Both the position numbers and the translations under genes were made by a program. A stretch of 52,778 bases of DNA, taken from positions 1 through 52,778 of the forward strand of contig UYFQ01000090.1 in the NCBI GenBank assembly GCA_900617105.1. The letters run 5' to 3'. Below are positions 1 through 52,778 of the stretch, one piece after another. How positions within the stretch are numbered: position 1 is the stretch's first letter; every line of letters starts with the position of its first letter. The notes under the pieces were generated by a model. The model was not told the origin of the DNA. It searched no databases and saw only the letters and a list, made by a program, of their open reading frames with translations. Origin of the DNA: Hydrurus foetidus (taxonomy: Eukaryota).

Positions 1-2442
1 TATGTACTATTAGAATTATTATTCTTTCTTCTTTCCATTTGTGAAATAGTTTTGGATCCCATGGAGTATTCTTGTATCCACATTCTTTGACACACATGTC
101 TAACTTAATACTGAAATTTCTTCCTGAATTGGGATTCCCGTATACATTTCCTAATGATTGGATGCACATTCCTTCAGGAATACTGTATCCTTCTGGAGTC
201 TTAATGAATATTGGATACGCTTCATTTGCTCTTGTAACTAAATAAGCACCTTCCAAATCTCCACCCCGCATTGTGCATTTATATGCAGCAGCAATAGCTA
301 CGGCTATTTTGATTGATGTTGCTGATACATTGCCACAATACACATCATTTGGATGGTAGTGGACGTATGGCTTCATTAAATCACCCCGTGCTACAAGGCG
401 CGCTTTCAGTGTGCCATCAGTTTTGATGTTGAATAGCCACATCATTGATACGAGTTGTTGTCCATTGTATGGAACAACTGTGAAACAATCATTCTTGTCA
501 AATTTTTCACATTCCTTGTCTATTGCAGCTTTCCAAGCTGGTATATGTACTGCTTGTTTAAAGCATTTGGGTACACGAGGATCTATTGGTACACCTAATT
601 TTGAGTAGTGTTGTGTCTCACACATACTTAGAGCGTATTCTTCATTTCTTACATTCATATTATACCAATATACAGGATCATTATTTTCATCTGTGTATGG
701 CATATTGACTATATTAATATTATTTTCATTTGTGTCTTCAAAAGGAATAGGTTCATTTCTATTTTGTTCTGCTAAGACATCTGCTCTTTCTGGGAAATCA
801 GGTTCGAATGTTTCTCCAGCTGGTTCAACATATGGTTGAGCCAATTCTCCCTGGAGTTCATCGGGTGCTGTTTTCGATGTAAGAATGGTACATAATGATC
901 TGTGTATACGAATTCACGATCGTACGGTTCTTCATCATTGGTGTATATACTAAAGTCTATTGTTGGGTCAAATATTACATCTTTACTTTCACGGATTCGT
1001 CCATATTTACCATTTTCATATGGAATTACGAAGTAGTTAGGAAAAAGAAGGAATGTATTTGAGTAACCACAAAACTTAGCTTTATACGCTCTTCTTGCAC
1101 CTAATTTGACACGTTCAGCTAGAGGTATGAATACATAGCATGACGACCAAAAAGGTTGTAAATATTTTATATTAATTGGTTGTCCTGTTATTTTCATATA
1201 TGGGGATGTTCCTATTACTTTTGAGAAATTATATGATGCAGTGTCGCAAGCATATGTCATTGCCAAATCCCAATATATTTGAGGGACTGGATTATCTGGG
1301 CTAAGCATTGCAACGTTTGTTTTCGCTACAATTACTCCTACAGCTCTTTCAGCTACACCACCAGCATGTTTGTCTCTTGATGGTGTGCGTTCAAGTTGAT
1401 ATCCTTTTGAACTAACAAATGCTGAGAATTCATTTGATCTATAATTTCTTTCTGGGTCAAGTCGAATGAACCGACGAGTATCGGTATCATGGACATATTG
1501 CCATTCAGGGTGTTGATTAAATAATTTTAAACTCTGAGCACATAATTCATGAGCTGACCTATCTTTTGTATAAACCGGATAACAACGACGCGTTGCTAAA
1601 TCCGTATAAATATCACAATGCTTATATCCTCTTGCGGAATAGCAATTGTGCTGGTATGCATCCAGAGAGAAACATTGTCCTGGTTTAACAGGAAGATCTC
1701 TATGTTCTCTTCTGTGATCAGTCCCAGTTTGATGCATGGTGCCATATACGCAACCTTTGCATGGACCGCGTTGTTTGTTTGCATCCTCTTCAGTAAATTT
1801 TGCATTTGTAGAATTCTTTAGATGCCATAACATTCCAATATTTCCGGGATGTCCGGTAACCATGTGTACGTGGTCATATAATGACACGGGTTTAAATTGT
1901 GTCAAATATAATGTTGCTGGAATATTTGTTTTTATTATTGTTTCTTTACAACTAGGAGAAGGTGTTGTTTGAACTATGTCTTTGTTACTAACAACTTTAT
2001 TGATTACTTTTTCTTCATTTTGATTATATACATATACACCATTTGATATGTAACCACGAATAATCTCAATTCCTAATTTATCTATTAATGCCAATGCTTC
2101 TCTAATAGATTCTATTGAAAAACATCTCATTCCTTCTGATGTAAAGATAACAACATTTTGTGATCCAGATAGTCCGCCATTACATAGTTGGGAGATTGAA
2201 ATTAATGTTTCTTTCATCCCTTCCATAAGTATAATGTCGAGACCCAATGGTCCATATAGTCCTGTCGCTTTTGATTCTATGGCGGGACCGAAAGCTGGAG
2301 TTGCTTTGATACCCTGACCATATATTATGTGACGGAGTAGTGTAGGATCAGATGTGGCACATGTTGACGCACCAGAGTCGAATATTATTTGCCCTTGCAT
2401 TTTCATTGATTTAATATTATGATTTATTCTTAGAGATTTCAA
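1..2442 (-). pseudogene. pol: copia pol (protease, integrase, N-terminal RT), frameshifted near 870
   Basis: IFDSGAST protease; HVHMVTGH..CKGC HHCC; FSLD/IRLD/VAER DDE triad. After the frameshift: WKAAIDKECEKF...MMWLFNIKTDGTLKARLVARG RT start (~545-385). Confidence 0.9.
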
Positions 2443-5400
2443 TTGTTTTCTATTGGTTGAATATCAGTACTTTCATTTATTTCATTTGATTCGTTCATAT
2501 TGTCATCATTTTCAGATTCATTTAACTTTAATCTTTTTGAATCATGTTCTTTTACTAAACTTTCAAATTTATTTTTATATCTAATTTGTCTTTCTTCCAA
2601 GTTTTCATTTTCATTTTCATCATCATCATCACTAATATCTTTTTCAAATTCTGTTATTGCATCTTTATATACTACATGTTCTTCACCTTCATTTATATTA
2701 CTATCTATTTCTGGTTCTGGTTCAGGTTGATTTACATCATAACCTTTTAATTTTCTATATTTTCCAAGCTGATCATAGTCTACAATTCTTACACCTCCAA
2801 CATATTCAATGTATTTGGGTGTTTCAATACTAAATGGAGGTGATTTAACAGATTCCATTGATATTGGACTATCAGGAATATCAACTCTATCATATGACAT
2901 ATCACTTGATTCATTATCACTTTGATCTGATGTATGTATATACATTGGAGACAATTCTTCTGTTGTTCTTGTTACTACATCTACATCAAAAATCGGTGAT
3001 TGAGCTCTGTCATATAAGACTGTTATCATTGGTCTTTTTACCACGTCTTTTGACGATTGAAGTGAGTGTATTAATTCATCCAATTCATTCGTTATTTTTG
3101 ATGACAATGTTCTTTTTACCAAGTCATTAATTGGTCTTACTAATCTTGCTATTACTAAGAATGCATCTCTAATTCCAAACATAACAAATGATGGATCATT
3201 TTCTTTAAGTATATCCATTTTCAATGATCTTCTTAATAAGTCTTCTTTATCCAGATTTGAATTCTCGTGATAATATCCAACATGTTGTCCCGCAAATGCG
3301 ACAAAGTCGAATATTATTGCGTGCAAAACTGTATCAATGAATAATGTGTTATTAATTACTTCATTGAATTGTGTATATTGATCAAGACGTTTTATTACTT
3401 CCGCATATTCACTAACACAAGTCATTTGAGACCAATAGTGTCCTGGTCTAGTTGAAGGAATATATTTTTCCGTCACCCCGTCAATACAGTATGGATTGAA
3501 TTTCATAAAGTGTTGAGGTCCGGCCTTTTCATCAGCAGGAGGAAGAACTATACATGCTTGTAATAGTGTAGCTCCTATCTGATACATCAGGTGCATCCAT
3601 TTAACTGTCGGAGTGCGTATATCCTTTCTACGTGTAGTAGATGGATTTTTATGCCACCCAAAGAGATCAGTATACTGATTTGATCTTTCTTGATTATCTT
3701 TAATTGTTCTTTTGTTTTTGAATAAGAAAATGTACGGAACTATTGTTGTTGCAGGATCATTTCTATTATATTCCATTACATATAAATGAAACAAATAGTA
3801 TTGTTCTGCTAACAATATTGCGGCATTTATTGCCCTTTGGGGAATAGAACATGCAGAATAATTGTTTTGTACATTTTGGAGTAGAGATCTTTGATGACTT
3901 TTCATTTCATTTTGATTCATTTTTCCATTGTAAATTTTATTTTTATATTCTTGATTCTGCCTATCAGTTTTTATTACTCTTTGATCATTTGGTGTTATTC
4001 GCACTCGCATTAATGTATTGTGTTTTTCTTCATTTGACTGATAAGGTGGTGCAGAAGGGTTACCCCAACTTGAGAATGCACGCACCTGATGTTCAGTTTC
4101 AGTATCTTGCGATCTCATCCAATTTAATCTTTTAATTTGCGCTTTAGAATATCCACCCCGTATACTTGGATCACCAACCTTTGGTCCTACTGAGTCAATT
4201 TGTGCTTGACTTAAATCAAATTGTACTGACTTTTTATAAGGAATTGTATTTGGTTGGGTTTGTTGGATTTTATTTTCATTGTCTGGATTCATTTCATGCT
4301 TGTATTTGCATGTTGGTCTGTTACAAGTTCCTTTTTGAAATCCAAAACAATAACCACCATTCTTAACCGGTCTTTTGCTTTCTCCAGCATTGTCCGGTAA
4401 GGATCTAGCATCTTGAATTTTATTTTTGTTATTAATATCATAATTATAAGCTGGATTATATTGTTGTTGTTTACCCGGATTTTGCGGCGGATTTGACAAA
4501 GCTTGATATTGATTTAATTTTGCTTGAGACTGATTTTGAATTGTATTTTGATACAGAGAATATTCAGAGCTACTTGACGTTTCAGGAAAAGATGTGACAC
4601 TTGCCATGCGAATGACCGCTGTTTCAGGCGGCATTGCATCTGCAACTCTCAACATAATTCCCATCGACTCATTATAACTTGTGTTATTCACGACACAAGC
4701 AGCAAATGATGAAGCGATCTTAGGTCTTGGGTCAGCATCTAACCGATCTGATACCCAAGCCATTTTCTCGACGTCAGTCATCATTCTACTCTGTGCGTGT
4801 TCTAGATTAGAGAATAATTGTTCCCATTTAGAGTATTCTAATCTAAAATGAACACTTGGATTTATTTGGTACGTGTCCAATGCTCTTCTTGCGAATTTCA
4901 CGTCCTGTTGCTTTTGACCGAATATATAACTGATCATTTCTCGATAAGATGCAATTCCATTTCGTAACTTTTGATTTATTATAGATATATTATGGTGCAA
5001 AGTTTTTGAAAACATAATGTAAACTAGAGAAAATAGTCTATCATTATCATGAATATAATGGAATGCATCATCTTCTTCGAGAACTACTCTTTCAATAATT
5101 GGCTCCGATGATATTGAGTCAATTGATTTCTCATCTTCATATTCAACTCTAGGAACTAATATAATTTTTCTAATCGAGAAACCATGAATATTTTCTTCTG
5201 TCATTATTGGCTCGGTACGATGACCTTCAATAAGGGTAAGTAACCCCGTTGTTGATAGTACCGAATGTATCATACGCAGACGGTGAAATTTGTCTGGCGT
5301 ATTGATATCAATGATATATTTCGAAATTTCTGATATTAAAACTGTTGAATTTCGTTGGTAATGTATTCTTTTAACCATCTTTTCGCATGGTCTTTTCTTC

Positions 5401-5987
5401 GAATATTCATTCTTTTGTTCCTCATCGCTACTGCTACTATCCTTATCCCAGAATTCTGATTGCTTCGGCGTCGATCCGATTTTGGTATTGTTGTTCTTAT
5501 TCGAGTCCTTTCGACCCTTTATTATCGTTATTGAGGAATCGCTCGAAAAATTTTTGCGAGGGTTTCCCCCGTAATTCAATCTACTAGAAATTTTGCTACT
5601 ACTAACGGACGATTCATTATCGGACGGTACAGGACTAGATGGACTTGACGGACGGAGGTCTATAAGAATCGCTCTAGTCTCAGTGTTCCTAGACGAGGGT
5701 TGATCGCCTAGCGGCAGATCCACCCTTGGCGCGATGTCGATTAACCCTAACGGGTTATCTATAATCGGGCTCTCATCTCTTAACAACTGGATTTGGGCGA
5801 TTCTTCTATCTAAAGCTGCCCGGAATTGAGGGCTTTCCTCATCGATTACAACACCGATGGGAGGCTCCTCAATTCCTAATGCAGGAGTCAGAGGGAGAGT
5901 AGGAATTAGTGGGTTAGGTGTTGGCAGCGGAGGCTCATCGTCTTCTTCTGACGAGAATGGCCCCGGGCCTTTCTTTCCTTTGACCAT
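2439..5987 (-). CDS. gag: copia gag-like polyprotein with CCCH zinc finger and long uncharacterised C-terminal region
   Basis: 1182 aa ORF between PBS and pol; CFGFQKGTCNRPTCKYKH finger; colinear similarity with ORF 10986-13118. Confidence 0.8.
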   Translation of the reverse strand: MVKGKKGPGPFSSEEDDEPPLPTPNPLIPTLPLTPALGIEEPPIGVVIDEESPQFRAALDRRIAQIQLLRDESPIIDNPLGLIDIAPRVDLPLGDQPSSRNTETRAILIDLRPSSPSSPVPSDNESSVSSSKISSRLNYGGNPRKNFSSDSSITIIKGRKDSNKNNNTKIGSTPKQSEFWDKDSSSSDEEQKNEYSKKRPCEKMVKRIHYQRNSTVLISEISKYIIDINTPDKFHRLRMIHSVLSTTGLLTLIEGHRTEPIMTEENIHGFSIRKIILVPRVEYEDEKSIDSISSEPIIERVVLEEDDAFHYIHDNDRLFSLVYIMFSKTLHHNISIINQKLRNGIASYREMISYIFGQKQQDVKFARRALDTYQINPSVHFRLEYSKWEQLFSNLEHAQSRMMTDVEKMAWVSDRLDADPRPKIASSFAACVVNNTSYNESMGIMLRVADAMPPETAVIRMASVTSFPETSSSSEYSLYQNTIQNQSQAKLNQYQALSNPPQNPGKQQQYNPAYNYDINNKNKIQDARSLPDNAGESKRPVKNGGYCFGFQKGTCNRPTCKYKHEMNPDNENKIQQTQPNTIPYKKSVQFDLSQAQIDSVGPKVGDPSIRGGYSKAQIKRLNWMRSQDTETEHQVRAFSSWGNPSAPPYQSNEEKHNTLMRVRITPNDQRVIKTDRQNQEYKNKIYNGKMNQNEMKSHQRSLLQNVQNNYSACSIPQRAINAAILLAEQYYLFHLYVMEYNRNDPATTIVPYIFLFKNKRTIKDNQERSNQYTDLFGWHKNPSTTRRKDIRTPTVKWMHLMYQIGATLLQACIVLPPADEKAGPQHFMKFNPYCIDGVTEKYIPSTRPGHYWSQMTCVSEYAEVIKRLDQYTQFNEVINNTLFIDTVLHAIIFDFVAFAGQHVGYYHENSNLDKEDLLRRSLKMDILKENDPSFVMFGIRDAFLVIARLVRPINDLVKRTLSSKITNELDELIHSLQSSKDVVKRPMITVLYDRAQSPIFDVDVVTRTTEELSPMYIHTSDQSDNESSDMSYDRVDIPDSPISMESVKSPPFSIETPKYIEYVGGVRIVDYDQLGKYRKLKGYDVNQPEPEPEIDSNINEGEEHVVYKDAITEFEKDISDDDDENENENLEERQIRYKNKFESLVKEHDSKRLKLNESENDDNMNESNEINESTDIQPIENN

Positions 5988-6039
5988 GATTTTCTTGGGC
6001 AGAGGCTCTTAAAAACTATCTTTGAAGTCTTGAATGCTT

Positions 6040-6051
6040 CAATCGCTACCA
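6040..6051 (-). promoter_or_regulatory. primer binding site (probably tRNA-iMet type)
   Basis: TGGTAGCGATTG abutting the LTR CA end; the identical 12-mer occurs at 13194-13205 in copia 2. Confidence 0.75.
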
Positions 6052-6567
6052 TGTGAGTTGCCACGGGTTGGCACGAAGTCGGGAGGACATATCGTGGATG
6101 GCCAAATGAAGATGGAAAGGTTTTGGTTAGTAAATTCGATTTAAGAATTAGAAACTGGCACGGAGGCCACAAAGCATAAAATCATGTTGCACATCATGTC
6201 TACCTGCCGTACAATAATAAGATCTCAATCGTCATGCGCATGCAATTTGACTGGCTCTCGTAGATTTGCATCTACGTTGTTGTATAGGCGAGATAGTAGC
6301 TACTCAACTGTAAATATGACGTTTGTACTAAAAGCTAGACTTTTGGTACCAAGTACCGGATAAATACTATACAGCTGTGGTTATTATGGTGTAACAATGG
6401 CAATATACGTGATACGAATTGGCATTGAGGAAGCGACTTGGTGCACATTGCACACCAATAACAATCTACAAATTGTGTTTACTTATGATATTCTATCATG
6501 CTAATTGTTGATTATCCAAATGGTAATATACAGCTATAACTAGCACTTATCGCTGTTATATACCGAC

Positions 6568-7939
6568 AAGAATCTCTCGGTAGTCCATGACTTCCACTCT
6601 TCGCACTCGTCGCGAATTGCTCTCTCAGTGCAATACTGCCTTTGCAGGAGTGTTACAAGAGATTGCTCGACGTCTAATGGTACCACGTCAAGAAACGTAT
6701 AGGGGTAACCATTCTTGCGAAGGTCATTGGTGATGCTTAAAACTTCCAGATGAGTTGGAACCTTGCAGAGCTTTCTAATCTTTTCATGAGGTGTTAGATA
6801 GCGTGCAGCAAGGTTTGGAACAACAACATCGTTAGTAACACCAGCAACGGTAGCAAAAGTTGCCACACTCTGAACATTACTATTCATGACATTGCTGTCT
6901 GAAGTGAGCAACAAGGAATCGGTTTGCACCGGGTTTGCAGGCAAAAATGCGGCAGATAACACGGACAACACAGGCAAAGCAGGCAAAACATCACGCACAA
7001 TGACAGGTGCAGGCGTGATGTCGGTGGCGGCGATGGCGGTGATTGGCGGTGATTGGCGGTGATTGGCGGTGATGGCGGTGATGGCGGTGATGGCGGTGGT
7101 GTCGGCGGTGGCGGATGTCCTCGTAGATGATGGTGATGATGGCGCTGGTGGCGAAAGCGCCAGCTCCAAAGATACTCCATCCACTTGCTGGGGAAGTTGT
7201 TGATGTTCAACAGAGACTTCCCCCGCTTGGGATATCGCTAGATCCGCTGGCAGAGCTCCAGATGGGGCGGAAGATGGCTGCAAAAAAAATTTGCAAGGGG
7301 TTTGCCCCTCCCACGCCGGGGGCCAAATTCGAGAGGGGATTAGAGGCGATAGATAGATGTGCTGCGACGTCAGTCGCAGCAAAAGATGGATCTGGAAGCG
7401 AGGGAGGATTCGCCGAGTCGGAATCTCCCGTTGTGCTAGCGTCCATGGTGTCGGCGATGATTTCGACGATGGCGTCTGTTGATGGCGCTTCCTGAGAAAT
7501 CGACAGGGGAGCCATCGAAACGGCCGATGCCCCGGAAAGTCTTCGTCGGTTGCTGGAAACCATACTGGTGATCAGTGCCAGATGGTCGTCGGATGCCGTC
7601 GGATGAAAAAATCTATCTAGCTCTCCAGTAACGAGAGTTTGTCTAACAACTCTCAATATTAATATTGTAGTCGCGGTCGGATTCGAATACGAAGAATCCG
7701 GGTAAAGACGGTATGCTTAGGTAAACTGTTAGGTTAGTTACAGTTTGTGAAAGAAGAGAGCAAACAGTTAACGACAGACACAAACGATAGGCTACAAGGG
7801 TGCTGATGGTGATGAGCGTCCGTTACCGGTGGACAGGTGATGTGGATGAAAATAGACTATGGGTACGTGAATTATATACATACGTGAATTATATACAAGT
7901 GTGTACGAAGCGTGCGGTGAACGTGCGTGCTAGGCTACA
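6568..7939 (-). mobile_element. 5' fragment of an LTR retrotransposon (family A): 274 bp LTR plus degenerate gag-like ORF
   Basis: Inverted near-copy of 51171-52490. LTR 7666-7939 has TGTAGC...GACTACA termini. It interrupts copia 2 RT at 7940. Confidence 0.8.
7020..7112. repeat. 9-10 bp GGCGGTGAT(T) tandem array inside the gag-like ORF
   Basis: Directly visible; fewer units in the copy at ~51995-52040. Confidence 0.9.
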
Positions 7940-10900
7940 CTGCAATGCTTAGTGCCATCTTGATGGAACTCGATGATACATTTCCACAGTATACGGCATC
8001 AGGGTCGAAGTCCACGAGTGGTATCATCATATCTCCCCGTCCCACTAAACGGGCCTTTTTTGTACCGTCGGTTTTTATACTAAAAAGCCACATCATTGGT
8101 ACCAGGTGTTGGTCAATGTATGGTACTACATGTAAACATGAGTTCTTCTCGAATTTCTTTAATTCAGTATCTATTGCGTTTTTCCATTCAGGTATAGCCA
8201 TAGCTTTCCAGAATGATTTTGAAATTGATGAATAGTTTTTCGTGATGACTTGCTTCAATCAATGAGAGGAAATGTTCGTGATTTCTAACATGAGTAGAGT
8301 ACCAGTAGACAGCATCGTCATTTTCAATGTTTTGAATCGGTGTATTAATACCAATGTCATTATCATCGATGTCGGATTTGTTATTTGTATCTCTAATTGG
8401 TGTTGGATCAAACGGTATATTCTGTTTTGTTGATTTGATATTAGTCGATCCAGATTTATTAACAATTTTGTTATTGTTAATCACATTTGGATGTATTTTC
8501 GCTGGAATAGGATTTTCAGGAGTTCGATTCTGAATAATGCAAGGTATTACAGGTACAGGGTGTATTGGAATAGCTGGAGTTGCTAGTTGTTGTTCAGAAT
8601 CTTTTTCAACTACCTTGTTAGCTGGTAGGACTGCAGAGATATCGTTATTGATATTCTGGTGTAAATTAGAAAAGTCAAGATCGGATGGGTACTCGTCCGT
8701 GTAATGATAATTATTGTCTTTGTCGAAAATGACGTCCTTACTTGTCCTAATTTTGCCGAAGATTCCGGTTGGTAGTATTTCGATGACCTTAAAACAAGGC
8801 TCGAGCGTTCTCGATAAATCGTAACCAACGAATCTGGCTTTGTATGCACGAGGAAAACCGATTTTTCCTTTCCTATCTTCAAGCGCGATGTGAACCCAAC
8901 ATAAGCTCCAAAAGGCCTTGAGGTTCTTGAGGATTACATGCTTTCCAGTGATGAGATGATACGGTGATGTCTTGATTGCTGAATGGTAATTGAATGCATG
9001 GGTGATGCATGTATACTCAAAGGCAAGATCCCAAAACTTCTGTGGTACTGTCATCCCTAAAGGTTGCATGGTGATGTTGCACTTCATCGATAAGACGCCT
9101 ACTGCACGTTCTGCGATTCCATTTGCATGTTTGTCGCGAGGTGGTGTTGGCTCAAGTCGATATCCGAAGTTGTGTAGGCATTGGAAGAATTCAGCTGACC
9201 GATAGGATTTCTCTGCATCGGCTCTGATGAATCGGTCTACGCCTGGAAGCGAGGGCTTCCACTCAGGATGTGATTGGAAGAGGGTGGAGAAGCTTTTAAC
9301 AAGTTCTGCAGCTCCCCGGTCTTTCGTGAAGCATGGATAACTTCGTCTTGTAGATAAGTCCGTGATAATATCGCAGTACTTATAACCGGCCTGTGACCGG
9401 TGTGTATGTGTATACGCGTCAAGTGAGAATTGACTGCCGTAACAAGGAGATGGCAAACGGTGTATACGAAGATGGTCCGTAGAGGTCTGTCGCATCGTGC
9501 CCTGTACGCATGCTGCGCATATTGGTCTTGGTGTAGATGCATCCAAGTTGGAGTAGTGTGCTCCAATGGTGTGCTGTCGGTGCCAGGCCATACCCTCTTC
9601 GCCAGGGTGTCCTAGTACGCGATGCACGTGGTCGTAAATCGAAAGCTCCTTTACACTCGTGACCAAGAGTTGAGCCGGTTGCACTCAGTTGGAGTCAAGC
9701 AAGTAGAGGCTTTCCTCTACCTATCGCATTAAAGAACTTGCAGTCCTTTGAGGTGAAGATGCCCACAAATCCCTTTGCACACGCTTGAGACACTGAGAGC
9801 AGTGTGGTATCATTCATTTGGTCAATGACAATAGTCTTGAGCATGAATGGTGGGAGTAGTCCCATCTCAGTAGGCTGGGCAGTCTCCCCGAAAGCTGCTG
9901 AGACACTGCATGATGTAGGTCTAAGGTCACGGAGACTGCTGCGTAATCCAGTACCAGATGTAGATGCACCACTGTCAATGACTGTCTTGTGACTTGTCTT
10001 CTTGTATGACATGAATTTGCTGTCTTTGTTCGTTACCGTAAGTAAGTTGAAACTCTTCTTCTCAGCCAATGCTCTTGCCTTTGCACGACGTGTGGCAGAC
10101 ACTGAATCCCTTGATGGTGATTTGGCTGGTGGAGTGCGCATTCGATATAGCTCAGGGGTTGCCAAATCTGCCATTCGAGGATGCTCGACATCTTGTGTAG
10201 ATTGCTGGGAGTCGAGTACCATTGGAGGATGTTCAAGTTGTAATGGCTGTTGTCCTTCCTCCTTGATTGGATATTGGACATATGCAATCATACGAGGTAC
10301 ACCAGCAGTCTTAAGTGCTGGTACAATATCATCATTAACAAGAGGAGGGTCTTGAAGCATTGGTGGAGCATGCATTGAGCTTGACGTTCCAGGAGTCTCC
10401 TTGAGCTCATTATCATCTGATGTTTTGATGATCTTCCTGCGTGCTGGACGCTTGGTATCAGTCTGGATTGACGCCCATAGACTGCGTTTATGACCCATAA
10501 CGTATGGGTGATTATATCGAATGAGGTCTTCTTGGCATCTCCTGTGATGATCAGATGATGACCCCGGTGGAGTCATGTCTTCGTCATCATCTTCTGATTC
10601 ATCGTCACTATACTCGTCATCTTCATCATCATCAACATCATTGTCATCATCGTTTTCTTCAGTATGGTCAGTCGTCTCACTGAGCAGGTCCTTTCTGTTG
10701 ATGGCACTCATACGTGAATATGATGTTGTGATTGGACTTGTCTGCAATGCATAAGACTGTGGTGCTGGAGGCATTGGTTTGATGTTGTTGATGATTGCAG
10801 AAAAAGCATCGTGGAAGACTATTCGATCCAAGAACTGTGCGTTGGATCGATATGTATTCAATGTGAATATCACATGCTCTTGTCTGAGATTCGTCAGCTT

Positions 10901-10943
10901 GCATTTGCACTGCATCACGAAGTAGTTGGGCGCAGAATGACAT
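7940..10943 (-). pseudogene. pol: copia pol region broken by frameshifts and stops (ORFs 9695-10918, 8188-9684, 7935-8258)
   Basis: PR, integrase and RT motifs lie in successive frames. Confidence 0.85.
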
Positions 10944-10985
10944 GAAGTCGTAGATAATAGCCAGAGAGAGAATACGTAGAAGTTG

Positions 10986-13118
10986 CTATGGAATGTCAGG
11001 ATGCTCTATGATGTATCGGATTGCAACGAAGTATTTCTCCACATTTTTCATACTCGACTGGTAGAATCCATAATCATCGGAATGATAGAATTTGTCGGAG
11101 AGAGGGTTGAAGTTCATGTAACTGAAATTTTCGGAACCCTCCCTGTCTGGAACCAACACGTCGGCGTTCAGGAACCTGTTTCCAATTTTGTAAAGCATTC
11201 GCATAAGCCGTTTGTCTGCTGTACGAACATCTTCACGGATTCTCACGGATCTCGAGATTGTTGGACTCTCTGAAAGCCAGGTGAATGCAACCAAGATGTG
11301 TACCATCCTTGGTTCAGCTGCTGTCAAGTCTTGGAAGCTGACAACAATCCCGGAGAGAGGATCAGTAGGAGATCCATCATAGTCGGTGGGAGATGAACCG
11401 GCGAATCTGTTATACTTCTCGACCGAGTTGAGCATTGTGAACAAGTGACGTCTGATCTCACGAAGTCTTGGAAAGGGCTCAAGATGGTAGAACTCTGGGA
11501 ACTCTGCAATGGATTTCGTTGATTGTTCCTTGAAGCGAAGAACATTAAATCGATCGATGTGATTGCTTGACCCATCGCCATTGAAATACTGAGGATCTCC
11601 TGATGTCCAGCCGTCAACATCAGCAGATTGCAAAGTCCTGATGGTTGTAAGTTGGTTCAGCGAATATCCAGCTGGGTTCTTTGCCGTTGCAACTCCTTTG
11701 GGATACCCAACAAGTGATCGGTGGGAATCTGACACGACGATCGGTTTCTTGAAAGGAAACTTCGGTGGAGTCTTTTGATCTTTCTTTGGAGGAGGTGGAT
11801 TCTTGTTGGGCTTCTTGTCAGATGGTGCTCCCTTGTTTGGCGGCGCTGCTGCATGTGAATACTTGCATGAGGAACCGTTGGTACATAGGCCGGCGATGTG
11901 ACGTCTGCACAGCTCCAAGGTTGGAGTAAGGGAAGCCATCTTGTGAGCTACCGCTGGGGCAGGATCAAGAAGCACAAGATATTTGATGGTGTCTTCGTAG
12001 GATGCCTTTGACGTCTTTGATGAGGCCATGATTGATAAGACGCTGAATCTTGCATCATGCTCCAGCTTTTCTTGTAGATGATAAAGCTTTTGATCATCAG
12101 TGACGGGCACGCCACTTGCGACTTTGAGGACTCTGAAGGCCTCTTCGATGGTTGCCACATTCTCCTGAATGGTTTGTGTGGACTTGAGCTTCAGGGAGTG
12201 GAGCTGATCCGTTGCCTTCCTGATGTCGCTGTTCTTGGTGCCGTTGATGTGATCGTAGATAGTCTTGAACCATAAGACCGCATCGTTGTCGGCAATCACA
12301 CGCTTGATCAAATAATGTAAATCTTTCCCAGTAACCATATTGAGAATAACCAATAAGCGATCCAAATCGTGTAATCTTTTGTAGATGTCATCAGCTGGGA
12401 TGACATCATACAATCCTTCTTCTGATAATACCAGTGACCTAGGTGAATACCCTCCAGGGTTCCGAGCAGTAATGACTGGTAACTCACGATCGCCTTTGGC
12501 TAATGTAAGAAGTTTACATTCACCTAGAGCGACCATGAACGTTTCCATATTGTCGCGGTTGTCCTTCCCAGAGTTGGAAAACTTGGGCATCGAAAAGAAG
12601 AATTTCGATTGCGCAGAGGTGGTATCCAAGTATTCTGATATGGGCACCGATAGGATAGAAGAAGCCTTGGGCGTTGAAGCAGTTGGAATAGAGGCAGATC
12701 CAACTGTTGATTTCGGTTGGGAGACCAACGGTGGAGGCTGTTGGATCTTAGAAGACATTATGTCGATGAGCCTTGCCACATCGGCGAAGGAAAATCTTGT
12801 CTCTGCATCCTGAGCCTCCAAATTGTCCGAAAATAAAGTTGGCGCTGTGGCTCCGAGATTCCGCGCCCGAGGTGCTAAAGGTGGTGTCGGAACAACCTCC
12901 TGATTTTGAAGGGCTAATTCCACCTCGTCTAGAAAATCACTATTTGGATTTTCTAAAGGAGGAATTGCTCCTGTCCTAGATCTTGTAACTCGACCAGTGA
13001 AGATGGGTTGAGCTGCTTCGATCAGAGTTCTGAACGGATGTGTAAGAAGGTCGGCAAGAGCCGGCGGAGAGTCTGTGTTGGACAGCTCGAACTCGTCTTC
13101 AGATCCATTATCACTCAT
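10986..13118 (-). CDS. gag: copia gag-like protein with CCCH zinc finger
   Basis: CRRHIAGLCTNGSSCKYSH; homologous to ORF 2439-5987; continues by frameshift into 10677-10943. Confidence 0.8.
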   Translation of the reverse strand: MSDNGSEDEFELSNTDSPPALADLLTHPFRTLIEAAQPIFTGRVTRSRTGAIPPLENPNSDFLDEVELALQNQEVVPTPPLAPRARNLGATAPTLFSDNLEAQDAETRFSFADVARLIDIMSSKIQQPPPLVSQPKSTVGSASIPTASTPKASSILSVPISEYLDTTSAQSKFFFSMPKFSNSGKDNRDNMETFMVALGECKLLTLAKGDRELPVITARNPGGYSPRSLVLSEEGLYDVIPADDIYKRLHDLDRLLVILNMVTGKDLHYLIKRVIADNDAVLWFKTIYDHINGTKNSDIRKATDQLHSLKLKSTQTIQENVATIEEAFRVLKVASGVPVTDDQKLYHLQEKLEHDARFSVLSIMASSKTSKASYEDTIKYLVLLDPAPAVAHKMASLTPTLELCRRHIAGLCTNGSSCKYSHAAAPPNKGAPSDKKPNKNPPPPKKDQKTPPKFPFKKPIVVSDSHRSLVGYPKGVATAKNPAGYSLNQLTTIRTLQSADVDGWTSGDPQYFNGDGSSNHIDRFNVLRFKEQSTKSIAEFPEFYHLEPFPRLREIRRHLFTMLNSVEKYNRFAGSSPTDYDGSPTDPLSGIVVSFQDLTAAEPRMVHILVAFTWLSESPTISRSVRIREDVRTADKRLMRMLYKIGNRFLNADVLVPDREGSENFSYMNFNPLSDKFYHSDDYGFYQSSMKNVEKYFVAIRYIIEHPDIP

Positions 13119-13539
13119 GATTGCAGGGTTCTGAAAGTTGAGGAAGGAAATTCAGAATCCTGGAATCCACGGCAATCGTTTAATCACTATAAACAATCGC
13201 TACCATGTAAGACTAAATACAAGATGTCACCTTCTAGCGTTCGCAGCGAAGGTGGAGAAGCAGCTGCAGGCTACTGTCTCAATTCAGTGAGCTATCGAGT
13301 AGACGAAGCTGTGAAGTACAACGTATTAAATTCTGATTAGAGTTTACAGATAGCCACGCAAAAGAGCTATCAGAACAGTTCATGACAGTGAAACTACCTT
13401 GAGACAAAGTTCACAGCGAGATGTGTTGTTCATAGCATGTGCTTGAGGAACGTTGCATGAATGCTTATAGTAACGAAGTGTTTTGGCGATACTGAAGAAT
13501 CATGAAAGGCGAACGTTCATTTGCGTGAGGTCAGAGGGT

Positions 13540-14052
13540 TCGTACTAACTGATACATGGCGATAGTACAGGGGTACGTATGCGTGTATATGTATATGAAC
13601 GTACATGCGTGAGTACTAACTGCTATATGGCGATATTATAGGAGTACGTATGCATGTGTATGTATAAGAACGTACATGCGTAAGTACAGGGGGGGTACTT
13701 ACGTATGTACGCCAATACATCTATGTACTACGCTACAGGCGATCGTACATACGTACATATTATATATGTACATACATGTGTAAGTACGTGTGTGTACGTA
13801 TGCATAAATGAGTATGTACTAACCACGTACGTATGTACGTGTGTGCGTGACCATACAAGTGTACGCTATGCTATATGCGTGCGTACGTACGTACGTACAT
13901 ATTGACTATGTACGTACATGTGTAAGTACGTGTGTGTACGTATGCATAAATGAGTATGCACTAACATGTGTAAGTACGTGTGTACGTGTGCATGTGATCA
14001 TATCTGCATGTGTACTTACGTACGTACTTGTCGCATAACGTACATGTATATA
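13540..14052. repeat. GTAC/ACGT/ATGT-rich alternating purine-pyrimidine degenerate repeat, probably within the copia 2 LTR
   Basis: A ~44 bp unit TACATGTGTAAGTACGTGTGTGTACGTATGCATAAATGAGTATG is duplicated at ~13773 and ~13915. Confidence 0.8.
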
Positions 14053-14160
14053 TTTGAAACTATATTTGCGACTATATTACTACAGACATATCTTGATAGA
14101 ATCAAGTGGTCTGACAGGTCGATTTGATCATCAATAGTTCCGAAAGCGCGGCATCACTGG

Positions 14161-14547
14161 CCAGGAGAAGCAGATGACAGAACAATAGATTGGTATTGGG
14201 AAAACGTTGGAAACGTTGGAAACGTTGGAAAAAGTGCCTTTTGCAAGTATATGGTAGTTCACCATAATACCACATTCTGTTCTTCTGGAAAATATGCCGA
14301 CTTAATAAATATTGTGTATAACACTGATATGGATACGTGTAATGCTATTATATTTGATATTCCAAGAAATCACAAAAACAATATCTCCTATAGTGCTTTA
14401 GAATCTATAAAAAACGGTCTTGTATGTAATACTAAATACGAAACTGGTAATAAAGTGTTTAATAGTCCGCACGTTATTGTGTTTGCGAACTGTCCACCAA
14501 ATATGGAAGAAACTATGAGTAAAGACCGATGGGTAGTAACCGAATTA
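14161..14547 (+). pseudogene. rep: endogenous CRESS-DNA virus Rep, SF3 helicase domain fragment
   Basis: DDRTIDWYW..GNVGKSAFCK (Walker A), IIFDIPR (Walker B), YSALESIKNG..KY, PHVIVFAN (motif C), SKDRW. No HUH domain is visible. Confidence 0.88.
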
Positions 14548-16128
14548 ACGCCGGAGTTCCTATATCTTCGTCGTCGACTTCGACTTCAGCTTTCGCTTCA
14601 TCGTCGTCGCTGTCATCTTCCCCGTCATCCTCCCCGTCATCCTCTCCGTCGTCCCCGTCGCCACTACTGGCGTCGGACTCGTCGGAGGAACTGTCGGGGT
14701 CGCCACCATCACCTCCCCTTTCGTTGGCGTCGTCGACGTTGTTCTCGCTGTCGCCGTCGTCGTCGGGGGGTTTGTCGTCGTCGTTGTTGTTGGCATTGTC
14801 GTCACCGTCGGCGTCAGCCTCAGGCTCCGGCCTCGGCTGTGCCGTCGTCGGTTGCCTCATTGGTTTCGACTTCGACGCCAACCGATGGTACGACTAGGTC
14901 GTCCTCTGCACAGATCTCCCTCATTCTGGGGCGGAGTTCAGAGTTGTGTCCCCCTTTTTTTAAGTACCCGCGGGTATCTAGGGGAGATTCTGTCTCGCCC
15001 TTGGCGTCCTCAGGTGATATCCCGAGTAGCTCGTCGTTTGAGGGCTCTAACGCGTCGGCAGCAGCTTGTGCAGCTGCTATTGCTGCTTGCTTTTTTTGAT
15101 GAGCTGTTTGCATCTTTTCGGCTGCTGCCATGACGCCTTTGAGATATTTCTCTGAGTCTTCGGGACGCGTTGTGGTGGCTGAAACATGGATTGCTTCTTT
15201 AGCCAGAGCCACTATCGATTTCTCGATGTTTTGCTTTACAAGGGCCTGCTCCGCTTTGTGCTTGTCCTTCTCAGTGAGAGGAGCACTGCGCGAAGCGCTT
15301 GGAGCTGAAGAAGCAGAGGCGGCTTTGTTAGAGCTCGCTTTCTTCTTTTCTTGGGCCCTTGTCATTGGAAATTTGTCTTGAGATTGAAATGCTTGTAACT
15401 TGGGGTCTTGGACAGCGACGGAACTCGGATGCGGCGCTCTATGGAGCTGAGGATATGTACTCGCAGCTATGATGTGGTGGGATCGGAGGATTCTAGCAAC
15501 TCGGGTGAACTTCTTTGAATACTTTCGTGCAATTTCGGAGGAAATCGCTCGAAAAGTTGCGTGGCGGTTTGAACCTCTCACGGAACAAAACTGCGGGCGT
15601 TTGGGCCAGCTTTTGTTTCTGGAACGATGGGACTTGCTTTCGCTCGTCTTAGACTTACTTGCTTTGTTACGCTTCGAGTTTTGAAGTCGTCAACGATGTT
15701 TCGCGAAAATATTGACGAACCGAGCTTTTCAAAGAAAGAGTTTCAGAGGCTGCCGATTTGACGTAGCCTTTGTGGTGTCTTTCAACGTTGTTTTCACTTG
15801 TTGCCAAGTTACTAGCTTGTCTGCACGCCGTTTTACGGGTCACGATGTTTTTGCAGCACGGTTTGGAACTGGTCTCTGAGATGAGCACCAAGTTGATCCA
15901 AATACTCGTATTGTGGCCTAACTATGGGCTGAGCGGTGGGACCGATGGGACAGGGCGCGAGGGCAATAGAAAGGCAGCTATGGTGCTGGTGCTGTTGACT
16001 AAAAAATGTGGTCAGCTTACACATAAACACAGAGATAGGCAAGTCATGAATCGGATGGATCGGATCGTCCTCGATCCGAACCGAACGTACGCCGGTACCC
16101 GTACAGCCGTACAGCTGTGCGGGTCACA
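14548..16128 (-). mobile_element. 5' fragment of a gypsy-type element (family B): LTR plus Ala/Lys- and Asp-rich gag-like ORF remnants
   Basis: LTR starts TGTGACCCGCACA at 16128 and is homologous to 43952-44126. PBS-like TGGTGCTCATCTCAG near 15890. ORFs 14820-15581 and 14513-14881. Confidence 0.7.
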
Positions 16129-17330
16129 CGGGTAACCATGAGCGGGTACGTCGACGATGTACTAACCACAGCGGGACTACTGGGTGTATCGAAAGCACCA
16201 GCCACCGATTGGTTGTTCACCGTGAGAGAGGACGCCGAACTGGTACCAAAATCAGTCAGGCAGTGGTTTCACAAGATCGTGGCAATGCTACTATATCTAT
16301 CAAAAAGAACGCGCCCTGATTGTCTTACTGCTGTGTCCTACCTCGCAACCAGGGTGACTAAGTGCGATATGGACGATGTCGAGAAGTTAGTCGGGCTAGT
16401 GTGGTACATACGGGGAACTAGAGAAATGGGGGTGGTGTTGAGATCAGGCGAGATAGGGGTGCAAGTCAGACTATATGTCGACGCATCATATGGTGTCCAC
16501 ACAGATGAACGTTCACACACTGGAAGTTGTGTGGTTATAGGGGACGTCGGGTCAGTCCACTGTCAATCTACCAAGCAGCAGATAGTCACGAAGTCGAGCA
16601 CGGAGGCGGAGCTAGTGGGGCTATCCGACTCGGCCAATCAGGCGATCCGCATCCAAGATTTTCTCTCCCTGCAAGGTTATAAGCTTGGTCCTATTGTGGT
16701 ATACCAAGACAACTTGTCGTGTATGGCACTACATGCGAGGGCGTTCTGGGGCAGAGCGTAAACGGCACATTTCCATCCGGTACTTTTGGGTGAAGGAGCG
16801 AGTGGACAACAGTGAAATGTTGATCAAGCACAAGGGGACGAAGGAGATGTACGCGAATGTACTTACAAAGCCACTTCAAGGTGCACAGTTCCAGTACGAG
16901 AGGGAGTGCCTCACCGGATTGCCGCACCAAGGAGCGACGCAGAAGATCTTAGCTTAGTCTGCACTGTAGTCATATGCGTGAGTCATTGCCTGCACTGTGT
17001 CATCGCCTGCGCACTAACTGGCATCCATCTTAGGGGTGTGTTGGATATTATGTAACTAGGGTGTGATTCCAGTTAGTGCATGTATGAGTACTTAAGGTGC
17101 GGTCAGCGGTGTAAGTACGTATTGGTTAGTCAAAACCATACAAAATTGTTTTAGATTAGAATTGTTCAAGTGTGTAATGCAAGCTTCGTGAATTAGCCAG
17201 GTAGGGATGGAGTTGACAAGCTTAATCAACAAGTGAATAGCAACTAACAATTCTATTTTACGATTCTTGGTGAGAATCGGTAACAGCTCGGACTACCAGC
17301 GCAACCTGGGTGTAACTCGGTTTTCCAACA
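16129..17330 (+). mobile_element. 3' end of a Ty1/copia element: RT C-terminus, RNase H, PPT and 3' LTR
   Basis: TRPDCLTAVSYL, YVDASYG..RSHTG, SSTEAELV, YQDNLS, RHISIRYFWVKE, ANVLTKPL. Frameshift near 16735. Confidence 0.92.
17039..17330 (+). repeat. copia 3' LTR (292 bp)
   Basis: TGTTGGA...TCCAACA inverted termini, preceded by purine-rich TAGGGG. Confidence 0.85.
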
Positions 17331-18525
17331 TTATATACGAAAAATTTCGACGCCAAAACCTCATGAAAATTGATGAAAAATCAAAACCAGAACCAGATAA
17401 GGGTTTCCGATCGCTTTTCGATTAATGGTTTCTTCTTTTTTACCACCTCACGAATGGGAAAGGAAATCAAACCAAACCAAACCAAACCAAACCTTTCCGA
17501 ATCCTATTTCGGGGTCATTCTGTGAGATCACATGTAACAGTATCGGCGTCACAATTTGCTTTGCAGACGATGCCACAACCGAAACAGTCAAGCAGCGCTC
17601 TGTTTCTGTCTGAAGAAGCAAGGAATTCAGATCTCGAGAATGTTGATATATTTACAGCAATGGGGAAGAAGTCGAAATATTTTCGCCAGCGAAAAAAAAG
17701 AAACCCTCGTCAGCGGTACCTGCGAAGTCGATGGAAACTTGTCATTTCGGACGCCATGCGACTTGCCTTTGTCCTCCTATGTTGGGGTGGTTTCTCAGGA
17801 TGCTCCAGGAGATGTAATGTCACAGTAGGAATGTCGATGAAACTTTTGGTTATTTCAGTGATGGTGAAAGTGATTTTAGTGGAGAAGCAGATGATTCTGG
17901 CCCAGATTTACACGATGAGCCCGATCAGATATTCTCAGATCCAGTGAAGCTCGAACAGCAGAACCCGATGGATTTCGACGGGAAAATAAACTCCACGTTC
18001 GTGCAAGCAATTCAAATGCGGTGAAGTGTTGTACAACAGCATTTTTAAATTGTCGAACACTAGGAACCCTACCGGTTTTTCAATTACGATGAACCAAGCT
18101 GTGCAGTGCCTCACGTTGTTGAGACTGTTACCGATCAGTGATGTCGGGAGTACCACATGGTCAAAATGCAAGAAGGATAGACGCGATGTCCTCGTAAAAA
18201 AGCTATTCTTGGAGCTTGAAGTTGGTTCGAATACATGGAAATCAGTGACATCAGCGATATTGGAAGGATTTATACCAAGAAAATTAACCGTAAAAAAGTG
18301 TCTGTGCCAGTATTAATTAAAGACGATGATCTATATGTGAAGGAGTCAACGGGAAGTATTTGCGATCGTACCGCACTACTGGCTTGTGCGATTGCTGATC
18401 CCGAGCTTTTACATTTATGGCAGGACATTTCCAAGCCCATAAATGTGGGCGCTCGACCGGGTAATTCATTCCTGATCCTAATATTTGATATTTGTTGTAT
18501 CCATTCCAATATAGCTTTTATTCGA

Positions 18526-18685
18526 ATAAATTCAAATCATTTCAAACCATTTCAAATAAATTCAAATAAATTCAAATAAATTCAAATAAATTCAAATAAA
18601 TTCAAATAAATTCAAATAAGTTCAAATAATTGAAACCAATTCAAATAAATTCAAATCATCTCAAATAAATTCAAATAAATTCAAT
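18526..18685. repeat. AAATAAATTC decamer minisatellite, probably intronic
   Basis: Tandem units visible; bracketed by GTAATT (18461) and TTTAG (18700). Confidence 0.85.
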
Positions 18686-19407
18686 CTTGGCTACTTTAGG
18701 TAGACCAAATGATATAGGTCAGCATAAAATACCCCACCTTCTAACTAAAATTACGGAAGCTCTCTCAATGGTAATCCTTTGAGACGAAAGGATATTATTG
18801 AAAGCCAGCATTTTTTGATAAAGAGCATTGGTATTGGTCTTGTTTGCATACCTATGCAAACAGTGCAAAATATCAAAGTTAGATTGAAATAAGATCAATT
18901 ATAAAAACAAGCAAGTTACCTCAGTTAATGATCACAGAATGGTGTTAGGTGCATGCCTCCATAAGAAAAATAAGCCTGTCGAGGACGAATGTTGCTCATG
19001 CAGGGGAATATCCACTCTCATCCTTCATACATAAATCAGTCATTCTGTAGGCGGCGACATCATTAGTTCCTCCAGGCCACTTTGTGATGGTACAGGATTT
19101 AGTACCACATTCCTACCCTCCGTAGTACCGTATAGCCGTTTGTACATGTGGCTGAGAGTCCTTCTGACATCTCGCAGCTTGTTAGCTTACCTTGCAACTC
19201 TTGCATGCAGAGTTCTACACCACTCTTCTCGTTGTAAGCCTAAACTACCATTCTGCCACTCCTCTAGCTTCTTTGGACTACTGTAGATCTACTCGTTCCG
19301 CTTTTCCCTCTAAATTCTACTACCTGGCCCTTTACTACCATTCATCTATTTAGCTAGACTTCTGTCCACGCGGCCCACCGAGTTGTCAGAAGTCCTTCCA
19401 AATCATT

Positions 19408-19430
19408 TGGTTGGAGAACTCAGGATCGAA
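19408..19430 (+). promoter_or_regulatory. primer binding site with 23 nt tRNA 3'-end geometry
   Basis: TGGTTGGAGAACTCAGGATCGAA; its complement reads TTCGATC-CTGAG-TTCTCCA-A-CCA (T-loop, T-stem, acceptor, discriminator, CCA). Confidence 0.75.
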
Positions 19431-20205
19431 AGCAAACGTTGTCAATCTAACGACACATTTCGCGTAACCCAGCGACAAAGGTATCCCCTATCTGAATTTC
19501 AAAAGCCGATCAAGTCTTCCAAGCTCAAGGAAACTCAAGGAGCTTTCAAGATTTTCAAAGGAGGAAATCAAGATCTTCACGGATACCCGATCGCCACGTC
19601 GGTTGCCAGCTCTAAGCATTTTCGACGCCAGCTGAAGAACAGAAGTCAATTTCTGTTTGAAGCAACATAGGTATCCCCTATCTGAATTGCAAAAGACTTC
19701 GCGGGCAATCATCAGCAAGACTTCAAGCCTGTTTTCAAGACTCAAAGCAGCCATCAACTGCTCCTTTGGATCCGCCAACAGGAACCTGTTGGTGAGCCGA
19801 AGATCGGATTCCAAGTGCTTCCTGAAGAAAACTTTTCTGATTTTCTTTATTGCTTATATTGCCGATCCCAATCGATCAGACACTTGTCCAACCGATACGG
19901 CACGAGGCAAACCTCTTGCAAATTTTTCTTCAAGAGAAAGAGATCTTAGAGGAATTTAATTAAGAAGCGCTCAGCAGCTCCTCAGACAAGATGACACCAG
20001 AGCAACCGCTGTGAACTCCCTCTCCTCCTCCGGAGATACCAGAGTTATCAGAGGAGGAGATCAGAAGCTTCGCGGAAACAGGGAATGCGGAGCCTTCAAG
20101 CCCGGTTAATGAACCCAACCTGTCATTAACATCAAGGGGAGGAGAGATCCAAACTCCCTGGCTTCGTCCATAACCAAAGCTCTTTCTTTCAACAAGAAAC
20201 TCTTT

Positions 20206-23200
20206 GTGTTACAGAACACTCTCATCAGCTCGGATCAAGCAGAGAGGTTCCTCGCACAGGCTGTCACCATGGGCGACTCCATCGACATCCAACAAACAAT
20301 GACAGAAGCGGCCATGGATACGCTGGACATGAAAATCCGGTGCGACCCTTCGCTGAAGGTCCTAAACAAGTCGGAGGTATCTCTGTGGAGGACAAGACTG
20401 TCACACCTTGAAATCGCCCGTCTCGTCAGCCAGTACTTTGGCAAGAGACACGACGAGAAGAAGACCCTGGCCGAAGTGTTCTCCAAAGTCAAGTTCCAGT
20501 ACTGCATTGATAATGAAGATCATGAGATACTGATGATGGCGGATTACAAAGAGGTCATAAAGGGGTACACCCGTACGGTGGGGGAAATCACTGAGGAACA
20601 GCGGCGAGACCTCATTAAGATCTTCGAGAAGCGTGTCGCGGCGGAGGAGTCCCAGATCCGCCACGACTACTTCGACATGAAGAAGGCAGACAAAGTCGAG
20701 AGGATGGTCGCGTTCATATCGAACCCCAACAACCCTCAGACCGAAGACGCCTGGTTGACATGCGTCTACCGGTTCTGCAAGACACTCGCAGTTCAAGGTA
20801 GCTCAGTACGGCGATACCTCCATCGTCCACACCTTCCCACCCACTAGCGTCAAGCCTATGACATCAGCGTCTGGATGGTCAGCTCCCAGCAACTCTGCTG
20901 CGTCAGCCTCCACCCGTTCGACGTCAGACCTAGTGCAACAAAGGAGCGAGCGCCGAGCGTACAACTCGGATCCGGCTGAATGCCAGTGCTGCGGTTTCGC
21001 AACACACCGTGTAGCGGACTGCCCCTTCAAAGGCTTACATGACACGAACAATCAACACCACGTGCTATGGGGCGAGTCTACGATGGGAAAGGCATGGATG
21101 GCAGAGGGTCATGACACCTTCGTGGAGCATCTGTATCTTCCAGGATGGGAGCTTCGTCGGAAGAAACGCGCGGAGGAGTCCTCAGAGGATGCTGATACAT
21201 CCAAACGTGTCCGTTACAACAGCGAGTCTGAGGACGACCGTCCCGCACGAGACCGACGCACGCTGCAGGAGCGGGAGAGAGACGACCGCGATCTGAACGA
21301 ACGCAAAGCACGCGAGCGACGCGCAGACCGTGGCCGTTCTTCCAACCGTGAACGCAGTCGTGACCGAGACGATGACCGCAGAGACAGTCGTAAGTACGAC
21401 AACAAGAAAGGAGGCGGACAGGGATCACGCCACAACAGGGCCAGGGGCAGCTCCCAGCCAAGGAGCAGTTCCCAACCAAGATCCAACAAAGGAAGTAAGT
21501 CTCTAGCGACTGTAGACTCTGTCCATGCACTCGCGCCTGCATCTGACATTCTTGCTGCCATACAGCCGCTTACTGCGTTACCTGCACTTACAGTTGTCTT
21601 ACCCATCCCCGTACGTACGGATCTTGTACCCTCGGATGTGCAACCTCCCATCTCGACTGATCCGACTGATTACCTTTCTTGTAATATCTTTGCTGTACAG
21701 CGTAAAGACACTCAAGACGCGGTAATGGAACATTCGAAACAAGTCGAGGGGGATGCGCTGCTGGACACGGGAAGCTTTCCGGGGAACTTCATCTTGCGTG
21801 ACTGCTTAGTCAGGATGAATGCACCGCCGTACATTTATACCTCACCTGTATACAGTGGCCTGGATCGCACCTGTTATCTGAGTGTCAATGTTGTAGAAAT
21901 AGGCATCATTTTTCAATCACACGATGATATAATACACACGGTGTACTTCACGGTTAACGTAAACCCTGATCAAGAAATCGATTTAATTATGGGTCGGACA
22001 ACCCTAGCGCTAAATAATTTTAACATTTTGACACCATCCGCTTTGGGTATCAGAACGCCGGCCGCACCACAACTGCCACCTCTGGCAGCTAAAATGCCCG
22101 TCTCGGACAAACCGGATAAGCCCCCTAAAGACTATTCCCGTAAGACGGCCAAAGCGAAACCTCTTACCTTTAAGGTGATTGCTTCGACACCGGCTGTTGC
22201 TGAACCGAAGACGTTGCCAGCGCGTACTTCTGAGAAGTTGAACCCCTCACAGCGCAAGAAAGCAGCAAAGGAAAGAGCGAAACTCGCTGAGAAGATGAAG
22301 GCTAAGTATGGTCCCACACCGTCTACCATAGACCATGTCGTTGCATCTTTGGTACCCGTCACCGACACTCAGCCGACTATATGCTCGCCAGATTGTAAGT
22401 GTGCAGCCCACAACGGTCTTGCTAACCGCCCGGCTCGTGGCAACGAGGGTCGTCAGCTTCCAGGCAACGTAGTTGCTGCCTTGGCTGTACGTACGGACGA
22501 AACACCGCGTCCGGGTGTCGACCCCCCTCACACCCCTTCGCACACACCACTTACAGAAAGCGAAGATATTCTCCACCCTGTCTGCGTTAAGCCCAGTGGT
22601 ATCATAGTCTCCGTCGATGAGATTGATAATGAGAAAGTCGACACCTTCGGTGCTTTCTTCAGCAACAACAAGGGACTTCATAGAGTGGAGGACGGCACCC
22701 AAGCTTGCTTGCAACAATTTTTGTTCGCTGGTAGTGAGACCCAGGTACACAGATTAAAACATCTTGTCATGGAGTACCGAGACATCTTCAGTGATGTGCT
22801 CGCAGAAAGAGCCGCGGACCTAACACCGCTCCGGTTTAACGTGGAAGAACCACTGTGGGAGACACCAGGGAACCGGACCCCGTGTCGACCCCAGTCGGTC
22901 AAGAACAACATCGAGATAGAGAAAGCTATCACCACGATGCTTGCTGACGGCGTCATTGAGAAATCAAACGCCTCGTATTATAGTCACCCCGTGATTGTAC
23001 AGAAGACAGAAGATAAGGTGCGAGTCTGCATCGACTACAGGAACCTCAACAATTGCATCAAGCCCGCCAGCTGGCCCCTCCTTAACATTGGTGGGCTATT
23101 CGAAAGAATAGGACATAACAAACCGACTGTGTTTGGTGTCATGGACCTGACTGCGGGATATCATCAGGCCCCACTATACCCGCCGCACCGAGTTCTCACT

Positions 23201-24550
23201 GCATTCCTGTGTTTTTGCGGTTTGTACCAATTTACACGGTTACCGTTCGGACCGAAACGGGCCCCCTCCTACTACGAGGAGCAAATGGTCACCAAAGTCC
23301 TTCAAGGCTTACTGTACGACTCCTGTGAGATGTACTTGGACGACTGCATTGTCTATGCATCGAATGAAGATCATTTCCTTACCAGGAGGTATTCCAGCGC
23401 TTCCGAGAGCGCGGCTTTCTCCAGATAGGAAAAAAAATGCGAATTTGGCCTGCCCCAGATAGAGTATGTCGGGCGCGTCATCTCTAAGGAAGGACTATCT
23501 ATGTCGATGGTCAAGATCCAATCGGTACTCAACTTTGAGAAACCGCGGAACCTTCACGCACTAAGATCCCTATTGGGACTGGTGAACTATTTCTGGGGAT
23601 TCGTACCGAATCACTCATTAATAGTAAAGCCACTTCAATACATGATCGACCATAAGGGCAAGAAGAACTCACCACTAATCTGGACACAGGGGAGTTCCGA
23701 CGCGTTCCAGGCTATCCGGAAAGCCATCTCGCATTGCCCGCTCATGCACTTTCTGGACGACACTGACGCACCTATACGGCTGTATACGGACGCTTCCGAC
23801 TACGGTATAGGCGGTGTTTTGTTCCAAATCGTCAACGATATTTGGCGACCAGTATCGTTCGTCAGCAGGTCCTTAAACGCTACCCAATCTCGTTGGTCAA
23901 CAATACAGAAGGAGGCATACGCAATCTTTCATTGCTGCCAACAGGTGGACACTCTCCTCCGCGACCGGGTGTTCACTATACACACAGATCACCTAAATCT
24001 TACGTATATGAACAACAACCCCAGTTCAATGGTCACTCGCTGGTCCATAGCGATGCAAGAACTGGACTTCAAGATCCATTTTGTTACAGGCTCCCAGAAC
24101 AAATGGGCAGACACCTTGTCACGCCTGTGTCCCAACCTCATGGAACTAGCCATGGATTACACCTCGAGGGTTATGGACGCTCCAGGTTTCATCGTAGTAG
24201 CACTCACCACCTGCCCACTTGCTTCGGAGGAAGAATCGGAGTGGATGGAGCAAGCCCACAACTTCCGCGTCGGTCACGGCGGCGTAGACCGCACGGTGCA
24301 TAAGCTGGGCCTCATGGGCTGTTCTTGGCCGTACATGCGCAACCACGTCCGGTTATTCGTACGGTATTGTCCGTGCTGCCAGAAGATGAGTGCAGTACGC
24401 ATTCCTATCAACGTACACAAGTTCACGACAGCGGGCGAGATACTTTTCGATGTTCTCAACATCGACTTCATCGGCCCCTTTCCCGACGGCACACACGTGC
24501 TTGTCATCGTCGACTCATTCTCAAGATGGACAGAGCTGTTCCAGTGCAAG
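20206..24550 (+). pseudogene. pol: gypsy gag-pol, frameshifted near 20800 and 23390
   Basis: ORFs 20206-20847, 20858-23428 and 23501-24574 carry consecutive domains. Confidence 0.9.
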
Positions 24551-25463
24551 GACAGTATGGTGGAGTCATTGTAGTCCAAATGAAGCTGGAAGTTCAAATG
24601 AAGCTGGAAGTGGCAGAAAGATAGTTAAGCTTACAATGGGAGAGAGAGGATGAGCTTGCAGAGGTGTAGAACTCTGCATGCAAGAGTTGCAAGGTAAGCT
24701 AACAAGCTGCGAGATTTCAGAAGGACTCTCAGCCACATGTACACACGGCTATACTGTACTATGGAGGGTAGGAATGTGGTACTATATCCTGTACCATCAC
24801 ATTACCCCCACTTACTCCTTTCGGAAATGACCCTAGTCTCGCTTCTCTCTTTCTGCACTACTTTATTTTAAATAAGAATAAAAAATTGAACTATCATTAA
24901 ACCAGCAAAATACATCAAGATTGTTAACAATGATGCAAATAACTACTCTAAAAGAGAGTTTGGAACTAGGTCCTCCGTGGGAGTGTCCGTGCGTCCGACA
25001 GTAGCGATCTTGACCGAGTGTGAGTATGTCAGGTTTAACTGACTAAAACCGTAAAACCCGCGTAGGATGAAAAATGGCTAAATTTTGAGCAAAATCTTAC
25101 ACCGGCATATCTTCGGTAGGAGTGCACACCGGTCCGTGCATACCGGTAGGTGTGCAGCTGGTCCGTGAGTCTCAGAGCATTCCATGGCTCCCATGAGTTA
25201 TGTTCCTCACTATAATTAAGCCACTTGACGAGGAAAGTCAATGTGGAGACCTTTTTGGTTTTGCCTTTATGAGCTGTGATCGCCTCGATGTAGAACTCCA
25301 TGTAGTCGCGGCGAGCTGAGTCCATTGGTTCGATCTTGGCCGGATCGAAAAGGAAGATCTTGAGCTTTGAAGCGTGGATCCTTTTAGTCTTTTGAGAGAC
25401 GATGTTCAAGAGTACATACTCTGTATCTCGATTGGAGATCACCTCCATCGGGCCTTGCCAGCG
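24551..25463 (-). mobile_element. 3' end of a family C chromovirus: integrase tail, chromodomain, PPT and partial 3' LTR
   Basis: RWQGPMEV..FLVKWLNYSEEHNSWEPW; PPT AAGGAGTAAGTGGGGG; LTR starts TGTGATGGTACAGG at 24801 and is an inverted homologue of 19083-19290. Confidence 0.9.
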
Positions 25464-25467
25464 TATA

Positions 25468-26284
25468 TATGTATTTATTAATCTCCCGCGAGAGTAAAAA
25501 ATCGTGATTTTGCTATGTTTTTATGGCAATTTTTGGCGTTTTTACGAGAAAATGTAACGTTTTTATACCCTTTTCTTACGTTATAATTATAACGCAATAT
25601 CAATTATTTTATTTTATAATATTTTACATATTGTATATTTACTCCATTTTAGCAGTGAAAATACTCCTTCATTTTTCTCTTTTTTTCTCACAATATCATT
25701 TTTATGTCTCTTCTAAATCATAATATCTTGACACCATTTTAGCAGTCATTTTTTTGTATCATATTTCTCTTACATTTTCTCGTAAAAACGCCAAAAATTG
25801 CCATAAAAACATAGCAAAATCACGATTTTTTACTCTCGCGGGAGATTAATAAATACTTATGTAATTACCCTATACCCCCCCCCTTGCTCGTCAGAAATGG
25901 GAGCAAATGGGAGCAATGGGAGCAATGGGAGCAAATAAATCCGTCCACAGTAGATTCTATAATTCAGAGAGGACAACGTGACTTCCTAATATCCGTGTCG
26001 TCCTCTCCATTTTTTTTCAGTGTCTCTCGATTTTATACCTCTTTTGCTCCCATTGCTCCCATTTACTCCCATTCTTACTTTTATCTTTAATATCATCTAA
26101 TTCATTCCACTATTCATTGTTCTATCATAATTTATGATAGTTCTTTTTCATTCGTAGTGTAACAAATTATTACACCCCCTTTTTTCTATCCATATATTTA
26201 CAGACCATTCTTTTACTGGATTACATTGGCAGATTTCTCACTTGGATCTATCTCAATTAGAACATCAAACGCACTAATCAGAGA
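25468..26284. repeat. left composite terminal inverted repeat of the PLV
   Basis: 25468-25856 matches the reverse complement of 43571-43951, and ~26078-26284 matches the reverse complement of ~43206-43412. The middle cassette differs between ends. Confidence 0.92.
25896..26076. repeat. iteron-like cassette: 4x ATGGGAGCA(A), spacer with stem-loop, 3x inverted TGCTCCCAT
   Basis: Directly visible; a direct-repeat homologue lies at 31906-32100. Confidence 0.88.
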
Positions 26285-26478
26285 CGCATTTATTATATTC
26301 TAACGCCCCCCGTTGTTCTCTTATCTTAAAAATCATAAAAACATTAAAGCACGTTAAACCTATTATTACCTTATCCGTAAATTTTTGTGTTAGATTGATG
26401 TGTATTTTTTTACCCATTATAATATTTGATACAAAAAAAAACTTTATACTAAAATAGCATTATATTAGTATAAATTTA

Positions 26479-27185
26479 CTAATCACATAGTTCTCTCAGA
26501 TTAGCGTCGAGAATTCCACGACGGTATTTCTGTTGTGTTGATTCGCTATGCATCATACCATCACTAAATTTTAAACGCATTTCTGGCGTTAAATCTGGTT
26601 TTTGTAAAAACTCGCTCACTTTGGAATGTCTTATATAGTTCACCCCCCCATCTATATCTATTTTTTTATTCATGTTAGTGATATAAGTACCAAGACCCGT
26701 CTCTATCTCTTCTGGAAAAAGAAAACCAAGGAGAAGATGACGGTCAGTATACGATACAATAAGAGAACACAATTCAGGAGATAATCTACGAACGATTTTT
26801 CCGTACATATTAGATGTTTTGTAATTATTAAGAGTAATATGACATTTTTCTTTTCTATGGTCAATAAACAAAATATTGTCCGTACCATTATCGTATGGAA
26901 TTATTCGTAATATTCGCAGACAACCAAAATCATCACGAGCAGTCAATTCATCATATAAACTTGCTATGAGGTATCCTTTGGAATCTTTATCATGTCCAGC
27001 GTAAATTCGGTAGGAATTATCGGTGCTGGTTCTGGTATTGCGTTTAGTTCCTTCAATTGCTCCCGACTAATTTTCATTTTGTCAAGAATTCCTTGTTTAT
27101 GCTTCAAATAATATCGTGCTTGCCGATTACGATTTTTTATGGTAATATTTGCTAATTTCTGTGCATCTTCATTTGTATCACTCAT
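26479..27185 (-). pseudogene. tyrosine recombinase, internally deleted or frameshifted
   Basis: LIASLYDELTARDD (R), NYKT (K), NYIRHS (RH), MMHS (H), QKYRR (Y). The N-terminal ORF 26964-27185 joins out of frame near 26990. Confidence 0.82.
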
Positions 27186-27430
27186 TGTATAATAGTATTC
27201 TAAAGAACTCTTTATATTCTAACGTTAGAAATTAAAGTAACATAAAGATAAAATTGTGAATAATGTAATGTATATTACCATGCAATTACCCGATGGTTAT
27301 GAAAATGAATTCATTCAATTTCGTTTTGTCTACGACAATTATCTTCGTGAAGAGATACTTAATTATGTAAAACCCGCTATTTTATGATATTATCACTTTT
27401 GTATCGAAAAATAAAGTCATTATAATATAA

Positions 27431-27601
27431 ATGAGTACAGATACTGAAGATTACAAACAAACTATTGAAGCATATGTCTTATTAATAAAAGAAAACCATA
27501 GATTAATTGCTGAAAACCAAAAACTCAATAGAGTTTTACAACATTACAAAGAAGCCATAGAATATTTGGGGTTTGGGTTATTTGATGAAGATGAAATATA
27601 A
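27431..27601 (+). CDS. small hypothetical coiled-coil protein (56 aa)
   Basis: ATG preceded by TATAATATAA, like other PLV genes; open to TAA at 27601. Confidence 0.5.
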   Translation: MSTDTEDYKQTIEAYVLLIKENHRLIAENQKLNRVLQHYKEAIEYLGFGLFDEDEI

Positions 27602-27631
27602 ATATATAGATACAAAGTAATAAAGAACAAA

Positions 27632-27886
27632 ATGAATACACAAAATGGAAATACACAAATAGATGAAATAGAACTCAAGAGGTTACGATTAATCCAAAAA
27701 CATAATTCAGAGATGTCAGATATTCAAATTGGGATACAAATGCTCAAATTAGACGAAGTACCTGACGCAGTAAGAAAAGCTCTTTATGATGAGATTACTT
27801 ATTCATTTACTGAAAAATGGAATTATTACCGAAAAGAAATGCACAAATTAGATGATGAGATTAGTGATTTAAAAAAGTATTATTAG
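27632..27886 (+). CDS. hypothetical protein
   Basis: 84 aa ORF tiling the viral gene array. Confidence 0.55.
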   Translation: MNTQNGNTQIDEIELKRLRLIQKHNSEMSDIQIGIQMLKLDEVPDAVRKALYDEITYSFTEKWNYYRKEMHKLDDEISDLKKYY

Positions 27887-28000
27887 TATACAATAAAAAC
27901 CCATTTTTACCCCATTTTTTCAATGTCCAATCAAATTGATTTGGATTTGTATCAAACTTTATAACCATATAAAGAATAAACCAGTTATATATTATACGGA

Positions 28001-28225
28001 ATGCCACCAAAACTGACAGAAGAAGAGCGAATTGCCTCAGATTTAAGAAGGGCAGAATATGCCAGAAATTGGCGTGCTAAAAATGCCGAAAAGTTTGAAG
28101 CTTATATGCATGATTAATATATTGCGAACAAGAAACTTATCAATGATAGAAGGAATGAAAACGCAAAAAAACAGCGAATTAGGGCAAAAATAACGACCCC
28201 TGAAAAAATTGATTCAAAAATTTAG
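28001..28225 (+). pseudogene. small basic protein with premature stop
   Basis: MPPKLTEEERIA..YARNWRAKN..MHD*YIANKK; the frame continues after the stop. Confidence 0.5.
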
Positions 28226-28270
28226 GAATACTTTATAAGAGTATAAAGAATTCATACAATATATTATATT

Positions 28271-29256
28271 ATGGATAATAGTGAGATTGTAAAATTACAC
28301 GTGGAAAGTAAGGTTAAATTTATTACCGATGACGATTTGAAAGTTTTTATAAAAGAAGTACAAGGGGTATTCAAGGACGAATTGGAAGAAACGATTTCGC
28401 TAGGGCAGACACATGATTGTGAACGTATTCTGGAAATACAATACATGATACGGAAATATATCATAGACAACCAGCATCGGATTAATTTCAGTGAAAATAT
28501 AACGCTCAGAGAAAGTTCACCATATTCATTGACAAGTTTATTTGGTCTTTACATGATGGTTGTAGCAGATGTTGAACCTATAAAAACCGTAGTTGATGTT
28601 TTACGACAAGTGGAGCATACTTATTACAGAAGCATGGATAGATTTATTGAAGCAGATGCAAGTGAATTATACGCAGTAAGAGCGGTATTTTATGGAACTG
28701 AAATTCATCAAAATATGTTATGTTGTTGTAGTCATAAATGTCATATTGAAAATATGGGAATTATAAAAAATATGATTACTAACTACCACGTTGTAATCGG
28801 TTGCGATTGTATTAAAAAAACTATCTCATTGATAAAGAGGTGATAAAACAAGAACAACAGAAAACTAATAAATTTCTTAAAAATAAGGAAAAATAACTTG
28901 CTATAAGAACACAAAAAAAAATAGAAAAATGTAGATTAGAAAGACGAAATGAAGAAGAATATGAAAGACGTTGTGAAATTACAAGGATAGAACTAATAAC
29001 AGTTACAGTAACAGAAAAAGAAAAAGAAGAAGATGAGAAGAAACGTGAAATAGAAAATGCAATAGTTATGAGAAGGACTGAATTGGTAAATGATATAAGG
29101 AGGAATAATTTCCCCTGTTATATCCAAGTTGGGTATCGAGATAAGGATACTGCAAAAACACTTGGAGCTTGGTGGGACAATGATGGGAGGTCATGGTATA
29201 TCCGCCCTAATTCTATGAATATTTACACATTATTAGAAAAATACTATAAATTCTAA
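28271..29256 (+). pseudogene. disrupted gene with Cys/His cluster and C-terminal DUF5710-like domain
   Basis: CCCSHKC..VIGCDCIKK, a charged linker, then YIQVGYRDKDTAKTLGAWWD..SWY. Confidence 0.6.
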
Positions 29257-29430
29257 AAAAATATATTATTATAAAATGTTTTTTTTTATGTTATTTTTAT
29301 GCAGAAATACCATACAAAAACGATGTCCAATAAAAATTGATTCTGATTTTATAAAAAGTAATAAGTATAACACAACGGAATAAGTATATAAAGAATAAAC
29401 TCCATGTATATTATCTAGCAGTAATATACA

Positions 29431-31881
29431 ATGTCCTATATTCTCAACGAACGTATTCCACTCGAAAAATCTATCTTCATTCACGAAATGCCATTCAAGG
29501 AATTCAAGCAATATTGTAAGTCATGCAGTAATGACGATGAACGCAAGATACTTTTCAATAAGATCAAGCGAATTTGTAACGAAAATATTATCAACAATGG
29601 CTCTGTTACAAGAGAGTATAAATACAGTAATTCTATGGAACATTATGGAAGGTTATGTTCCAATGGAATGCAGGGGGTCAAGAAATCATTCAGGGGGTTC
29701 TTGATGAGTGATACTACTGATATTGATATGGATAATGCTCACCCTGTAATATTGAGTTATATTTGTAAGAAAAATGAAATCGACTGTACTCATATTGATT
29801 ATTACAACAATAATCGGGAAGAAGTGCTATGTTCTTTTCCAGATAAGACAAGAGATGAAGCTAAAAAACACCTATTAAAGTGTATAAATAACGATAAACA
29901 TAACAAGAATGACAAACACGAATTCTATAGAAAATGGGATAATGAAACGAAGAAACAACAATTATCACTTGGTAATATTGAAGAGTATAAAATGATTGGT
30001 AAGACAGTACCCGATGATAGAGATTACAATATTAAAGGTTCTACTATGTCAAGAATTTTATGTACGGTTGAAGATAAGATACTACAAGTTGTACTAAAAA
30101 TTATTGAAAAAGAAAAACTTGAAACCGCTACACTGATGTACGATGGTTGTATGATTTATGGTGACCATTACAATAATAAAGAACTATTGGAGAAAATCAC
30201 AGTAGGGGTTGAAGAACAATTCGCTGGATTGAATATGAAATGGAGTTGTAAACCACACAATAAAGATATTCTTATTCCTGATGGTTGGAAATCGAAGAAA
30301 ATGGAGAAACTATTGAAGCAGACAATTCCTGTTGAAAGAAGTGAAGTAAAAGAGGTTGAAGAAATTGTAGGAGTCATGGAAGGAGATGATTCGGGTGCAT
30401 CAAAAATAATATTGAATGCTTATCCTCACTGGAAATGCTGTAATGATGTATTATACGCATTCGATGATGAGACAGGAATGTGGAGTGATAAAGTAGAGAT
30501 ACATAATCGTGTTATATCACGATATAGTGAGTATTTAGATATTATCAAAATGAATAGTGAGGGGGAACTAAAAAGAACAGGGCGTAATTACGCCAAAAAT
30601 AACCAGAAGAGAAAGGATATTTTCCCCTTTATTAGAGAGAATTGTGTTGATAATGATTGGATTGTAAGAACTGAAACATCATCTCTCGGAAAAATCCTAT
30701 TCTTAAAAGGACACTATGATTTTAAACGTTCGAAATTTATGACGGGTAAAAAAATATCCGCAACAGACGATGAAAAGAAAAACACTGACGAAGAAAACGG
30801 ATTTAACCCTGAAATCGTATTCTTTTATAGAGTCGATCATGAACTCACTGATTTTACAGATGATGATATGGAGTATATGGATTCCATACAAGAACGCCTT
30901 TTCACACTACCACTTGGTAAAGACGTCGGGGATTACCTGACCCTTAATCTAGCACGGGCTTTTTCGGGAGACATTACGATAAAAAGGATTTTGTTTGGAC
31001 TTGGTATGAGCAACAGTGGAAAGGGAATTTTGACTAAAGCCTGTCAATTATCAATGGGCCAATATTGTGGAGTTTTTACGGGTGAAAATCTTGCGTTTAA
31101 TAACGTAAATAATGATGAAGCACAGAAGATGAGATGGGCAATGCTTTTACGAAATAAACGTTTAATCATTAGTAATGAATTATCAACGAAAAAGATGTTA
31201 GATGGAAACCTTATCAAGAAATTGGCGTCTGGCGGTGATACTATACAGGGGCGATTACACGGGCAACATGAAACCGATTTTAAACCGCAATATCTTGCTA
31301 TTCTCCTTGCTAATGACATGCCAGAAATAAAACCCTTCGACACAGCAATTCAAAATAGAGTTAGGGTATATGCTTATACAAAAGCTTTCGTAGATGAACC
31401 CAGAAATGAATATGAACTGAAGAAAGACCCTAATCTTGATAATGAGATGAAATCACGCCTATTCCAGCGTTGCTTCATTGGATTACTCATTAGAAAATAT
31501 CTGGAATTCCAAGACAACGGGTGCATAGAAAATGAACCTAATGAAGTAGTAGTGGCACGTAATGATTGGATAGGTACAACTGAAGAAAACGATATTATCA
31601 ATAAATTCCAGCAGTTTTATGAAATTACAAATTGTGAAAGTGATTTTGTACCAAGTAGAGAAATTGAGAATTATATTCGCACCATGGGTGATATGTCATA
31701 TAAAAAATTTGTGATGGAATTAAAGAAAAATTGTATTTTAAAATCACTAAAAAAAGTTAAAAATGATGGGGAAACAATCAATAAAAAAAGTATCCAAGGT
31801 TGGTTTGGTATTAAACGCATTGAGGATAATATCAACCCTGATAATATCAATCCTAATGATCTCATTACTGAAGAGTTGTAG
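29431..31881 (+). CDS. TVpol (PolA-like primase/polymerase) fused to D5-like SF3 helicase
   Basis: YGRL, DIDMDNAHPVIL (motif A-like), LMYDGCMI (motif C-like); GMSNSGKG Walker A, ISNE Walker B, LLAND motif C, IKKLASGGDTIQGR. Intact 816 aa. Confidence 0.88.
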   Translation: MSYILNERIPLEKSIFIHEMPFKEFKQYCKSCSNDDERKILFNKIKRICNENIINNGSVTREYKYSNSMEHYGRLCSNGMQGVKKSFRGFLMSDTTDIDMDNAHPVILSYICKKNEIDCTHIDYYNNNREEVLCSFPDKTRDEAKKHLLKCINNDKHNKNDKHEFYRKWDNETKKQQLSLGNIEEYKMIGKTVPDDRDYNIKGSTMSRILCTVEDKILQVVLKIIEKEKLETATLMYDGCMIYGDHYNNKELLEKITVGVEEQFAGLNMKWSCKPHNKDILIPDGWKSKKMEKLLKQTIPVERSEVKEVEEIVGVMEGDDSGASKIILNAYPHWKCCNDVLYAFDDETGMWSDKVEIHNRVISRYSEYLDIIKMNSEGELKRTGRNYAKNNQKRKDIFPFIRENCVDNDWIVRTETSSLGKILFLKGHYDFKRSKFMTGKKISATDDEKKNTDEENGFNPEIVFFYRVDHELTDFTDDDMEYMDSIQERLFTLPLGKDVGDYLTLNLARAFSGDITIKRILFGLGMSNSGKGILTKACQLSMGQYCGVFTGENLAFNNVNNDEAQKMRWAMLLRNKRLIISNELSTKKMLDGNLIKKLASGGDTIQGRLHGQHETDFKPQYLAILLANDMPEIKPFDTAIQNRVRVYAYTKAFVDEPRNEYELKKDPNLDNEMKSRLFQRCFIGLLIRKYLEFQDNGCIENEPNEVVVARNDWIGTTEENDIINKFQQFYEITNCESDFVPSREIENYIRTMGDMSYKKFVMELKKNCILKSLKKVKNDGETINKKSIQGWFGIKRIEDNINPDNINPNDLITEEL

Positions 31882-31905
31882 AAAGACAAAAAAAAACTTT
31901 CCTAG

Positions 31906-32100
31906 TAATGGGAGCAAATGGGAGCAAATGGGAGGAATGGGAGCAATGGGAGCAAATAAACCGTCACTATGTACATTCTAAAAATACGTGACGACGAGAC
32001 GTCGTTTATGACTTCCTAATAAACGTCGTCTTCTTTTTTTTTAGTATCTCTGGATTTTTAATCTCTTTTGCTCCCATTGCACCCATTTGCTCCCATTCTT
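31906..32100. repeat. second iteron-like cassette immediately downstream of the helicase gene
   Basis: 5x ATGGGAG(C/G)A, central CGTTTAT-GACTTCCTA-ATAAACG stem-loop, 3x inverted units. Confidence 0.88.
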
Positions 32101-32113
32101 AATATTATATTAG

Positions 32114-32626
32114 TTATACCTTATAAACAATTTCTCCGACATATTTCTTCTTGTTCTTCATTATAGTATCGTATTGTTTGTTTATAGAATCGAGTGAGAA
32201 TTCGTGTAAGACCCCGCCATATTCGGTTTGTACCTGTCTGAATGCGTTTTGTAATTGTGTCCAATTTGCGTAGAACCATTCACTTTTCATACTTGGGCGT
32301 GAGGGAAATATAAGCATTTTTGCGTCAGTTTCTTTTAAATTAGCGATAAGTTTCTTTTCCATTTGCCTGTATATTTTCTTTTTGTCTTCTCCATTTTGTA
32401 TCCTTGGGTAAGATAAGAAAAAGCAGATGTAGAGACCAAGTGGGTAGTACGTGTGGTAATTCTCTATACGCCCCGCTAGATCTTGTGAAGTCATACCGAC
32501 CTTGAATACAGCATTTTTTTTCTTGTCTAATTTTTCGAACGGTAGGAGACAATACAATCCGTTTTTACCTTTGAGGAACAGTTCATCATGTGTCACATTA
32601 TACTTCTTTATCTTAACGGGAACCAT
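32114..32626 (-). CDS. GIY-YIG superfamily (T5orf172-like) protein
   Basis: GLYCL..VFKVGMT..LAGRI..MEKKL..SEWF pattern. Confidence 0.75.
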   Translation of the reverse strand: MVPVKIKKYNVTHDELFLKGKNGLYCLLPFEKLDKKKNAVFKVGMTSQDLAGRIENYHTYYPLGLYICFFLSYPRIQNGEDKKKIYRQMEKKLIANLKETDAKMLIFPSRPSMKSEWFYANWTQLQNAFRQVQTEYGGVLHEFSLDSINKQYDTIMKNKKKYVGEIVYKV

Positions 32627-32910
32627 TATAATATGGAAGTATATTTTTACTCACTCAAAATCACGGAATAAATTCACCACTCAAAATCACGAAAATTATC
32701 GAAAAACCGTAAAAATTAGTCCCCCCTTTTTTTGGCAAAATCTCGTCGTTTTAGACCTAAATCCGATAAATTTTTTTGGGGGGACTAAAAAGTGTCCGTT
32801 AAAGATTTTTAGTTTCGTCCTTTTTGGTCGAAACTTGAGTGGTAAAAACACCGATGTACGTTTTTTCGTTTTTTTGTATCTCTTATTTTATTTTCTATAT
32901 TTAGTATAAT

Positions 32911-33393
32911 ATGCCAAGAAAAGTCGTTGATAAGTTAGAATCTTTAGTAGAAGAAGTCCCCGTAATGGTAGATATTCCCGAAGATAGTGAAGTAGAAGAA
33001 GAACCAAAGACGATAGAAAAGAGTAAGAAACCACGTACGGAAAAACAGAAAGAGGCGTTTTTGAAGGTCATCGAGAAACGAACGGAAGCGAGAGCTATAC
33101 GAGCAAATAATAGAGAGAAGGAAGCGAAGGAGAAAGCAGAAACCGATGCGAAGGAGGCACTGGAGAGAAAGAAGTTGCTGGAGAAAAAGATTGTGAAAAA
33201 AGCAAATATTATTGCGAAAAAGGAATTGAAGAAGCATATTGCCCTTGATGATATTAGCAGTGATGAAGATGAGAGTGACTCTGAAGTAAAAAAGGAACTT
33301 GTACGGTTCAAGAGGTCAGTTGTGGAAAAAGTGATGAAAACAACAGTTCCAGCAGTTCCGGTTCCAGTTGTACCAAAATACAGATTCGTGTAG
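32911..33393 (+). CDS. Lys/Glu-rich coiled-coil hypothetical protein
   Basis: 160 aa, KKPRTEKQKEAF motif, TATAATATG start, directly upstream of the ATPase. Confidence 0.7.
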   Translation: MPRKVVDKLESLVEEVPVMVDIPEDSEVEEEPKTIEKSKKPRTEKQKEAFLKVIEKRTEARAIRANNREKEAKEKAETDAKEALERKKLLEKKIVKKANIIAKKELKKHIALDDISSDEDESDSEVKKELVRFKRSVVEKVMKTTVPAVPVPVVPKYRFV

Positions 33394-33418
33394 ATAAAAT
33401 AGCAGTATACTACATAAA

Positions 33419-34177
33419 ATGTCAATAAGTTTAAAACATAATATACGCCCCGCTTTTCCAATAGCACGAATGAATTGTGACGATGGTCTTGATTCACGAT
33501 TGAATATGTACTCACTGACAAGTTTGATGAATTCACATGAATGTACGGTTTTATGTGGTGCGCCGAAGAGTGGTAAGACGTCTCTATTATGGGGTTTTTT
33601 TAAACACCCGAAATTATTAAAAAAAGTATTCCATAATATTTACATTTTTCAACCAACCGTAAGTGGTGAATCAATGAAGGACAATATCTTCAGTTGTCTT
33701 CCAGATAATCAGCGTTTCGATAAATTGAATTACGATGATTTAAGTGATGTTTTAGAACGAATTACCAATAGCGAAAAATGGGAGGAAAACTGTGTAATTT
33801 TCGATGATCAGGCTGCGTATTTAAAGCAAAAAAGCACACGTACTCTATTTGAAGAATTGGTGTACAATCGTAGGCATCTGAGGACAAATATTTTCTTCTT
33901 AACACAGGGATGGAAGAAAATCCCTTTAGATCTCCGCAAGGTACTTTCTAATATATTTTTATTCAAGGTTGCCAAGAAAGAGTTGTATACAATCTGGGAC
34001 GAAGCAATAGAGGAGAATGTGGATTTAGTGCCAAAAATAAGTAAATTAGTTTTTGATAAGAAGCATAATTTTTTATTTGTGAATGTGGAGAGTAAGAGAA
34101 TGTTTAAAAACTGGGACGAAATTCTAATTTTCGACCCCGACGATGATGATGAGGAAGAGGCGATAAAAACAATATAA
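33419..34177 (+). CDS. A32-like (FtsK/HerA) genome packaging ATPase
   Basis: GAPKSGKT Walker A, CVIFDD Walker B, RRHLRTNIFFLTQ, IPLDLR. Confidence 0.92.
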   Translation: MSISLKHNIRPAFPIARMNCDDGLDSRLNMYSLTSLMNSHECTVLCGAPKSGKTSLLWGFFKHPKLLKKVFHNIYIFQPTVSGESMKDNIFSCLPDNQRFDKLNYDDLSDVLERITNSEKWEENCVIFDDQAAYLKQKSTRTLFEELVYNRRHLRTNIFFLTQGWKKIPLDLRKVLSNIFLFKVAKKELYTIWDEAIEENVDLVPKISKLVFDKKHNFLFVNVESKRMFKNWDEILIFDPDDDDEEEAIKTI

Positions 34178-34201
34178 AGATATAGGACAATATAAGATAT
34201 A

Positions 34202-34639
34202 ATGCCAAGAAAAGCGATTGATTACAGTAAATCACTCGTGTATCGTATAGCGAATAAGGATACAACGTATTATATAGGTTCGACGACTAATTTTAGAAAA
34301 AGAAAAAGTCAACATAAAAGTAATTGTAAAAATGTAAAATCACCAGAATACAATAAAACATTATACCAGTTTATTCGTGAAAATGGTGGTTGGAGTGATG
34401 AGTGGGTTATGGTTCTCGTTCAGTCATATCCTAATTGTAAAACATCAATTGAACTATTGAAATATGAACGGGAACATTATGATATTTACAAACCAGAAAT
34501 GAATGTAAAGAAACCTTATTTATATGAAGGTGAGAAAGAAGAACATTGTAAAGAATATAAAATAGAAAAAGTGAAATTGAATACTCTGGAAAAGCCAAAA
34601 CCAAAAACAAAAGTAAAGACGGAGACAAAATTCATTTAA
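34202..34639 (+). CDS. GIY-YIG endonuclease
   Basis: VYRI..YYIGSTTNFRKRKSQHK..LYQFIRENGGW..YEREH. Confidence 0.88.
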   Translation: MPRKAIDYSKSLVYRIANKDTTYYIGSTTNFRKRKSQHKSNCKNVKSPEYNKTLYQFIRENGGWSDEWVMVLVQSYPNCKTSIELLKYEREHYDIYKPEMNVKKPYLYEGEKEEHCKEYKIEKVKLNTLEKPKPKTKVKTETKFI

Positions 34640-34661
34640 ATATCTAATAGTATCTTAACTA

Positions 34662-35399
34662 ATGTCAATTAAGATACTACTCAACTCAAAAGATAGGGTA
34701 AATAGTGCTACTTCAGCAAATGATTGTGAGTTTCGTGTCAATTGGGGTGCGATATTGGACGATGGAAAATACCGTGTAAGTTATAGCATTTGTAAGCAGT
34801 TAATTCCCGTAATACCAGAAATACCTTGGGTTTTTAGAGTGCAGAGTCCAACATCAACAATACCAACAACAGTAGATGGTTTTACCTTATCAAATAATAA
34901 TGTGAACACTGTTATTGATAGTGTACGTGAGAATGTATTTAATTTTAGGGGTAATGGATTTTTATCATTAAGCGTCCCCACGCCCGTGAATTCAACGAAG
35001 ACATTGTGGGTGATGATTCCGAATATGACTGTAACTAAAAATAATAATGTGTTTAGTTCCCGAAAAATGCCAGTATGGTTTAATCGCACAATTTTTTTAA
35101 GAGCATCTGTTAATTTTGGTGTATCAGGAGGAGGTGATGTTATATCATCAGTAGCACAGACATCAGGTGTATGGAAATTTTACGCAATAACAACAACCGC
35201 AACAGAGACAAAAATATATGTAGATGGTGTGCTTGTAACATCGAGGAATGTGACGTGGGGAGGTGATACAGCAGCGATAAATTTCGGTGCGTATCTTGGT
35301 GCATCGTTTTTAACGGGCCTTCTGGACGATATGAGGTTATATTCGAGTACTCTCACAGCAACAGATATAAATGATTTATATACAAGAACATTATTATAA
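34662..35399 (+). CDS. N-terminal penton-like segment fused to a LamG/concanavalin-like domain
   Basis: ILLNSKDR..VNWG resembles the N-terminus of ORF 35694. WKFYAIT..KIYVDG..FTGLLDDMRLY-like ending (FLTGLLDDMRLYSSTLTATDINDLY) is a LamG signature. Confidence 0.75.
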   Translation: MSIKILLNSKDRVNSATSANDCEFRVNWGAILDDGKYRVSYSICKQLIPVIPEIPWVFRVQSPTSTIPTTVDGFTLSNNNVNTVIDSVRENVFNFRGNGFLSLSVPTPVNSTKTLWVMIPNMTVTKNNNVFSSRKMPVWFNRTIFLRASVNFGVSGGGDVISSVAQTSGVWKFYAITTTATETKIYVDGVLVTSRNVTWGGDTAAINFGAYLGASFLTGLLDDMRLYSSTLTATDINDLYTRTLL

Positions 35400-35417
35400 T
35401 ATACCTATTATTGTATA

Positions 35418-35672
35418 ATGTCTAATATAACTTTGCATGTAGATTTGGGTCAAGATACAGTTACAACAACATCACCAACACAAGTTGTATCGAGAAACAC
35501 GAGAGAATTAGGAAGATTTATACCCCGTGTAGATGTGAATCAGACAATTGAATTACGTAGTAGACCACAGAATAACACTTTTAGTGTCAAATTAATGGAT
35601 AATTTGACAAATTTAGTATCAACTTTAGATTATGAATATATCATACAAATTTGTTTTGAAAAGATAGAATAA
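35418..35672 (+). CDS. C-terminal half of a penton-like beta protein
   Basis: Aligns by eye to the C-terminal two-thirds of ORF 35694 (DLGQ/NLGQ, SPT, GRFIP/GSIIP, EYIIQICFEKI/EYLLALNFEKI). Confidence 0.7.
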   Translation: MSNITLHVDLGQDTVTTTSPTQVVSRNTRELGRFIPRVDVNQTIELRSRPQNNTFSVKLMDNLTNLVSTLDYEYIIQICFEKIE

Positions 35673-35693
35673 TTTCTTAACCTAGATTATATC

Positions 35694-36149
35694 ATGTCAA
35701 TTTACAATGTACTAATCAATAGTAAAAACAGAATTCCAGCACTAACATCATCATCAAATTCAAAATACTACTTCAATTGGGGGGGTGTCCTACCTGAAGG
35801 GCAGTATTTGCTTCGTTGGGGTTTTACGTGTTCTGGAGTCGATACAACAGTAAATAAAATAGGATTAGTATCAATAAATTTAGGACAGAGTAGTGTGTAT
35901 ACAGCATCTCCAACAAATGTGGGTGCATCAACCACAAATATAATTGGTTCTATCATCCCAAATGAAATTGGTACATCTTCGTTTTTGTATGGCGATTCCA
36001 ACACAAATAATATTGTCTATCTTGGTAATGCTCCATCAGTGAATGAATTTACAGTGACAATAACTTCATTAGACGATTCATTGTGGACGGATTCTGCAGG
36101 ATCTGAGATTCCAGAGTACCTTTTAGCTTTAAATTTCGAGAAAATATGA
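35694..36149 (+). CDS. small single-jelly-roll / minor capsid-like protein
   Basis: VLINSKNR N-terminus, FTVTIT and EYLLALNFEK C-terminal strands; structural gene context. Confidence 0.6.
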   Translation: MSIYNVLINSKNRIPALTSSSNSKYYFNWGGVLPEGQYLLRWGFTCSGVDTTVNKIGLVSINLGQSSVYTASPTNVGASTTNIIGSIIPNEIGTSSFLYGDSNTNNIVYLGNAPSVNEFTVTITSLDDSLWTDSAGSEIPEYLLALNFEKI

Positions 36150-36165
36150 ATAGGTATAGTATAGA

Positions 36166-36893
36166 ATGTCATATTTTACATACAACCTACAGACAATGGC
36201 AGGACTGGAGAGTGTCAGTGATGGTGTTGCAACCTTGGAAAATGGAGTATTAGAATGTGATAGGGTAATAGCAGATGATATTGAGACAAATAGTTTAAAT
36301 ACAATAAATTTGAGTGTATTGAATAATATTACAGCGGGTGAATCGATTGCAATAGGACGTGATGTAGCAGTCGGAAATAGTATTGTCTCTCCGAATTTGT
36401 ACACAACAAAATTAGTATCAAGTATTTTGGAATGCAAAAAGTTAAAAACAGAAAATATTCATTTGTATAATAATTTACAATCATATGATGATACAAATGT
36501 GGGATATATAAAAACTGCAATAATAGCATCATCATCATTATTATTTACAAATACAGTAAGAGTATCGTCTCTTTACCTTTACCAATCGGTGTATATACCA
36601 TATCATATTGTTTTACTCTGGGATTGTCAGGTGTGTCACTTCCATCACTACATAGTTTATCTCATGGACTTTCTACAGATAATCAGAATTTTAATGTGAT
36701 ACAAAAAAAGAACTATCAAAACTTGGTGTATAACGACAGTTTATCTTATGTAACATTTTACGAAACGGGATTTTTCCATATTACAGATTATAATAGTTCA
36801 TTGTATCTATTAATAAGACATAATACGGCAGTAAATACCTCGAGTAGAATACTAATAGAGAACGCCAAAATATCAGTATTACGAATAGCATAA
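36166..36893 (+). pseudogene. putative fibre or structural protein, frameshifted near 36580-36625
   Basis: Two overlapping ORFs; beta-rich repeats; located in the structural cluster. Confidence 0.5.
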
Positions 36894-36925
36894 ATAATAT
36901 TATAATATAACCTTATAGTAATATA

Positions 36926-38374
36926 ATGTCAAATATTTCAGCATTAAATTTGGCAGTAAGCGGGACTTGTGGAATAAGTGGTGGTGTCAGTTTATCATCA
37001 CCTCTAATCAGTGGATCATCTTGTTCTTATCAAGGTATTACAACAAATACATTGACCACAACTGGTGCAGTTCTTCATAACTCTCTACCAATATGCAATG
37101 TATTACCATCATTGCCGAATCAGTTAGTATCAAAGGGATATACTGATATACAGAACAACGCACAGAGCGTCTTAATTAGTGATTTAGAAATACGAGCAAC
37201 AGCAATAGAAGATTTAAATGTAGTTCAAGATACACGACTTGCAGATATAGAAAATACAAATGCATTGCAAGATGTATCAATAAGCGATATTGAAGTTGTA
37301 AATACCAACCAAAGGACGAGATTAGATGGAATTGACACTTTGAATAATACGCAAAATACAGATATAAGTGCGTTACAGACAAGGGCAACAGCGATTGAGG
37401 GTGTCAATACAACGCAGAACTCGAATATTACAGCATTACAGACAAGGGCAACAGCAATTGAGGGTGTCAATACAACGCAGAACACGAATATCACAGCATT
37501 ACAGACACGTGCAACAGCAATAGAAACGGTCAATACTACACAGAATACGAGTATCACTGCGTTACAGACACGTGCAACAGCAATAGAAACGGTCAATACC
37601 ACGCAAAATACGAATATTACAGCATTACAGACACGTGCTACAGCAATAGAAACCGTGAATACGAATCAGGCGACATCAATCACGAATATAGATACATTGA
37701 ATACAACACAGAACACCCGCATAACCAATGTGGAAAATACAAACACTAATCAATCAAACTTATTGACAACTATGATTACTTTAAACACGACGCAAAATGA
37801 CCGCCTGACAGCGATTGAGGGAGTAAATACGACTCAAGGGACAAATATCACTGCATTACAGACACGTGCTACAGCAATAGAGACCGTAAACACTAATCAA
37901 GACGCAGTAAATACCACACAAAATACTAATATTACAGCTTTACAGCAGAAGACGACTCCAATTGTATATACAACCCCCGTAGCGGGTGCATTAACATCAT
38001 TAACGTCATCATTAGACATACTACCTTATGTATCAAGTACATTCTTAAAAGTGTATAATATTAACAATCAAGCAATCACTTGTTTAGGACAGGCGATTTT
38101 CGCTGGGTTAGGGATCATAACGACACGATTACAATTAGGTAATTTTGGGACGATAATGACTGGAATGTCTTTTGGTAATACTTTAAGCGTCGTTGGGAAT
38201 AATGTGGTGAATTTTCCAGCATCATCATTTTCAGGAGGAGTTGTACCAAGAGTGCTAATTAGTCCATCAGGGAATGGTGTTTTTTTTGTAGTCAGCAGAA
38301 CCCTTATATCATTTACTTATTCCGCATCAGTAGCGGGTGTGAATGTAGATTGGATCGCATTACAGTCAGTTTAA
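36926..38374 (+). CDS. fibre-like protein with 21 aa coiled-coil repeats
   Basis: TRATAIE(G/T)VNTTQNTNITALQ repeats (63 bp units, ~37345-37945) and a beta-rich C-terminal head ending VDWIAL. Confidence 0.78.
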   Translation: MSNISALNLAVSGTCGISGGVSLSSPLISGSSCSYQGITTNTLTTTGAVLHNSLPICNVLPSLPNQLVSKGYTDIQNNAQSVLISDLEIRATAIEDLNVVQDTRLADIENTNALQDVSISDIEVVNTNQRTRLDGIDTLNNTQNTDISALQTRATAIEGVNTTQNSNITALQTRATAIEGVNTTQNTNITALQTRATAIETVNTTQNTSITALQTRATAIETVNTTQNTNITALQTRATAIETVNTNQATSITNIDTLNTTQNTRITNVENTNTNQSNLLTTMITLNTTQNDRLTAIEGVNTTQGTNITALQTRATAIETVNTNQDAVNTTQNTNITALQQKTTPIVYTTPVAGALTSLTSSLDILPYVSSTFLKVYNINNQAITCLGQAIFAGLGIITTRLQLGNFGTIMTGMSFGNTLSVVGNNVVNFPASSFSGGVVPRVLISPSGNGVFFVVSRTLISFTYSASVAGVNVDWIALQSV

Positions 38375-38395
38375 ATATCAATATATCACATACAA

Positions 38396-38626
38396 ATGAC
38401 ACAATTCATTGAGTCATCTAATTCTATAACAGTAATAACTCTAACATTCGGTTTTTTATCAATGGCGTTAATCACAATAACAACGTGTATTTTCAAGGTG
38501 AAGTGTCGTGAGTGTGTTTTAGGGTGTTGTAAAATTACCCGTGATGTATCAGCAGAAAACTTGGAATTGGAGATAGAGAGCAGAACTAATCGTAAAGATA
38601 ATATACCCCCGCCATCAATCGTTTAG
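38396..38626 (+). CDS. small membrane protein with Cys cluster
   Basis: N-terminal hydrophobic helix followed by KCRECVLGCCKITRD. Confidence 0.6.
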   Translation: MTQFIESSNSITVITLTFGFLSMALITITTCIFKVKCRECVLGCCKITRDVSAENLELEIESRTNRKDNIPPPSIV

Positions 38627-38673
38627 TTTTAGCATTATATTAATATGTTTTAATATAATATACTAAAAGTAAA

Positions 38674-38937
38674 ATGGGATTTTTTGGATCTTTGTTAGGA
38701 GGTGGATTAGGTGCTATCGGTTCTAAATTTTTACCCATTCCAGGCGTGGATGGTCAGGTGCTCGGAACAGCCCTTGGTGGACTAGCCCCGTTCAAGACAG
38801 GCGGTGCAGTTGGTCCAAGAAATAGAGCGTGTCTACTTCATAAGAATGAATACGTATTGCCCGCAAATGCTAAACCAACAAAAGCACAACGAGCAATCGT
38901 AGCAAAAAACAAGCGTAATGCCAAGAAAAAGAAGTAG
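38674..38937 (+). CDS. small Gly-rich protein with N-myristoylation consensus and basic tail
   Basis: MGFFGS (MGxxxS), Gly-rich amphipathic N-terminus, LLHKNEYVLP, KKKK tail. Confidence 0.65.
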   Translation: MGFFGSLLGGGLGAIGSKFLPIPGVDGQVLGTALGGLAPFKTGGAVGPRNRACLLHKNEYVLPANAKPTKAQRAIVAKNKRNAKKKK

Positions 38938-38998
38938 ATGAAAAAAAATGATATAGAAAAAAGTTAATACATTATAATACATAAAGCGAGGTTTTATA

Positions 38999-39677
38999 AT
39001 GCCAAAGAAACCGATTAATTATAAGAAAACGTGTGTTTACAGATTAATTTACAACGATATTACCTGTTATGTTGGTTCAACTACCAATATGAGACAGCGT
39101 AAATCACAACATAGACGTGGTTGTTATAACGAGAAAAATAAGGACTACAATTATCCATTGTATAAGTTTATTCGTGAGAATGAAGGGTTTAACAACTGGA
39201 AAATGATTATGGTTCATGCGTACCCTGAGTGTAAAACAAGTGAAGAGTTAAGAATGCATGAGAGGAATCACATTGAAGAACTCAAACCATCGTTAAACGT
39301 AAATCGCCCTATTGTAACAGAGGAAGAAAAAAAATGATGCAAATGACCGAAGCAGATAAGCACGTTTAGAAAATCCAGAACAATTAAAACAATGGAGATT
39401 GGAAAATGTAGAACACGTAAAAAAATATAAGTTACAATATTGTGTTGATAATGCTGATAAAATTAGAGAGTACGCAGATGCACATAGAGATGAAATAAAC
39501 TTAAAAGGTAAAATGTATCGTGAAGCAAACGCCGAAAAGATAAAGGAGCGAGATAAAAAGACAACTTGTATGTGAATGTGGACGTGTTGTAAATTTACGC
39601 CATAAAAAAAGTCACGAGAAATTAAAAATTCACATAAACTTGATGGAAGCAAAAAAGAAGTAAAGCATGATACATAA
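38999..39677 (+). pseudogene. second GIY-YIG endonuclease, disrupted, with C-terminal CECG..H..H finger
   Basis: Paralogue of 34202-34639 (VYRL..YVGSTTNMRQRKSQH). Frameshift in the A-run near 39330 and a later stop. Confidence 0.8.
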
Positions 39678-39707
39678 TAAAATATATATAAGAATCTTTT
39701 ATAATGT

Positions 39708-40228
39708 CTAACCACCTGTGTTTGTTTTTTTTCTAACCTCTTTTCCCGTGCCTTTTGGTTACGAAGTAATCGACGTGTTTCTATCTCGTCTGGGGTCAAT
39801 GGGTGTTGAGCCCGTGTTCGTCTTGCTATTGGAGTAGTATTATCATAGTAGAAATTATCATCAGGTGTTTTGTATAAGTCCGTAAGATTTACAACCGCTT
39901 CATCATATTTTCTTTTACTTGGAACTGGAATTTTACTAACTCGTATTCCTTGAGGGGTCAATGTCTGTATTCCAACGCTATTTGTAGGTATTCTAACTGG
40001 TTCAAATACAGTTTCTTTTACCGTTCCTACTGTATTATAAATAATTGGAGGAGATGGTTCACCTTGTAAAGTAATATACTGTGGTTGTTGGCGATACGCA
40101 GGTTGTGGAGCAGTCCTTTTTGCCCTTGCTTTGGTGGTGTTAATATTTACTACGACGCTTTGTGATTGTTTCTGTTTCTGCTTCAACCCCTTTTTAGATA
40201 GTTTTTTGGTAATTCTCTTTTTTGCCAT
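39708..40228 (-). CDS. basic putative core protein (KQKQKQSQSVVVNI motif)
   Basis: Lys/Arg-rich. The called ORF runs on to 39293, probably through a homopolymer frameshift near 39730; the likely stop is TAG at 39708-39710. Confidence 0.6.
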
Positions 40229-40312
40229 TTACAATACCAATACATTAAAATAATCTTGAAAAACTATTTTTGAAAAATTCTGGTATATCACGATTCAGTA
40301 CGTTATTAAACT

Positions 40313-40933
40313 TCATGTTGTTGGTTGAAAATAAACTGTATCCCGTGCTTGGTTTTGTAAAAGTTCATTGCTTTGTATCTTATCTATTGCCGTAGTTGCA
40401 ACCGCTCCTACATCTGTAGTTGTATTTACAATTTTACGAAATTGTTCATTACCTTCAAATAATTGTCTAGTATCCTGTAAAACAAACTTTTCGAGAGCGT
40501 CTGTATTTAACCCGTTAGAAATGAGTAGTGAGATTATAAAGTTCTGACAGTTGTTGTCTTGGGCTTTGTAACTGAAATAAGAACCCCCCATTTTGCTTTT
40601 CGTTTTTGAAAGCATATCATTGAGAGTCAGTCCAGCATTGATAGGTACAGGTAGAGTTTCCGTCCCTATCCTCATTTTTGAGAATTTGTAAATTTGTATC
40701 ACTTCGTTTTTCTCAATAACATGTAAAGAGTTTTTAGTTTGAACAACCATAAAGAGATGATACAAAGTGTCATAATCCGTATTTTCCATCTTTTTCTCCA
40801 ACTGTCCTCGTGATGTAATATTGAGTAGGAATTTTAATACTTTTGACAGCGGGGTTCGATTTACCGTGATTTTCGTGATTTCATCGTCGCCTATCCTATG
40901 GATAATCTTTTGAACAGGATTTAAATATGACAT
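40313..40933 (-). CDS. permuted papain-like (PPPDE/NlpC-P60 type) peptidase candidate
   Basis: LYHLFMVV His precedes Y..QDNNCQNF Cys. The likely start is MSYLN after TATATAATG. Confidence 0.62.
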   Translation of the reverse strand: MSYLNPVQKIIHRIGDDEITKITVNRTPLSKVLKFLLNITSRGQLEKKMENTDYDTLYHLFMVVQTKNSLHVIEKNEVIQIYKFSKMRIGTETLPVPINAGLTLNDMLSKTKSKMGGSYFSYKAQDNNCQNFIISLLISNGLNTDALEKFVLQDTRQLFEGNEQFRKIVNTTTDVGAVATTAIDKIQSNELLQNQARDTVYFQPTT

Positions 40934-40958
40934 ATTATAGTATAAGAGAATATAAAAA

Positions 40959-41902
40959 ATGCTGACGGTTGAGTACACTCGTTACATATCTCTCAACACT
41001 CAACATTGTATCAAAAAACAAAGTAGTGGTTCCGGAAATACTTTATACGAATCTTCCTTTTTATCACAAATATCATTTGATTTAAAAAACGTCTTAAAAG
41101 ATGATGATGATATATTGTATTCTCATATTAATATTATAAATGCTCAGATTCCTGTGTCATTCTACCTTATCAATTACACAACAAATGTATTAGCATATAA
41201 AATAAATAGTGGTGTGATACAACTGATGACAATAGAGCGTGGAAATTACAATATTACGTCGCTTATGAGTGTAATCAAGCAGGGGTTTTTAAACGCAGGA
41301 TATGCATTTACAATAACATTTAATAAGGTTACAGGTAAATTGTTATTTGTATCACCAATCGGAACAACCTTTACGATATTATCCAGTAGTTCAGGTGGAA
41401 TTATCAATGAGATTATCGGTTTTGATTCTGTGTCTTCTTACATATCAACAGGTAATATCTTAAACGCCGAACATCCTGCATCTTTAATCGGAATAAAGAA
41501 ATTGAAAATCAGTTCTTCCGCTTTACATACAAGTGGTTTATCTAGTGGTGGAGGGGTGATTTACTCGGAATTATACCAGTGAGTTCTGTAGCAACAGGAT
41601 TGATACTATATGAGAACAATAGTTCAAAAAAAGGAGGTTTAATGAGAAATAAGGAAATATCAAATATTGACATTACAATTACAGATGAAAATAACCGCTA
41701 TATAAACTTCAATAATGTAGAGTATAGCATTACTCTGGCAATTACAACAACCCGTATTTTAAAAGAAAGAATTAATTCTCTATTTAGGGATCCTACACAA
41801 CAAATACTGGATACAAAGCAACCACAAAATGTAGAAACAAATACTGGGGGAGATGAAAATGATTTAGATTATTTTATGTATAAGCACGGGATACAAATAT
41901 AA
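40959..41902 (+). pseudogene. minor capsid protein (penton), frameshifted near 41555
   Basis: AQIPVSFYLIN, IERGNYN, FNKVTGKL, IIGF, then IPV..ILYEN..IDITITDEN..INFNNVEYSITL. Confidence 0.85.
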
Positions 41903-41949
41903 TGCGTTTTTATTCAAATTAATCTCTTTTGATACACTATACTTAAAGA

Positions 41950-43275
41950 ATGAGTTTAATGCTTCCAAAAGAGATTAATTACGACCTTCCTGTCTCACTT
42001 CCATCTGGCGTCCAGACATTTGATATTAACGTCCTTCCTGTGAATGGAACAAGTTTCAGTTGTGCTACGGCGGGTGCTTACGTCCAGTTCGATCTACCTG
42101 CCCGTGCTGGATATATGGACGGTAAAACCCTCGCCCTCCGTTATAAATATACTTGTGTTTCTACGGGTGTGACTCGTATCCGTGCTTGTCCTTTCTTTAC
42201 CCCTATTCTCCGTCTTGAAACCATCTTCGGATCTCAGCCAGTCCAGAACATAAATGAGTACGGTCAACTTCAGAATATGCTTATTAACCTGACGCATAAC
42301 GTGGCGGACAAAATTGGTAGTGTGACGGGTTACGGTTGGGCTCTCGAAGGTGCTGATAAGGTACATACATGGCAGTCGACTGATGGACGTTCTTGCGGAC
42401 AAAATGAGAAGGGTTCGTTTTGGGGTCCACTGAAGGGGTGTATTCTATCCGAGGCGGATAGGTATATACCAACAGGAATGATGCCAAATATCCGTATTCA
42501 ACTTACTCTTGATTCCATTGCCAACATCTTTGCTCCTCCATCGGCTGCTGCAGTAACACTAAATCTTGAAACAGGTACTCCAGTTTCAAGTGCAACAGTA
42601 ACGCCAACTGATTTTACCTTGAGCGATTTTGTGCTTTCTTACAGCCAAATTGACTTTGGTACTGAAGTAGACAATGCTGTTCGTTCTATGGGGGAGAAAA
42701 TTACAATTAAGAGTCAATCTTTCAATAGTTCATCTAACCCTATCAACTCAGGAACAGCAGGTCAGTTTGAGTTGATTTACTCACAGAAAATGGCATCCGT
42801 TAAATCACTTTTCCTTCATTGTGGTTCAGGTTCTCAGAACGGTAAATTTGATGCATTCGAAATTACATCTGGTGGTGATGTTCAATTTAGTATAGCATCT
42901 CGTCTTTATCCACAGAGTCGTCCACTTTCGTCAGCAGTAGCTTCTCGTGGTACGCTTTTCTTGGAATTGAAGAAGGCCGTGGGCAGTTTATATAACTAGC
43001 ATAACAGCATGAGTATTAACCAGCAAGAGTATTTGACCCTAGGAACTGCATCCACCGTTGTAAATCCTGCCAAGGTTTATTATGCTGTGAATACCGAACA
43101 AATACAGTCGAATTCCGTTCTTTTGAGTGGGGTTAGTACTCAAAATTCCCCCGTGACTGTCCGATTAAACATAGCTACTGCGACGGCGTTTTCCGTGTCA
43201 GCAACTCTGATTAGTGCGTTTGATGTTCTAATTGAGATAGATCCAAGTGAGAAATCTGCCCGTGTAATCCAGTAA
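41950..43275 (+). pseudogene. major capsid protein (double jelly roll) with one in-frame TAG at 42997-42999
   Basis: ORFs 41950-42999 and 43009-43275 are in the same frame (~440 codons). VQFDLP..YMDG..LRY, QNINEYG, YIP..M..IRIQLTL, VKSLF, LLSGVST; adjacent to the penton. Confidence 0.85.
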
Positions 43276-43951
43276 AAGAATGGTCTGTAAATATATGGAT
43301 AGAAAAAGGGGGTGTAACAATTTGTTACACTACGAATGAAAAAGAACTGCCGTAATTTACGGCACTACAAATGAAATAGTGTAATGAATTAGATGGTATT
43401 TAAGATAAAAAGTGAGGAGTGAGGAGTGAGGACTTGTTTTAAAGTCGTATAGAGGAGTTGAAACAAACATTTAAAAAAAGAAAAAGTTTGTTTGAACTAT
43501 ATTAAATAACATTTTTTAAGGTCCTCACTCATCACTCCTCACTTTTAATCTTAAATAGCATCTAATAACTTATGTATTTATTTATCCCCTGCGAGAGTAA
43601 AAAAACGTGATTTTGCTTACTTTTAATGGCATTTTTTGGCGTTTTTACGAGAAAATGTAAGAGAAATATGATACAAAAAAATGACTGCTAAAATGGTGTC
43701 AAGATATTATGATTTAGAAGAGACATAAAAATGATATTGTGAGAAAAAAAGAGAAAAATGAAGGAGTATTTTCACTGCTAAAATGGAGTAAATATACAAC
43801 ATGTAAAATATTATAAAATAGAGGCGTTATAATTATAACGTAAGAAAAGGGTATAAAAACGTTACATTTTCTCGTAAAAACGCCAAAAAATGCCATTAAA
43901 AGTAAGCAAAATCACGTTTTTTTACTCTCACAGGGGATAAATAAATACATA
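43206..43951. repeat. right composite terminal inverted repeat of the PLV
   Basis: Contains the MCP 3' end, the AGTGAGG cassette (43388-43567) and the fold-back module (43571-43951). Confidence 0.92.
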
Positions 43952-46900
43952 GGAGCGGGAGCGAGGGAAAAGAAGCTGGGAGAGCTATTGCTATGGAAAC
44001 AATGTGGTTAGCTTACAGATAAACACAGCAGGTATCATGGCAATGAATCGGGTGGATCGGATCGTCCTCGATCCGGTCCGAACGTACGCCTGTACCCGTA
44101 CAGCCCGTACGGGTGTGCGGGTCACAGTGCCCCCCTCTCTCTAAAGGGGTGTACTAAATGACAAAATTCATCATCAAAATACGAACTATGAGTAAGTAAC
44201 TAACTTATTGAATAACTATTTCAGACTAAGAACTGAAAGTTCCTTACTGAATAAACCTCCTTAAAATCCCTGAGGATCCAATTTAGGAGGAATCTTTATG
44301 ATTTAGTTAATCAATTTTTTTATTTTTGTTTTACCGGTTAACGGTAGTTTGCGATGAATTCGCGTGGTATTAAGTGTTTGAGGTTCTTTTTGATTAAGAA
44401 CTCATGTACTTTTTGCGCTTTACGCATGTGTGTCCACGGTTCCCATGTATTGTGTTCATGGGTGTAGTTGAGCCATTTCACATGAAATGTGAGTGATTTG
44501 TATGCTCTTATGTTTCCTTTCATTTCTAGGATTTCCTCTATGAAGAATTCTAGATAATCTCTACGAGCAATGTCAGTTGGATCGACATGCGTAGGATCAA
44601 AGTGAAACGGTTTTAGTTGGGTCATGTGGTACAACTTTTCTTTGTGTGTTACCAGATCGAGTAATGTATACTCTGCGAAGTTATGGCTGACAACTCGCAT
44701 TGGGCCGCGCCACAGTGTGTGCATGCGCGTTTCTGGTGATGTTCTTTGTTGGACAAGTACAAATGTGTCGACCCGAACTGTGTGACGTTGGGAAGTTGTT
44801 GTGCATTGTGCAAGTCGTCGGATTCTTTGAGTAGACGTGCGGTGATTTCGATGAGTTCATCTTGCAACGTTAACATTTTATCAGTTGACCGTGTGAGTGA
44901 GTCGAAATCTAAATCAATTTCATCTCTCGGAAGGAGGATGTTTGCGTCGAGGTCGATCGCGTTGCCATAGATGAGTTGTGCTGGAGACACTTTCATCCGG
45001 TCATTTACGGTTGAATTTAGTATTCTTTGTACAAACGGTAATATTTCCGCGTAGTTTTCCGTAGTTGCCCGTTCGTATGCGTACGCGGTTATATGGCGAT
45101 TGATTTCTTTGTTGATTCGCTCGACGATAGCGTTTTCTTCTGAACAGTATGGTAATATTTTGTTGTGTGTTGTTCCAACAATTTTCACAAACTCATCTAT
45201 GATGTGGCTTGCGAAGTGGGGTCCATTATCTGATCGAAGTATACATGGTGAGCCGTAGCGTCCCACGTGTTCTACAAGTGCTGTGCACGCTGATTTGGCT
45301 GTTGCATCAGGTGTTGCGTAGAGTTCGACAAACCTCGAGAAGGTGTCGATCATAACAAGGATATATCCTTTATCGGGAAATGGACCAATGAAGTCTATGT
45401 TAAGGCATTCCATTGGCTTGTATGTTGAGGTTGTGTACCGGTATGCGTTGATGGGATATTTCATTGCCGACATCTTTTGGCAACACGGACAATTTTTAAT
45501 GAATGTTTTTACTGCGTCACGCATTCCCAGCCATATGTTATTTGTTTTTTTAAATTACGCAGTGTGCGTTGTACACCACCATGTCCGACTATCGTGTTGT
45601 GGCACGTTGCAATTAGGTTATATTGCTCTGTCGTTATTGGTTTGTGTGTCAGAATTGCTGCTATTATTCCTGTTTTAGGAGGCATTCTGTTTAAACATAG
45701 GCGAGACATTGCGTCAGCAATTTCATTTTGTTTTCCCGGGATGTACCCTATCGTATATTCTAGTTCCTGCAGGGCCATACGCCATCTGCCGACCATCTCG
45801 TTTTTATCCTTTTCTAGGAACGTAAGATTTTTGTGGTCTGTTAGGATTGTGAATTTACGGTCTCGCAGCAGTGCGTCGAGATAAGTACAGCAATAATATA
45901 GCGCGAAGGCTTCTTTTTGTATTACTGACCATTTCAGTTGAGTCTTGGTAAGAGACTTGCTTACGAGAGCGACGAGTTGTTTTCTCCGTCGACTTCTTGA
46001 TACAAATAGCCGCCGATCCCGTAATCTGACGCATCGGTCATGAGGGTAATGGGCGCTGTATCGTGTATGAAATATAATAAAGGACTCTTTGCAATTAGAT
46101 CTTTTATCTTTTGAAAAGAATTTGCGGCGTCATCTGTCCAGATTAGCATTGATTGCTTTTTCGCGGCGTGATCTATAATTTTGTGCAGTGGTGCTACCAC
46201 GTTGGAGTGATTTGGTACATGATCCCGAAAATAATTGGTGAGTCCGAGGAACGATCTAAGTTCAGTCGTCTTTCGTGGCATAGGAAAGTCGGTCACACCT
46301 CTTATTTTTTTGGAACTCATAGTTATACCTTCTTTAGATATTTGTCTACCGACATATTCAACTATTCGCACATTTAGCTTTAGCTTTGCGGCTTTTAGTG
46401 AAATGTTTTTGTTTTCTAGGCGTTTGATCAATCGCTCGCAGAATTGATCAAATCCATTACCATAAACGATGATGTCGTCGAGGTATACTTCACAGATTTG
46501 GTATATTAGTCCTAAAAGGACTATTGAGGCCATCATTTCTTGGAAATATGAGGGGGCTCTTTTGGGTCCGAAAGGTAGTCGGGTAAAGTGGTAGATGCCC
46601 ATAAATGTTATGAAAGCTGTATACACACGTGTACTTAGTGTTAACGGTGCTTGGTGATATCCTGCTGTGAGGTCTATTACACCGAATGTGTCTGCTTTTT
46701 GTGAACCTAATCTTGCTAACATTTGTTTAATATTAGGGATTGGCCAGCTTGCTGATTCCGTTGCGTCGTTGAGGTGACGATAGTCGATACAGAATCGGTA
46801 TGAACCGTCTGGCTTTGCCGCGAGTGTTACTTGCGAATAGTATGATGCCTCTGATTTGACTATTATACCCTGTTCAAGCATAGTTTCAACTTGTTTTCGG

Positions 46901-48424
46901 ATTTCGACTTGTTTTCGTGTAGACGTTGGTCGTGGTGCTACGCGGTTTTTGAAAACTTTCCACTCTGGATCCCGTACGGGTAGTCCAAAGGGGGGGAATT
47001 CGCGCGGGCTCTGGTCCGAGTTTGTTGTTGAATAGCTTTATGTGTTTGACACAAATTGCTCTAATTTTTGCTTGTTGTTCAGGGGTACCATCGATTTGTA
47101 TTAGATCGATGAGGTACATTTTGTCCTCTGTTGGATTGTCTTGGAAAGGAGCGAAGGTATCCTTCGACTTGTAGTCAATCTCTTCGGGTCCGAAGGGTTG
47201 AACCTCTGGGAGTTCTTCACGCTCCCGGAGTAGAGCAGCAACTAAACCACGTGTTTGGGCTGGTGCCTTGGATGAGGGAGTAGGAGTAGCTAATTCCGGG
47301 CTCCTGTCGGTTGTTACACCTAAATCATTTTGTCGGGGAGGTGACAACAAAACTGCTGCCTCGACCGTAGAGTGCAAAATGAACTCATCAGAATCTAGCC
47401 TAGCCGCTGCCGCAGCTAAGCTAGTGGGACACCCACATGAAGGAGTGCATGTCTTGCTTGTACAAGCACCTCGAGCCACCAGGTCGTCTTGCCATCGACT
47501 GTCTGTGTCTGAGGGTTTTATCCCCTCTCGGCTAGTTATAACCGGAGGTAAGGTTGGACTTGTAATACTCGTAACTGTGTCCGACTCTGTATCTAACATG
47601 AGTGGAACATCCACGTGGTCTAATACCATGTTTGTGGATTGATTCAGTTTTTGTAATGAGTGAATTTTTTCATTTTGGATATTTTCCGGAGATTGGAAGA
47701 ATTCCGGAATGATTTTAACCAAATTTAGTTTTTTTATGGTCTCCAATCCTAAGATTAGGTCGACTTTGGAATCTTCTGCAATTCGCACCGGAAGAGAAAA
47801 AGTGTATTTTAAACCGTTTTTGTTAAATGATACAACAATATCAAGGACAGCAGTGGATTCAATACATTGATTATTTAGACCCGAACACATCCATATGGGA
47901 GAGTCGGTGGTGCGAAGTTGGGGTTCACCACGTAGGCCCCGAAGGACTCTACGATTGATTACGTCCCCAACTTGACATCCGGTGTCGATTTGGGCTAAGG
48001 CGGCCATGCCGTTATTTTGGTCCATAGCTGGAGGAAGATTTGGGTGGGGACCGGTCTCGATCGCGGCGATCTTTGTCTTTGTCCTTTTCCGCTTGGCGCG
48101 AGTCGTCTTTGCGGTTGGAGTCGCGGTCGCGGCTGTCAACTCGGTCGCCAAAGCGGTAGCCGGGGATTGGGTCTGAGGAAGATATATTGTTACTTGTAAG
48201 TAATCATCAATCTCGTTAGGTATGATTGTTGATAAAAGCATTTGCATGTTTGGCAAAATACGATTTTCTGAGATATTTTCCGCATACGGAATATTGGACT
48301 CACGTTTTCCTTTGTACCCGCGGTCTTTGATGTCGCGAGTATCGCGGTTTTCGTTGCGATCGGTGTCGCGATTGTCTTTGCGGTCGTTGTCGCGGTCCCA
48401 GTGCCCAGATCCTGGCAAGGCCAC
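43952..48424 (-). mobile_element. Ty3/gypsy chromovirus (family B), 5'-truncated: PR-RT-RH-IN-chromodomain, PPT and partial 3' LTR
   Basis: QIDTGC, YLDD, MTDASDYGIG, HHCC, LNIDFIGP/LRSDNG/IVER, FHVKWLNY..NTWEPW; PPT AGAGAGAGGGGGG; LTR starts TGTGACCCGCAC at 44126. Confidence 0.93.
44338..48424 (-). pseudogene. pol: gypsy pol with multiple frameshifts
   Basis: ORFs 46886-48424, 45961-46881, 45509-45796, 44649-45524 and 44338-44724 carry consecutive domains. Confidence 0.9.
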
Positions 48425-48426
48425 AT

Positions 48427-48948
48427 CATGATTATTTACGTCATAATAATATGACTAAATTAATTAATAAGCAACATAGATGACTTAATATATTTGAAAC
48501 TTTATCCATGAGGATTCTCTCCTATTTTTTATACCTACGGGTCTTTTTTGGAGAGTTTAGTCAGTAAAAGTCTGACATCATCGTTTCATCTATATCTCAT
48601 ATATATGTTTTACATATCTTTTCTTTTTTTTTTCCATTTTTTTTGTATATCATATCAAAGATCTTCAAAAAAGGAAGTAGGGGTTGTGTAGCCTTATTGC
48701 ATTCCTAAGGGGATACAATGTGTCTAGGTTAACTAGGTACAATAGGTATATTACGCTCAGATTCCACTTTTAGGTCTTAGTTCCACATATGACGTGAATG
48801 CACTTTAGCGTACACATCACTTGTATATACTCAACTGTAAGATACTAACACAAGTCTATTCCACCGACTGTCGCTTCCCTTGCCCGCCGCTTGCACTAAC
48901 CGTCCACCAACATCAGCTCCAACGTCCTAGGCCCCGCCCCAGACCACA
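48427..48948 (+). mobile_element. 3' tip of another chromovirus: chromodomain tail, 3' UTR, PPT and LTR (48685-48948)
   Basis: HDYLRHNNMTKLI* resembles HDYLRHNKMKHFI; PPT AAAAAAGGAAGTAGGGG followed by TGTG...CACA. Confidence 0.72.
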
Positions 48949-50520
48949 CCTTTACACGATGGACAGAATTGTTCTGGTGTGTAGATGCAGATGCTAAATC
49001 GGCAGCTGACTGTTTGCTTGCACATTTTGGTAGATTTGGTTCACCAAATATGATAAGATCTGGTCGAGGATCACATTTTGCAAACGGAATGATCAAAGAA
49101 TTCTTAGTTTGTGGAACACCACATAACCTCACCCTTGCTTACTCAAAACAAGAGAATGCAATTGAAAAAAGAGGTGAATAGACACCTAAGAGGTTCAGTT
49201 TTTGATAAACAAACCCTTTGGACAGATATGCTAAGTCAATCCCATTTGTGCAACGTATCATTAATAGTTCGGTTAATAGACGCACAGGTGTTTGTCCCGC
49301 TCATTTACTGTTCGGGAATACACTTGATTTGAATCGTGGTATTCCTACACCACACTTAAGTGTAGGTACACAATCAAGATCTACGTACATATCAGATTTG
49401 ATAAGTGCATAGGACAAAGTCCTTGATACTGCGGTGCAAGCTTTGTTAAAGGCGGATGCTAAAAACGCCGCGTCAGCCGAAACGGTGACTGTGTTCCCCG
49501 TAGGATTATATGTCTTATGTCGATACACTGATCGATCTCCAACTCGCTTACACACTAAGTGGCATGGCCCTTACTGTATTGTCTCCTTTAAGGGGTCCAA
49601 GTACGTTCTTGCAAATCTTGCAAACCACAAGAAACGAAGTGTTCACGTCAAAAATTTGAAAATATTCAATTATGACCCAGAGGTAGATGTACCTGCTGAT
49701 ACTGCTCGTCGCGATTACATGGAGTTCGTGGTTGAGAAAGTTCTGGGTCACGCTGGAGACACCAAGAAACCGAATACAATGTTGTTTTATGTTAAATGGC
49801 TCAACTACGATGACTCTCATAATACATGGGAGCCGTGGAAATCACTACGGCTCTGTGAAGCACTCCATGATTATTTGCGGCATAATAAAATGAAACATTT
49901 CATTCCCAAGTACCTTGAGACATCAGCCTAAGTTGCTGATCTCGAACGTATTATCTTTTGAAGATTTTTCCCAATTTTCCCTCGATGGAGGATTTATGGT
50001 TTTAGTCAGTAAAAATCTGACATAAGTACGTATCGAGGTCTCGTGCACAAGCACATGGTACAAGGCACCCATTTTATCTCCTAAGACCGACGCACCACCC
50101 TGTCTATTTGTATAGATTTTTAATTTGATCCATAATTCTTTTTTGAGATTTACAATTTGTTTTCCCATATTTTTATTTCATCTTCCTTAGTTAGTATTAG
50201 CATACGTAGATTTTTGTACAAAACGTTGTGGTCGCGTCATAGGTTCTTTTTCTTTGGGAAAAAAAAGATAAGTGGGGGAAATGTGATCGGATCGGCTATA
50301 CCGGGCCTACGGGCCGTACCGGACCTAGTCACGATTCATCCGATCCTACCGCCTACTGCACATATACATCTCTAGCACAGCTGCTAGCTAGCTCCAGTCT
50401 TCTCATAGAAGTTTACCCTAGCTTCTAGCTTAGCCTGTAACCTGACTACTGTCTTGTACCTCTATCGACCTACTTCTATTCGGACTACAACGCACAGCAC
50501 CAAATTGAGTTTCCTCTGGT
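48949..50520 (+). mobile_element. 3' part of a chromovirus: degenerate integrase, chromodomain, PPT and LTR from 50282
   Basis: FTRWTELF, FGSPNMIRS, KWHGPY, FYVKWLNYDDSHNTWEPW; PPT GGGAAAAAAAAGATAAGTGGGGGAAA followed by TGTGAT. The LTR end is uncertain. Confidence 0.85.
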
Positions 50521-51170
50521 GACAAGTATCAGTGATATGTGAGTGTTCTGATTCGAAAATTTTTATCCTTGGTCTCATTTTTTTGCAGAAGAAAGTTCAG
50601 AAAGGTGAAACAATCGAGTAGTCGGTTTGACTTGCCAATATTTCCATTTCCACTCGTGGCAGACGCGAGACATGACAAAATCATGATTCAACACAGACCA
50701 AATTAGTAGAATATCGATAAATACCCAAGATATTTGTTCGTTAACAATTTTTAAAACTTAATAATTTCAGAATGGTCAAAATTGAGGAGGCGGCTTCATT
50801 ACCTGTCGAGTATTGCAATTTTGGTTCCGATCATGGTTTCTAGAAAACCGAATGTCCAGCAATCGCCGGAGAAAATTGCTGAAAATCTGAATTCTTTGGA
50901 GTTTGGTCTGGAGGGAAGTTTTTACGTTACAGCAGTCGCATTACACCATGGGTTATTCATATTCAAGAGAGCTTTACAATTAATGGGGTTCTAAATAATC
51001 GAGATGCATAGGAAGGAAAAGCAATTGGTAGACTTTTTACACTGTCGAGTCTCTTTTTCGATGGAGTCTCCTTACCCCTAGATTATACAGAAGAAACTCT
51101 GAATAATATCGTTTTGGCGAATAGAGATCTTTTATTGTCGATGAGCAACTTGTTGTTGCATTGCACTCAC

Positions 51171-52778
51171 TGCAGCCTAGCACGTACGTTCACCGTACGC
51201 TTCGTACACGTTTGTATGTAATTCACGTATGTATATAATTCACGTACCCATAGTCTATTTTCATCCACATCACCTGTCCACTGGTAACGGACGCTCATCA
51301 GCATCAGCACCCTTGTAGCCTATCGTTTGTGTCTGTCGTTAGCTGCTTGCTCTCTTCTTTCACAAACTGTAACTAACCTAACAGTTTACCTAAGCATACC
51401 GTCTTTACCCGGATTCTTCGTACTCGAATCCGGCCGCGACTACAATATTAATATTGAGAGTTGTTAGACGAACTCTCGTTACTGGAGAGATAGATAGGCA
51501 CAAAAATCGCCGACATCCGACGACCATCTGGCACTGATCACCAGTATGGTTTCCAGCAACCGACGAAGACTTTCCAGGGCATCGGCCGTTTTCGACGGCT
51601 CCCCTGTCGATTTCTCAGGAAGCGCCATCAACCGACGCCGTCAACGAAATCGTCGCCAACAGCCAGGACGCTAGCGCAACGGGAGATTCCGACTCGGCAA
51701 ATCCTCCCTCGCTTCCAGAGCCATCTGTTGCTGCGACTGATGTCGCAGCCAATCTATCTTTCGCCTCTAATCCTTCCTCGAATTTGACCCCCGGCGTGGG
51801 AGGGGCAAACCCCTTGCAAAAATTTTTGCAGCCATTTTCCGCCCCATCTGGAGCTCTGCCAGCGGATCTAGCGATATCCCAAGCGGGCGAAGTCTCTGTT
51901 GAACATCAACAACTTCCCCAGCGAGTGGATGGAGTATCTTTGAAGCCGGCGCTTTCGCCACCAGCGCCATCATCACCATCATCTACGAGGACATCCGCCA
52001 CCGCCATCACCACCGCCATCACCGCCATCGCCGCCACCGACATCACTCCTGCACCTGTCATTGTGCGTGATGTTTTGCCTGCTTTGCCTGTGTTGCCCGT
52101 GTTATCTGCCGCAGTTTTGCCTGCAAACCCGGTGCAAATCAATTCTCTGTTGCCCACTTCAGACAGCAATGTCATGAACAGTAATGTTCATAGTGTGGCA
52201 ACTTTTGCTACCGTTGGTGGTGTTACTAACGATGTTGTTGTTCCAAACCTTGTTGCACGCTATCTACTACCTCATGAAAAGGTTAGAAAGCTCAGCAAGG
52301 TTCCAACTCATCTGGAAGTTTTAAGTATCATCAATGACCTTCGCAAGAATGGTTACCCCTATACGTTTCTTGACGTGGTACCATTAGACGTCGAGCAATC
52401 TCTTGAAACACTCCTGCAAAGGCAGTATTGCACTGCGAGAGCAATTCGCGACGAGTGCGAAGAGTGGAAGTCATGGACTACCGAGAGATTCTGCAAAGAA
52501 CTCCTCAAGGCAGTACCTGATGCGTCCATCGGTACACCTTTGGGTCAGGCATCGTTCCTCGAGCAAGTCTCATCGTTCAATTTCAGATTTGATTTGAACA
52601 ATATTGAGACTGACTCCTGTAACGATACCGCCCTTGGTGCATTGGTAGCAAATTTTTCCAGCACTACTGCTGAGGAACAGCTTAAGGCTGTTAAGATTCT
52701 AGAGCGTCAGTTGCCTACCCACCCCGTCAATTGGCAGCTCATCTTACGCCGCAAGGTGAACGGTGAGACTGTTCCAAC
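51171..52778 (+). mobile_element. 5' part of a family A LTR retrotransposon (LTR 51171-51444, gag-like ORF running off the window)
   Basis: Near-identical to the reverse complement of 6568-7939; 274 bp LTR. Confidence 0.82.

Follow-up and report, generated by a model that had tools for sequence, protein, structure and literature searches.

The combination of a TVpol-S3H replicase with a tyrosine recombinase (YR) has been described in Polinton-like viruses (PLVs) as a general association, with Gezel-14T and the cryptophyte cluster C1 as particular cases; Sputnik-type virophages share it. PLVs of Rhodomonas cluster C1 are endogenous, predominantly carry TVpol-S3H, have a YR integrase in 78% of cases and mostly show no target duplication (PMC12220804). 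The accounts consulted leave open how replication of TVpol/YR viruses starts, and why PolA or AEP replicases travel with tyrosine recombinases. Among the papers listed by searches of the openly accessible literature, none was seen to describe an iteron origin in virophages or polintons, or with TVpol. In SaPIs, which are bacterial phage satellites, the origin lies directly behind rep, with iterons inverted around an AT-rich centre and a winged helix as their reader.

The window studied here is the whole 52,778-nucleotide stretch of Hydrurus foetidus DNA that was analysed (contig UYFQ01000090.1), and it contains an endogenous PLV with the following features.

25468-43951: Polinton-like virus element, 18.5 kb, AT-rich, with inverted repeats at both ends
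25468..25867: left terminal repeat, two 90-nt inverted arms (25468-25557 and 25770-25859) with a 212-nt spacer
25895..26087: cassette B, iteron-like and palindromic, GGAGCA-type repeats inverted around a central spacer, in the left terminal region
26079..26283: inner part of the left terminal repeat, an inverted copy of 43205-43410 (MCP 3' end included)
26479..27185, minus strand: putative tyrosine recombinase that has lost ~130 internal codons near 26990, changing frame there; catalytic part kept
27432..28225, plus strand: three small ORFs; the single one scanned had no Pfam match above cut-off
28271..29256, plus strand: ORF pair ending in DUF5710, split near 28813, probably one split gene
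29431..31881, plus strand: replicase, intact, 816 aa, with predicted TVpol (PolA fold, residues 1-278), D5-like SF3 helicase and C-terminal winged helix
31907..32111: cassette B', a candidate replication origin lying 25 nt past the stop codon of the replicase, with 5 + 3 short repeats in inverted orientation
32114..32626, minus strand: T5orf172 (GIY-YIG-like) nuclease (E 6e-4, above cut-off)
32911..33393, plus strand: 160-aa charged protein; relatives have similar-looking ORFs near the penton
33419..34177, plus strand: A32-like packaging ATPase, intact (Pox_A32 E 2e-8)
34202..34639, plus strand: GIY-YIG nuclease 1, most of which (34152 to 34564) is skipped in contigs of three runs
34662..36149, plus strand: three small proteins related to one another and likely accessory to the virion; a LamG domain in the first
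36166..38374, plus strand: fibre locus with 21-aa coiled repeats, breaks near 36553 and 36894, probably one broken gene
38674..38937, plus strand: 87-aa basic glycine-rich protein, conserved in relatives
38999..39337, plus strand: GIY-YIG nuclease 2
39293..40228, minus strand: basic protein whose N-terminal motif is conserved and whose 3' part is disrupted near 39683-39720
40313..40933, minus strand: 206-aa protein, with a permuted papain-like fold as a lead only (0.90; Peptidase_C97 on 31% of the cluster)
40959..41902, plus strand: probable penton, in two pieces split near 41552
41950..43275, plus strand: major capsid protein (MCP), predicted double jelly roll, one internal stop at codon 350
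43411..43555: cassette D, laid out as B with another repeat (GTGAGG type)
43563..43951: right terminal repeat, inverted arms 43571-43660 and 43862-43951

With Gezel-14T (PgVV) and TVpol-YR PLVs the element shares a size of ~19 kb, terminal inverted repeats, MCP, a probable penton, A32 ATPase and fibre. The likeness to Gezel-14T, which is one of gene content and layout, extends to a YR adjoining TVpol-S3H, GIY-YIG nucleases, AAAATTGA before the replicase, and a direct repeat found both in the terminal region and after the end module. In contrast to Gezel-14T, the element has no recognised Tlr6F or alpha/beta lipase, has the papain-like lead instead, and carries genes on both strands. It resembles the Rhodomonas cluster C1 PLVs in its endogenous state, YR and TVpol-S3H, but differs in lying in a nest of retrotransposons and in having a GC content below that of the host. 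From virophages (Virophaviricetes) of the Sputnik type it is set apart by a 441-aa MCP without a match to the Sputnik-family Pfam model and by the lack of any match to an adenain-type protease.

The initial annotation had proposed an AT-rich provirus bounded by terminal inverted repeats, with TVpol-SF3 and YR, and this is borne out by composition, folds and motifs. GC is 33.7% within the element, compared to 44.1% and 43.6% outside, and two inverted-repeat pairs (25468-25867/43563-43951 and 26079-26283/43205-43410) are each 91% identical. A size of 15-40 kb, terminal inverted repeats and a GC shift on integration characterize PLVs in the broad sense and are all seen here, as are a double-jelly-roll MCP and an A32-like packaging ATPase. 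The pPolB and rve integrase of Maverick-Polintons (Polintoviricetes) are, as previously noted, absent from the 23 ORFs scanned, and no long ORF is unassigned. The palindromic arms within each terminal repeat were not part of the initial annotation; the left repeat has a fold z of -20.8. A much larger inverted repeat (6569-7942/51168-52492, 45 kb) was considered as the boundary of a larger element and rejected, as it consists of two opposed copies of a retrotransposon 5' part.

Based on structure prediction, the replicase, which is intact as first reported, is a TVpol-S3H, that is, a PolA-fold N-terminal domain fused to an SF3 helicase. Residues 1-278 match Klenow (Z 14.1, rmsd 4.0, 264 aligned), the protein matches D5 (Z 28.0, rmsd 5.8, 399 aligned), and residues 722-798 match the RFX winged helix (Z 8.7, rmsd 2.6, 70 aligned). 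The recombinase is ~130 residues short of its 360-aa relatives and keeps the catalytic set R-K-(x)RH-H-Y expected of tyrosine recombinases such as the OLV11-like group, with R208, K247, R310, H311, H337 and Y345 invariant in 16 rows. Its identification as a YR draws on these motifs and on two of 19 relatives that match Phage_integrase (PF00589), both below cut-off; searches of the protein against PDB and PHROG gave no match. The MCP is predicted to fold as a double jelly roll (pLDDT 86.5) and matches the SGIV, PBCV-1 and Sputnik MCPs in structure comparison (E 1e-18 to 5e-12). By sequence only antibody noise was found in PDB, and a metagenome scan with the MCP as query returned no match. Its single in-frame stop had been recognised correctly, and an intact relative of 441 aa is 97% identical. 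A reassigned stop codon was set aside as an explanation, since termination is normal in other genes and the standard code gives open frames in relatives. The packaging ATPase, likewise intact as reported, is 29-51% identical to the ATPases of capsid relatives. The penton assignment is probable, given its position, a beta-rich family, a DUF5901 match below cut-off and a weak best PDB match of its profile to PBCV-1 P1v1 (E 0.015).

Among the features missing from the initial annotation are three iteron-like cassettes, B, B' and D, each 3' of a gene (YR, replicase and MCP, respectively). B and B' are identical at 161 of 204 positions. The A+T content of the centres is 61% (B), 67% (B') and 79% (D), compared to 66% for the element. 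The cassette layout recurs behind related replicases: it lies within ~200 nt of the stop at 22 of 49 TVpol loci (17 of 30 clusters), whereas 5 of 470 ends of other genes and none of 980 shuffled sequences have it, and a strict version gives 16/48, 7/424 and 0/960. In the 27 TVpol loci that were negative by the detector, the layout is visible by eye in some and absent in several. Loci fetched by their YR have it at four of five SF3 genes (three of four distinct elements) versus 5 of 281, and it is present on six of seven capsid-clade contigs with a primase-helicase-type replicase. A converse contrast, the lack of a cassette on four capsid-clade contigs without SF3, was discarded because in three of them the contig end cuts the replicase.

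Like a SaPI origin, B' lies directly 3' of the helicase gene and has at least two opposed repeats on each side. The replicase likewise resembles the SaPI5 primase-helicase (Z 24.7, rmsd 6.3, 404 aligned) in a similarity that covers the helicase and C-terminal winged helix. The SaPI replicon (PriRep5 plus origin) shares with the element a primase-SF3 helicase fusion with a C-terminal winged helix, and inverted short repeats directly behind its gene. Several PLV repeats look like the SaPI5 iteron by eye. SaPI origins are larger than the candidate PLV cassettes of 150-200 bp: they span ~300 bp, contain 6-12 iterons and have a centre that is clearly AT-rich. We conclude, with a probability of about 0.68, that the element is an integrated PLV that pairs a double-jelly-roll capsid module with a recombinase-replicase end module, and that the cassette behind the replicase is likely its replication origin, a role assigned by analogy with SaPIs. 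In favour of this role, a winged-helix type and a repeat are both common to loci L003 and L091, which have a non-TVpol N-terminus, and L056, which has TVpol. Against it, the nearest winged-helix neighbours of the element's replicase have other repeats, and across 32 hand-picked, non-dereplicated loci the partial Mantel r of repeat similarity was 0.165 for the TVpol domain versus 0.109 for the winged helix. If it functions as SaPI replicons do, the short repeats would be bound by the winged helix, a helicase hexamer would be loaded on each side of the spacer, the two hexamers would open the spacer, and TVpol would then provide the primer. Integration of a circular form by the recombinase would have left no target duplication. 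A giant-virus helper is probably needed for transcription, for which the promoter evidence is weak, and the copy as assembled could make neither its own recombinase nor a full capsid, so that sister copies would be needed.

A broader and more tentative proposal, which we regard as possible but on present evidence doubtful, is that primase-helicase PLVs and virophages in general use a SaPI-like iteron origin behind the replicase, that recombinase, replicase and origin can be exchanged together as one replicon with copies of the origin on both sides, and that this element is a swap product whose right-end origin (GTGAGG type) came from a different replicase class. The virus itself is one more endogenous PLV, and the cassette is the weightier part. 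As a candidate origin of 200 bp for which a reader domain can be predicted, the cassette opens the way to direct binding and replication assays and could be a marker for detecting replicase swaps. If it is an origin, it would tie these parasites of eukaryotic viruses mechanistically to bacterial phage satellites.

The integrity of this copy deserves separate consideration. It had been called lightly decayed. The recombinase deletion exceeds what a homopolymer error could produce, and further damage was found at ~28813, 36553, 36894 and 39683-39720; the single-base breaks at ~36553 (fibre) and ~41552 (penton) occur in none of the compared contigs and may be assembly errors. We consider it unlikely, though a serious alternative, that two proviral copies were misjoined in the block, which would also contain indel errors from long reads, and that the host has no single copy of this form. 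Such artefacts have been reported in protist assemblies, and genes of the flanking retrotransposons are broken too. On the left the element is flanked by a chromoviral Gypsy gene that is interrupted, and on the right by an unrelated repeat of very high depth; this mismatch of the flanks was not in the initial annotation. The arms differ at 9-11 of 90 bases between the ends and at one base within an end. With unrelated repeats as flanks and differing ends, the copy may be a recombinant or a misjoin, and the two ends probably derive from different variants, several of which coexist in contigs of organism A. However, collinear pieces in contigs of three runs cover 30 of 30 bins, the terminal-repeat spacer is near-identical at both ends except for one 11-nt gap, and a low-depth contig of an independent sediment run agrees with the window near 28785-28822. 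No read or contig crossing either junction was observed in the comparison, which drew on four of 20 matching runs, and exact scans with a terminal arm gave zero matches. The matching runs listed included no RNA run, and a share of about 6% of an RNA run labelled as the same species contained no reads of the element and few of the flanks, which is uninformative either way. A misjoin would bear on this copy but leave the virus family and the cassette untouched.

That the element represents an undescribed deep PLV lineage seems improbable, and with regard to gene content the earlier suggestion of a possibly undescribed lineage is not supported, as TVpol-S3H with YR is already described in Gezel-14T and cluster C1. 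Pfam capsid families, including the Sputnik MCP family, reach cut-off in 0 of 98 family members, the best structural relatives of the MCP are at most 14% identical, and the motifs of the capsid clade are absent from the searched supplements of PMC7805220 and PMC10120064. However, such capsids are usually without Pfam matches, and the family comprises 314 clusters at E≤1e-30 and 2560 at E≤1e-3, including near-complete genomes in IMG/VR, a collection mined by Bellas and Sommaruga 2026. As TVpol with YR is common in print and the capsid family is large, we take the element to be a further PLV of a known kind.

It is also quite improbable that the cassettes are only recombination ends of a mobile recombinase-replicase module, bound by recombinase or helicase when the module moves, and that replication begins instead in the terminal repeats, a site proposed by Barth et al. 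2024. Direct repeats holding the cassette do bracket YR and replicase here (B/B') and in loci L010 and L091, a similar direct repeat is reported in Gezel-14T, and one capsid clade carries several replicase types. However, cassettes also occur behind replicases where no YR relative was detected, often as a single copy, and SaPI origins match them in layout and position. Mobility and origin roles are compatible with each other. Exact scans with the B repeat gave two matches, both unrelated-looking.

A transcription terminator or RNA stem in the same virus, with no origin, would suit the position of all three cassettes 3' of a gene and arms 93-97% complementary over 30 nt, but is very doubtful, given the rarity of the cassette at other gene ends, its arms of tandem short repeats that vary in sequence with the replicase, its occurrence upstream of the replicase as well in some loci, and the short loops, not ~120 nt, of mimivirus hairpin terminators.

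By eye, the MCP resembles rows of the TVS/S. punctatus/PC_0230 type. The sequence AAAATTGA lies 98 nt upstream of the replicase gene and 66 nt upstream of the ORF pair at 28271..29256, its only two occurrences in the element, with four more in the flanks.

We conclude that the AT-rich block in this contig is a real endogenous Polinton-like virus (PLV), either damaged or mis-assembled, and that its significance lies in a candidate replication origin rather than in its gene combination, which is already published. The features concerned are as follows.

25468-43951, integrated PLV (the element), 18,484 nt
25895-26087, palindromic iteron-like cassette B
26479-27185 (-), tyrosine recombinase (YR)
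29431-31881 (+), replicase, a TVpol-SF3 helicase-winged helix protein
31907-32111, palindromic iteron-like cassette B'
41950-43275 (+), major capsid protein (MCP)
43411-43555, palindromic iteron-like cassette D

B' lies directly 3' of the replicase stop: a short repeat occurs five times, followed by a spacer and then by three copies in inverted orientation. Its 79% identical copy, B, occupies the left terminal region, so that YR and replicase are bracketed by the pair; D, built on a different repeat, holds the corresponding place at the right end. In SaPI (PMC9371898; 10.64898/2026.10.17.759575), the origin directly follows rep: an AT-rich center has two or more iterons on each side, in opposite directions, and the iterons are read by the winged helix of the helicase. 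The element resembles SaPI in both protein layout and DNA layout. Because both are present here, the most likely role of the cassette is that of a replication origin (probability roughly 0.6 to 0.7): the winged helix would bind the repeats, the origin would melt at the cassette, and synthesis would be primed. Barth 2024 (PMC11296320) proposes that terminal repeats act as the origin and reports that in Gezel-14T a direct repeat occurs both within the terminal region and behind the end module; the bracket arrangement was thus already known. The titles and abstract openings searched contained neither the internal repeat structure of the cassette nor its SaPI reading.

The layout recurs behind related replicases. 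Alignment of the replicase fetched 80 loci, 71 of them with 400 nt downstream of the gene. With loose detector settings the layout was recognized at 22 of 49 TVpol loci (17 of 30 clusters at 60%) and at 3 of 22 loci lacking the TVpol domain, compared with 5 of 470 ends of other genes and none of 980 shuffles; with a strict detector the counts were 16/48 and 1/22, against 7/424 and 0/960. Among 80 loci fetched by YR, a cassette follows four of the five SF3 genes with sufficient downstream DNA (3/4 distinct elements) and occurs at 5 of 281 other gene ends. The repeat sequence itself differs among loci. Across 32 hand-picked loci (35 submitted, three without a call), repeat similarity correlates with that of the winged helix (r 0.24, p 0.0005) and of TVpol (0.23); the partial correlations are 0.11 and 0.165, respectively, and therefore the winged-helix reader domain is not statistically singled out. 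One clean case is provided by L003, L091, and L056, which have winged-helix type and repeat in common, but not the N-terminal domain. The element is a counter-case: it has the GGAGCA core of these three loci, yet its nearest winged helices sit at loci with other repeats. The D-type core with full layout was found at a single locus (L016) out of 181; close variants occur at L030, L032, and L054, whose replicases resemble that of the element only in the TVpol part. Cassette copies flank the replicase upstream and downstream in L016, L040, and L054, and tandem cassettes occur in L040 and L020. A cassette and a TVpol-helicase gene also lie within viral contigs of 353 kb (L030:12227-12377) and 85 kb (L032:12235-12377), consistent with movement into large viruses.

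The word AAAATTGA, described in 10.1101/2022.07.28.501842 as an early promoter word common to Gezel and its helper, is present at two places in the element: 98 nt upstream of the replicase and 66 nt upstream of the ORF at 28271. Of 26 related replicases, 13 are preceded by a relaxed form of the word, a count without background control. This placement is a weak sign of helper dependence.

The 816-aa replicase is uninterrupted (model pLDDT 88.6). In fold comparisons, residues 1-278 match family A polymerase (Klenow, Z 14.1), the middle part matches D5 (Z 28.0) and the SaPI5 primase-helicase (Z 24.7), and residues 722-798 match the RFX winged helix (Z 8.7). Some close relatives are similar only in the helicase part. 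One partial helicase relative carries a Mallomonas record, which together with the habitat of a compared run suggests a freshwater protist as host. The YR has lost about 130 residues between two surviving pieces, across which relatives of 360 aa are 86-92% identical; its catalytic positions are invariant in the alignment. Neither pPolB nor rve was found among the element ORFs scanned, and the initial annotation was correct in recognizing a TVpol-SF3 helicase paired with a YR. Its suggestion of a possibly undescribed lineage is not supported as far as gene content goes, since this pairing is already reported in Yutin 2015 (PMC4642659), for Gezel-14T (10.1101/2022.07.28.501842), for cryptophyte PLVs (PMC12220804), and in Barth 2026 (10.64898/2026.10.13.758929) and Bellas and Sommaruga 2026 (10.64898/2026.06.19.733378).

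For the MCP, queried with its internal stop translated as X, the predicted fold comprises two beta barrels, a double jelly roll (pLDDT 86.5), and matches capsids of iridovirus, PBCV-1, faustovirus, and Sputnik. A word-indexed search returned 124 relatives, the best intact and 97% identical, and a profile search 314 clusters at E<=1e-30. The packaging ATPase is assigned to Pox_A32 (Pfam), and the gene preceding the MCP is probably the penton. Eight IMG/VR contigs (9-17 kb) share the capsid module and differ in their large replication ORFs (D5-type, AEP-SF3, SF1-containing, and others without assignment). The protein at 40313-40933 (-) belongs to a family common among Preplasmiviricota clusters, with a permuted papain-like fold as a candidate only; capsid-clade relatives have lipase-like genes in its place.

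The boundaries are those first annotated, an AT-rich block (33.7% G+C versus 44.1% and 43.6% in the flanks) between two-part inverted repeats (25468-25867/43563-43951 and 26079-26283/43205-43410, 91% identity each), set among nested Copia and chromoviral Gypsy retrotransposons. A 1.4-kb inverted repeat (6569-7942/51168-52492, 91%, 45 kb apart) was rejected as the termini, as it represents opposite retrotransposon 5' parts with a gag-like ORF. On the left, the flanking sequence is a Gypsy integrase gene interrupted at about 25464; on the right, it begins within an unrelated repeat that recurs at 16001-16128. The junctions have no target duplication, which YR elements usually lack (PMC12220804), and the flanks do not contain two halves of one target site. 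Inside each terminal repeat are two 90-nt inverted arms that differ at 1 of 90 positions within one end and at 9-11 between opposite ends, with a nearly identical spacer at both. Either the ends derive from two variants, through recombination or a misjoin, or the arms at the left end differ in function from those at the right and have been homogenized inside each end.

This copy was compared with contigs from two runs of organism A, which may be the source of the window, and from one sediment metagenome; these contigs leave none of the 30 bins of the element and its two flanks uncovered. Over 35447-35932, two contigs deviate from it at 1 and 46 places, and thus several variants of the element coexist. 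The breaks, initially described as light decay, include the MCP stop, the YR deletion, and the penton-region break (41552) as annotated, and extend to further single-base indels near 28813, 36553, 36894, and 39683-39720. At 36553/4 and 41552 the entire contig depth of three runs disagrees with the window, so these are private changes or assembly errors; at the other indel sites the runs are mixed. Comparable long-read artifacts have been described for protist proviruses. Contigs in all three DNA runs bypass GIY-YIG 1, as expected of a mobile nuclease. A weak, low-depth contig joint in two runs, with a side of only 26-28 nt, omits replicase and B' (28269-32116).

Nested Copia elements and Gypsy elements with chromodomains make up nearly all of the flanks (1-25467 and 43952-52778), and most of these elements are split by frame changes. 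Between the retrotransposons lie a 10-nt tandem array (18520-18684, 16.6 copies) and TAC-rich repeats (13542-14050). At 14128-14550 (+), a fragment similar to the SF3 helicase portion of Rep from a circular ssDNA virus (PF00910 at E 7e-4, narrowly missing the cut-off) may be a second endogenous viral piece.

Follow-up and report, generated by a model that had tools for sequence, protein, structure and literature searches.

Two cassettes of short convergent repeats in a 52,778-nucleotide stretch of Hydrurus foetidus DNA (contig UYFQ01000090.1, in what follows the window) are best explained as likely iteron origins of a Polinton-like virus (PLV), which the neighbouring helicase is predicted to recognize through its winged-helix tip, the element that carries them being probably a chimera whose right end holds the origin of another helicase. 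We put the probability of this reading, which draws on sequence comparison, a predicted structure and analogy with characterized systems, at roughly 70%. We know of no account of how replication starts in most PLVs, nor of a cis-acting partner that would explain the constant swapping of their replicases. A precise candidate origin can now be named in 63 of 87 related loci, pairs of repeat unit and wing are small enough for direct assay (a 100-residue domain, 200 bp of DNA), and the type of replicase could be guessed from DNA alone. The pairing would also provide a possible mechanism for replicase turnover and extend the rep-ori layout of phage satellites to eukaryotic viruses.

Both cassettes, A and B, lie inside a partly decayed endogenous PLV of 18.5 kb (25468..43951) that sits among LTR retrotransposons and differs from its flanks in G+C content (0.34 vs 0.47 and 0.42). 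The hallmarks of a PLV are present, namely terminal inverted repeats (TIRs), an A32-type packaging ATPase (33419..34177, + strand; PF04665, E 2e-8) and a double jelly-roll (DJR) major capsid protein, whose gene (41950..43275, + strand) is broken by a stop in frame (42997-42999) and was recognized through Atlas look-alikes (0.96-0.98), with Capsid_N/DJR families found in a minority of their members. The marker HMMs of PMC9952930 define virophages by their type of hexon, ATPase and protease; a Pfam scan of 23 ORFs of the element returned no protease. A probable tyrosine recombinase gene (26479..27185, - strand) is broken: compared with the 390-aa protein of a related locus, L012, it retains the parts that match residues 1-59 and 212-385, and the middle (∼150 residues) is missing. 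For the L012 protein itself the resemblance is to Phage_integrase (16% of a cluster) and to clusters of ResT/TelK, and the piece in the window has no Pfam or PHROG match. Small, partly broken ORFs, one of them DUF5710, fill the interval between recombinase and helicase (27632..29256, + strand), and a T5orf172 (GIY-YIG-type) nuclease gene (32114..32626, - strand; PF10544, E 6e-4, a match that passes the curated cut-off) converges on cassette B.

Cassette A (25896..26073), which lies within the left TIR and would be a terminal origin matching the resident helicase, consists of convergent ATGGGAGCA arrays of 4+3 units around a 111-bp inner spacer, with units on the + strand at 25897, 25907, 25916 and 25925 and on the - strand at 26045, 26054 and 26064, the last with one mismatch. 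Cassette B (31907..32097), likewise a putative origin, has 5+3 units around a 114-bp inner spacer with a central dyad, five on the + strand (31908-31954, one with one mismatch) and three on the - strand at 32069, 32078 (one mismatch) and 32088; its first unit begins 26 bp past the stop of the helicase ORF. The earlier note on this DNA had described convergent arrays around a spacer in both cassettes and had placed one of them ∼25 bp after the helicase stop, and on both counts it was right. All 12 exact copies of ATGGGAGCA in the window fall within the two cassettes, and when one mismatch is allowed 15 of 25 matches do so, with 9.0 expected by chance window-wide. The cassettes are 79% identical over 203 columns, with no unbroken identical stretch longer than 25 bases.

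The earlier note had further singled out TGACTTCCTAATA as conserved within the stems of both spacers. Copies do lie within stems, at 25979 and 32009, but the special status of this motif did not survive, since a 13-nt identical run is expected between spacers that are 69-76% alike (P=0.21-0.50) and no match within 2 mismatches exists in the spacers of 63 relatives; a special core is not supported, and we have rejected it as a family motif. Folding is significant for the stem of cassette B (z -3.2) and not for that of cassette A (z -0.8). A central stem-loop is also weak as a general rule: 26 of 62 spacers fall below z -2, as do 13 of 62 control segments next to them. Origins of the SaPI/P4 type have an AT-rich centre; against the origin reading, spacer B, at 66% A+T, only equals the average of the element, and the spacer medians of AT-rich relatives are 70% and 78%.

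A survey downstream of homologous helicase genes, which the earlier note had proposed, gave a positive result. A convergent array is found at the 3' end of 54 of 87 related helicase genes (17/27 in clade 1, 37/60 in clade 2) and upstream of the gene in 9 more, while 24 of the 87 loci have no cassette by the fuzzy detector from which, with controls, these counts derive; a strict detector found 12/29 and a 5-mer detector 16/29. None of 230 random segments has a convergent array, and 12 of the 13 other ORFs with an array, among 458, owe it to helicase-proximal cassettes or copies thereof. The geometry is well preserved: the distance from helicase stop to cassette has a median of 47.5 bp (54 relatives), the inner gap between arms a median of 105 bp (quartiles 97-111, n=53), and the G-rich strand comes first in 53 of 63 relatives. 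Scans of viral contigs yielded no locus with a single-protein query and one with a close-alignment query, one metagenome scan gave a single locus that ends before the helicase gene does, and a scan of prokaryote genomes gave none. Motif searches for the window's own unit returned seven unrelated viral loci, none with the gapped pattern, and five actinomycete loci, none with a matching helicase. Since neither motif nor gapped-pattern searches found a second locus with a ATGGGAGCA cassette, the link between this unit and the wing of the window rests on one element.

The replicase itself (29431..31881, + strand) is intact, with 816 aa comprising an N-terminal domain that, from its motifs, we take to be TVpol/PolA-like, a D5-like SF3 helicase and a predicted C-terminal winged helix (∼aa 720-797). 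The N-terminal domain has no Pfam, PHROG or PDB sequence match, and Foldseek relates the replicase to ASFV PrimPol and poxvirus D5/E5 (E 1e-16). For the C-terminal domain a fold similar to that of RFX proteins and of the domain by which phage P4 binds its origin is predicted, the model aligning with RFX5 (Z 9.7, rmsd 3.1, 78 aligned residues), RFX1 (Z 8.3) and, as the third structural match, the P4 domain (PDB 1ka8; Z 6.3, below 8); winged-helix matches in Foldseek have E 0.09 or worse. The wing of one close homologue, P0012, is almost identical to that of the window helicase, and those of P0002 and P0013 are divergent.

In one helicase clade the repeat units change together with the wing. In this clade, clade 2 (28 dereplicated loci), the wing alone passes family-wise correction (partial r 0.38 and 0.35, p 0.002 and 0.0035), and the correlation of the ATPase core with the repeat unit is 0.02. 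In clade 1, to which the window helicase belongs (n=19), the correlation peaks in the same region (r 0.41 at aa 761-790) and is not significant after correction (p 0.33). A clade-2 wing motif, defined after seeing the data, partitions perfectly with a TGAGG unit (8/0/0/20). Its eight carriers are spread over the helicase tree (7 changes, with a mean of 7.2 after shuffling), and in two of them the cassette stands upstream of the gene. Wing and array could also travel jointly through close linkage by itself. The same layout in relatives and repeats that change with the helicase tip suggest that the cassettes are likely origins swapped together with the helicase, and the proposal of the earlier note that they are cognate origins of the helicase thus gains support from the survey, from the clade-2 co-variation and from the modelled resemblance to RFX and P4.

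The closest parallel is provided by the Rep/PriRep5 origins of Staphylococcus pathogenicity islands (SaPIs), which, in the available portion of PMC9371898, have the layout seen here. As in iteron origins of the SaPI/P4 type, the iterons lie directly 3' of the replicase gene, the spacer is flanked on either side by two or more of them, oppositely oriented (in both cassettes and in 63 of 87 relatives), and the helicase carries a predicted C-terminal winged helix. Unlike the SaPIs, which the same source portrays as bacterial phage satellites with 5-6-nt iterons and demonstrated binding, the present element is a eukaryotic virus with units of 7-10 nt, a presumed PolA-like N-terminal domain and extra cassette copies in its terminal repeats. 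Phage P4 alpha and archaeal pRN1 ORF904 also combine a primase or polymerase, an SF3 helicase and an RFX-like winged helix, according to the accessible parts of PMC2777425 and PMC4234260. The pRN1 origin, in the former, lies 3' of the gene and is a stem-loop; that no footprint of the pRN1 protein was found there counts against reading the cassettes as origins.

Among PLVs, the sections of PMC11296320 at hand propose inverted repeats as the origin for a primase-helicase, report a >300-bp direct repeat in the TIR of Gezel-14T and just downstream of its recombinase/helicase module, and describe short repeat arrays flanking mobile helicases together with a T5orf172 association; these sections contain no iteron unit, convergent geometry, winged-helix code, family survey or mismatched terminal cassettes. 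Replicase mosaicism in Polisuviricotina, with PolA-SF3 fusions, two SF3 clades, domain swapping, repeats that bracket replicases and possible autonomous mobility, has been described (bioRxiv 10.64898/2026.10.13.758929), and the available part of that text uses the word 'origin' once, in a different sense, and names no cis-acting partner by which a swapped helicase would find its origin. In endogenous virophages and PLVs of Halocafeteria (bioRxiv 10.64898/2026.07.28.741278, as excerpted) TIR palindromes go with non-pPolB replicases and hairpin priming is proposed; the element drawn there has 52-nt palindromes, whereas in ours 90-bp arms enclose a ∼200-bp spacer and an iteron cassette comes next.

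If the helicase works as SaPI Rep does, its winged-helix domains would bind the two facing arrays, two hexamers would be loaded and would open the ∼100-bp spacer, and priming would fall to the N-terminal domain, allowing replication without a protein-primed polymerase. The wing that would determine specificity is encoded a few hundred bases or less from its target, so that a single recombination event would suffice to transfer a functional pair of helicase and origin, after which the cassettes in the terminal repeats would need to be changed to match.

The ends of the element are informative in this regard. The left TIR begins with a palindrome (25464..25863, 94-bp inverted arms, 212-bp spacer) and the right TIR ends with one (43563..43951, 90-bp arms, 201-bp spacer); the two arms of one end differ at 1 of 90 positions, and arms of opposite ends at 10 of 90. 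An inner segment at 26079..26283, which includes an inverted copy of the 3' end of the capsid gene, is 91% identical to its counterpart at 43205..43410 (aligned as 43410-43205). In the right TIR the place equivalent to that of cassette A is taken by cassette C (43411..43543), with convergent GTGAGGA arrays (3+3, one unit imperfect) around a ∼90-bp spacer, presumably the origin of another, clade-2 helicase. Neither the position of cassette A in the left TIR nor the different cassette in the right one had been recognized in the earlier note. A search with the cassette C motif alone gave six contigs, four of which adjoin one helicase clade with a common wing motif, different from the clade of the window. 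The other two have no matching helicase and, like the five actinomycete loci, imply that such arrays occur elsewhere too.

Several observations make it likely that the element is chimeric and that its right end has retained an origin type belonging to another helicase: the TIRs are 91% alike yet exchange cassettes within sharp bounds, the arm variants are end-specific, and the flanks are not continuous with each other, with no target duplication seen. The A32 ATPase points the same way: it is 48-52% identical to seven clade-2 loci, and its two closest relatives have GTGAGGA cassettes and clade-2 helicases. Little weight attaches to the best 7 of 29 ATPase relatives all being clade 2, given that 22 of the 29 belong to that clade (P ∼0.11). 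The helicase type, moreover, changes at least 3 times on a quick tree of N-terminal domains, so that related N-terminal domains come with differing helicase-wing-origin parts; the two helicase clades have no detectable helicase similarity (tblastn, window test). A search with the terminal arms gave no matches and no remnant of a clade-2 helicase was found in the window. The mismatch of A and C could have arisen by recombination between two sister viruses, free or integrated, with different replicases. More broadly, we lean slightly towards a picture in which PLVs without a protein-primed polymerase, and stray copies of their replicase in giant viruses, replicate from iteron origins of the SaPI kind in which the wing specifies the iteron by a code that can be read, tip and origin moving as a linked unit and terminal origins being rewritten after each swap, the present element having one end converted and the other retaining the origin of the displaced replicase.

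The ∼6 kb between A and B had been suggested to be exchangeable or excisable. Exchange is supported, though not in the form suggested, by the changing helicase-wing-origin part and the differing end cassettes; that the A-B block is an autonomous cassette, excised as a ∼6-kb circle with A and B as recombination sites, we consider unlikely. L012 does have its parts in the same sequence, from the end palindrome through a cassette, a recombinase-like gene and the helicase to a second cassette (copies 82% alike), L075 has direct copies around its helicase gene (90% alike), and the published bracketing repeats, including that of Gezel-14T, would suit such a unit. However, a real second remote copy occurs in 5 of 63 relatives and direct repeats flank the helicase in just two, many contigs being partial; the copies in L088 (clade 2) and L027 are inverted, and the direct pair in L019 encloses an integrase rather than the helicase. 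An apparent second copy in L130 is the mirror image within a palindromic contig. Further, cassette A is embedded in a TIR, A and B are 79% alike and nowhere identical over more than 25 bases, the recombinase is internally deleted, and the 13-nt shared run is no longer than chance allows and is lacking in the spacers of relatives. On the origin reading, the bracket formed by A and B would be explained by an end module (palindrome, cassette, recombinase) adjoining the helicase-origin module. Equally improbable is that the arrays are operators or 3'-end hairpin signals through which the winged helix or another protein regulates or terminates transcription, with no origin function. Cassette B does lie between converging genes, the arrays could base-pair into one long hairpin, proteins with RFX-type folds act as transcription factors, and hairpin polyadenylation operates in giant viruses and Sputnik; yet arrays are no general feature of gene ends (13/458 other ORFs), copies are found ahead of genes and within terminal repeats as well, and the narrow ∼105-bp spacing and strand polarity are better suited to protein loading than to a hairpin.

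It is a little more doubtful still that the arrays are origins and the A/C mismatch an artefact of assembly in which two distinct endogenous copies were joined. The region is rich in repeats and frameshifts and its flanks are discontinuous, but no duplicated or missing core gene is seen across the element, and even a join would require sister viruses whose TIRs are 91% alike and whose cassettes differ in type. Neutral slippage repeats spread by TIR gene conversion are very improbable, an account largely refuted by the survey, the co-variation and the ORF control. While the varying number of units (3-5 per arm) and the AT-rich, low-complexity surroundings are what slippage would leave, position, spacing and convergence are fixed, and the repeats co-vary with the protein, across two helicase clades.

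The window is rich in retrotransposons (RT, RNase H, rve and chromodomain matches) and holds an AT-rich insert, 25468-43951 (G+C 0.34 vs 0.47 and 0.42 in the flanks), bounded by terminal inverted repeats (TIRs). With these TIRs, an A32 ATPase, GIY-YIG and T5orf172 nucleases and a capsid gene product similar to double jelly-roll capsids, the insert is by its gene content an endogenous Polinton-like virus. It is in decay: an in-frame stop interrupts the capsid gene and the recombinase is about 150 residues shorter than that of L012, a relative with the full-length protein; the reading frame of the 816-aa replicase (29431-31881, + strand) is intact. To the left the insert is flanked by a cut Gypsy integrase, to the right by an LTR-like stretch followed by another Gypsy element; the flanks are not continuous with each other, and no target duplication was seen. 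Retroelement nest and virus all lie inside a 1.4-kb inverted repeat pair (6569-7942/51168-52492, 91%), a second pair (19083-19279/24591-24801, 85%) flanks a + strand Gypsy-type pol, and host DNA carries a tandem array of the 10-bp AATTCAAATA (18499-18714) and a tract rich in TACG/TATG (13542-14050). Besides its T5orf172 gene, the virus has two GIY-YIG genes (34202 and 38999), which are alike at 65%.

The earlier note had described convergent arrays of ATGGGAGCA in two cassettes, and on re-examination both, A (25896-26073) and B (31907-32097, after the helicase stop), are present as described: all 12 exact copies of ATGGGAGCA in the window lie inside them, and the cassettes are 79% alike. The TGACTTCCTAATA shared by the two spacers is not supported as a special core: its sharing between related spacers is at chance level (P 0.21-0.50), and no match with up to 2 mismatches occurs in the spacers of any of the 63 relatives. 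As for the stems around it, B folds better than shuffles but A does not; manual reading of the alignment gives one compensated pair between the homologous stems. The T5orf172 gene (32114-32626) is convergent with B, and PMC11296320 offers a precedent for such genes beside mobile helicases.

In order to survey homologous helicase genes we scanned with profiles. The first set, the window helicase's clade 1, gave 58 loci, of which 29 reaching the helicase C-terminus (L008-L036) were kept, excluding the cut L037 and 28 matches that span ∼150 residues, with 27 left after duplicates. For the second clade the best 80 of 131 gave 67 used and 60 after duplicates, the 13 exclusions being loci with a cut 3' end, loci matched at the N-terminus alone or mirror copies. 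Cassettes were called with a fuzzy detector that required a 7-mer in no fewer than 2+2 units and a gap of 60-200; those within -140 to +420 of the stop counted as lying at the gene 3' end. Convergent cassettes were detected in 63/87 loci and in 0/230 random segments. They lie at the gene 3' end in 17/27 of clade 1 and 37/60 of clade 2 and upstream in 3/27 and 6/60, with none detected in 7/27 and 17/60, 4 of these having <250 bp available (all clade 2 counts from the best 80 of 131). Applied around the stops of another 458 ORFs, the detector scored 13 times: 10 at most 0.9 kb from a helicase gene, 2 further copies at locus L027 and 1 unrelated. The inner gap has a median of 105 bp (quartiles 97-111; 53 loci, G-rich strand first), while the unit is highly variable (GGTTGGG, GGTCGCC, GGTAGAG, GTGAGGA, GGCGGGT, others). 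Loci L087, L107, L115-L117, L120, L126 and L153 have three arrays downstream of the helicase, an additional outward-facing one preceding the convergent pair.

The full replicase model (pLDDT 87) matches ASFV PrimPol and poxvirus D5/E5. Its N-terminus is putatively PolA-like, with no confirming match in Pfam, PHROG or PDB sequence searches. When 53 N-terminal domains are placed on a quick tree, the helicase clade switches no fewer than 3 times over well-supported branches. The predicted model of the C-terminal 100 residues resembles RFX5 (Z 9.7), RFX1 (Z 8.3) and the P4 origin-binding domain (Z 6.3); Foldseek ranks the same RFX chains top, but at E 0.09 or worse. A winged helix is predicted. 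We compared sliding 30-residue windows with iteron similarity while controlling for the ATPase core. The clade 2 peak is the C-terminal wing (r 0.38, family-wise p 0.002, core r 0.02; 28 loci, from the best 80 of 131), and that of clade 1 also falls in the wing region without significance (r 0.41, p 0.33, 19 loci), so that the co-variation is significant for clade 2 but not for the window's own clade. The peak coincides with helix 3 and wing, through which RFX contacts DNA according to PMC2777425. A clade 2 wing motif, set up only after inspection of the data, sorts against a TGAGG unit as 8/0/0/20 after dereplication and as 14/1/1/27 when all 43 are counted (from the best 80 of 131). Its carriers are dispersed on the helicase tree (7 changes against a shuffled mean of 7.2), and in L083 and L130 the cassette is upstream of the gene and distant from the wing codons. 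The pairing of wing and iteron may offer a code open to test.

Cassette A sits mid left TIR, a placement that had been overlooked. The two ends are ∼91% alike on both the outer and the inner side of the cassette, and in the right TIR its place is taken, with sharp borders, by cassette C (43411-43543), which consists of convergent arrays of GTGAGGA. A DNA-only search with C gave 8 loci on 6 contigs; on 4 of the 6 the locus adjoins one DUF5906/VapE-like helicase clade having the wing motif, which shares with the window protein the N-terminal domain (37-44%) but not the helicase. The other 2, GC-rich, are without such a gene, and no remnant of one was found in the window. Several intergenic convergent GTGAGGA arrays without a replicase occur on GC-rich phage-like contigs (L068/L069/L074 and L070). 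The two nearest ATPase relatives combine clade 2 helicases with GTGAGGA cassettes. Each of the top 7 of 29 belongs to clade 2, but so do 22/29 overall. A stretch conserved in five named actinomycete genomes (L155-L159, 10001-10133) has convergent GGGAGCA repeats and gave no tblastn match to proteins of the window virus.

The cassettes are a real feature with an origin layout of known kind, and we consider them candidate origins of replication with a probability of roughly 0.7. The predicted winged helix would bind the facing arrays, two hexamers would load, the spacer would melt and priming would follow, as proposed for SaPI Rep in PMC9371898. A role in transcription is a less likely account of the same arrays. 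Wing and origin may be transferred together through linkage. The element itself is probably a chimera of two sister viruses, with a mis-join as the rival reading of the A/C mismatch. By sequence comparison the A-B divergence (79%) is older than the TIR split (91%), and A is therefore unlikely to be a recent copy of B; more likely the left block entered as one whole. Precedents are PMC11296320, bioRxiv 10.64898/2026.10.13.758929 and bioRxiv 10.64898/2026.07.28.741278, and related literature includes 10.1101/2022.07.28.501842, PMC12220804, PMC9952930 and PMC4234260. For the setting of the cassettes no earlier description was found in the openly accessible main text searched: 'Polinton-like virus' and 'iteron' did not co-occur there, 'iteron' had 0 occurrences among the virophage/PLV matches listed, and no listed match describes such arrays.

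Excision of the A-B block is a further rival, and an unlikely one. In L012, as in the window, an end palindrome is followed by a cassette, a recombinase-like gene, the helicase and a second cassette. The copies around the gene in L075 are direct; in L088 and L027 the second copies are inverted, and in L019 the second lies next to an integrase gene and is found again, inverted, where the contig starts. A remote second cassette occurs in 6/63 relatives, a lower bound given partial contigs (clade 2 from the best 80 of 131), and on this count helicase adjacency is the rule and bracketing the exception. The second copy in L130 was rejected as a mirror within a palindromic contig. On a 330-kb giant-virus contig (L073:9994-10446, L095) two cassettes are stacked behind a replicase gene, TGAGGGG then GTGAGGA, adjoining an RNA polymerase gene, and L089-L097 and L140 are similar insertions in large contigs.

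Each terminus of the virus is a palindrome (25464-25863 and 43563-43951) with 90-bp inverted arms and a ∼200-bp spacer, the spacers being near-identical at the two ends. The arms differ at 1/90 positions within one end and 10/90 between ends, and this homogeneity per end, together with the near-identical spacers, suggests fold-back copying at each terminus. Palindromic ends are also seen in L012 (1-102), and L130/L131 is fully palindromic. With such ends, the recombinase family may give a lead towards an N15-like hairpin-ended linear replicon; the family (L012:653-1825; window 26479-27185) is also similar to telomere resolvase ResT/TelK clusters (score 0.90).

Follow-up and report, generated by a model that had tools for sequence, protein, structure and literature searches.

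A candidate two-gene penton-type jelly roll with an exchanged LamG domain in an endogenous Polinton-like virus

The window, i.e. the whole 52,778-nt stretch of DNA analyzed here, carries at positions 25468-43951 an 18.5-kb block that, from its gene layout, is an endogenous, partly decayed copy of a Polinton-like virus (PLV). The element is low in GC and bounded by terminal inverted repeats (TIRs). Its genes include those for an A32 ATPase, a primase-helicase-like protein, two GIY-YIG nucleases, a fibre-like protein and, probably, the minor and major capsid proteins; the capsid and fibre labels are in part presumptive. The A32 ATPase and a length of 15-40 kb with TIRs in a eukaryote genome are two of the features by which a PLV is recognized. 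On both sides (772-25448 and 44338-48424) it is flanked by remnants of LTR retroelements (RT, RNase H, integrase, SH3, CCCH zinc fingers). The features of the element are as follows.

25468..26283, no strand: left terminal inverted repeat, from self-comparison
33419..34177, + strand: A32 packaging ATPase (PF04665, E 2e-8)
34202..34639, + strand: GIY-YIG endonuclease (family match), missing here in related copies
34662-35399, + strand: ORF 34662, 245 aa, made up of the next three features
34662..34802, + strand: N-piece (residues 1-47) of the split jelly roll, with strands B, C and D
34803..34823, + strand: proline-rich linker of variable length, the approximate boundary of reshuffling between N-piece and LamG
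34824..35399, + strand: LamG/ConA-like domain, at about residues 55-243 and in the DE-loop position, followed by the conserved stop
35400..35417, + strand: AT-rich spacer of 18 nt ending in the start context
35418..35672, + strand: C-piece gene (ORF 35418), 84 aa, strands E to I, Met-Ser start
35694..36149, + strand: ORF 35694, 151 aa, intact minimal penton-fold paralogue without insertion domain
36926..38374, + strand: fibre-like protein with 21-residue repeats, a presumptive fibre
38999-39337: second GIY-YIG
40959..41902, + strand: probable gene for the canonical minor capsid protein (DUF5901 at E 2e-5, under the cut-off; label partly presumptive)
41950..43275, + strand: probable major capsid gene, from size, position and motifs, with no Pfam match
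43205..43951, no strand: right terminal inverted repeat, with 91% identity to its left counterpart

The right TIR overlaps the 3' end of the probable major capsid gene. A rearranged right TIR was considered and rejected; an internal palindrome is present in each TIR. An inverted-repeat pair with the motif AATGGGAGC occurs in two copies (25895-26087 and 31916-32111) that flank the replication module and are possibly origins or recombination sites, and the product of 26479-26946 presumably resembles, by a motif, the C-terminus of a recombinase. In the window copy the minor capsid gene has a frameshift near 41575, the major capsid gene an in-frame stop at 42997-42999 and gene 36166 another frameshift near 36550. 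Near-identical DNA was found in runs of one organism and in metagenomes from freshwater, sediment and air; no reads matched in the 6% of one RNA run that was covered, a sample too small to bear on expression. The host of the element is likely a protist, given what is established for these viruses. The GIY-YIG gene at 34202-34639 is optional, being skipped in contigs of three runs and missing from the related viral contig L003. This contig, which ends inside its LamG gene, keeps the order of the ATPase and LamG genes (1901-4297) behind a different primase-helicase. It was the one true relative obtained from DNA-pattern scans for related neighbourhoods, most of which gave nothing or unrelated loci.

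Analysis of the intact ORF 35694 revealed 168 matches within an E-value limit of 0.001 in a set of representatives clustered at 50% identity, and a family profile was built from 125 sequences, leaving out 25 of the 150 listed proteins (those with a length outside 140-172 aa and one apparent chimera). The predicted model of ORF 35694 (pLDDT 94.7) was compared with 48,161 chains, and the top seven matches were all virus capsid chains (Z 11.1-7.3), i.e. PBCV-1 6ncl_a6 (Z 11.1), the mavirus penton (Z 10.7, rmsd 2.8, 136 aligned), PBCV-1 8h2i_bG (9.7), Sputnik 3j26_N (9.4) and chains of an aviadenovirus (9.1), EhV-201 (7.7) and an iridovirus (7.3), of which only the mavirus chain is named a penton in its title and the others are taken as pentons from their size. 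A Foldseek search with this model gave an E value of 6e-6. The comparisons support the prediction that ORF 35694 is a penton-type single jelly roll of eight strands. By sequence, the family had no Pfam or PDB match to named pentons and no significant match to the probable canonical minor capsid gene of the element; its Atlas neighbours carry DUF5901 in 12% of members and V18-19 in 12-19%. The family includes tandem two-domain members (P0116, P0164, P0181 and P0206) as well as continuous members of 219-227 aa with a Gly/Thr-rich insert of ~70 residues in later loops (P0097, P0148 and P0190), indicating that inserts are tolerated at more than one place in this small jelly roll.

Exploring the two ORFs upstream, we found that they divide such a domain between them. 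Residues 1-37 of ORF 34662 align with the start of ORF 35694 (42% identity, E 5e-11) and residues 6-83 of ORF 35418 with its residues 59-151 (31% identity, E 1e-9). On the 125-sequence family profile the N-piece covers positions 3-46 and the C-piece 56-150 without overlap, with profile-profile probabilities of 97.6 and 97.9% for the two pieces. This complementary coverage agrees with the initial annotation, in which about 45 aa of ORF 34662 and the whole of ORF 35418 reconstitute a paralogue of ORF 35694. The C-piece is shorter than its counterpart by 11 plus 4 residues. The break falls between the third and fourth strands of the ORF 35694 model (38-46 and 57-61); using strand letters B-I of our own assignment, counted on the model, the first three strands lie in the N-piece and the last five in the C-piece, which places the break in the DE loop, where pentons carry their accessory domain. 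Five near-invariant residues of the family are retained in the pieces, in 25/25, 30/31, 31/31, 31/31 and 30/31 rows, respectively. The LamG domain is indeed fused to the N-terminal piece, as LamG_3 (PF13385) matched residues 110-237 of ORF 34662 (E 3e-15; 57.1 bits vs a curated cut-off of 27.6) and fold matches of this region span about residues 51-245. The TATAATG attributed to the start of the C-piece lies directly at the start of ORF 35418; the same heptamer occurs at six places on the + strand and nine on the - strand of the element, several of which are gene starts.

ORF 34662 and ORF 35418 share a reading frame, with a single TAA and 18 nt between them. ORF 35694 is in that frame too, and the three genes (34662-36149) have only two TAA stops between them; the common frame is probably due to chance or to descent from a tandem gene. 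In variant contigs the first spacer measured 12 and 17 nt, of which the former keeps the frame, as does the 18-nt spacer of the window, and the latter comes from a single contig with a depth of 4.8. A variant of the second spacer, in front of the intact gene, is 19 nt long.

The homologues of both pieces keep the lengths of the split form. Among 30 homologues of the C-piece, searched at 46-147 aa and 62-95% identical to ORF 35418, 28 are 83-84 aa long, one has five extra N-terminal residues and one is truncated, and the Met-Ser start is present in all 31 aligned rows. Homologues of ORF 34662, searched at 134-429 aa, a range that includes the size of a fusion (336 aa), are 239-246 aa in 23 of 30 cases, six being partial and one 265 aa long, and no fused form near 336 aa was found among them. 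In the alignment, from which the six partial homologues were left out, all 25 rows stop right after LamG. Longer fused forms were likewise absent from 7,992 candidates of 157-2000 aa, a result that by itself weighs little. The longest contigs of eight N/C pairs, and of three triples that include the intact gene, are of equal size, which suggests that the two genes are adjacent in divergent relatives. Variant contigs from four runs, several of which bridge the LamG stop, carried 23 substitution rows near the junction and none at the stop or the ATG. In one contig of run X9, with loose ends, LamG is followed by a TAG stop and then by no ATG at the expected place. Together, the alignments support the view, favoured already by the initial annotation, that the split is not decay, and they make it a conserved feature of two separate genes; both the split and the second start recur in other copies, and no related copy encoding one continuous ORF was seen in these searches. 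We also observed, in loose contig ends over 35438-35694, a second, more divergent type of C-piece that shares this start; the two types coexist in runs X1, X3, X8 and X9.

Modular exchange of LamG had also been suggested, and the two parts of ORF 34662 appear to have separate histories. The correlation of identities between N-piece and LamG was 0.05-0.13, compared with 0.46-0.77 between equal-sized LamG segments; pairwise identities are not independent, and the values are read only against this within-LamG control. Six proteins with the N-piece type of the window cluster together on the N-piece tree (92/86) and require six changes on the LamG tree, and forcing them together on the LamG tree was rejected (AU p 1.9e-7, 24 rows). 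In P0060, which comes from one contig and was left out of trees and correlations, the N-piece is 96% identical and LamG only 23% identical, i.e. LamG is swapped. The conflict of the trees supports swapping of the LamG tip between relatives.

To model the two chains, we joined both ORFs through an X at the stop and used an alignment (A5) of 40 rows, picked from 28 trial row sets for correct placement, that included 28 rows of the intact family. The linked model had a mean pLDDT of 58 and a pTM of 0.42, with pLDDT values of 79-89 at residues 1-40, 47-59 at 251-290 and 63-89 at 291-336. Its best match was 6ncl_a6, over the model range 1-336 (Z 8.4, rmsd 3.7, 121 aligned), a Z value that is near background for such searches; four other capsid chains span both ends of the model, and residues 51-245 match ConA-like folds. 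Foldseek with the linked model returned ConA-like domains only and says nothing on the jelly roll. Given that the linker and the intact-family rows favour a penton result, the model shows compatibility of the pieces and not binding. Reassembly of the two pieces into one penton-type fold is thus a prediction, for which the five near-invariant residues kept across the pieces provide a stronger, if indirect, argument than the linked model. The two-chain jelly roll with a modular tip that the initial annotation envisaged therefore stands with respect to the penton-like fold, the conserved split and the LamG exchange, and is predicted, from this linked and alignment-guided model, with respect to co-folding; receptor binding and an effect on host range are putative.

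We consider it rather probable that the two gene products form one penton-type domain, likely at the capsid vertex, that likely displays the exchanged LamG as a host-attachment tip. Strands B-D of the first chain are predicted to interleave with strands E-I of the second, and LamG would hang from strand D on the outer face. The two-chain unit and the intact 151-aa paralogue would then build mixed pentamers at the vertices, by analogy with P5 and P31 of tectiviruses. A plausible origin is duplication of a minimal penton, insertion of LamG into the DE loop of one copy and fission just after the insert. Such fission would leave the tip tethered by one end, and neither the length nor the end-to-end geometry of an incoming domain would then be an obstacle; freed from the return to strand E, LamG would be easier to swap.

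An alternative, which we regard as unlikely, is that the two chains make a jelly roll with a role away from the vertex, as an adaptor of a fibre or spike or as an accessory protein, or that the partner of each piece is the intact paralogue instead of the other piece. Alongside the fibre-like gene there is one more probable penton gene in the element, and these two could take over the vertex and attachment roles; the 150-aa family includes the tandem and loop-inserted members described above, and likeness of fold alone says nothing on function. However, the nearest folds are all penton-type capsid chains, viruses with two penton genes are described in the available parts of PMC9617893 and bioRxiv 10.64898/2026.06.19.733378, and the pieces complement each other exactly. 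Read-through of the stop would instead yield a single 336-aa penton that has LamG inserted into its DE loop; the second ATG would then be incidental or give only a minor product. In favour of it, the reading frame runs on from the first ORF to the second across a single TAA and six sense codons, and the 12-nt variant spacer, also in frame, and the contig without ATG fit with it. Against it, Met-Ser is invariant at what would be a loop position, and the start context of ORF 35418 ranks 2 of 657 ATGs (one of the 656 others is higher) by a rough matrix built from 19 hand-picked starts, on which true starts score -6.4 to 6.3, whereas 126 other ATGs rank above the ATG that follows the true break in the capsid gene. 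Moreover, both TAA and TAG are used as the LamG stop; across five long ORFs, 66 codons are CAA/CAG and none inside is TAA/TAG, which makes a general reassignment of TAA/TAG unlikely; and a length divisible by three was seen for 4 of the 10 spacers of the module, in line with chance. We therefore judge read-through to be improbable.

Two further explanations would do away with the split as a feature of the virus. Pseudogene decay or a sequencing error in the window copy might be suspected, as three other structural genes are broken there and the TIRs are only 91% identical. Yet homologues with as little as 56-62% identity retain the lengths of the split form, gene 36166 is broken differently from copy to copy while the LamG stop shows no such variation, and four of the five C-piece substitutions listed, a small and partial sample, are synonymous; we consider decay very improbable. 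An intron that removes the stop and joins both parts has hardly any likelihood, given that the shortest in-frame GT-AG span across the stop (96 nt) would remove ~17 conserved residues of LamG along with the 8 that make up strand E.

If the two products indeed form one vertex domain, a two-chain penton might be a regular design among small DNA viruses of protists, a generalization that we put forward tentatively and hold to be possible rather than probable: the cut in the DE loop would make a socket with a freely recombined tip, and the number of tips would be adjusted through mixed pentamers. Viral proteins of 82-93 aa that resemble the C-piece form Atlas clusters (59, 67 and 162 members), which hint that half-pentons are widespread and overlooked, and such short genes would escape penton profiles. 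One family member, P0182, is a 104-aa protein beginning at strand E; it and the Atlas clusters may be independent half-pentons. A capsid jelly roll stably made of two gene products would be unusual, if true. For the recognition of hosts or helper viruses by PLVs, a variable insertion domain at the vertex has so far only been proposed as determinant. A role of the LamG tip in host attachment is likely, and a recognizable lectin-type tip with naturally swapped alleles makes binding testable on small soluble proteins.

What would be new here is a penton-type jelly roll kept as two genes; DE-loop insertions and pairs of penton paralogues are known already. No two-gene penton is described in the portions available of PMC12220804, bioRxiv 10.64898/2026.06.19.733378, PMC13119691, bioRxiv 10.1101/2022.07.28.501842, PMC11161782 and PMC6905037, in the last of which "split" refers, in those portions, to protein clusters. 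Literature searches whose scope leaves out most subscription journals found no report of a split or bipartite penton, minor capsid protein or jelly roll and, on penton paralogues and heteropentamers, only the PR772 paper; a search on the annotation history of Sputnik V18/V19 found none. Two penton genes are reported for some PLVs in the available text of bioRxiv 10.64898/2026.06.19.733378. PF13385 has been described in PLVs, both in arrays within fibre proteins and, in two chrysophytes, as "monomers" (PMC12220804); the available part of that report draws no link to a jelly-roll fragment, whereas the LamG of the window sits on one, and these monomers might be the same split-penton architecture, unrecognized.

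Among known systems, the pentons of mavirus and Sputnik (PDB 6G41 and 3J26) are single jelly rolls like the model of ORF 35694 (Z 10.7 and 9.4) and carry between strands D and E a surface-exposed insertion domain that, in the sections available of PMC6048507, is proposed to serve recognition of the host or giant virus. Their insertion is a conserved beta-sandwich within one continuous chain, whereas here an exchanged LamG forms the free C-terminal end encoded by the first gene of the pair. In PBCV-1, P1 and P1v1 are penton paralogues of which, according to the available part of PMC9617893, one is minimal and one has a large exterior DE insertion, like the minimal and DE-inserted paralogues of the window element; from chain size, we infer that 6ncl_a6 is P1. 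Unlike the pair studied here, P1 and P1v1 are single chains that form separate homopentamers, without lectin tip or split. The working analogy for the intact gene and the split pair is the tectivirus vertex (PR772/PRD1), where, in the text available from PMC6750898, the minimal P31 and its paralogue P5 with a C-terminal host-recognition part form a 2:3 heteropentamer; P5 differs in having its whole base domain in one chain, followed by a stalk and a trimeric knob, and in serving a virus of bacterial hosts.

Follow-up and report, generated by a model that had tools for sequence, protein, structure and literature searches.

The window, by which we mean the whole stretch of 52,778 nucleotides that was analysed, contains an integrated, decayed, low-GC polinton-like virus (PLV) of 18.5 kb (25468..43951), recognised by its terminal inverted repeats (TIRs) and by Pfam matches to A32 ATPase, GIY-YIG and T5orf172. 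Its GC content is mostly 28-38% (44% at the capsid-like gene) versus mostly 40-53% in the flanking retroelements, and its surroundings are eukaryotic Ty1 and Ty3 retroelements. With an interrupted TIR of ~750 bp, the element lies within the PLV size range (15-25 kb, with TIRs), and it carries two further marks of that class, an A32 packaging ATPase and a TVpol-SF3 replicase (PolA fold at aa 1-278 plus SF3 fold). Two other identities were rejected: Polinton (Maverick), since protein-primed PolB and rve integrase had no Pfam match among 22 element ORFs scanned, and SaPI/PICI element, on the Ty1/Ty3 surroundings and the element's own A32 ATPase.

The A32-like packaging ATPase gene (33419..34177, plus strand) was assigned from Pfam Pox_A32 (PF04665; E 2.4e-08, above cut-off) and an A32 tree. 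The gene at 41950..43275 (plus strand), interrupted by an in-frame stop, is by its gene context a candidate for the double jelly-roll major capsid protein; it has no Pfam match, and its product scores 30-41% to the largest gene adjoining A32 in small viral contigs. A gene split over two frames (26479..27218, minus strand) is tyrosine-recombinase-like, by an RH/H..Y motif. It too lacks a Pfam match; both pieces match L028:635-1825 (E 1.9e-19 and 4e-4), a homolog in the same position in that locus. Neither the window helicase nor the capsid-like protein, used alone, returned close loci in viral contigs. Elsewhere in the window, a reverse-transcriptase element with RNase H and integrase zinc-finger matches (19083-24801) is bounded by 142-bp repeats that are inverted, not direct, and a ~1.3 kb inverted repeat (6569-7942 and 51168-52492, 44 kb apart) is probably two retroelement ends in opposite orientation.

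The replicase gene (29431..31881, plus strand; 816 aa) joins a PolA-like TVpol half (aa 1-278) to an SF3 helicase with a C-terminal winged-helix-like domain. A structural model (pLDDT 72.5) matches T7 DNA polymerase with Z 14.2 and the SaPI5 PriRep structure 7OM0 with Z 20.3 (rmsd 6.9, 391 residues), residues 305-811 aligning to 7OM0 337-765, C-terminal domain included. Foldseek matches of the model were D5, ASFV PrimPol and 7OLA. A PDB search by sequence found nothing. DSSP on the model places a predicted wing hairpin at aa 777-792 (31759..31806, plus strand), a candidate iteron-reading tip. This hairpin is variable among close relatives, and wings vary strongly at 60-85% identity. The TVpol and helicase halves are each found fused to other partners (P0011, P0013-P0016, P0031, P0051-P0053), which shows that swaps take place inside the gene.

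Three iteron cassettes

Each end of the element has three parts, namely an outer unit of 400 bp, an inner flank of 200 bp and, between them, a slot for a cassette. In an end-to-end comparison, the left outer TIR (25468..25867), a 400-bp unit with 90-bp inverted arms, and the right outer TIR (43563..43951), the same unit with its own arm variant, are 91% alike over 400. The inner flanks are 91% alike over 207: the left (26079..26283, minus strand) repeats the capsid-gene 3′ end and has twin hairpins and what remains of the AGTGAGG cassette arm, and the right (43205..43410, plus strand) has the native capsid-gene 3′ end and twin hairpins. These hairpins, at 43311-43364 behind the capsid gene, are copied to 26120-26176, downstream of the recombinase-like gene; the second stem differs in sequence between the ends yet still pairs, and the hairpins are terminator-like.

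The element has three cassettes, two of the GGGAGCA type bracketing the recombinase-like and TVpol-SF3 genes and one of the AGTGAGG type behind the capsid gene. The GGGAGCA cassette at 31907..32097 begins 25 bp behind the helicase stop and is the likely cognate origin; that in the left slot (25896..26073), preceded by a short left-only linker, is a 79% direct copy of it. The right slot holds the AGTGAGG cassette (43388..43566), likely the origin of a non-resident helicase type. Its arms (43388-43433 and 43521-43566) are inverted, match at 43/46 positions and enclose an 87-bp AT-rich core. AGTGAGG occurs three times in the left arm, at 43411, 43418 and 43425, and is faced in the right arm by the inverted units CCTCACT, CATCACT and CCTCACT, while the core has an 8-bp inner stem, AAACAAAC/GTTTGTTT, at 43461-43468/43486-43493. 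The sequence-only reading had described just such a layout, with ~46-bp inverted arms of three plus three units and an inner stem, a different iteron type at the right end than in the equivalent left slot, and flanks homologous between the ends, and all of it was borne out. Four AGTGAG-like words inside the helicase gene were considered as iterons and rejected as codons of conserved residues.

The cassette folds with z = -13.7, equal stability being reached in 0/200 shuffles, and 46-bp arm pairs with at most three mismatches number three in the real element and none in 30 base shuffles of it. Contigs joining the AGTGAGG cassette to the right-type outer arm were found in 4/4 public runs from three studies, with 0-5 differences; because it recurs in three independent studies, the cassette is no assembly artefact.

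Iteron type and helicase wing

Among relatives of the resident helicase (the window clade), a facing repeat array lies behind the stop in 18/20 loci with the C-terminus in view, several of them read by eye; L026 has no cassette and L117 is unclear. L105 and L118 (2/14 in one locus set) lack the C-terminus and were left out, and 71 distant D5-like loci (L034-L104) were scanned for cassettes and excluded from the counts, as was L033. The window-clade heptamers include AGGTTAC, GGTCGCC, AGGTAGG and GTATCAG, laid out as in the window. GTGAGG was found in 0/20 loci of this clade; four of its loci of two types (L113-L116) have GGTTGAG repeats, which contain TGAGG. These four also have two back-to-back cassettes behind the helicase, with the iterons of the first pointing outward. 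The two-cassette loci L021, L006, L028 and L032 have one iteron type each, and L028 repeats the cassette-recombinase-helicase-cassette block of the window's left end, again with one iteron type. Among 49 further loci scanned, where both ends are seldom in view (L119 is outside this set), a second cassette type was not seen. A search of prokaryote genomes with the window-clade alignment found nothing.

Pattern searches for GGGAGCA gave no match in one case and 106 in another, none with a helicase or AT-rich cassette, so that the link of GGGAGCA to its wing is seen in the window element alone. Those for AGTGAGG found cassettes beside a different helicase in L006, L019, L020, L021 and L023; GC-rich matches to AGTGAGGx3 that were inspected (L002, L009, L011, L013; 24 matches in total) were rejected, having neither helicase nor AT-rich core. 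The window's iteron-plus-spacer motif matched nothing in metagenome or prokaryote contigs; the five distinct elements (eight loci) that do match it all have the other wing, whole or as a relic. This other clade resembles the window clade in the TVpol half (~40%), but the helicase halves do not align, and no helicase half of the other clade is encoded in the window.

A protein search for the other clade gave 40 loci, of which 24 non-redundant complete rows were kept; the 16 dropped were near-copies (L124-126, L133-134, L138, L143, L146, L151), cut off (L139, L140, L144, L148), frameshifted (L127) or relics (L156-157). One of the contigs concerned (L137/L138, 28.8 kb) is a perfect palindrome, either an assembly fold-back or a hairpin-ended genome. 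TGAGG-type arrays accompany 17/17 proteins with an H[TS]xxG[ED][TA] wing and 0/7 with other wings. Fifteen of the 17 arrays are behind the stop and two upstream only, and four are degenerate (GTGATG or GTGAAG units); five rows were first found by iteron and 12 by protein pattern alone. On a helicase-core tree the wing/iteron label needs at least four changes, three of them forced by starred branches. L155 is 86-87% identical to L149, L150 and L152, yet differs from them in both wing and iteron, and it has both in common with L020 at 39% identity. Across the relatives compared here, then, iteron type is shown by sequence to co-vary with the helicase wing.

Judged by whether its iteron matches the resident protein, the AGTGAGG cassette differs from the resident array and, comparatively, tracks another clade. 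The sequence-only reading had proposed that architecture was kept while specificity switched, and had suggested looking for other AGTGAGG copies and the helicases in front of them. That comparison supports the proposal, since iteron type follows the helicase C-terminus among relatives and AGTGAGG arrays sit behind a different helicase clade, no member of which is in the window.

The cassettes are putative origins, as read from their SaPI-like anatomy. Their strong fold-back potential and their position behind genes and near ends would also suit hairpin terminators or recombinase sites, but we consider this extremely improbable: the iterons follow the helicase wing and not the end of the adjoining gene, the capsid gene already has separate twin hairpins directly behind it, and some cassettes are upstream of helicases.

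AGTGAGG might instead be read by the element's own helicase, or by a near allele whose wing differs, in which case both cassettes would be cognate and the asymmetry tolerated. GGGAGCA and GTGAGGA have 5/7 letters in common and one resident unit is GGGAGGA, so cross-reading of the cassettes is possible; wing variation among the 60-85% identical relatives, the TGAGG-containing repeats reached by L113-L116 and the conservation of the AGTGAGG cassette point the same way. We nevertheless judge it quite unlikely, in view of the lack of GTGAGG in all 20 window-clade loci, the different repeat period (7 versus 9-10) and the other wing in all five distinct elements that have the window's iteron-plus-spacer motif.

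A probable replacement at the left end

The explanation that we favour, on sequence comparison, is that the AGTGAGG cassette is probably an origin for a helicase type absent from the element, left at the right end after a swap of the replication module at the left; a leftover start site is likely because cassettes of this type elsewhere adjoin a different helicase. Both ends would once have had one common 750-bp TIR copied from the right end, since the left inner flank contains the capsid gene 3′ end. An incoming module with GGGAGCA origins would then have replaced the left cassette by recombination in the common flanks, and the right cassette would have stayed, idle unless a sister element supplies a matching helicase. 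Initiation would be as for SaPI Rep, with hexamers that use the winged-helix domain to load at the facing repeats and that melt the AT-rich core. The direction of replacement is one that we infer; at the left end ~24 bp survive from the inner arm of the AGTGAGG cassette, iterons not included, and this does not fix the direction because copying could also lengthen the arms.

That origins are left behind is seen in L119, which keeps a relic wing and an older GTGAGGA cassette after its new wing and cassette. In this 330-kb viral contig (L119:12194-12650) the TGAGGGG and GTGAGGA cassettes are in tandem, with a relic helicase tail between. In a further large viral contig (L156:10001-10278), an intact AGTGAGG cassette still stands behind a relic helicase wing of 42 codons. 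Counting against a left-behind origin are the intact, near-invariant state of the cassette (0-5 differences across studies), unlike that of a long-idle site, the TGAGG-containing repeats of L113-L116, and the 5/7 letters in common together with the resident GGGAGGA unit. The integrity of the cassette fits recent origin or use in trans.

Helicase clades are shown by sequence to move freely across capsid backbones. In an A32 tree of 18 rows the helicase clade changes five times, clustering no more than in shuffles, and near-identical A32 ATPases are found with either clade. The window's five nearest A32 matches carry the other helicase clade; its branch in the tree may join either those five rows or L028.

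The element abuts two different retroelements, at left the 3′ part of a host Ty3 integrase-chromodomain gene (25035..25467, minus strand) and at right an LTR-like repeat of a different retroelement copy (43952..44126, minus strand). The empty-site continuations of these flanks do not match each other, an empty-site test recovered no single target, and no target duplication was seen at the element ends. This copy is therefore rearranged, and either recombination between two insertions or a deletion next to the element would fit. The right flank starts in a GGGAGC-containing LTR stretch that resembles the resident iteron, in this one case only.

Such flanks raise the alternative of a one-off recombinant between two symmetric integrated relatives, one GGGAGCA and giving the left end, the other AGTGAGG and giving the right; the cassette would still be non-cognate, and the asymmetry a property of this locus or assembly. 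The 90-bp TIR arms also speak for it, differing by 1/90 within an end and by 9-11/90 between ends, as does the AGTGAGG path, which joins the right-type arm, while loose-end contigs (43574-43576) differ from it by 6-10/~70, like the left-type arm. These differences suggest that the arms of each end are kept alike by a process such as fold-back copying. We hold the recombinant to be unlikely all the same. The left end carries the capsid-gene tail copy, and that junction recurs in 3/4 public runs; the middles of the outer TIRs are only three mismatches and one 11-nt gap apart; and an adjacent host deletion accounts equally well for the flanks. The sequence-only reading had named two routes to the asymmetry, recombination of two relatives or conversion of one TIR by a newly acquired helicase, and either may apply. 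Flanks from two retroelements speak for a recombined copy; that both end types are found again in other samples speaks for a hybrid that has become established.

In the public runs, of which one may be the window's own source and the others are metagenomes, one and the same outer arm leads into three kinds of path, AGTGAGG, GGGAGCA-type and AGGTAGG-type. Of these runs, 3/4 also contain an AGTGAGG cassette in a second context, where the gene in front could be a helicase of the window clade that has a different wing. Some contigs of one run pass over the helicase end seen in the window, or the helicase block as a whole, and no contig in the runs examined spans the whole element. Contig depths were discarded as copy numbers (TIR-joined AGTGAGG 993/22/19, second context 405/9/9, capsid-gene end 565/20/18) since several models fit them.

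The mixed state could instead be under selection, if AGTGAGG-type helicases encoded by sister elements, or by a helper giant virus, acted in trans on the right origin and so gave the genome two entry points. AGTGAGG-type helicase cassettes are indeed present in large viral contigs and giant-virus bins (L020, L119-L127), the cassette is intact in three studies, and the second-context copy co-occurs in 3/4 runs. This is very unlikely, we think, as none of the 49 other loci scanned has a second cassette type, although few have both ends visible, and recent origin accounts for the intactness as well.

Known replicons and significance

SaPI Rep is described as binding its iterons through a C-terminal winged helix, the iterons being opposed, directly 3′ of rep and separated by an AT-rich core (PMC9371898; bioRxiv 10.64898/2026.10.17.759575). 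By analogy, the element would work like a SaPI replicon and is not itself a SaPI. SaPI5 PriRep (PDB 7OM0/7OLA) is, like the window replicase as modelled, an SF3 helicase with a C-terminal winged-helix domain, and the SaPI rep-ori matches the GGGAGCA cassette at 31907 in its opposed short iterons, AT-rich core and place directly 3′ of the gene. The window differs in being that of a eukaryotic virus, in a PolA-like N-terminus in place of the primase, and in a putative origin of 150-200 bp (versus ~300 bp) that is duplicated into the terminal repeat. Unlike SaPI, it also has a second, non-matching type of candidate origin in one genome.

For PLVs, Barth et al. (2024; PMC11296320) describe modules at the element ends, a Gezel-14T repeat that is found in the TIR and again behind its module, and a model of replicon replacement. 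The likeness to what is set out there extends to one end that carries a recombinase(-like) gene with a primase-helicase, to a repeat that the TIR and the region behind the module have in common, and to a modelled chimeric element retaining its capsid genes. Their model replaces PolB modules, whereas in the window one TVpol-SF3 type replaces another with the old site still present; the main text has neither the word 'iteron' nor a specificity code. A study of Polisuviricotina (bioRxiv 10.64898/2026.10.13.758929) describes replicase turnover with bracketing repeats, and its mosaicism is similar in the repeats around replicases, the identical morphogenesis modules with different replicases and the domain-level swaps. 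It has genomes with two replicases, while the window has one replicase and two putative origin types; in the main text of that study, neither 'iteron' nor 'winged' occurs. The PgVV-14T preprint (10.1101/2022.07.28.501842) mentions unit differences between TIRs. Among the listings of a literature search, none dealt with iteron arrays, or with mixed origins, in PLVs.

The AGTGAGG cassette is a real and recurrent feature, likely a non-cognate origin that marks one terminus of this mosaic PLV. A bolder reading, which we put forward as an unlikely one, is of a PLV lineage with a two-key replicon, whose ends would be addressed by different initiator families (its own helicase, or an AGTGAGG-type one from sister elements or a helper giant virus); the ends would be plug-in slots between fixed flanks, with a wing-to-heptamer code readable from sequence. 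PLV replication start sites have so far been candidates only, and PLV replicon replacement a gene-content model. On the reading of a replication-module swap, probable as we have worded it, the element would give DNA-level evidence for a half-finished exchange, and it would offer a built-in control, with one matching and one non-matching candidate origin for one helicase in one genome.
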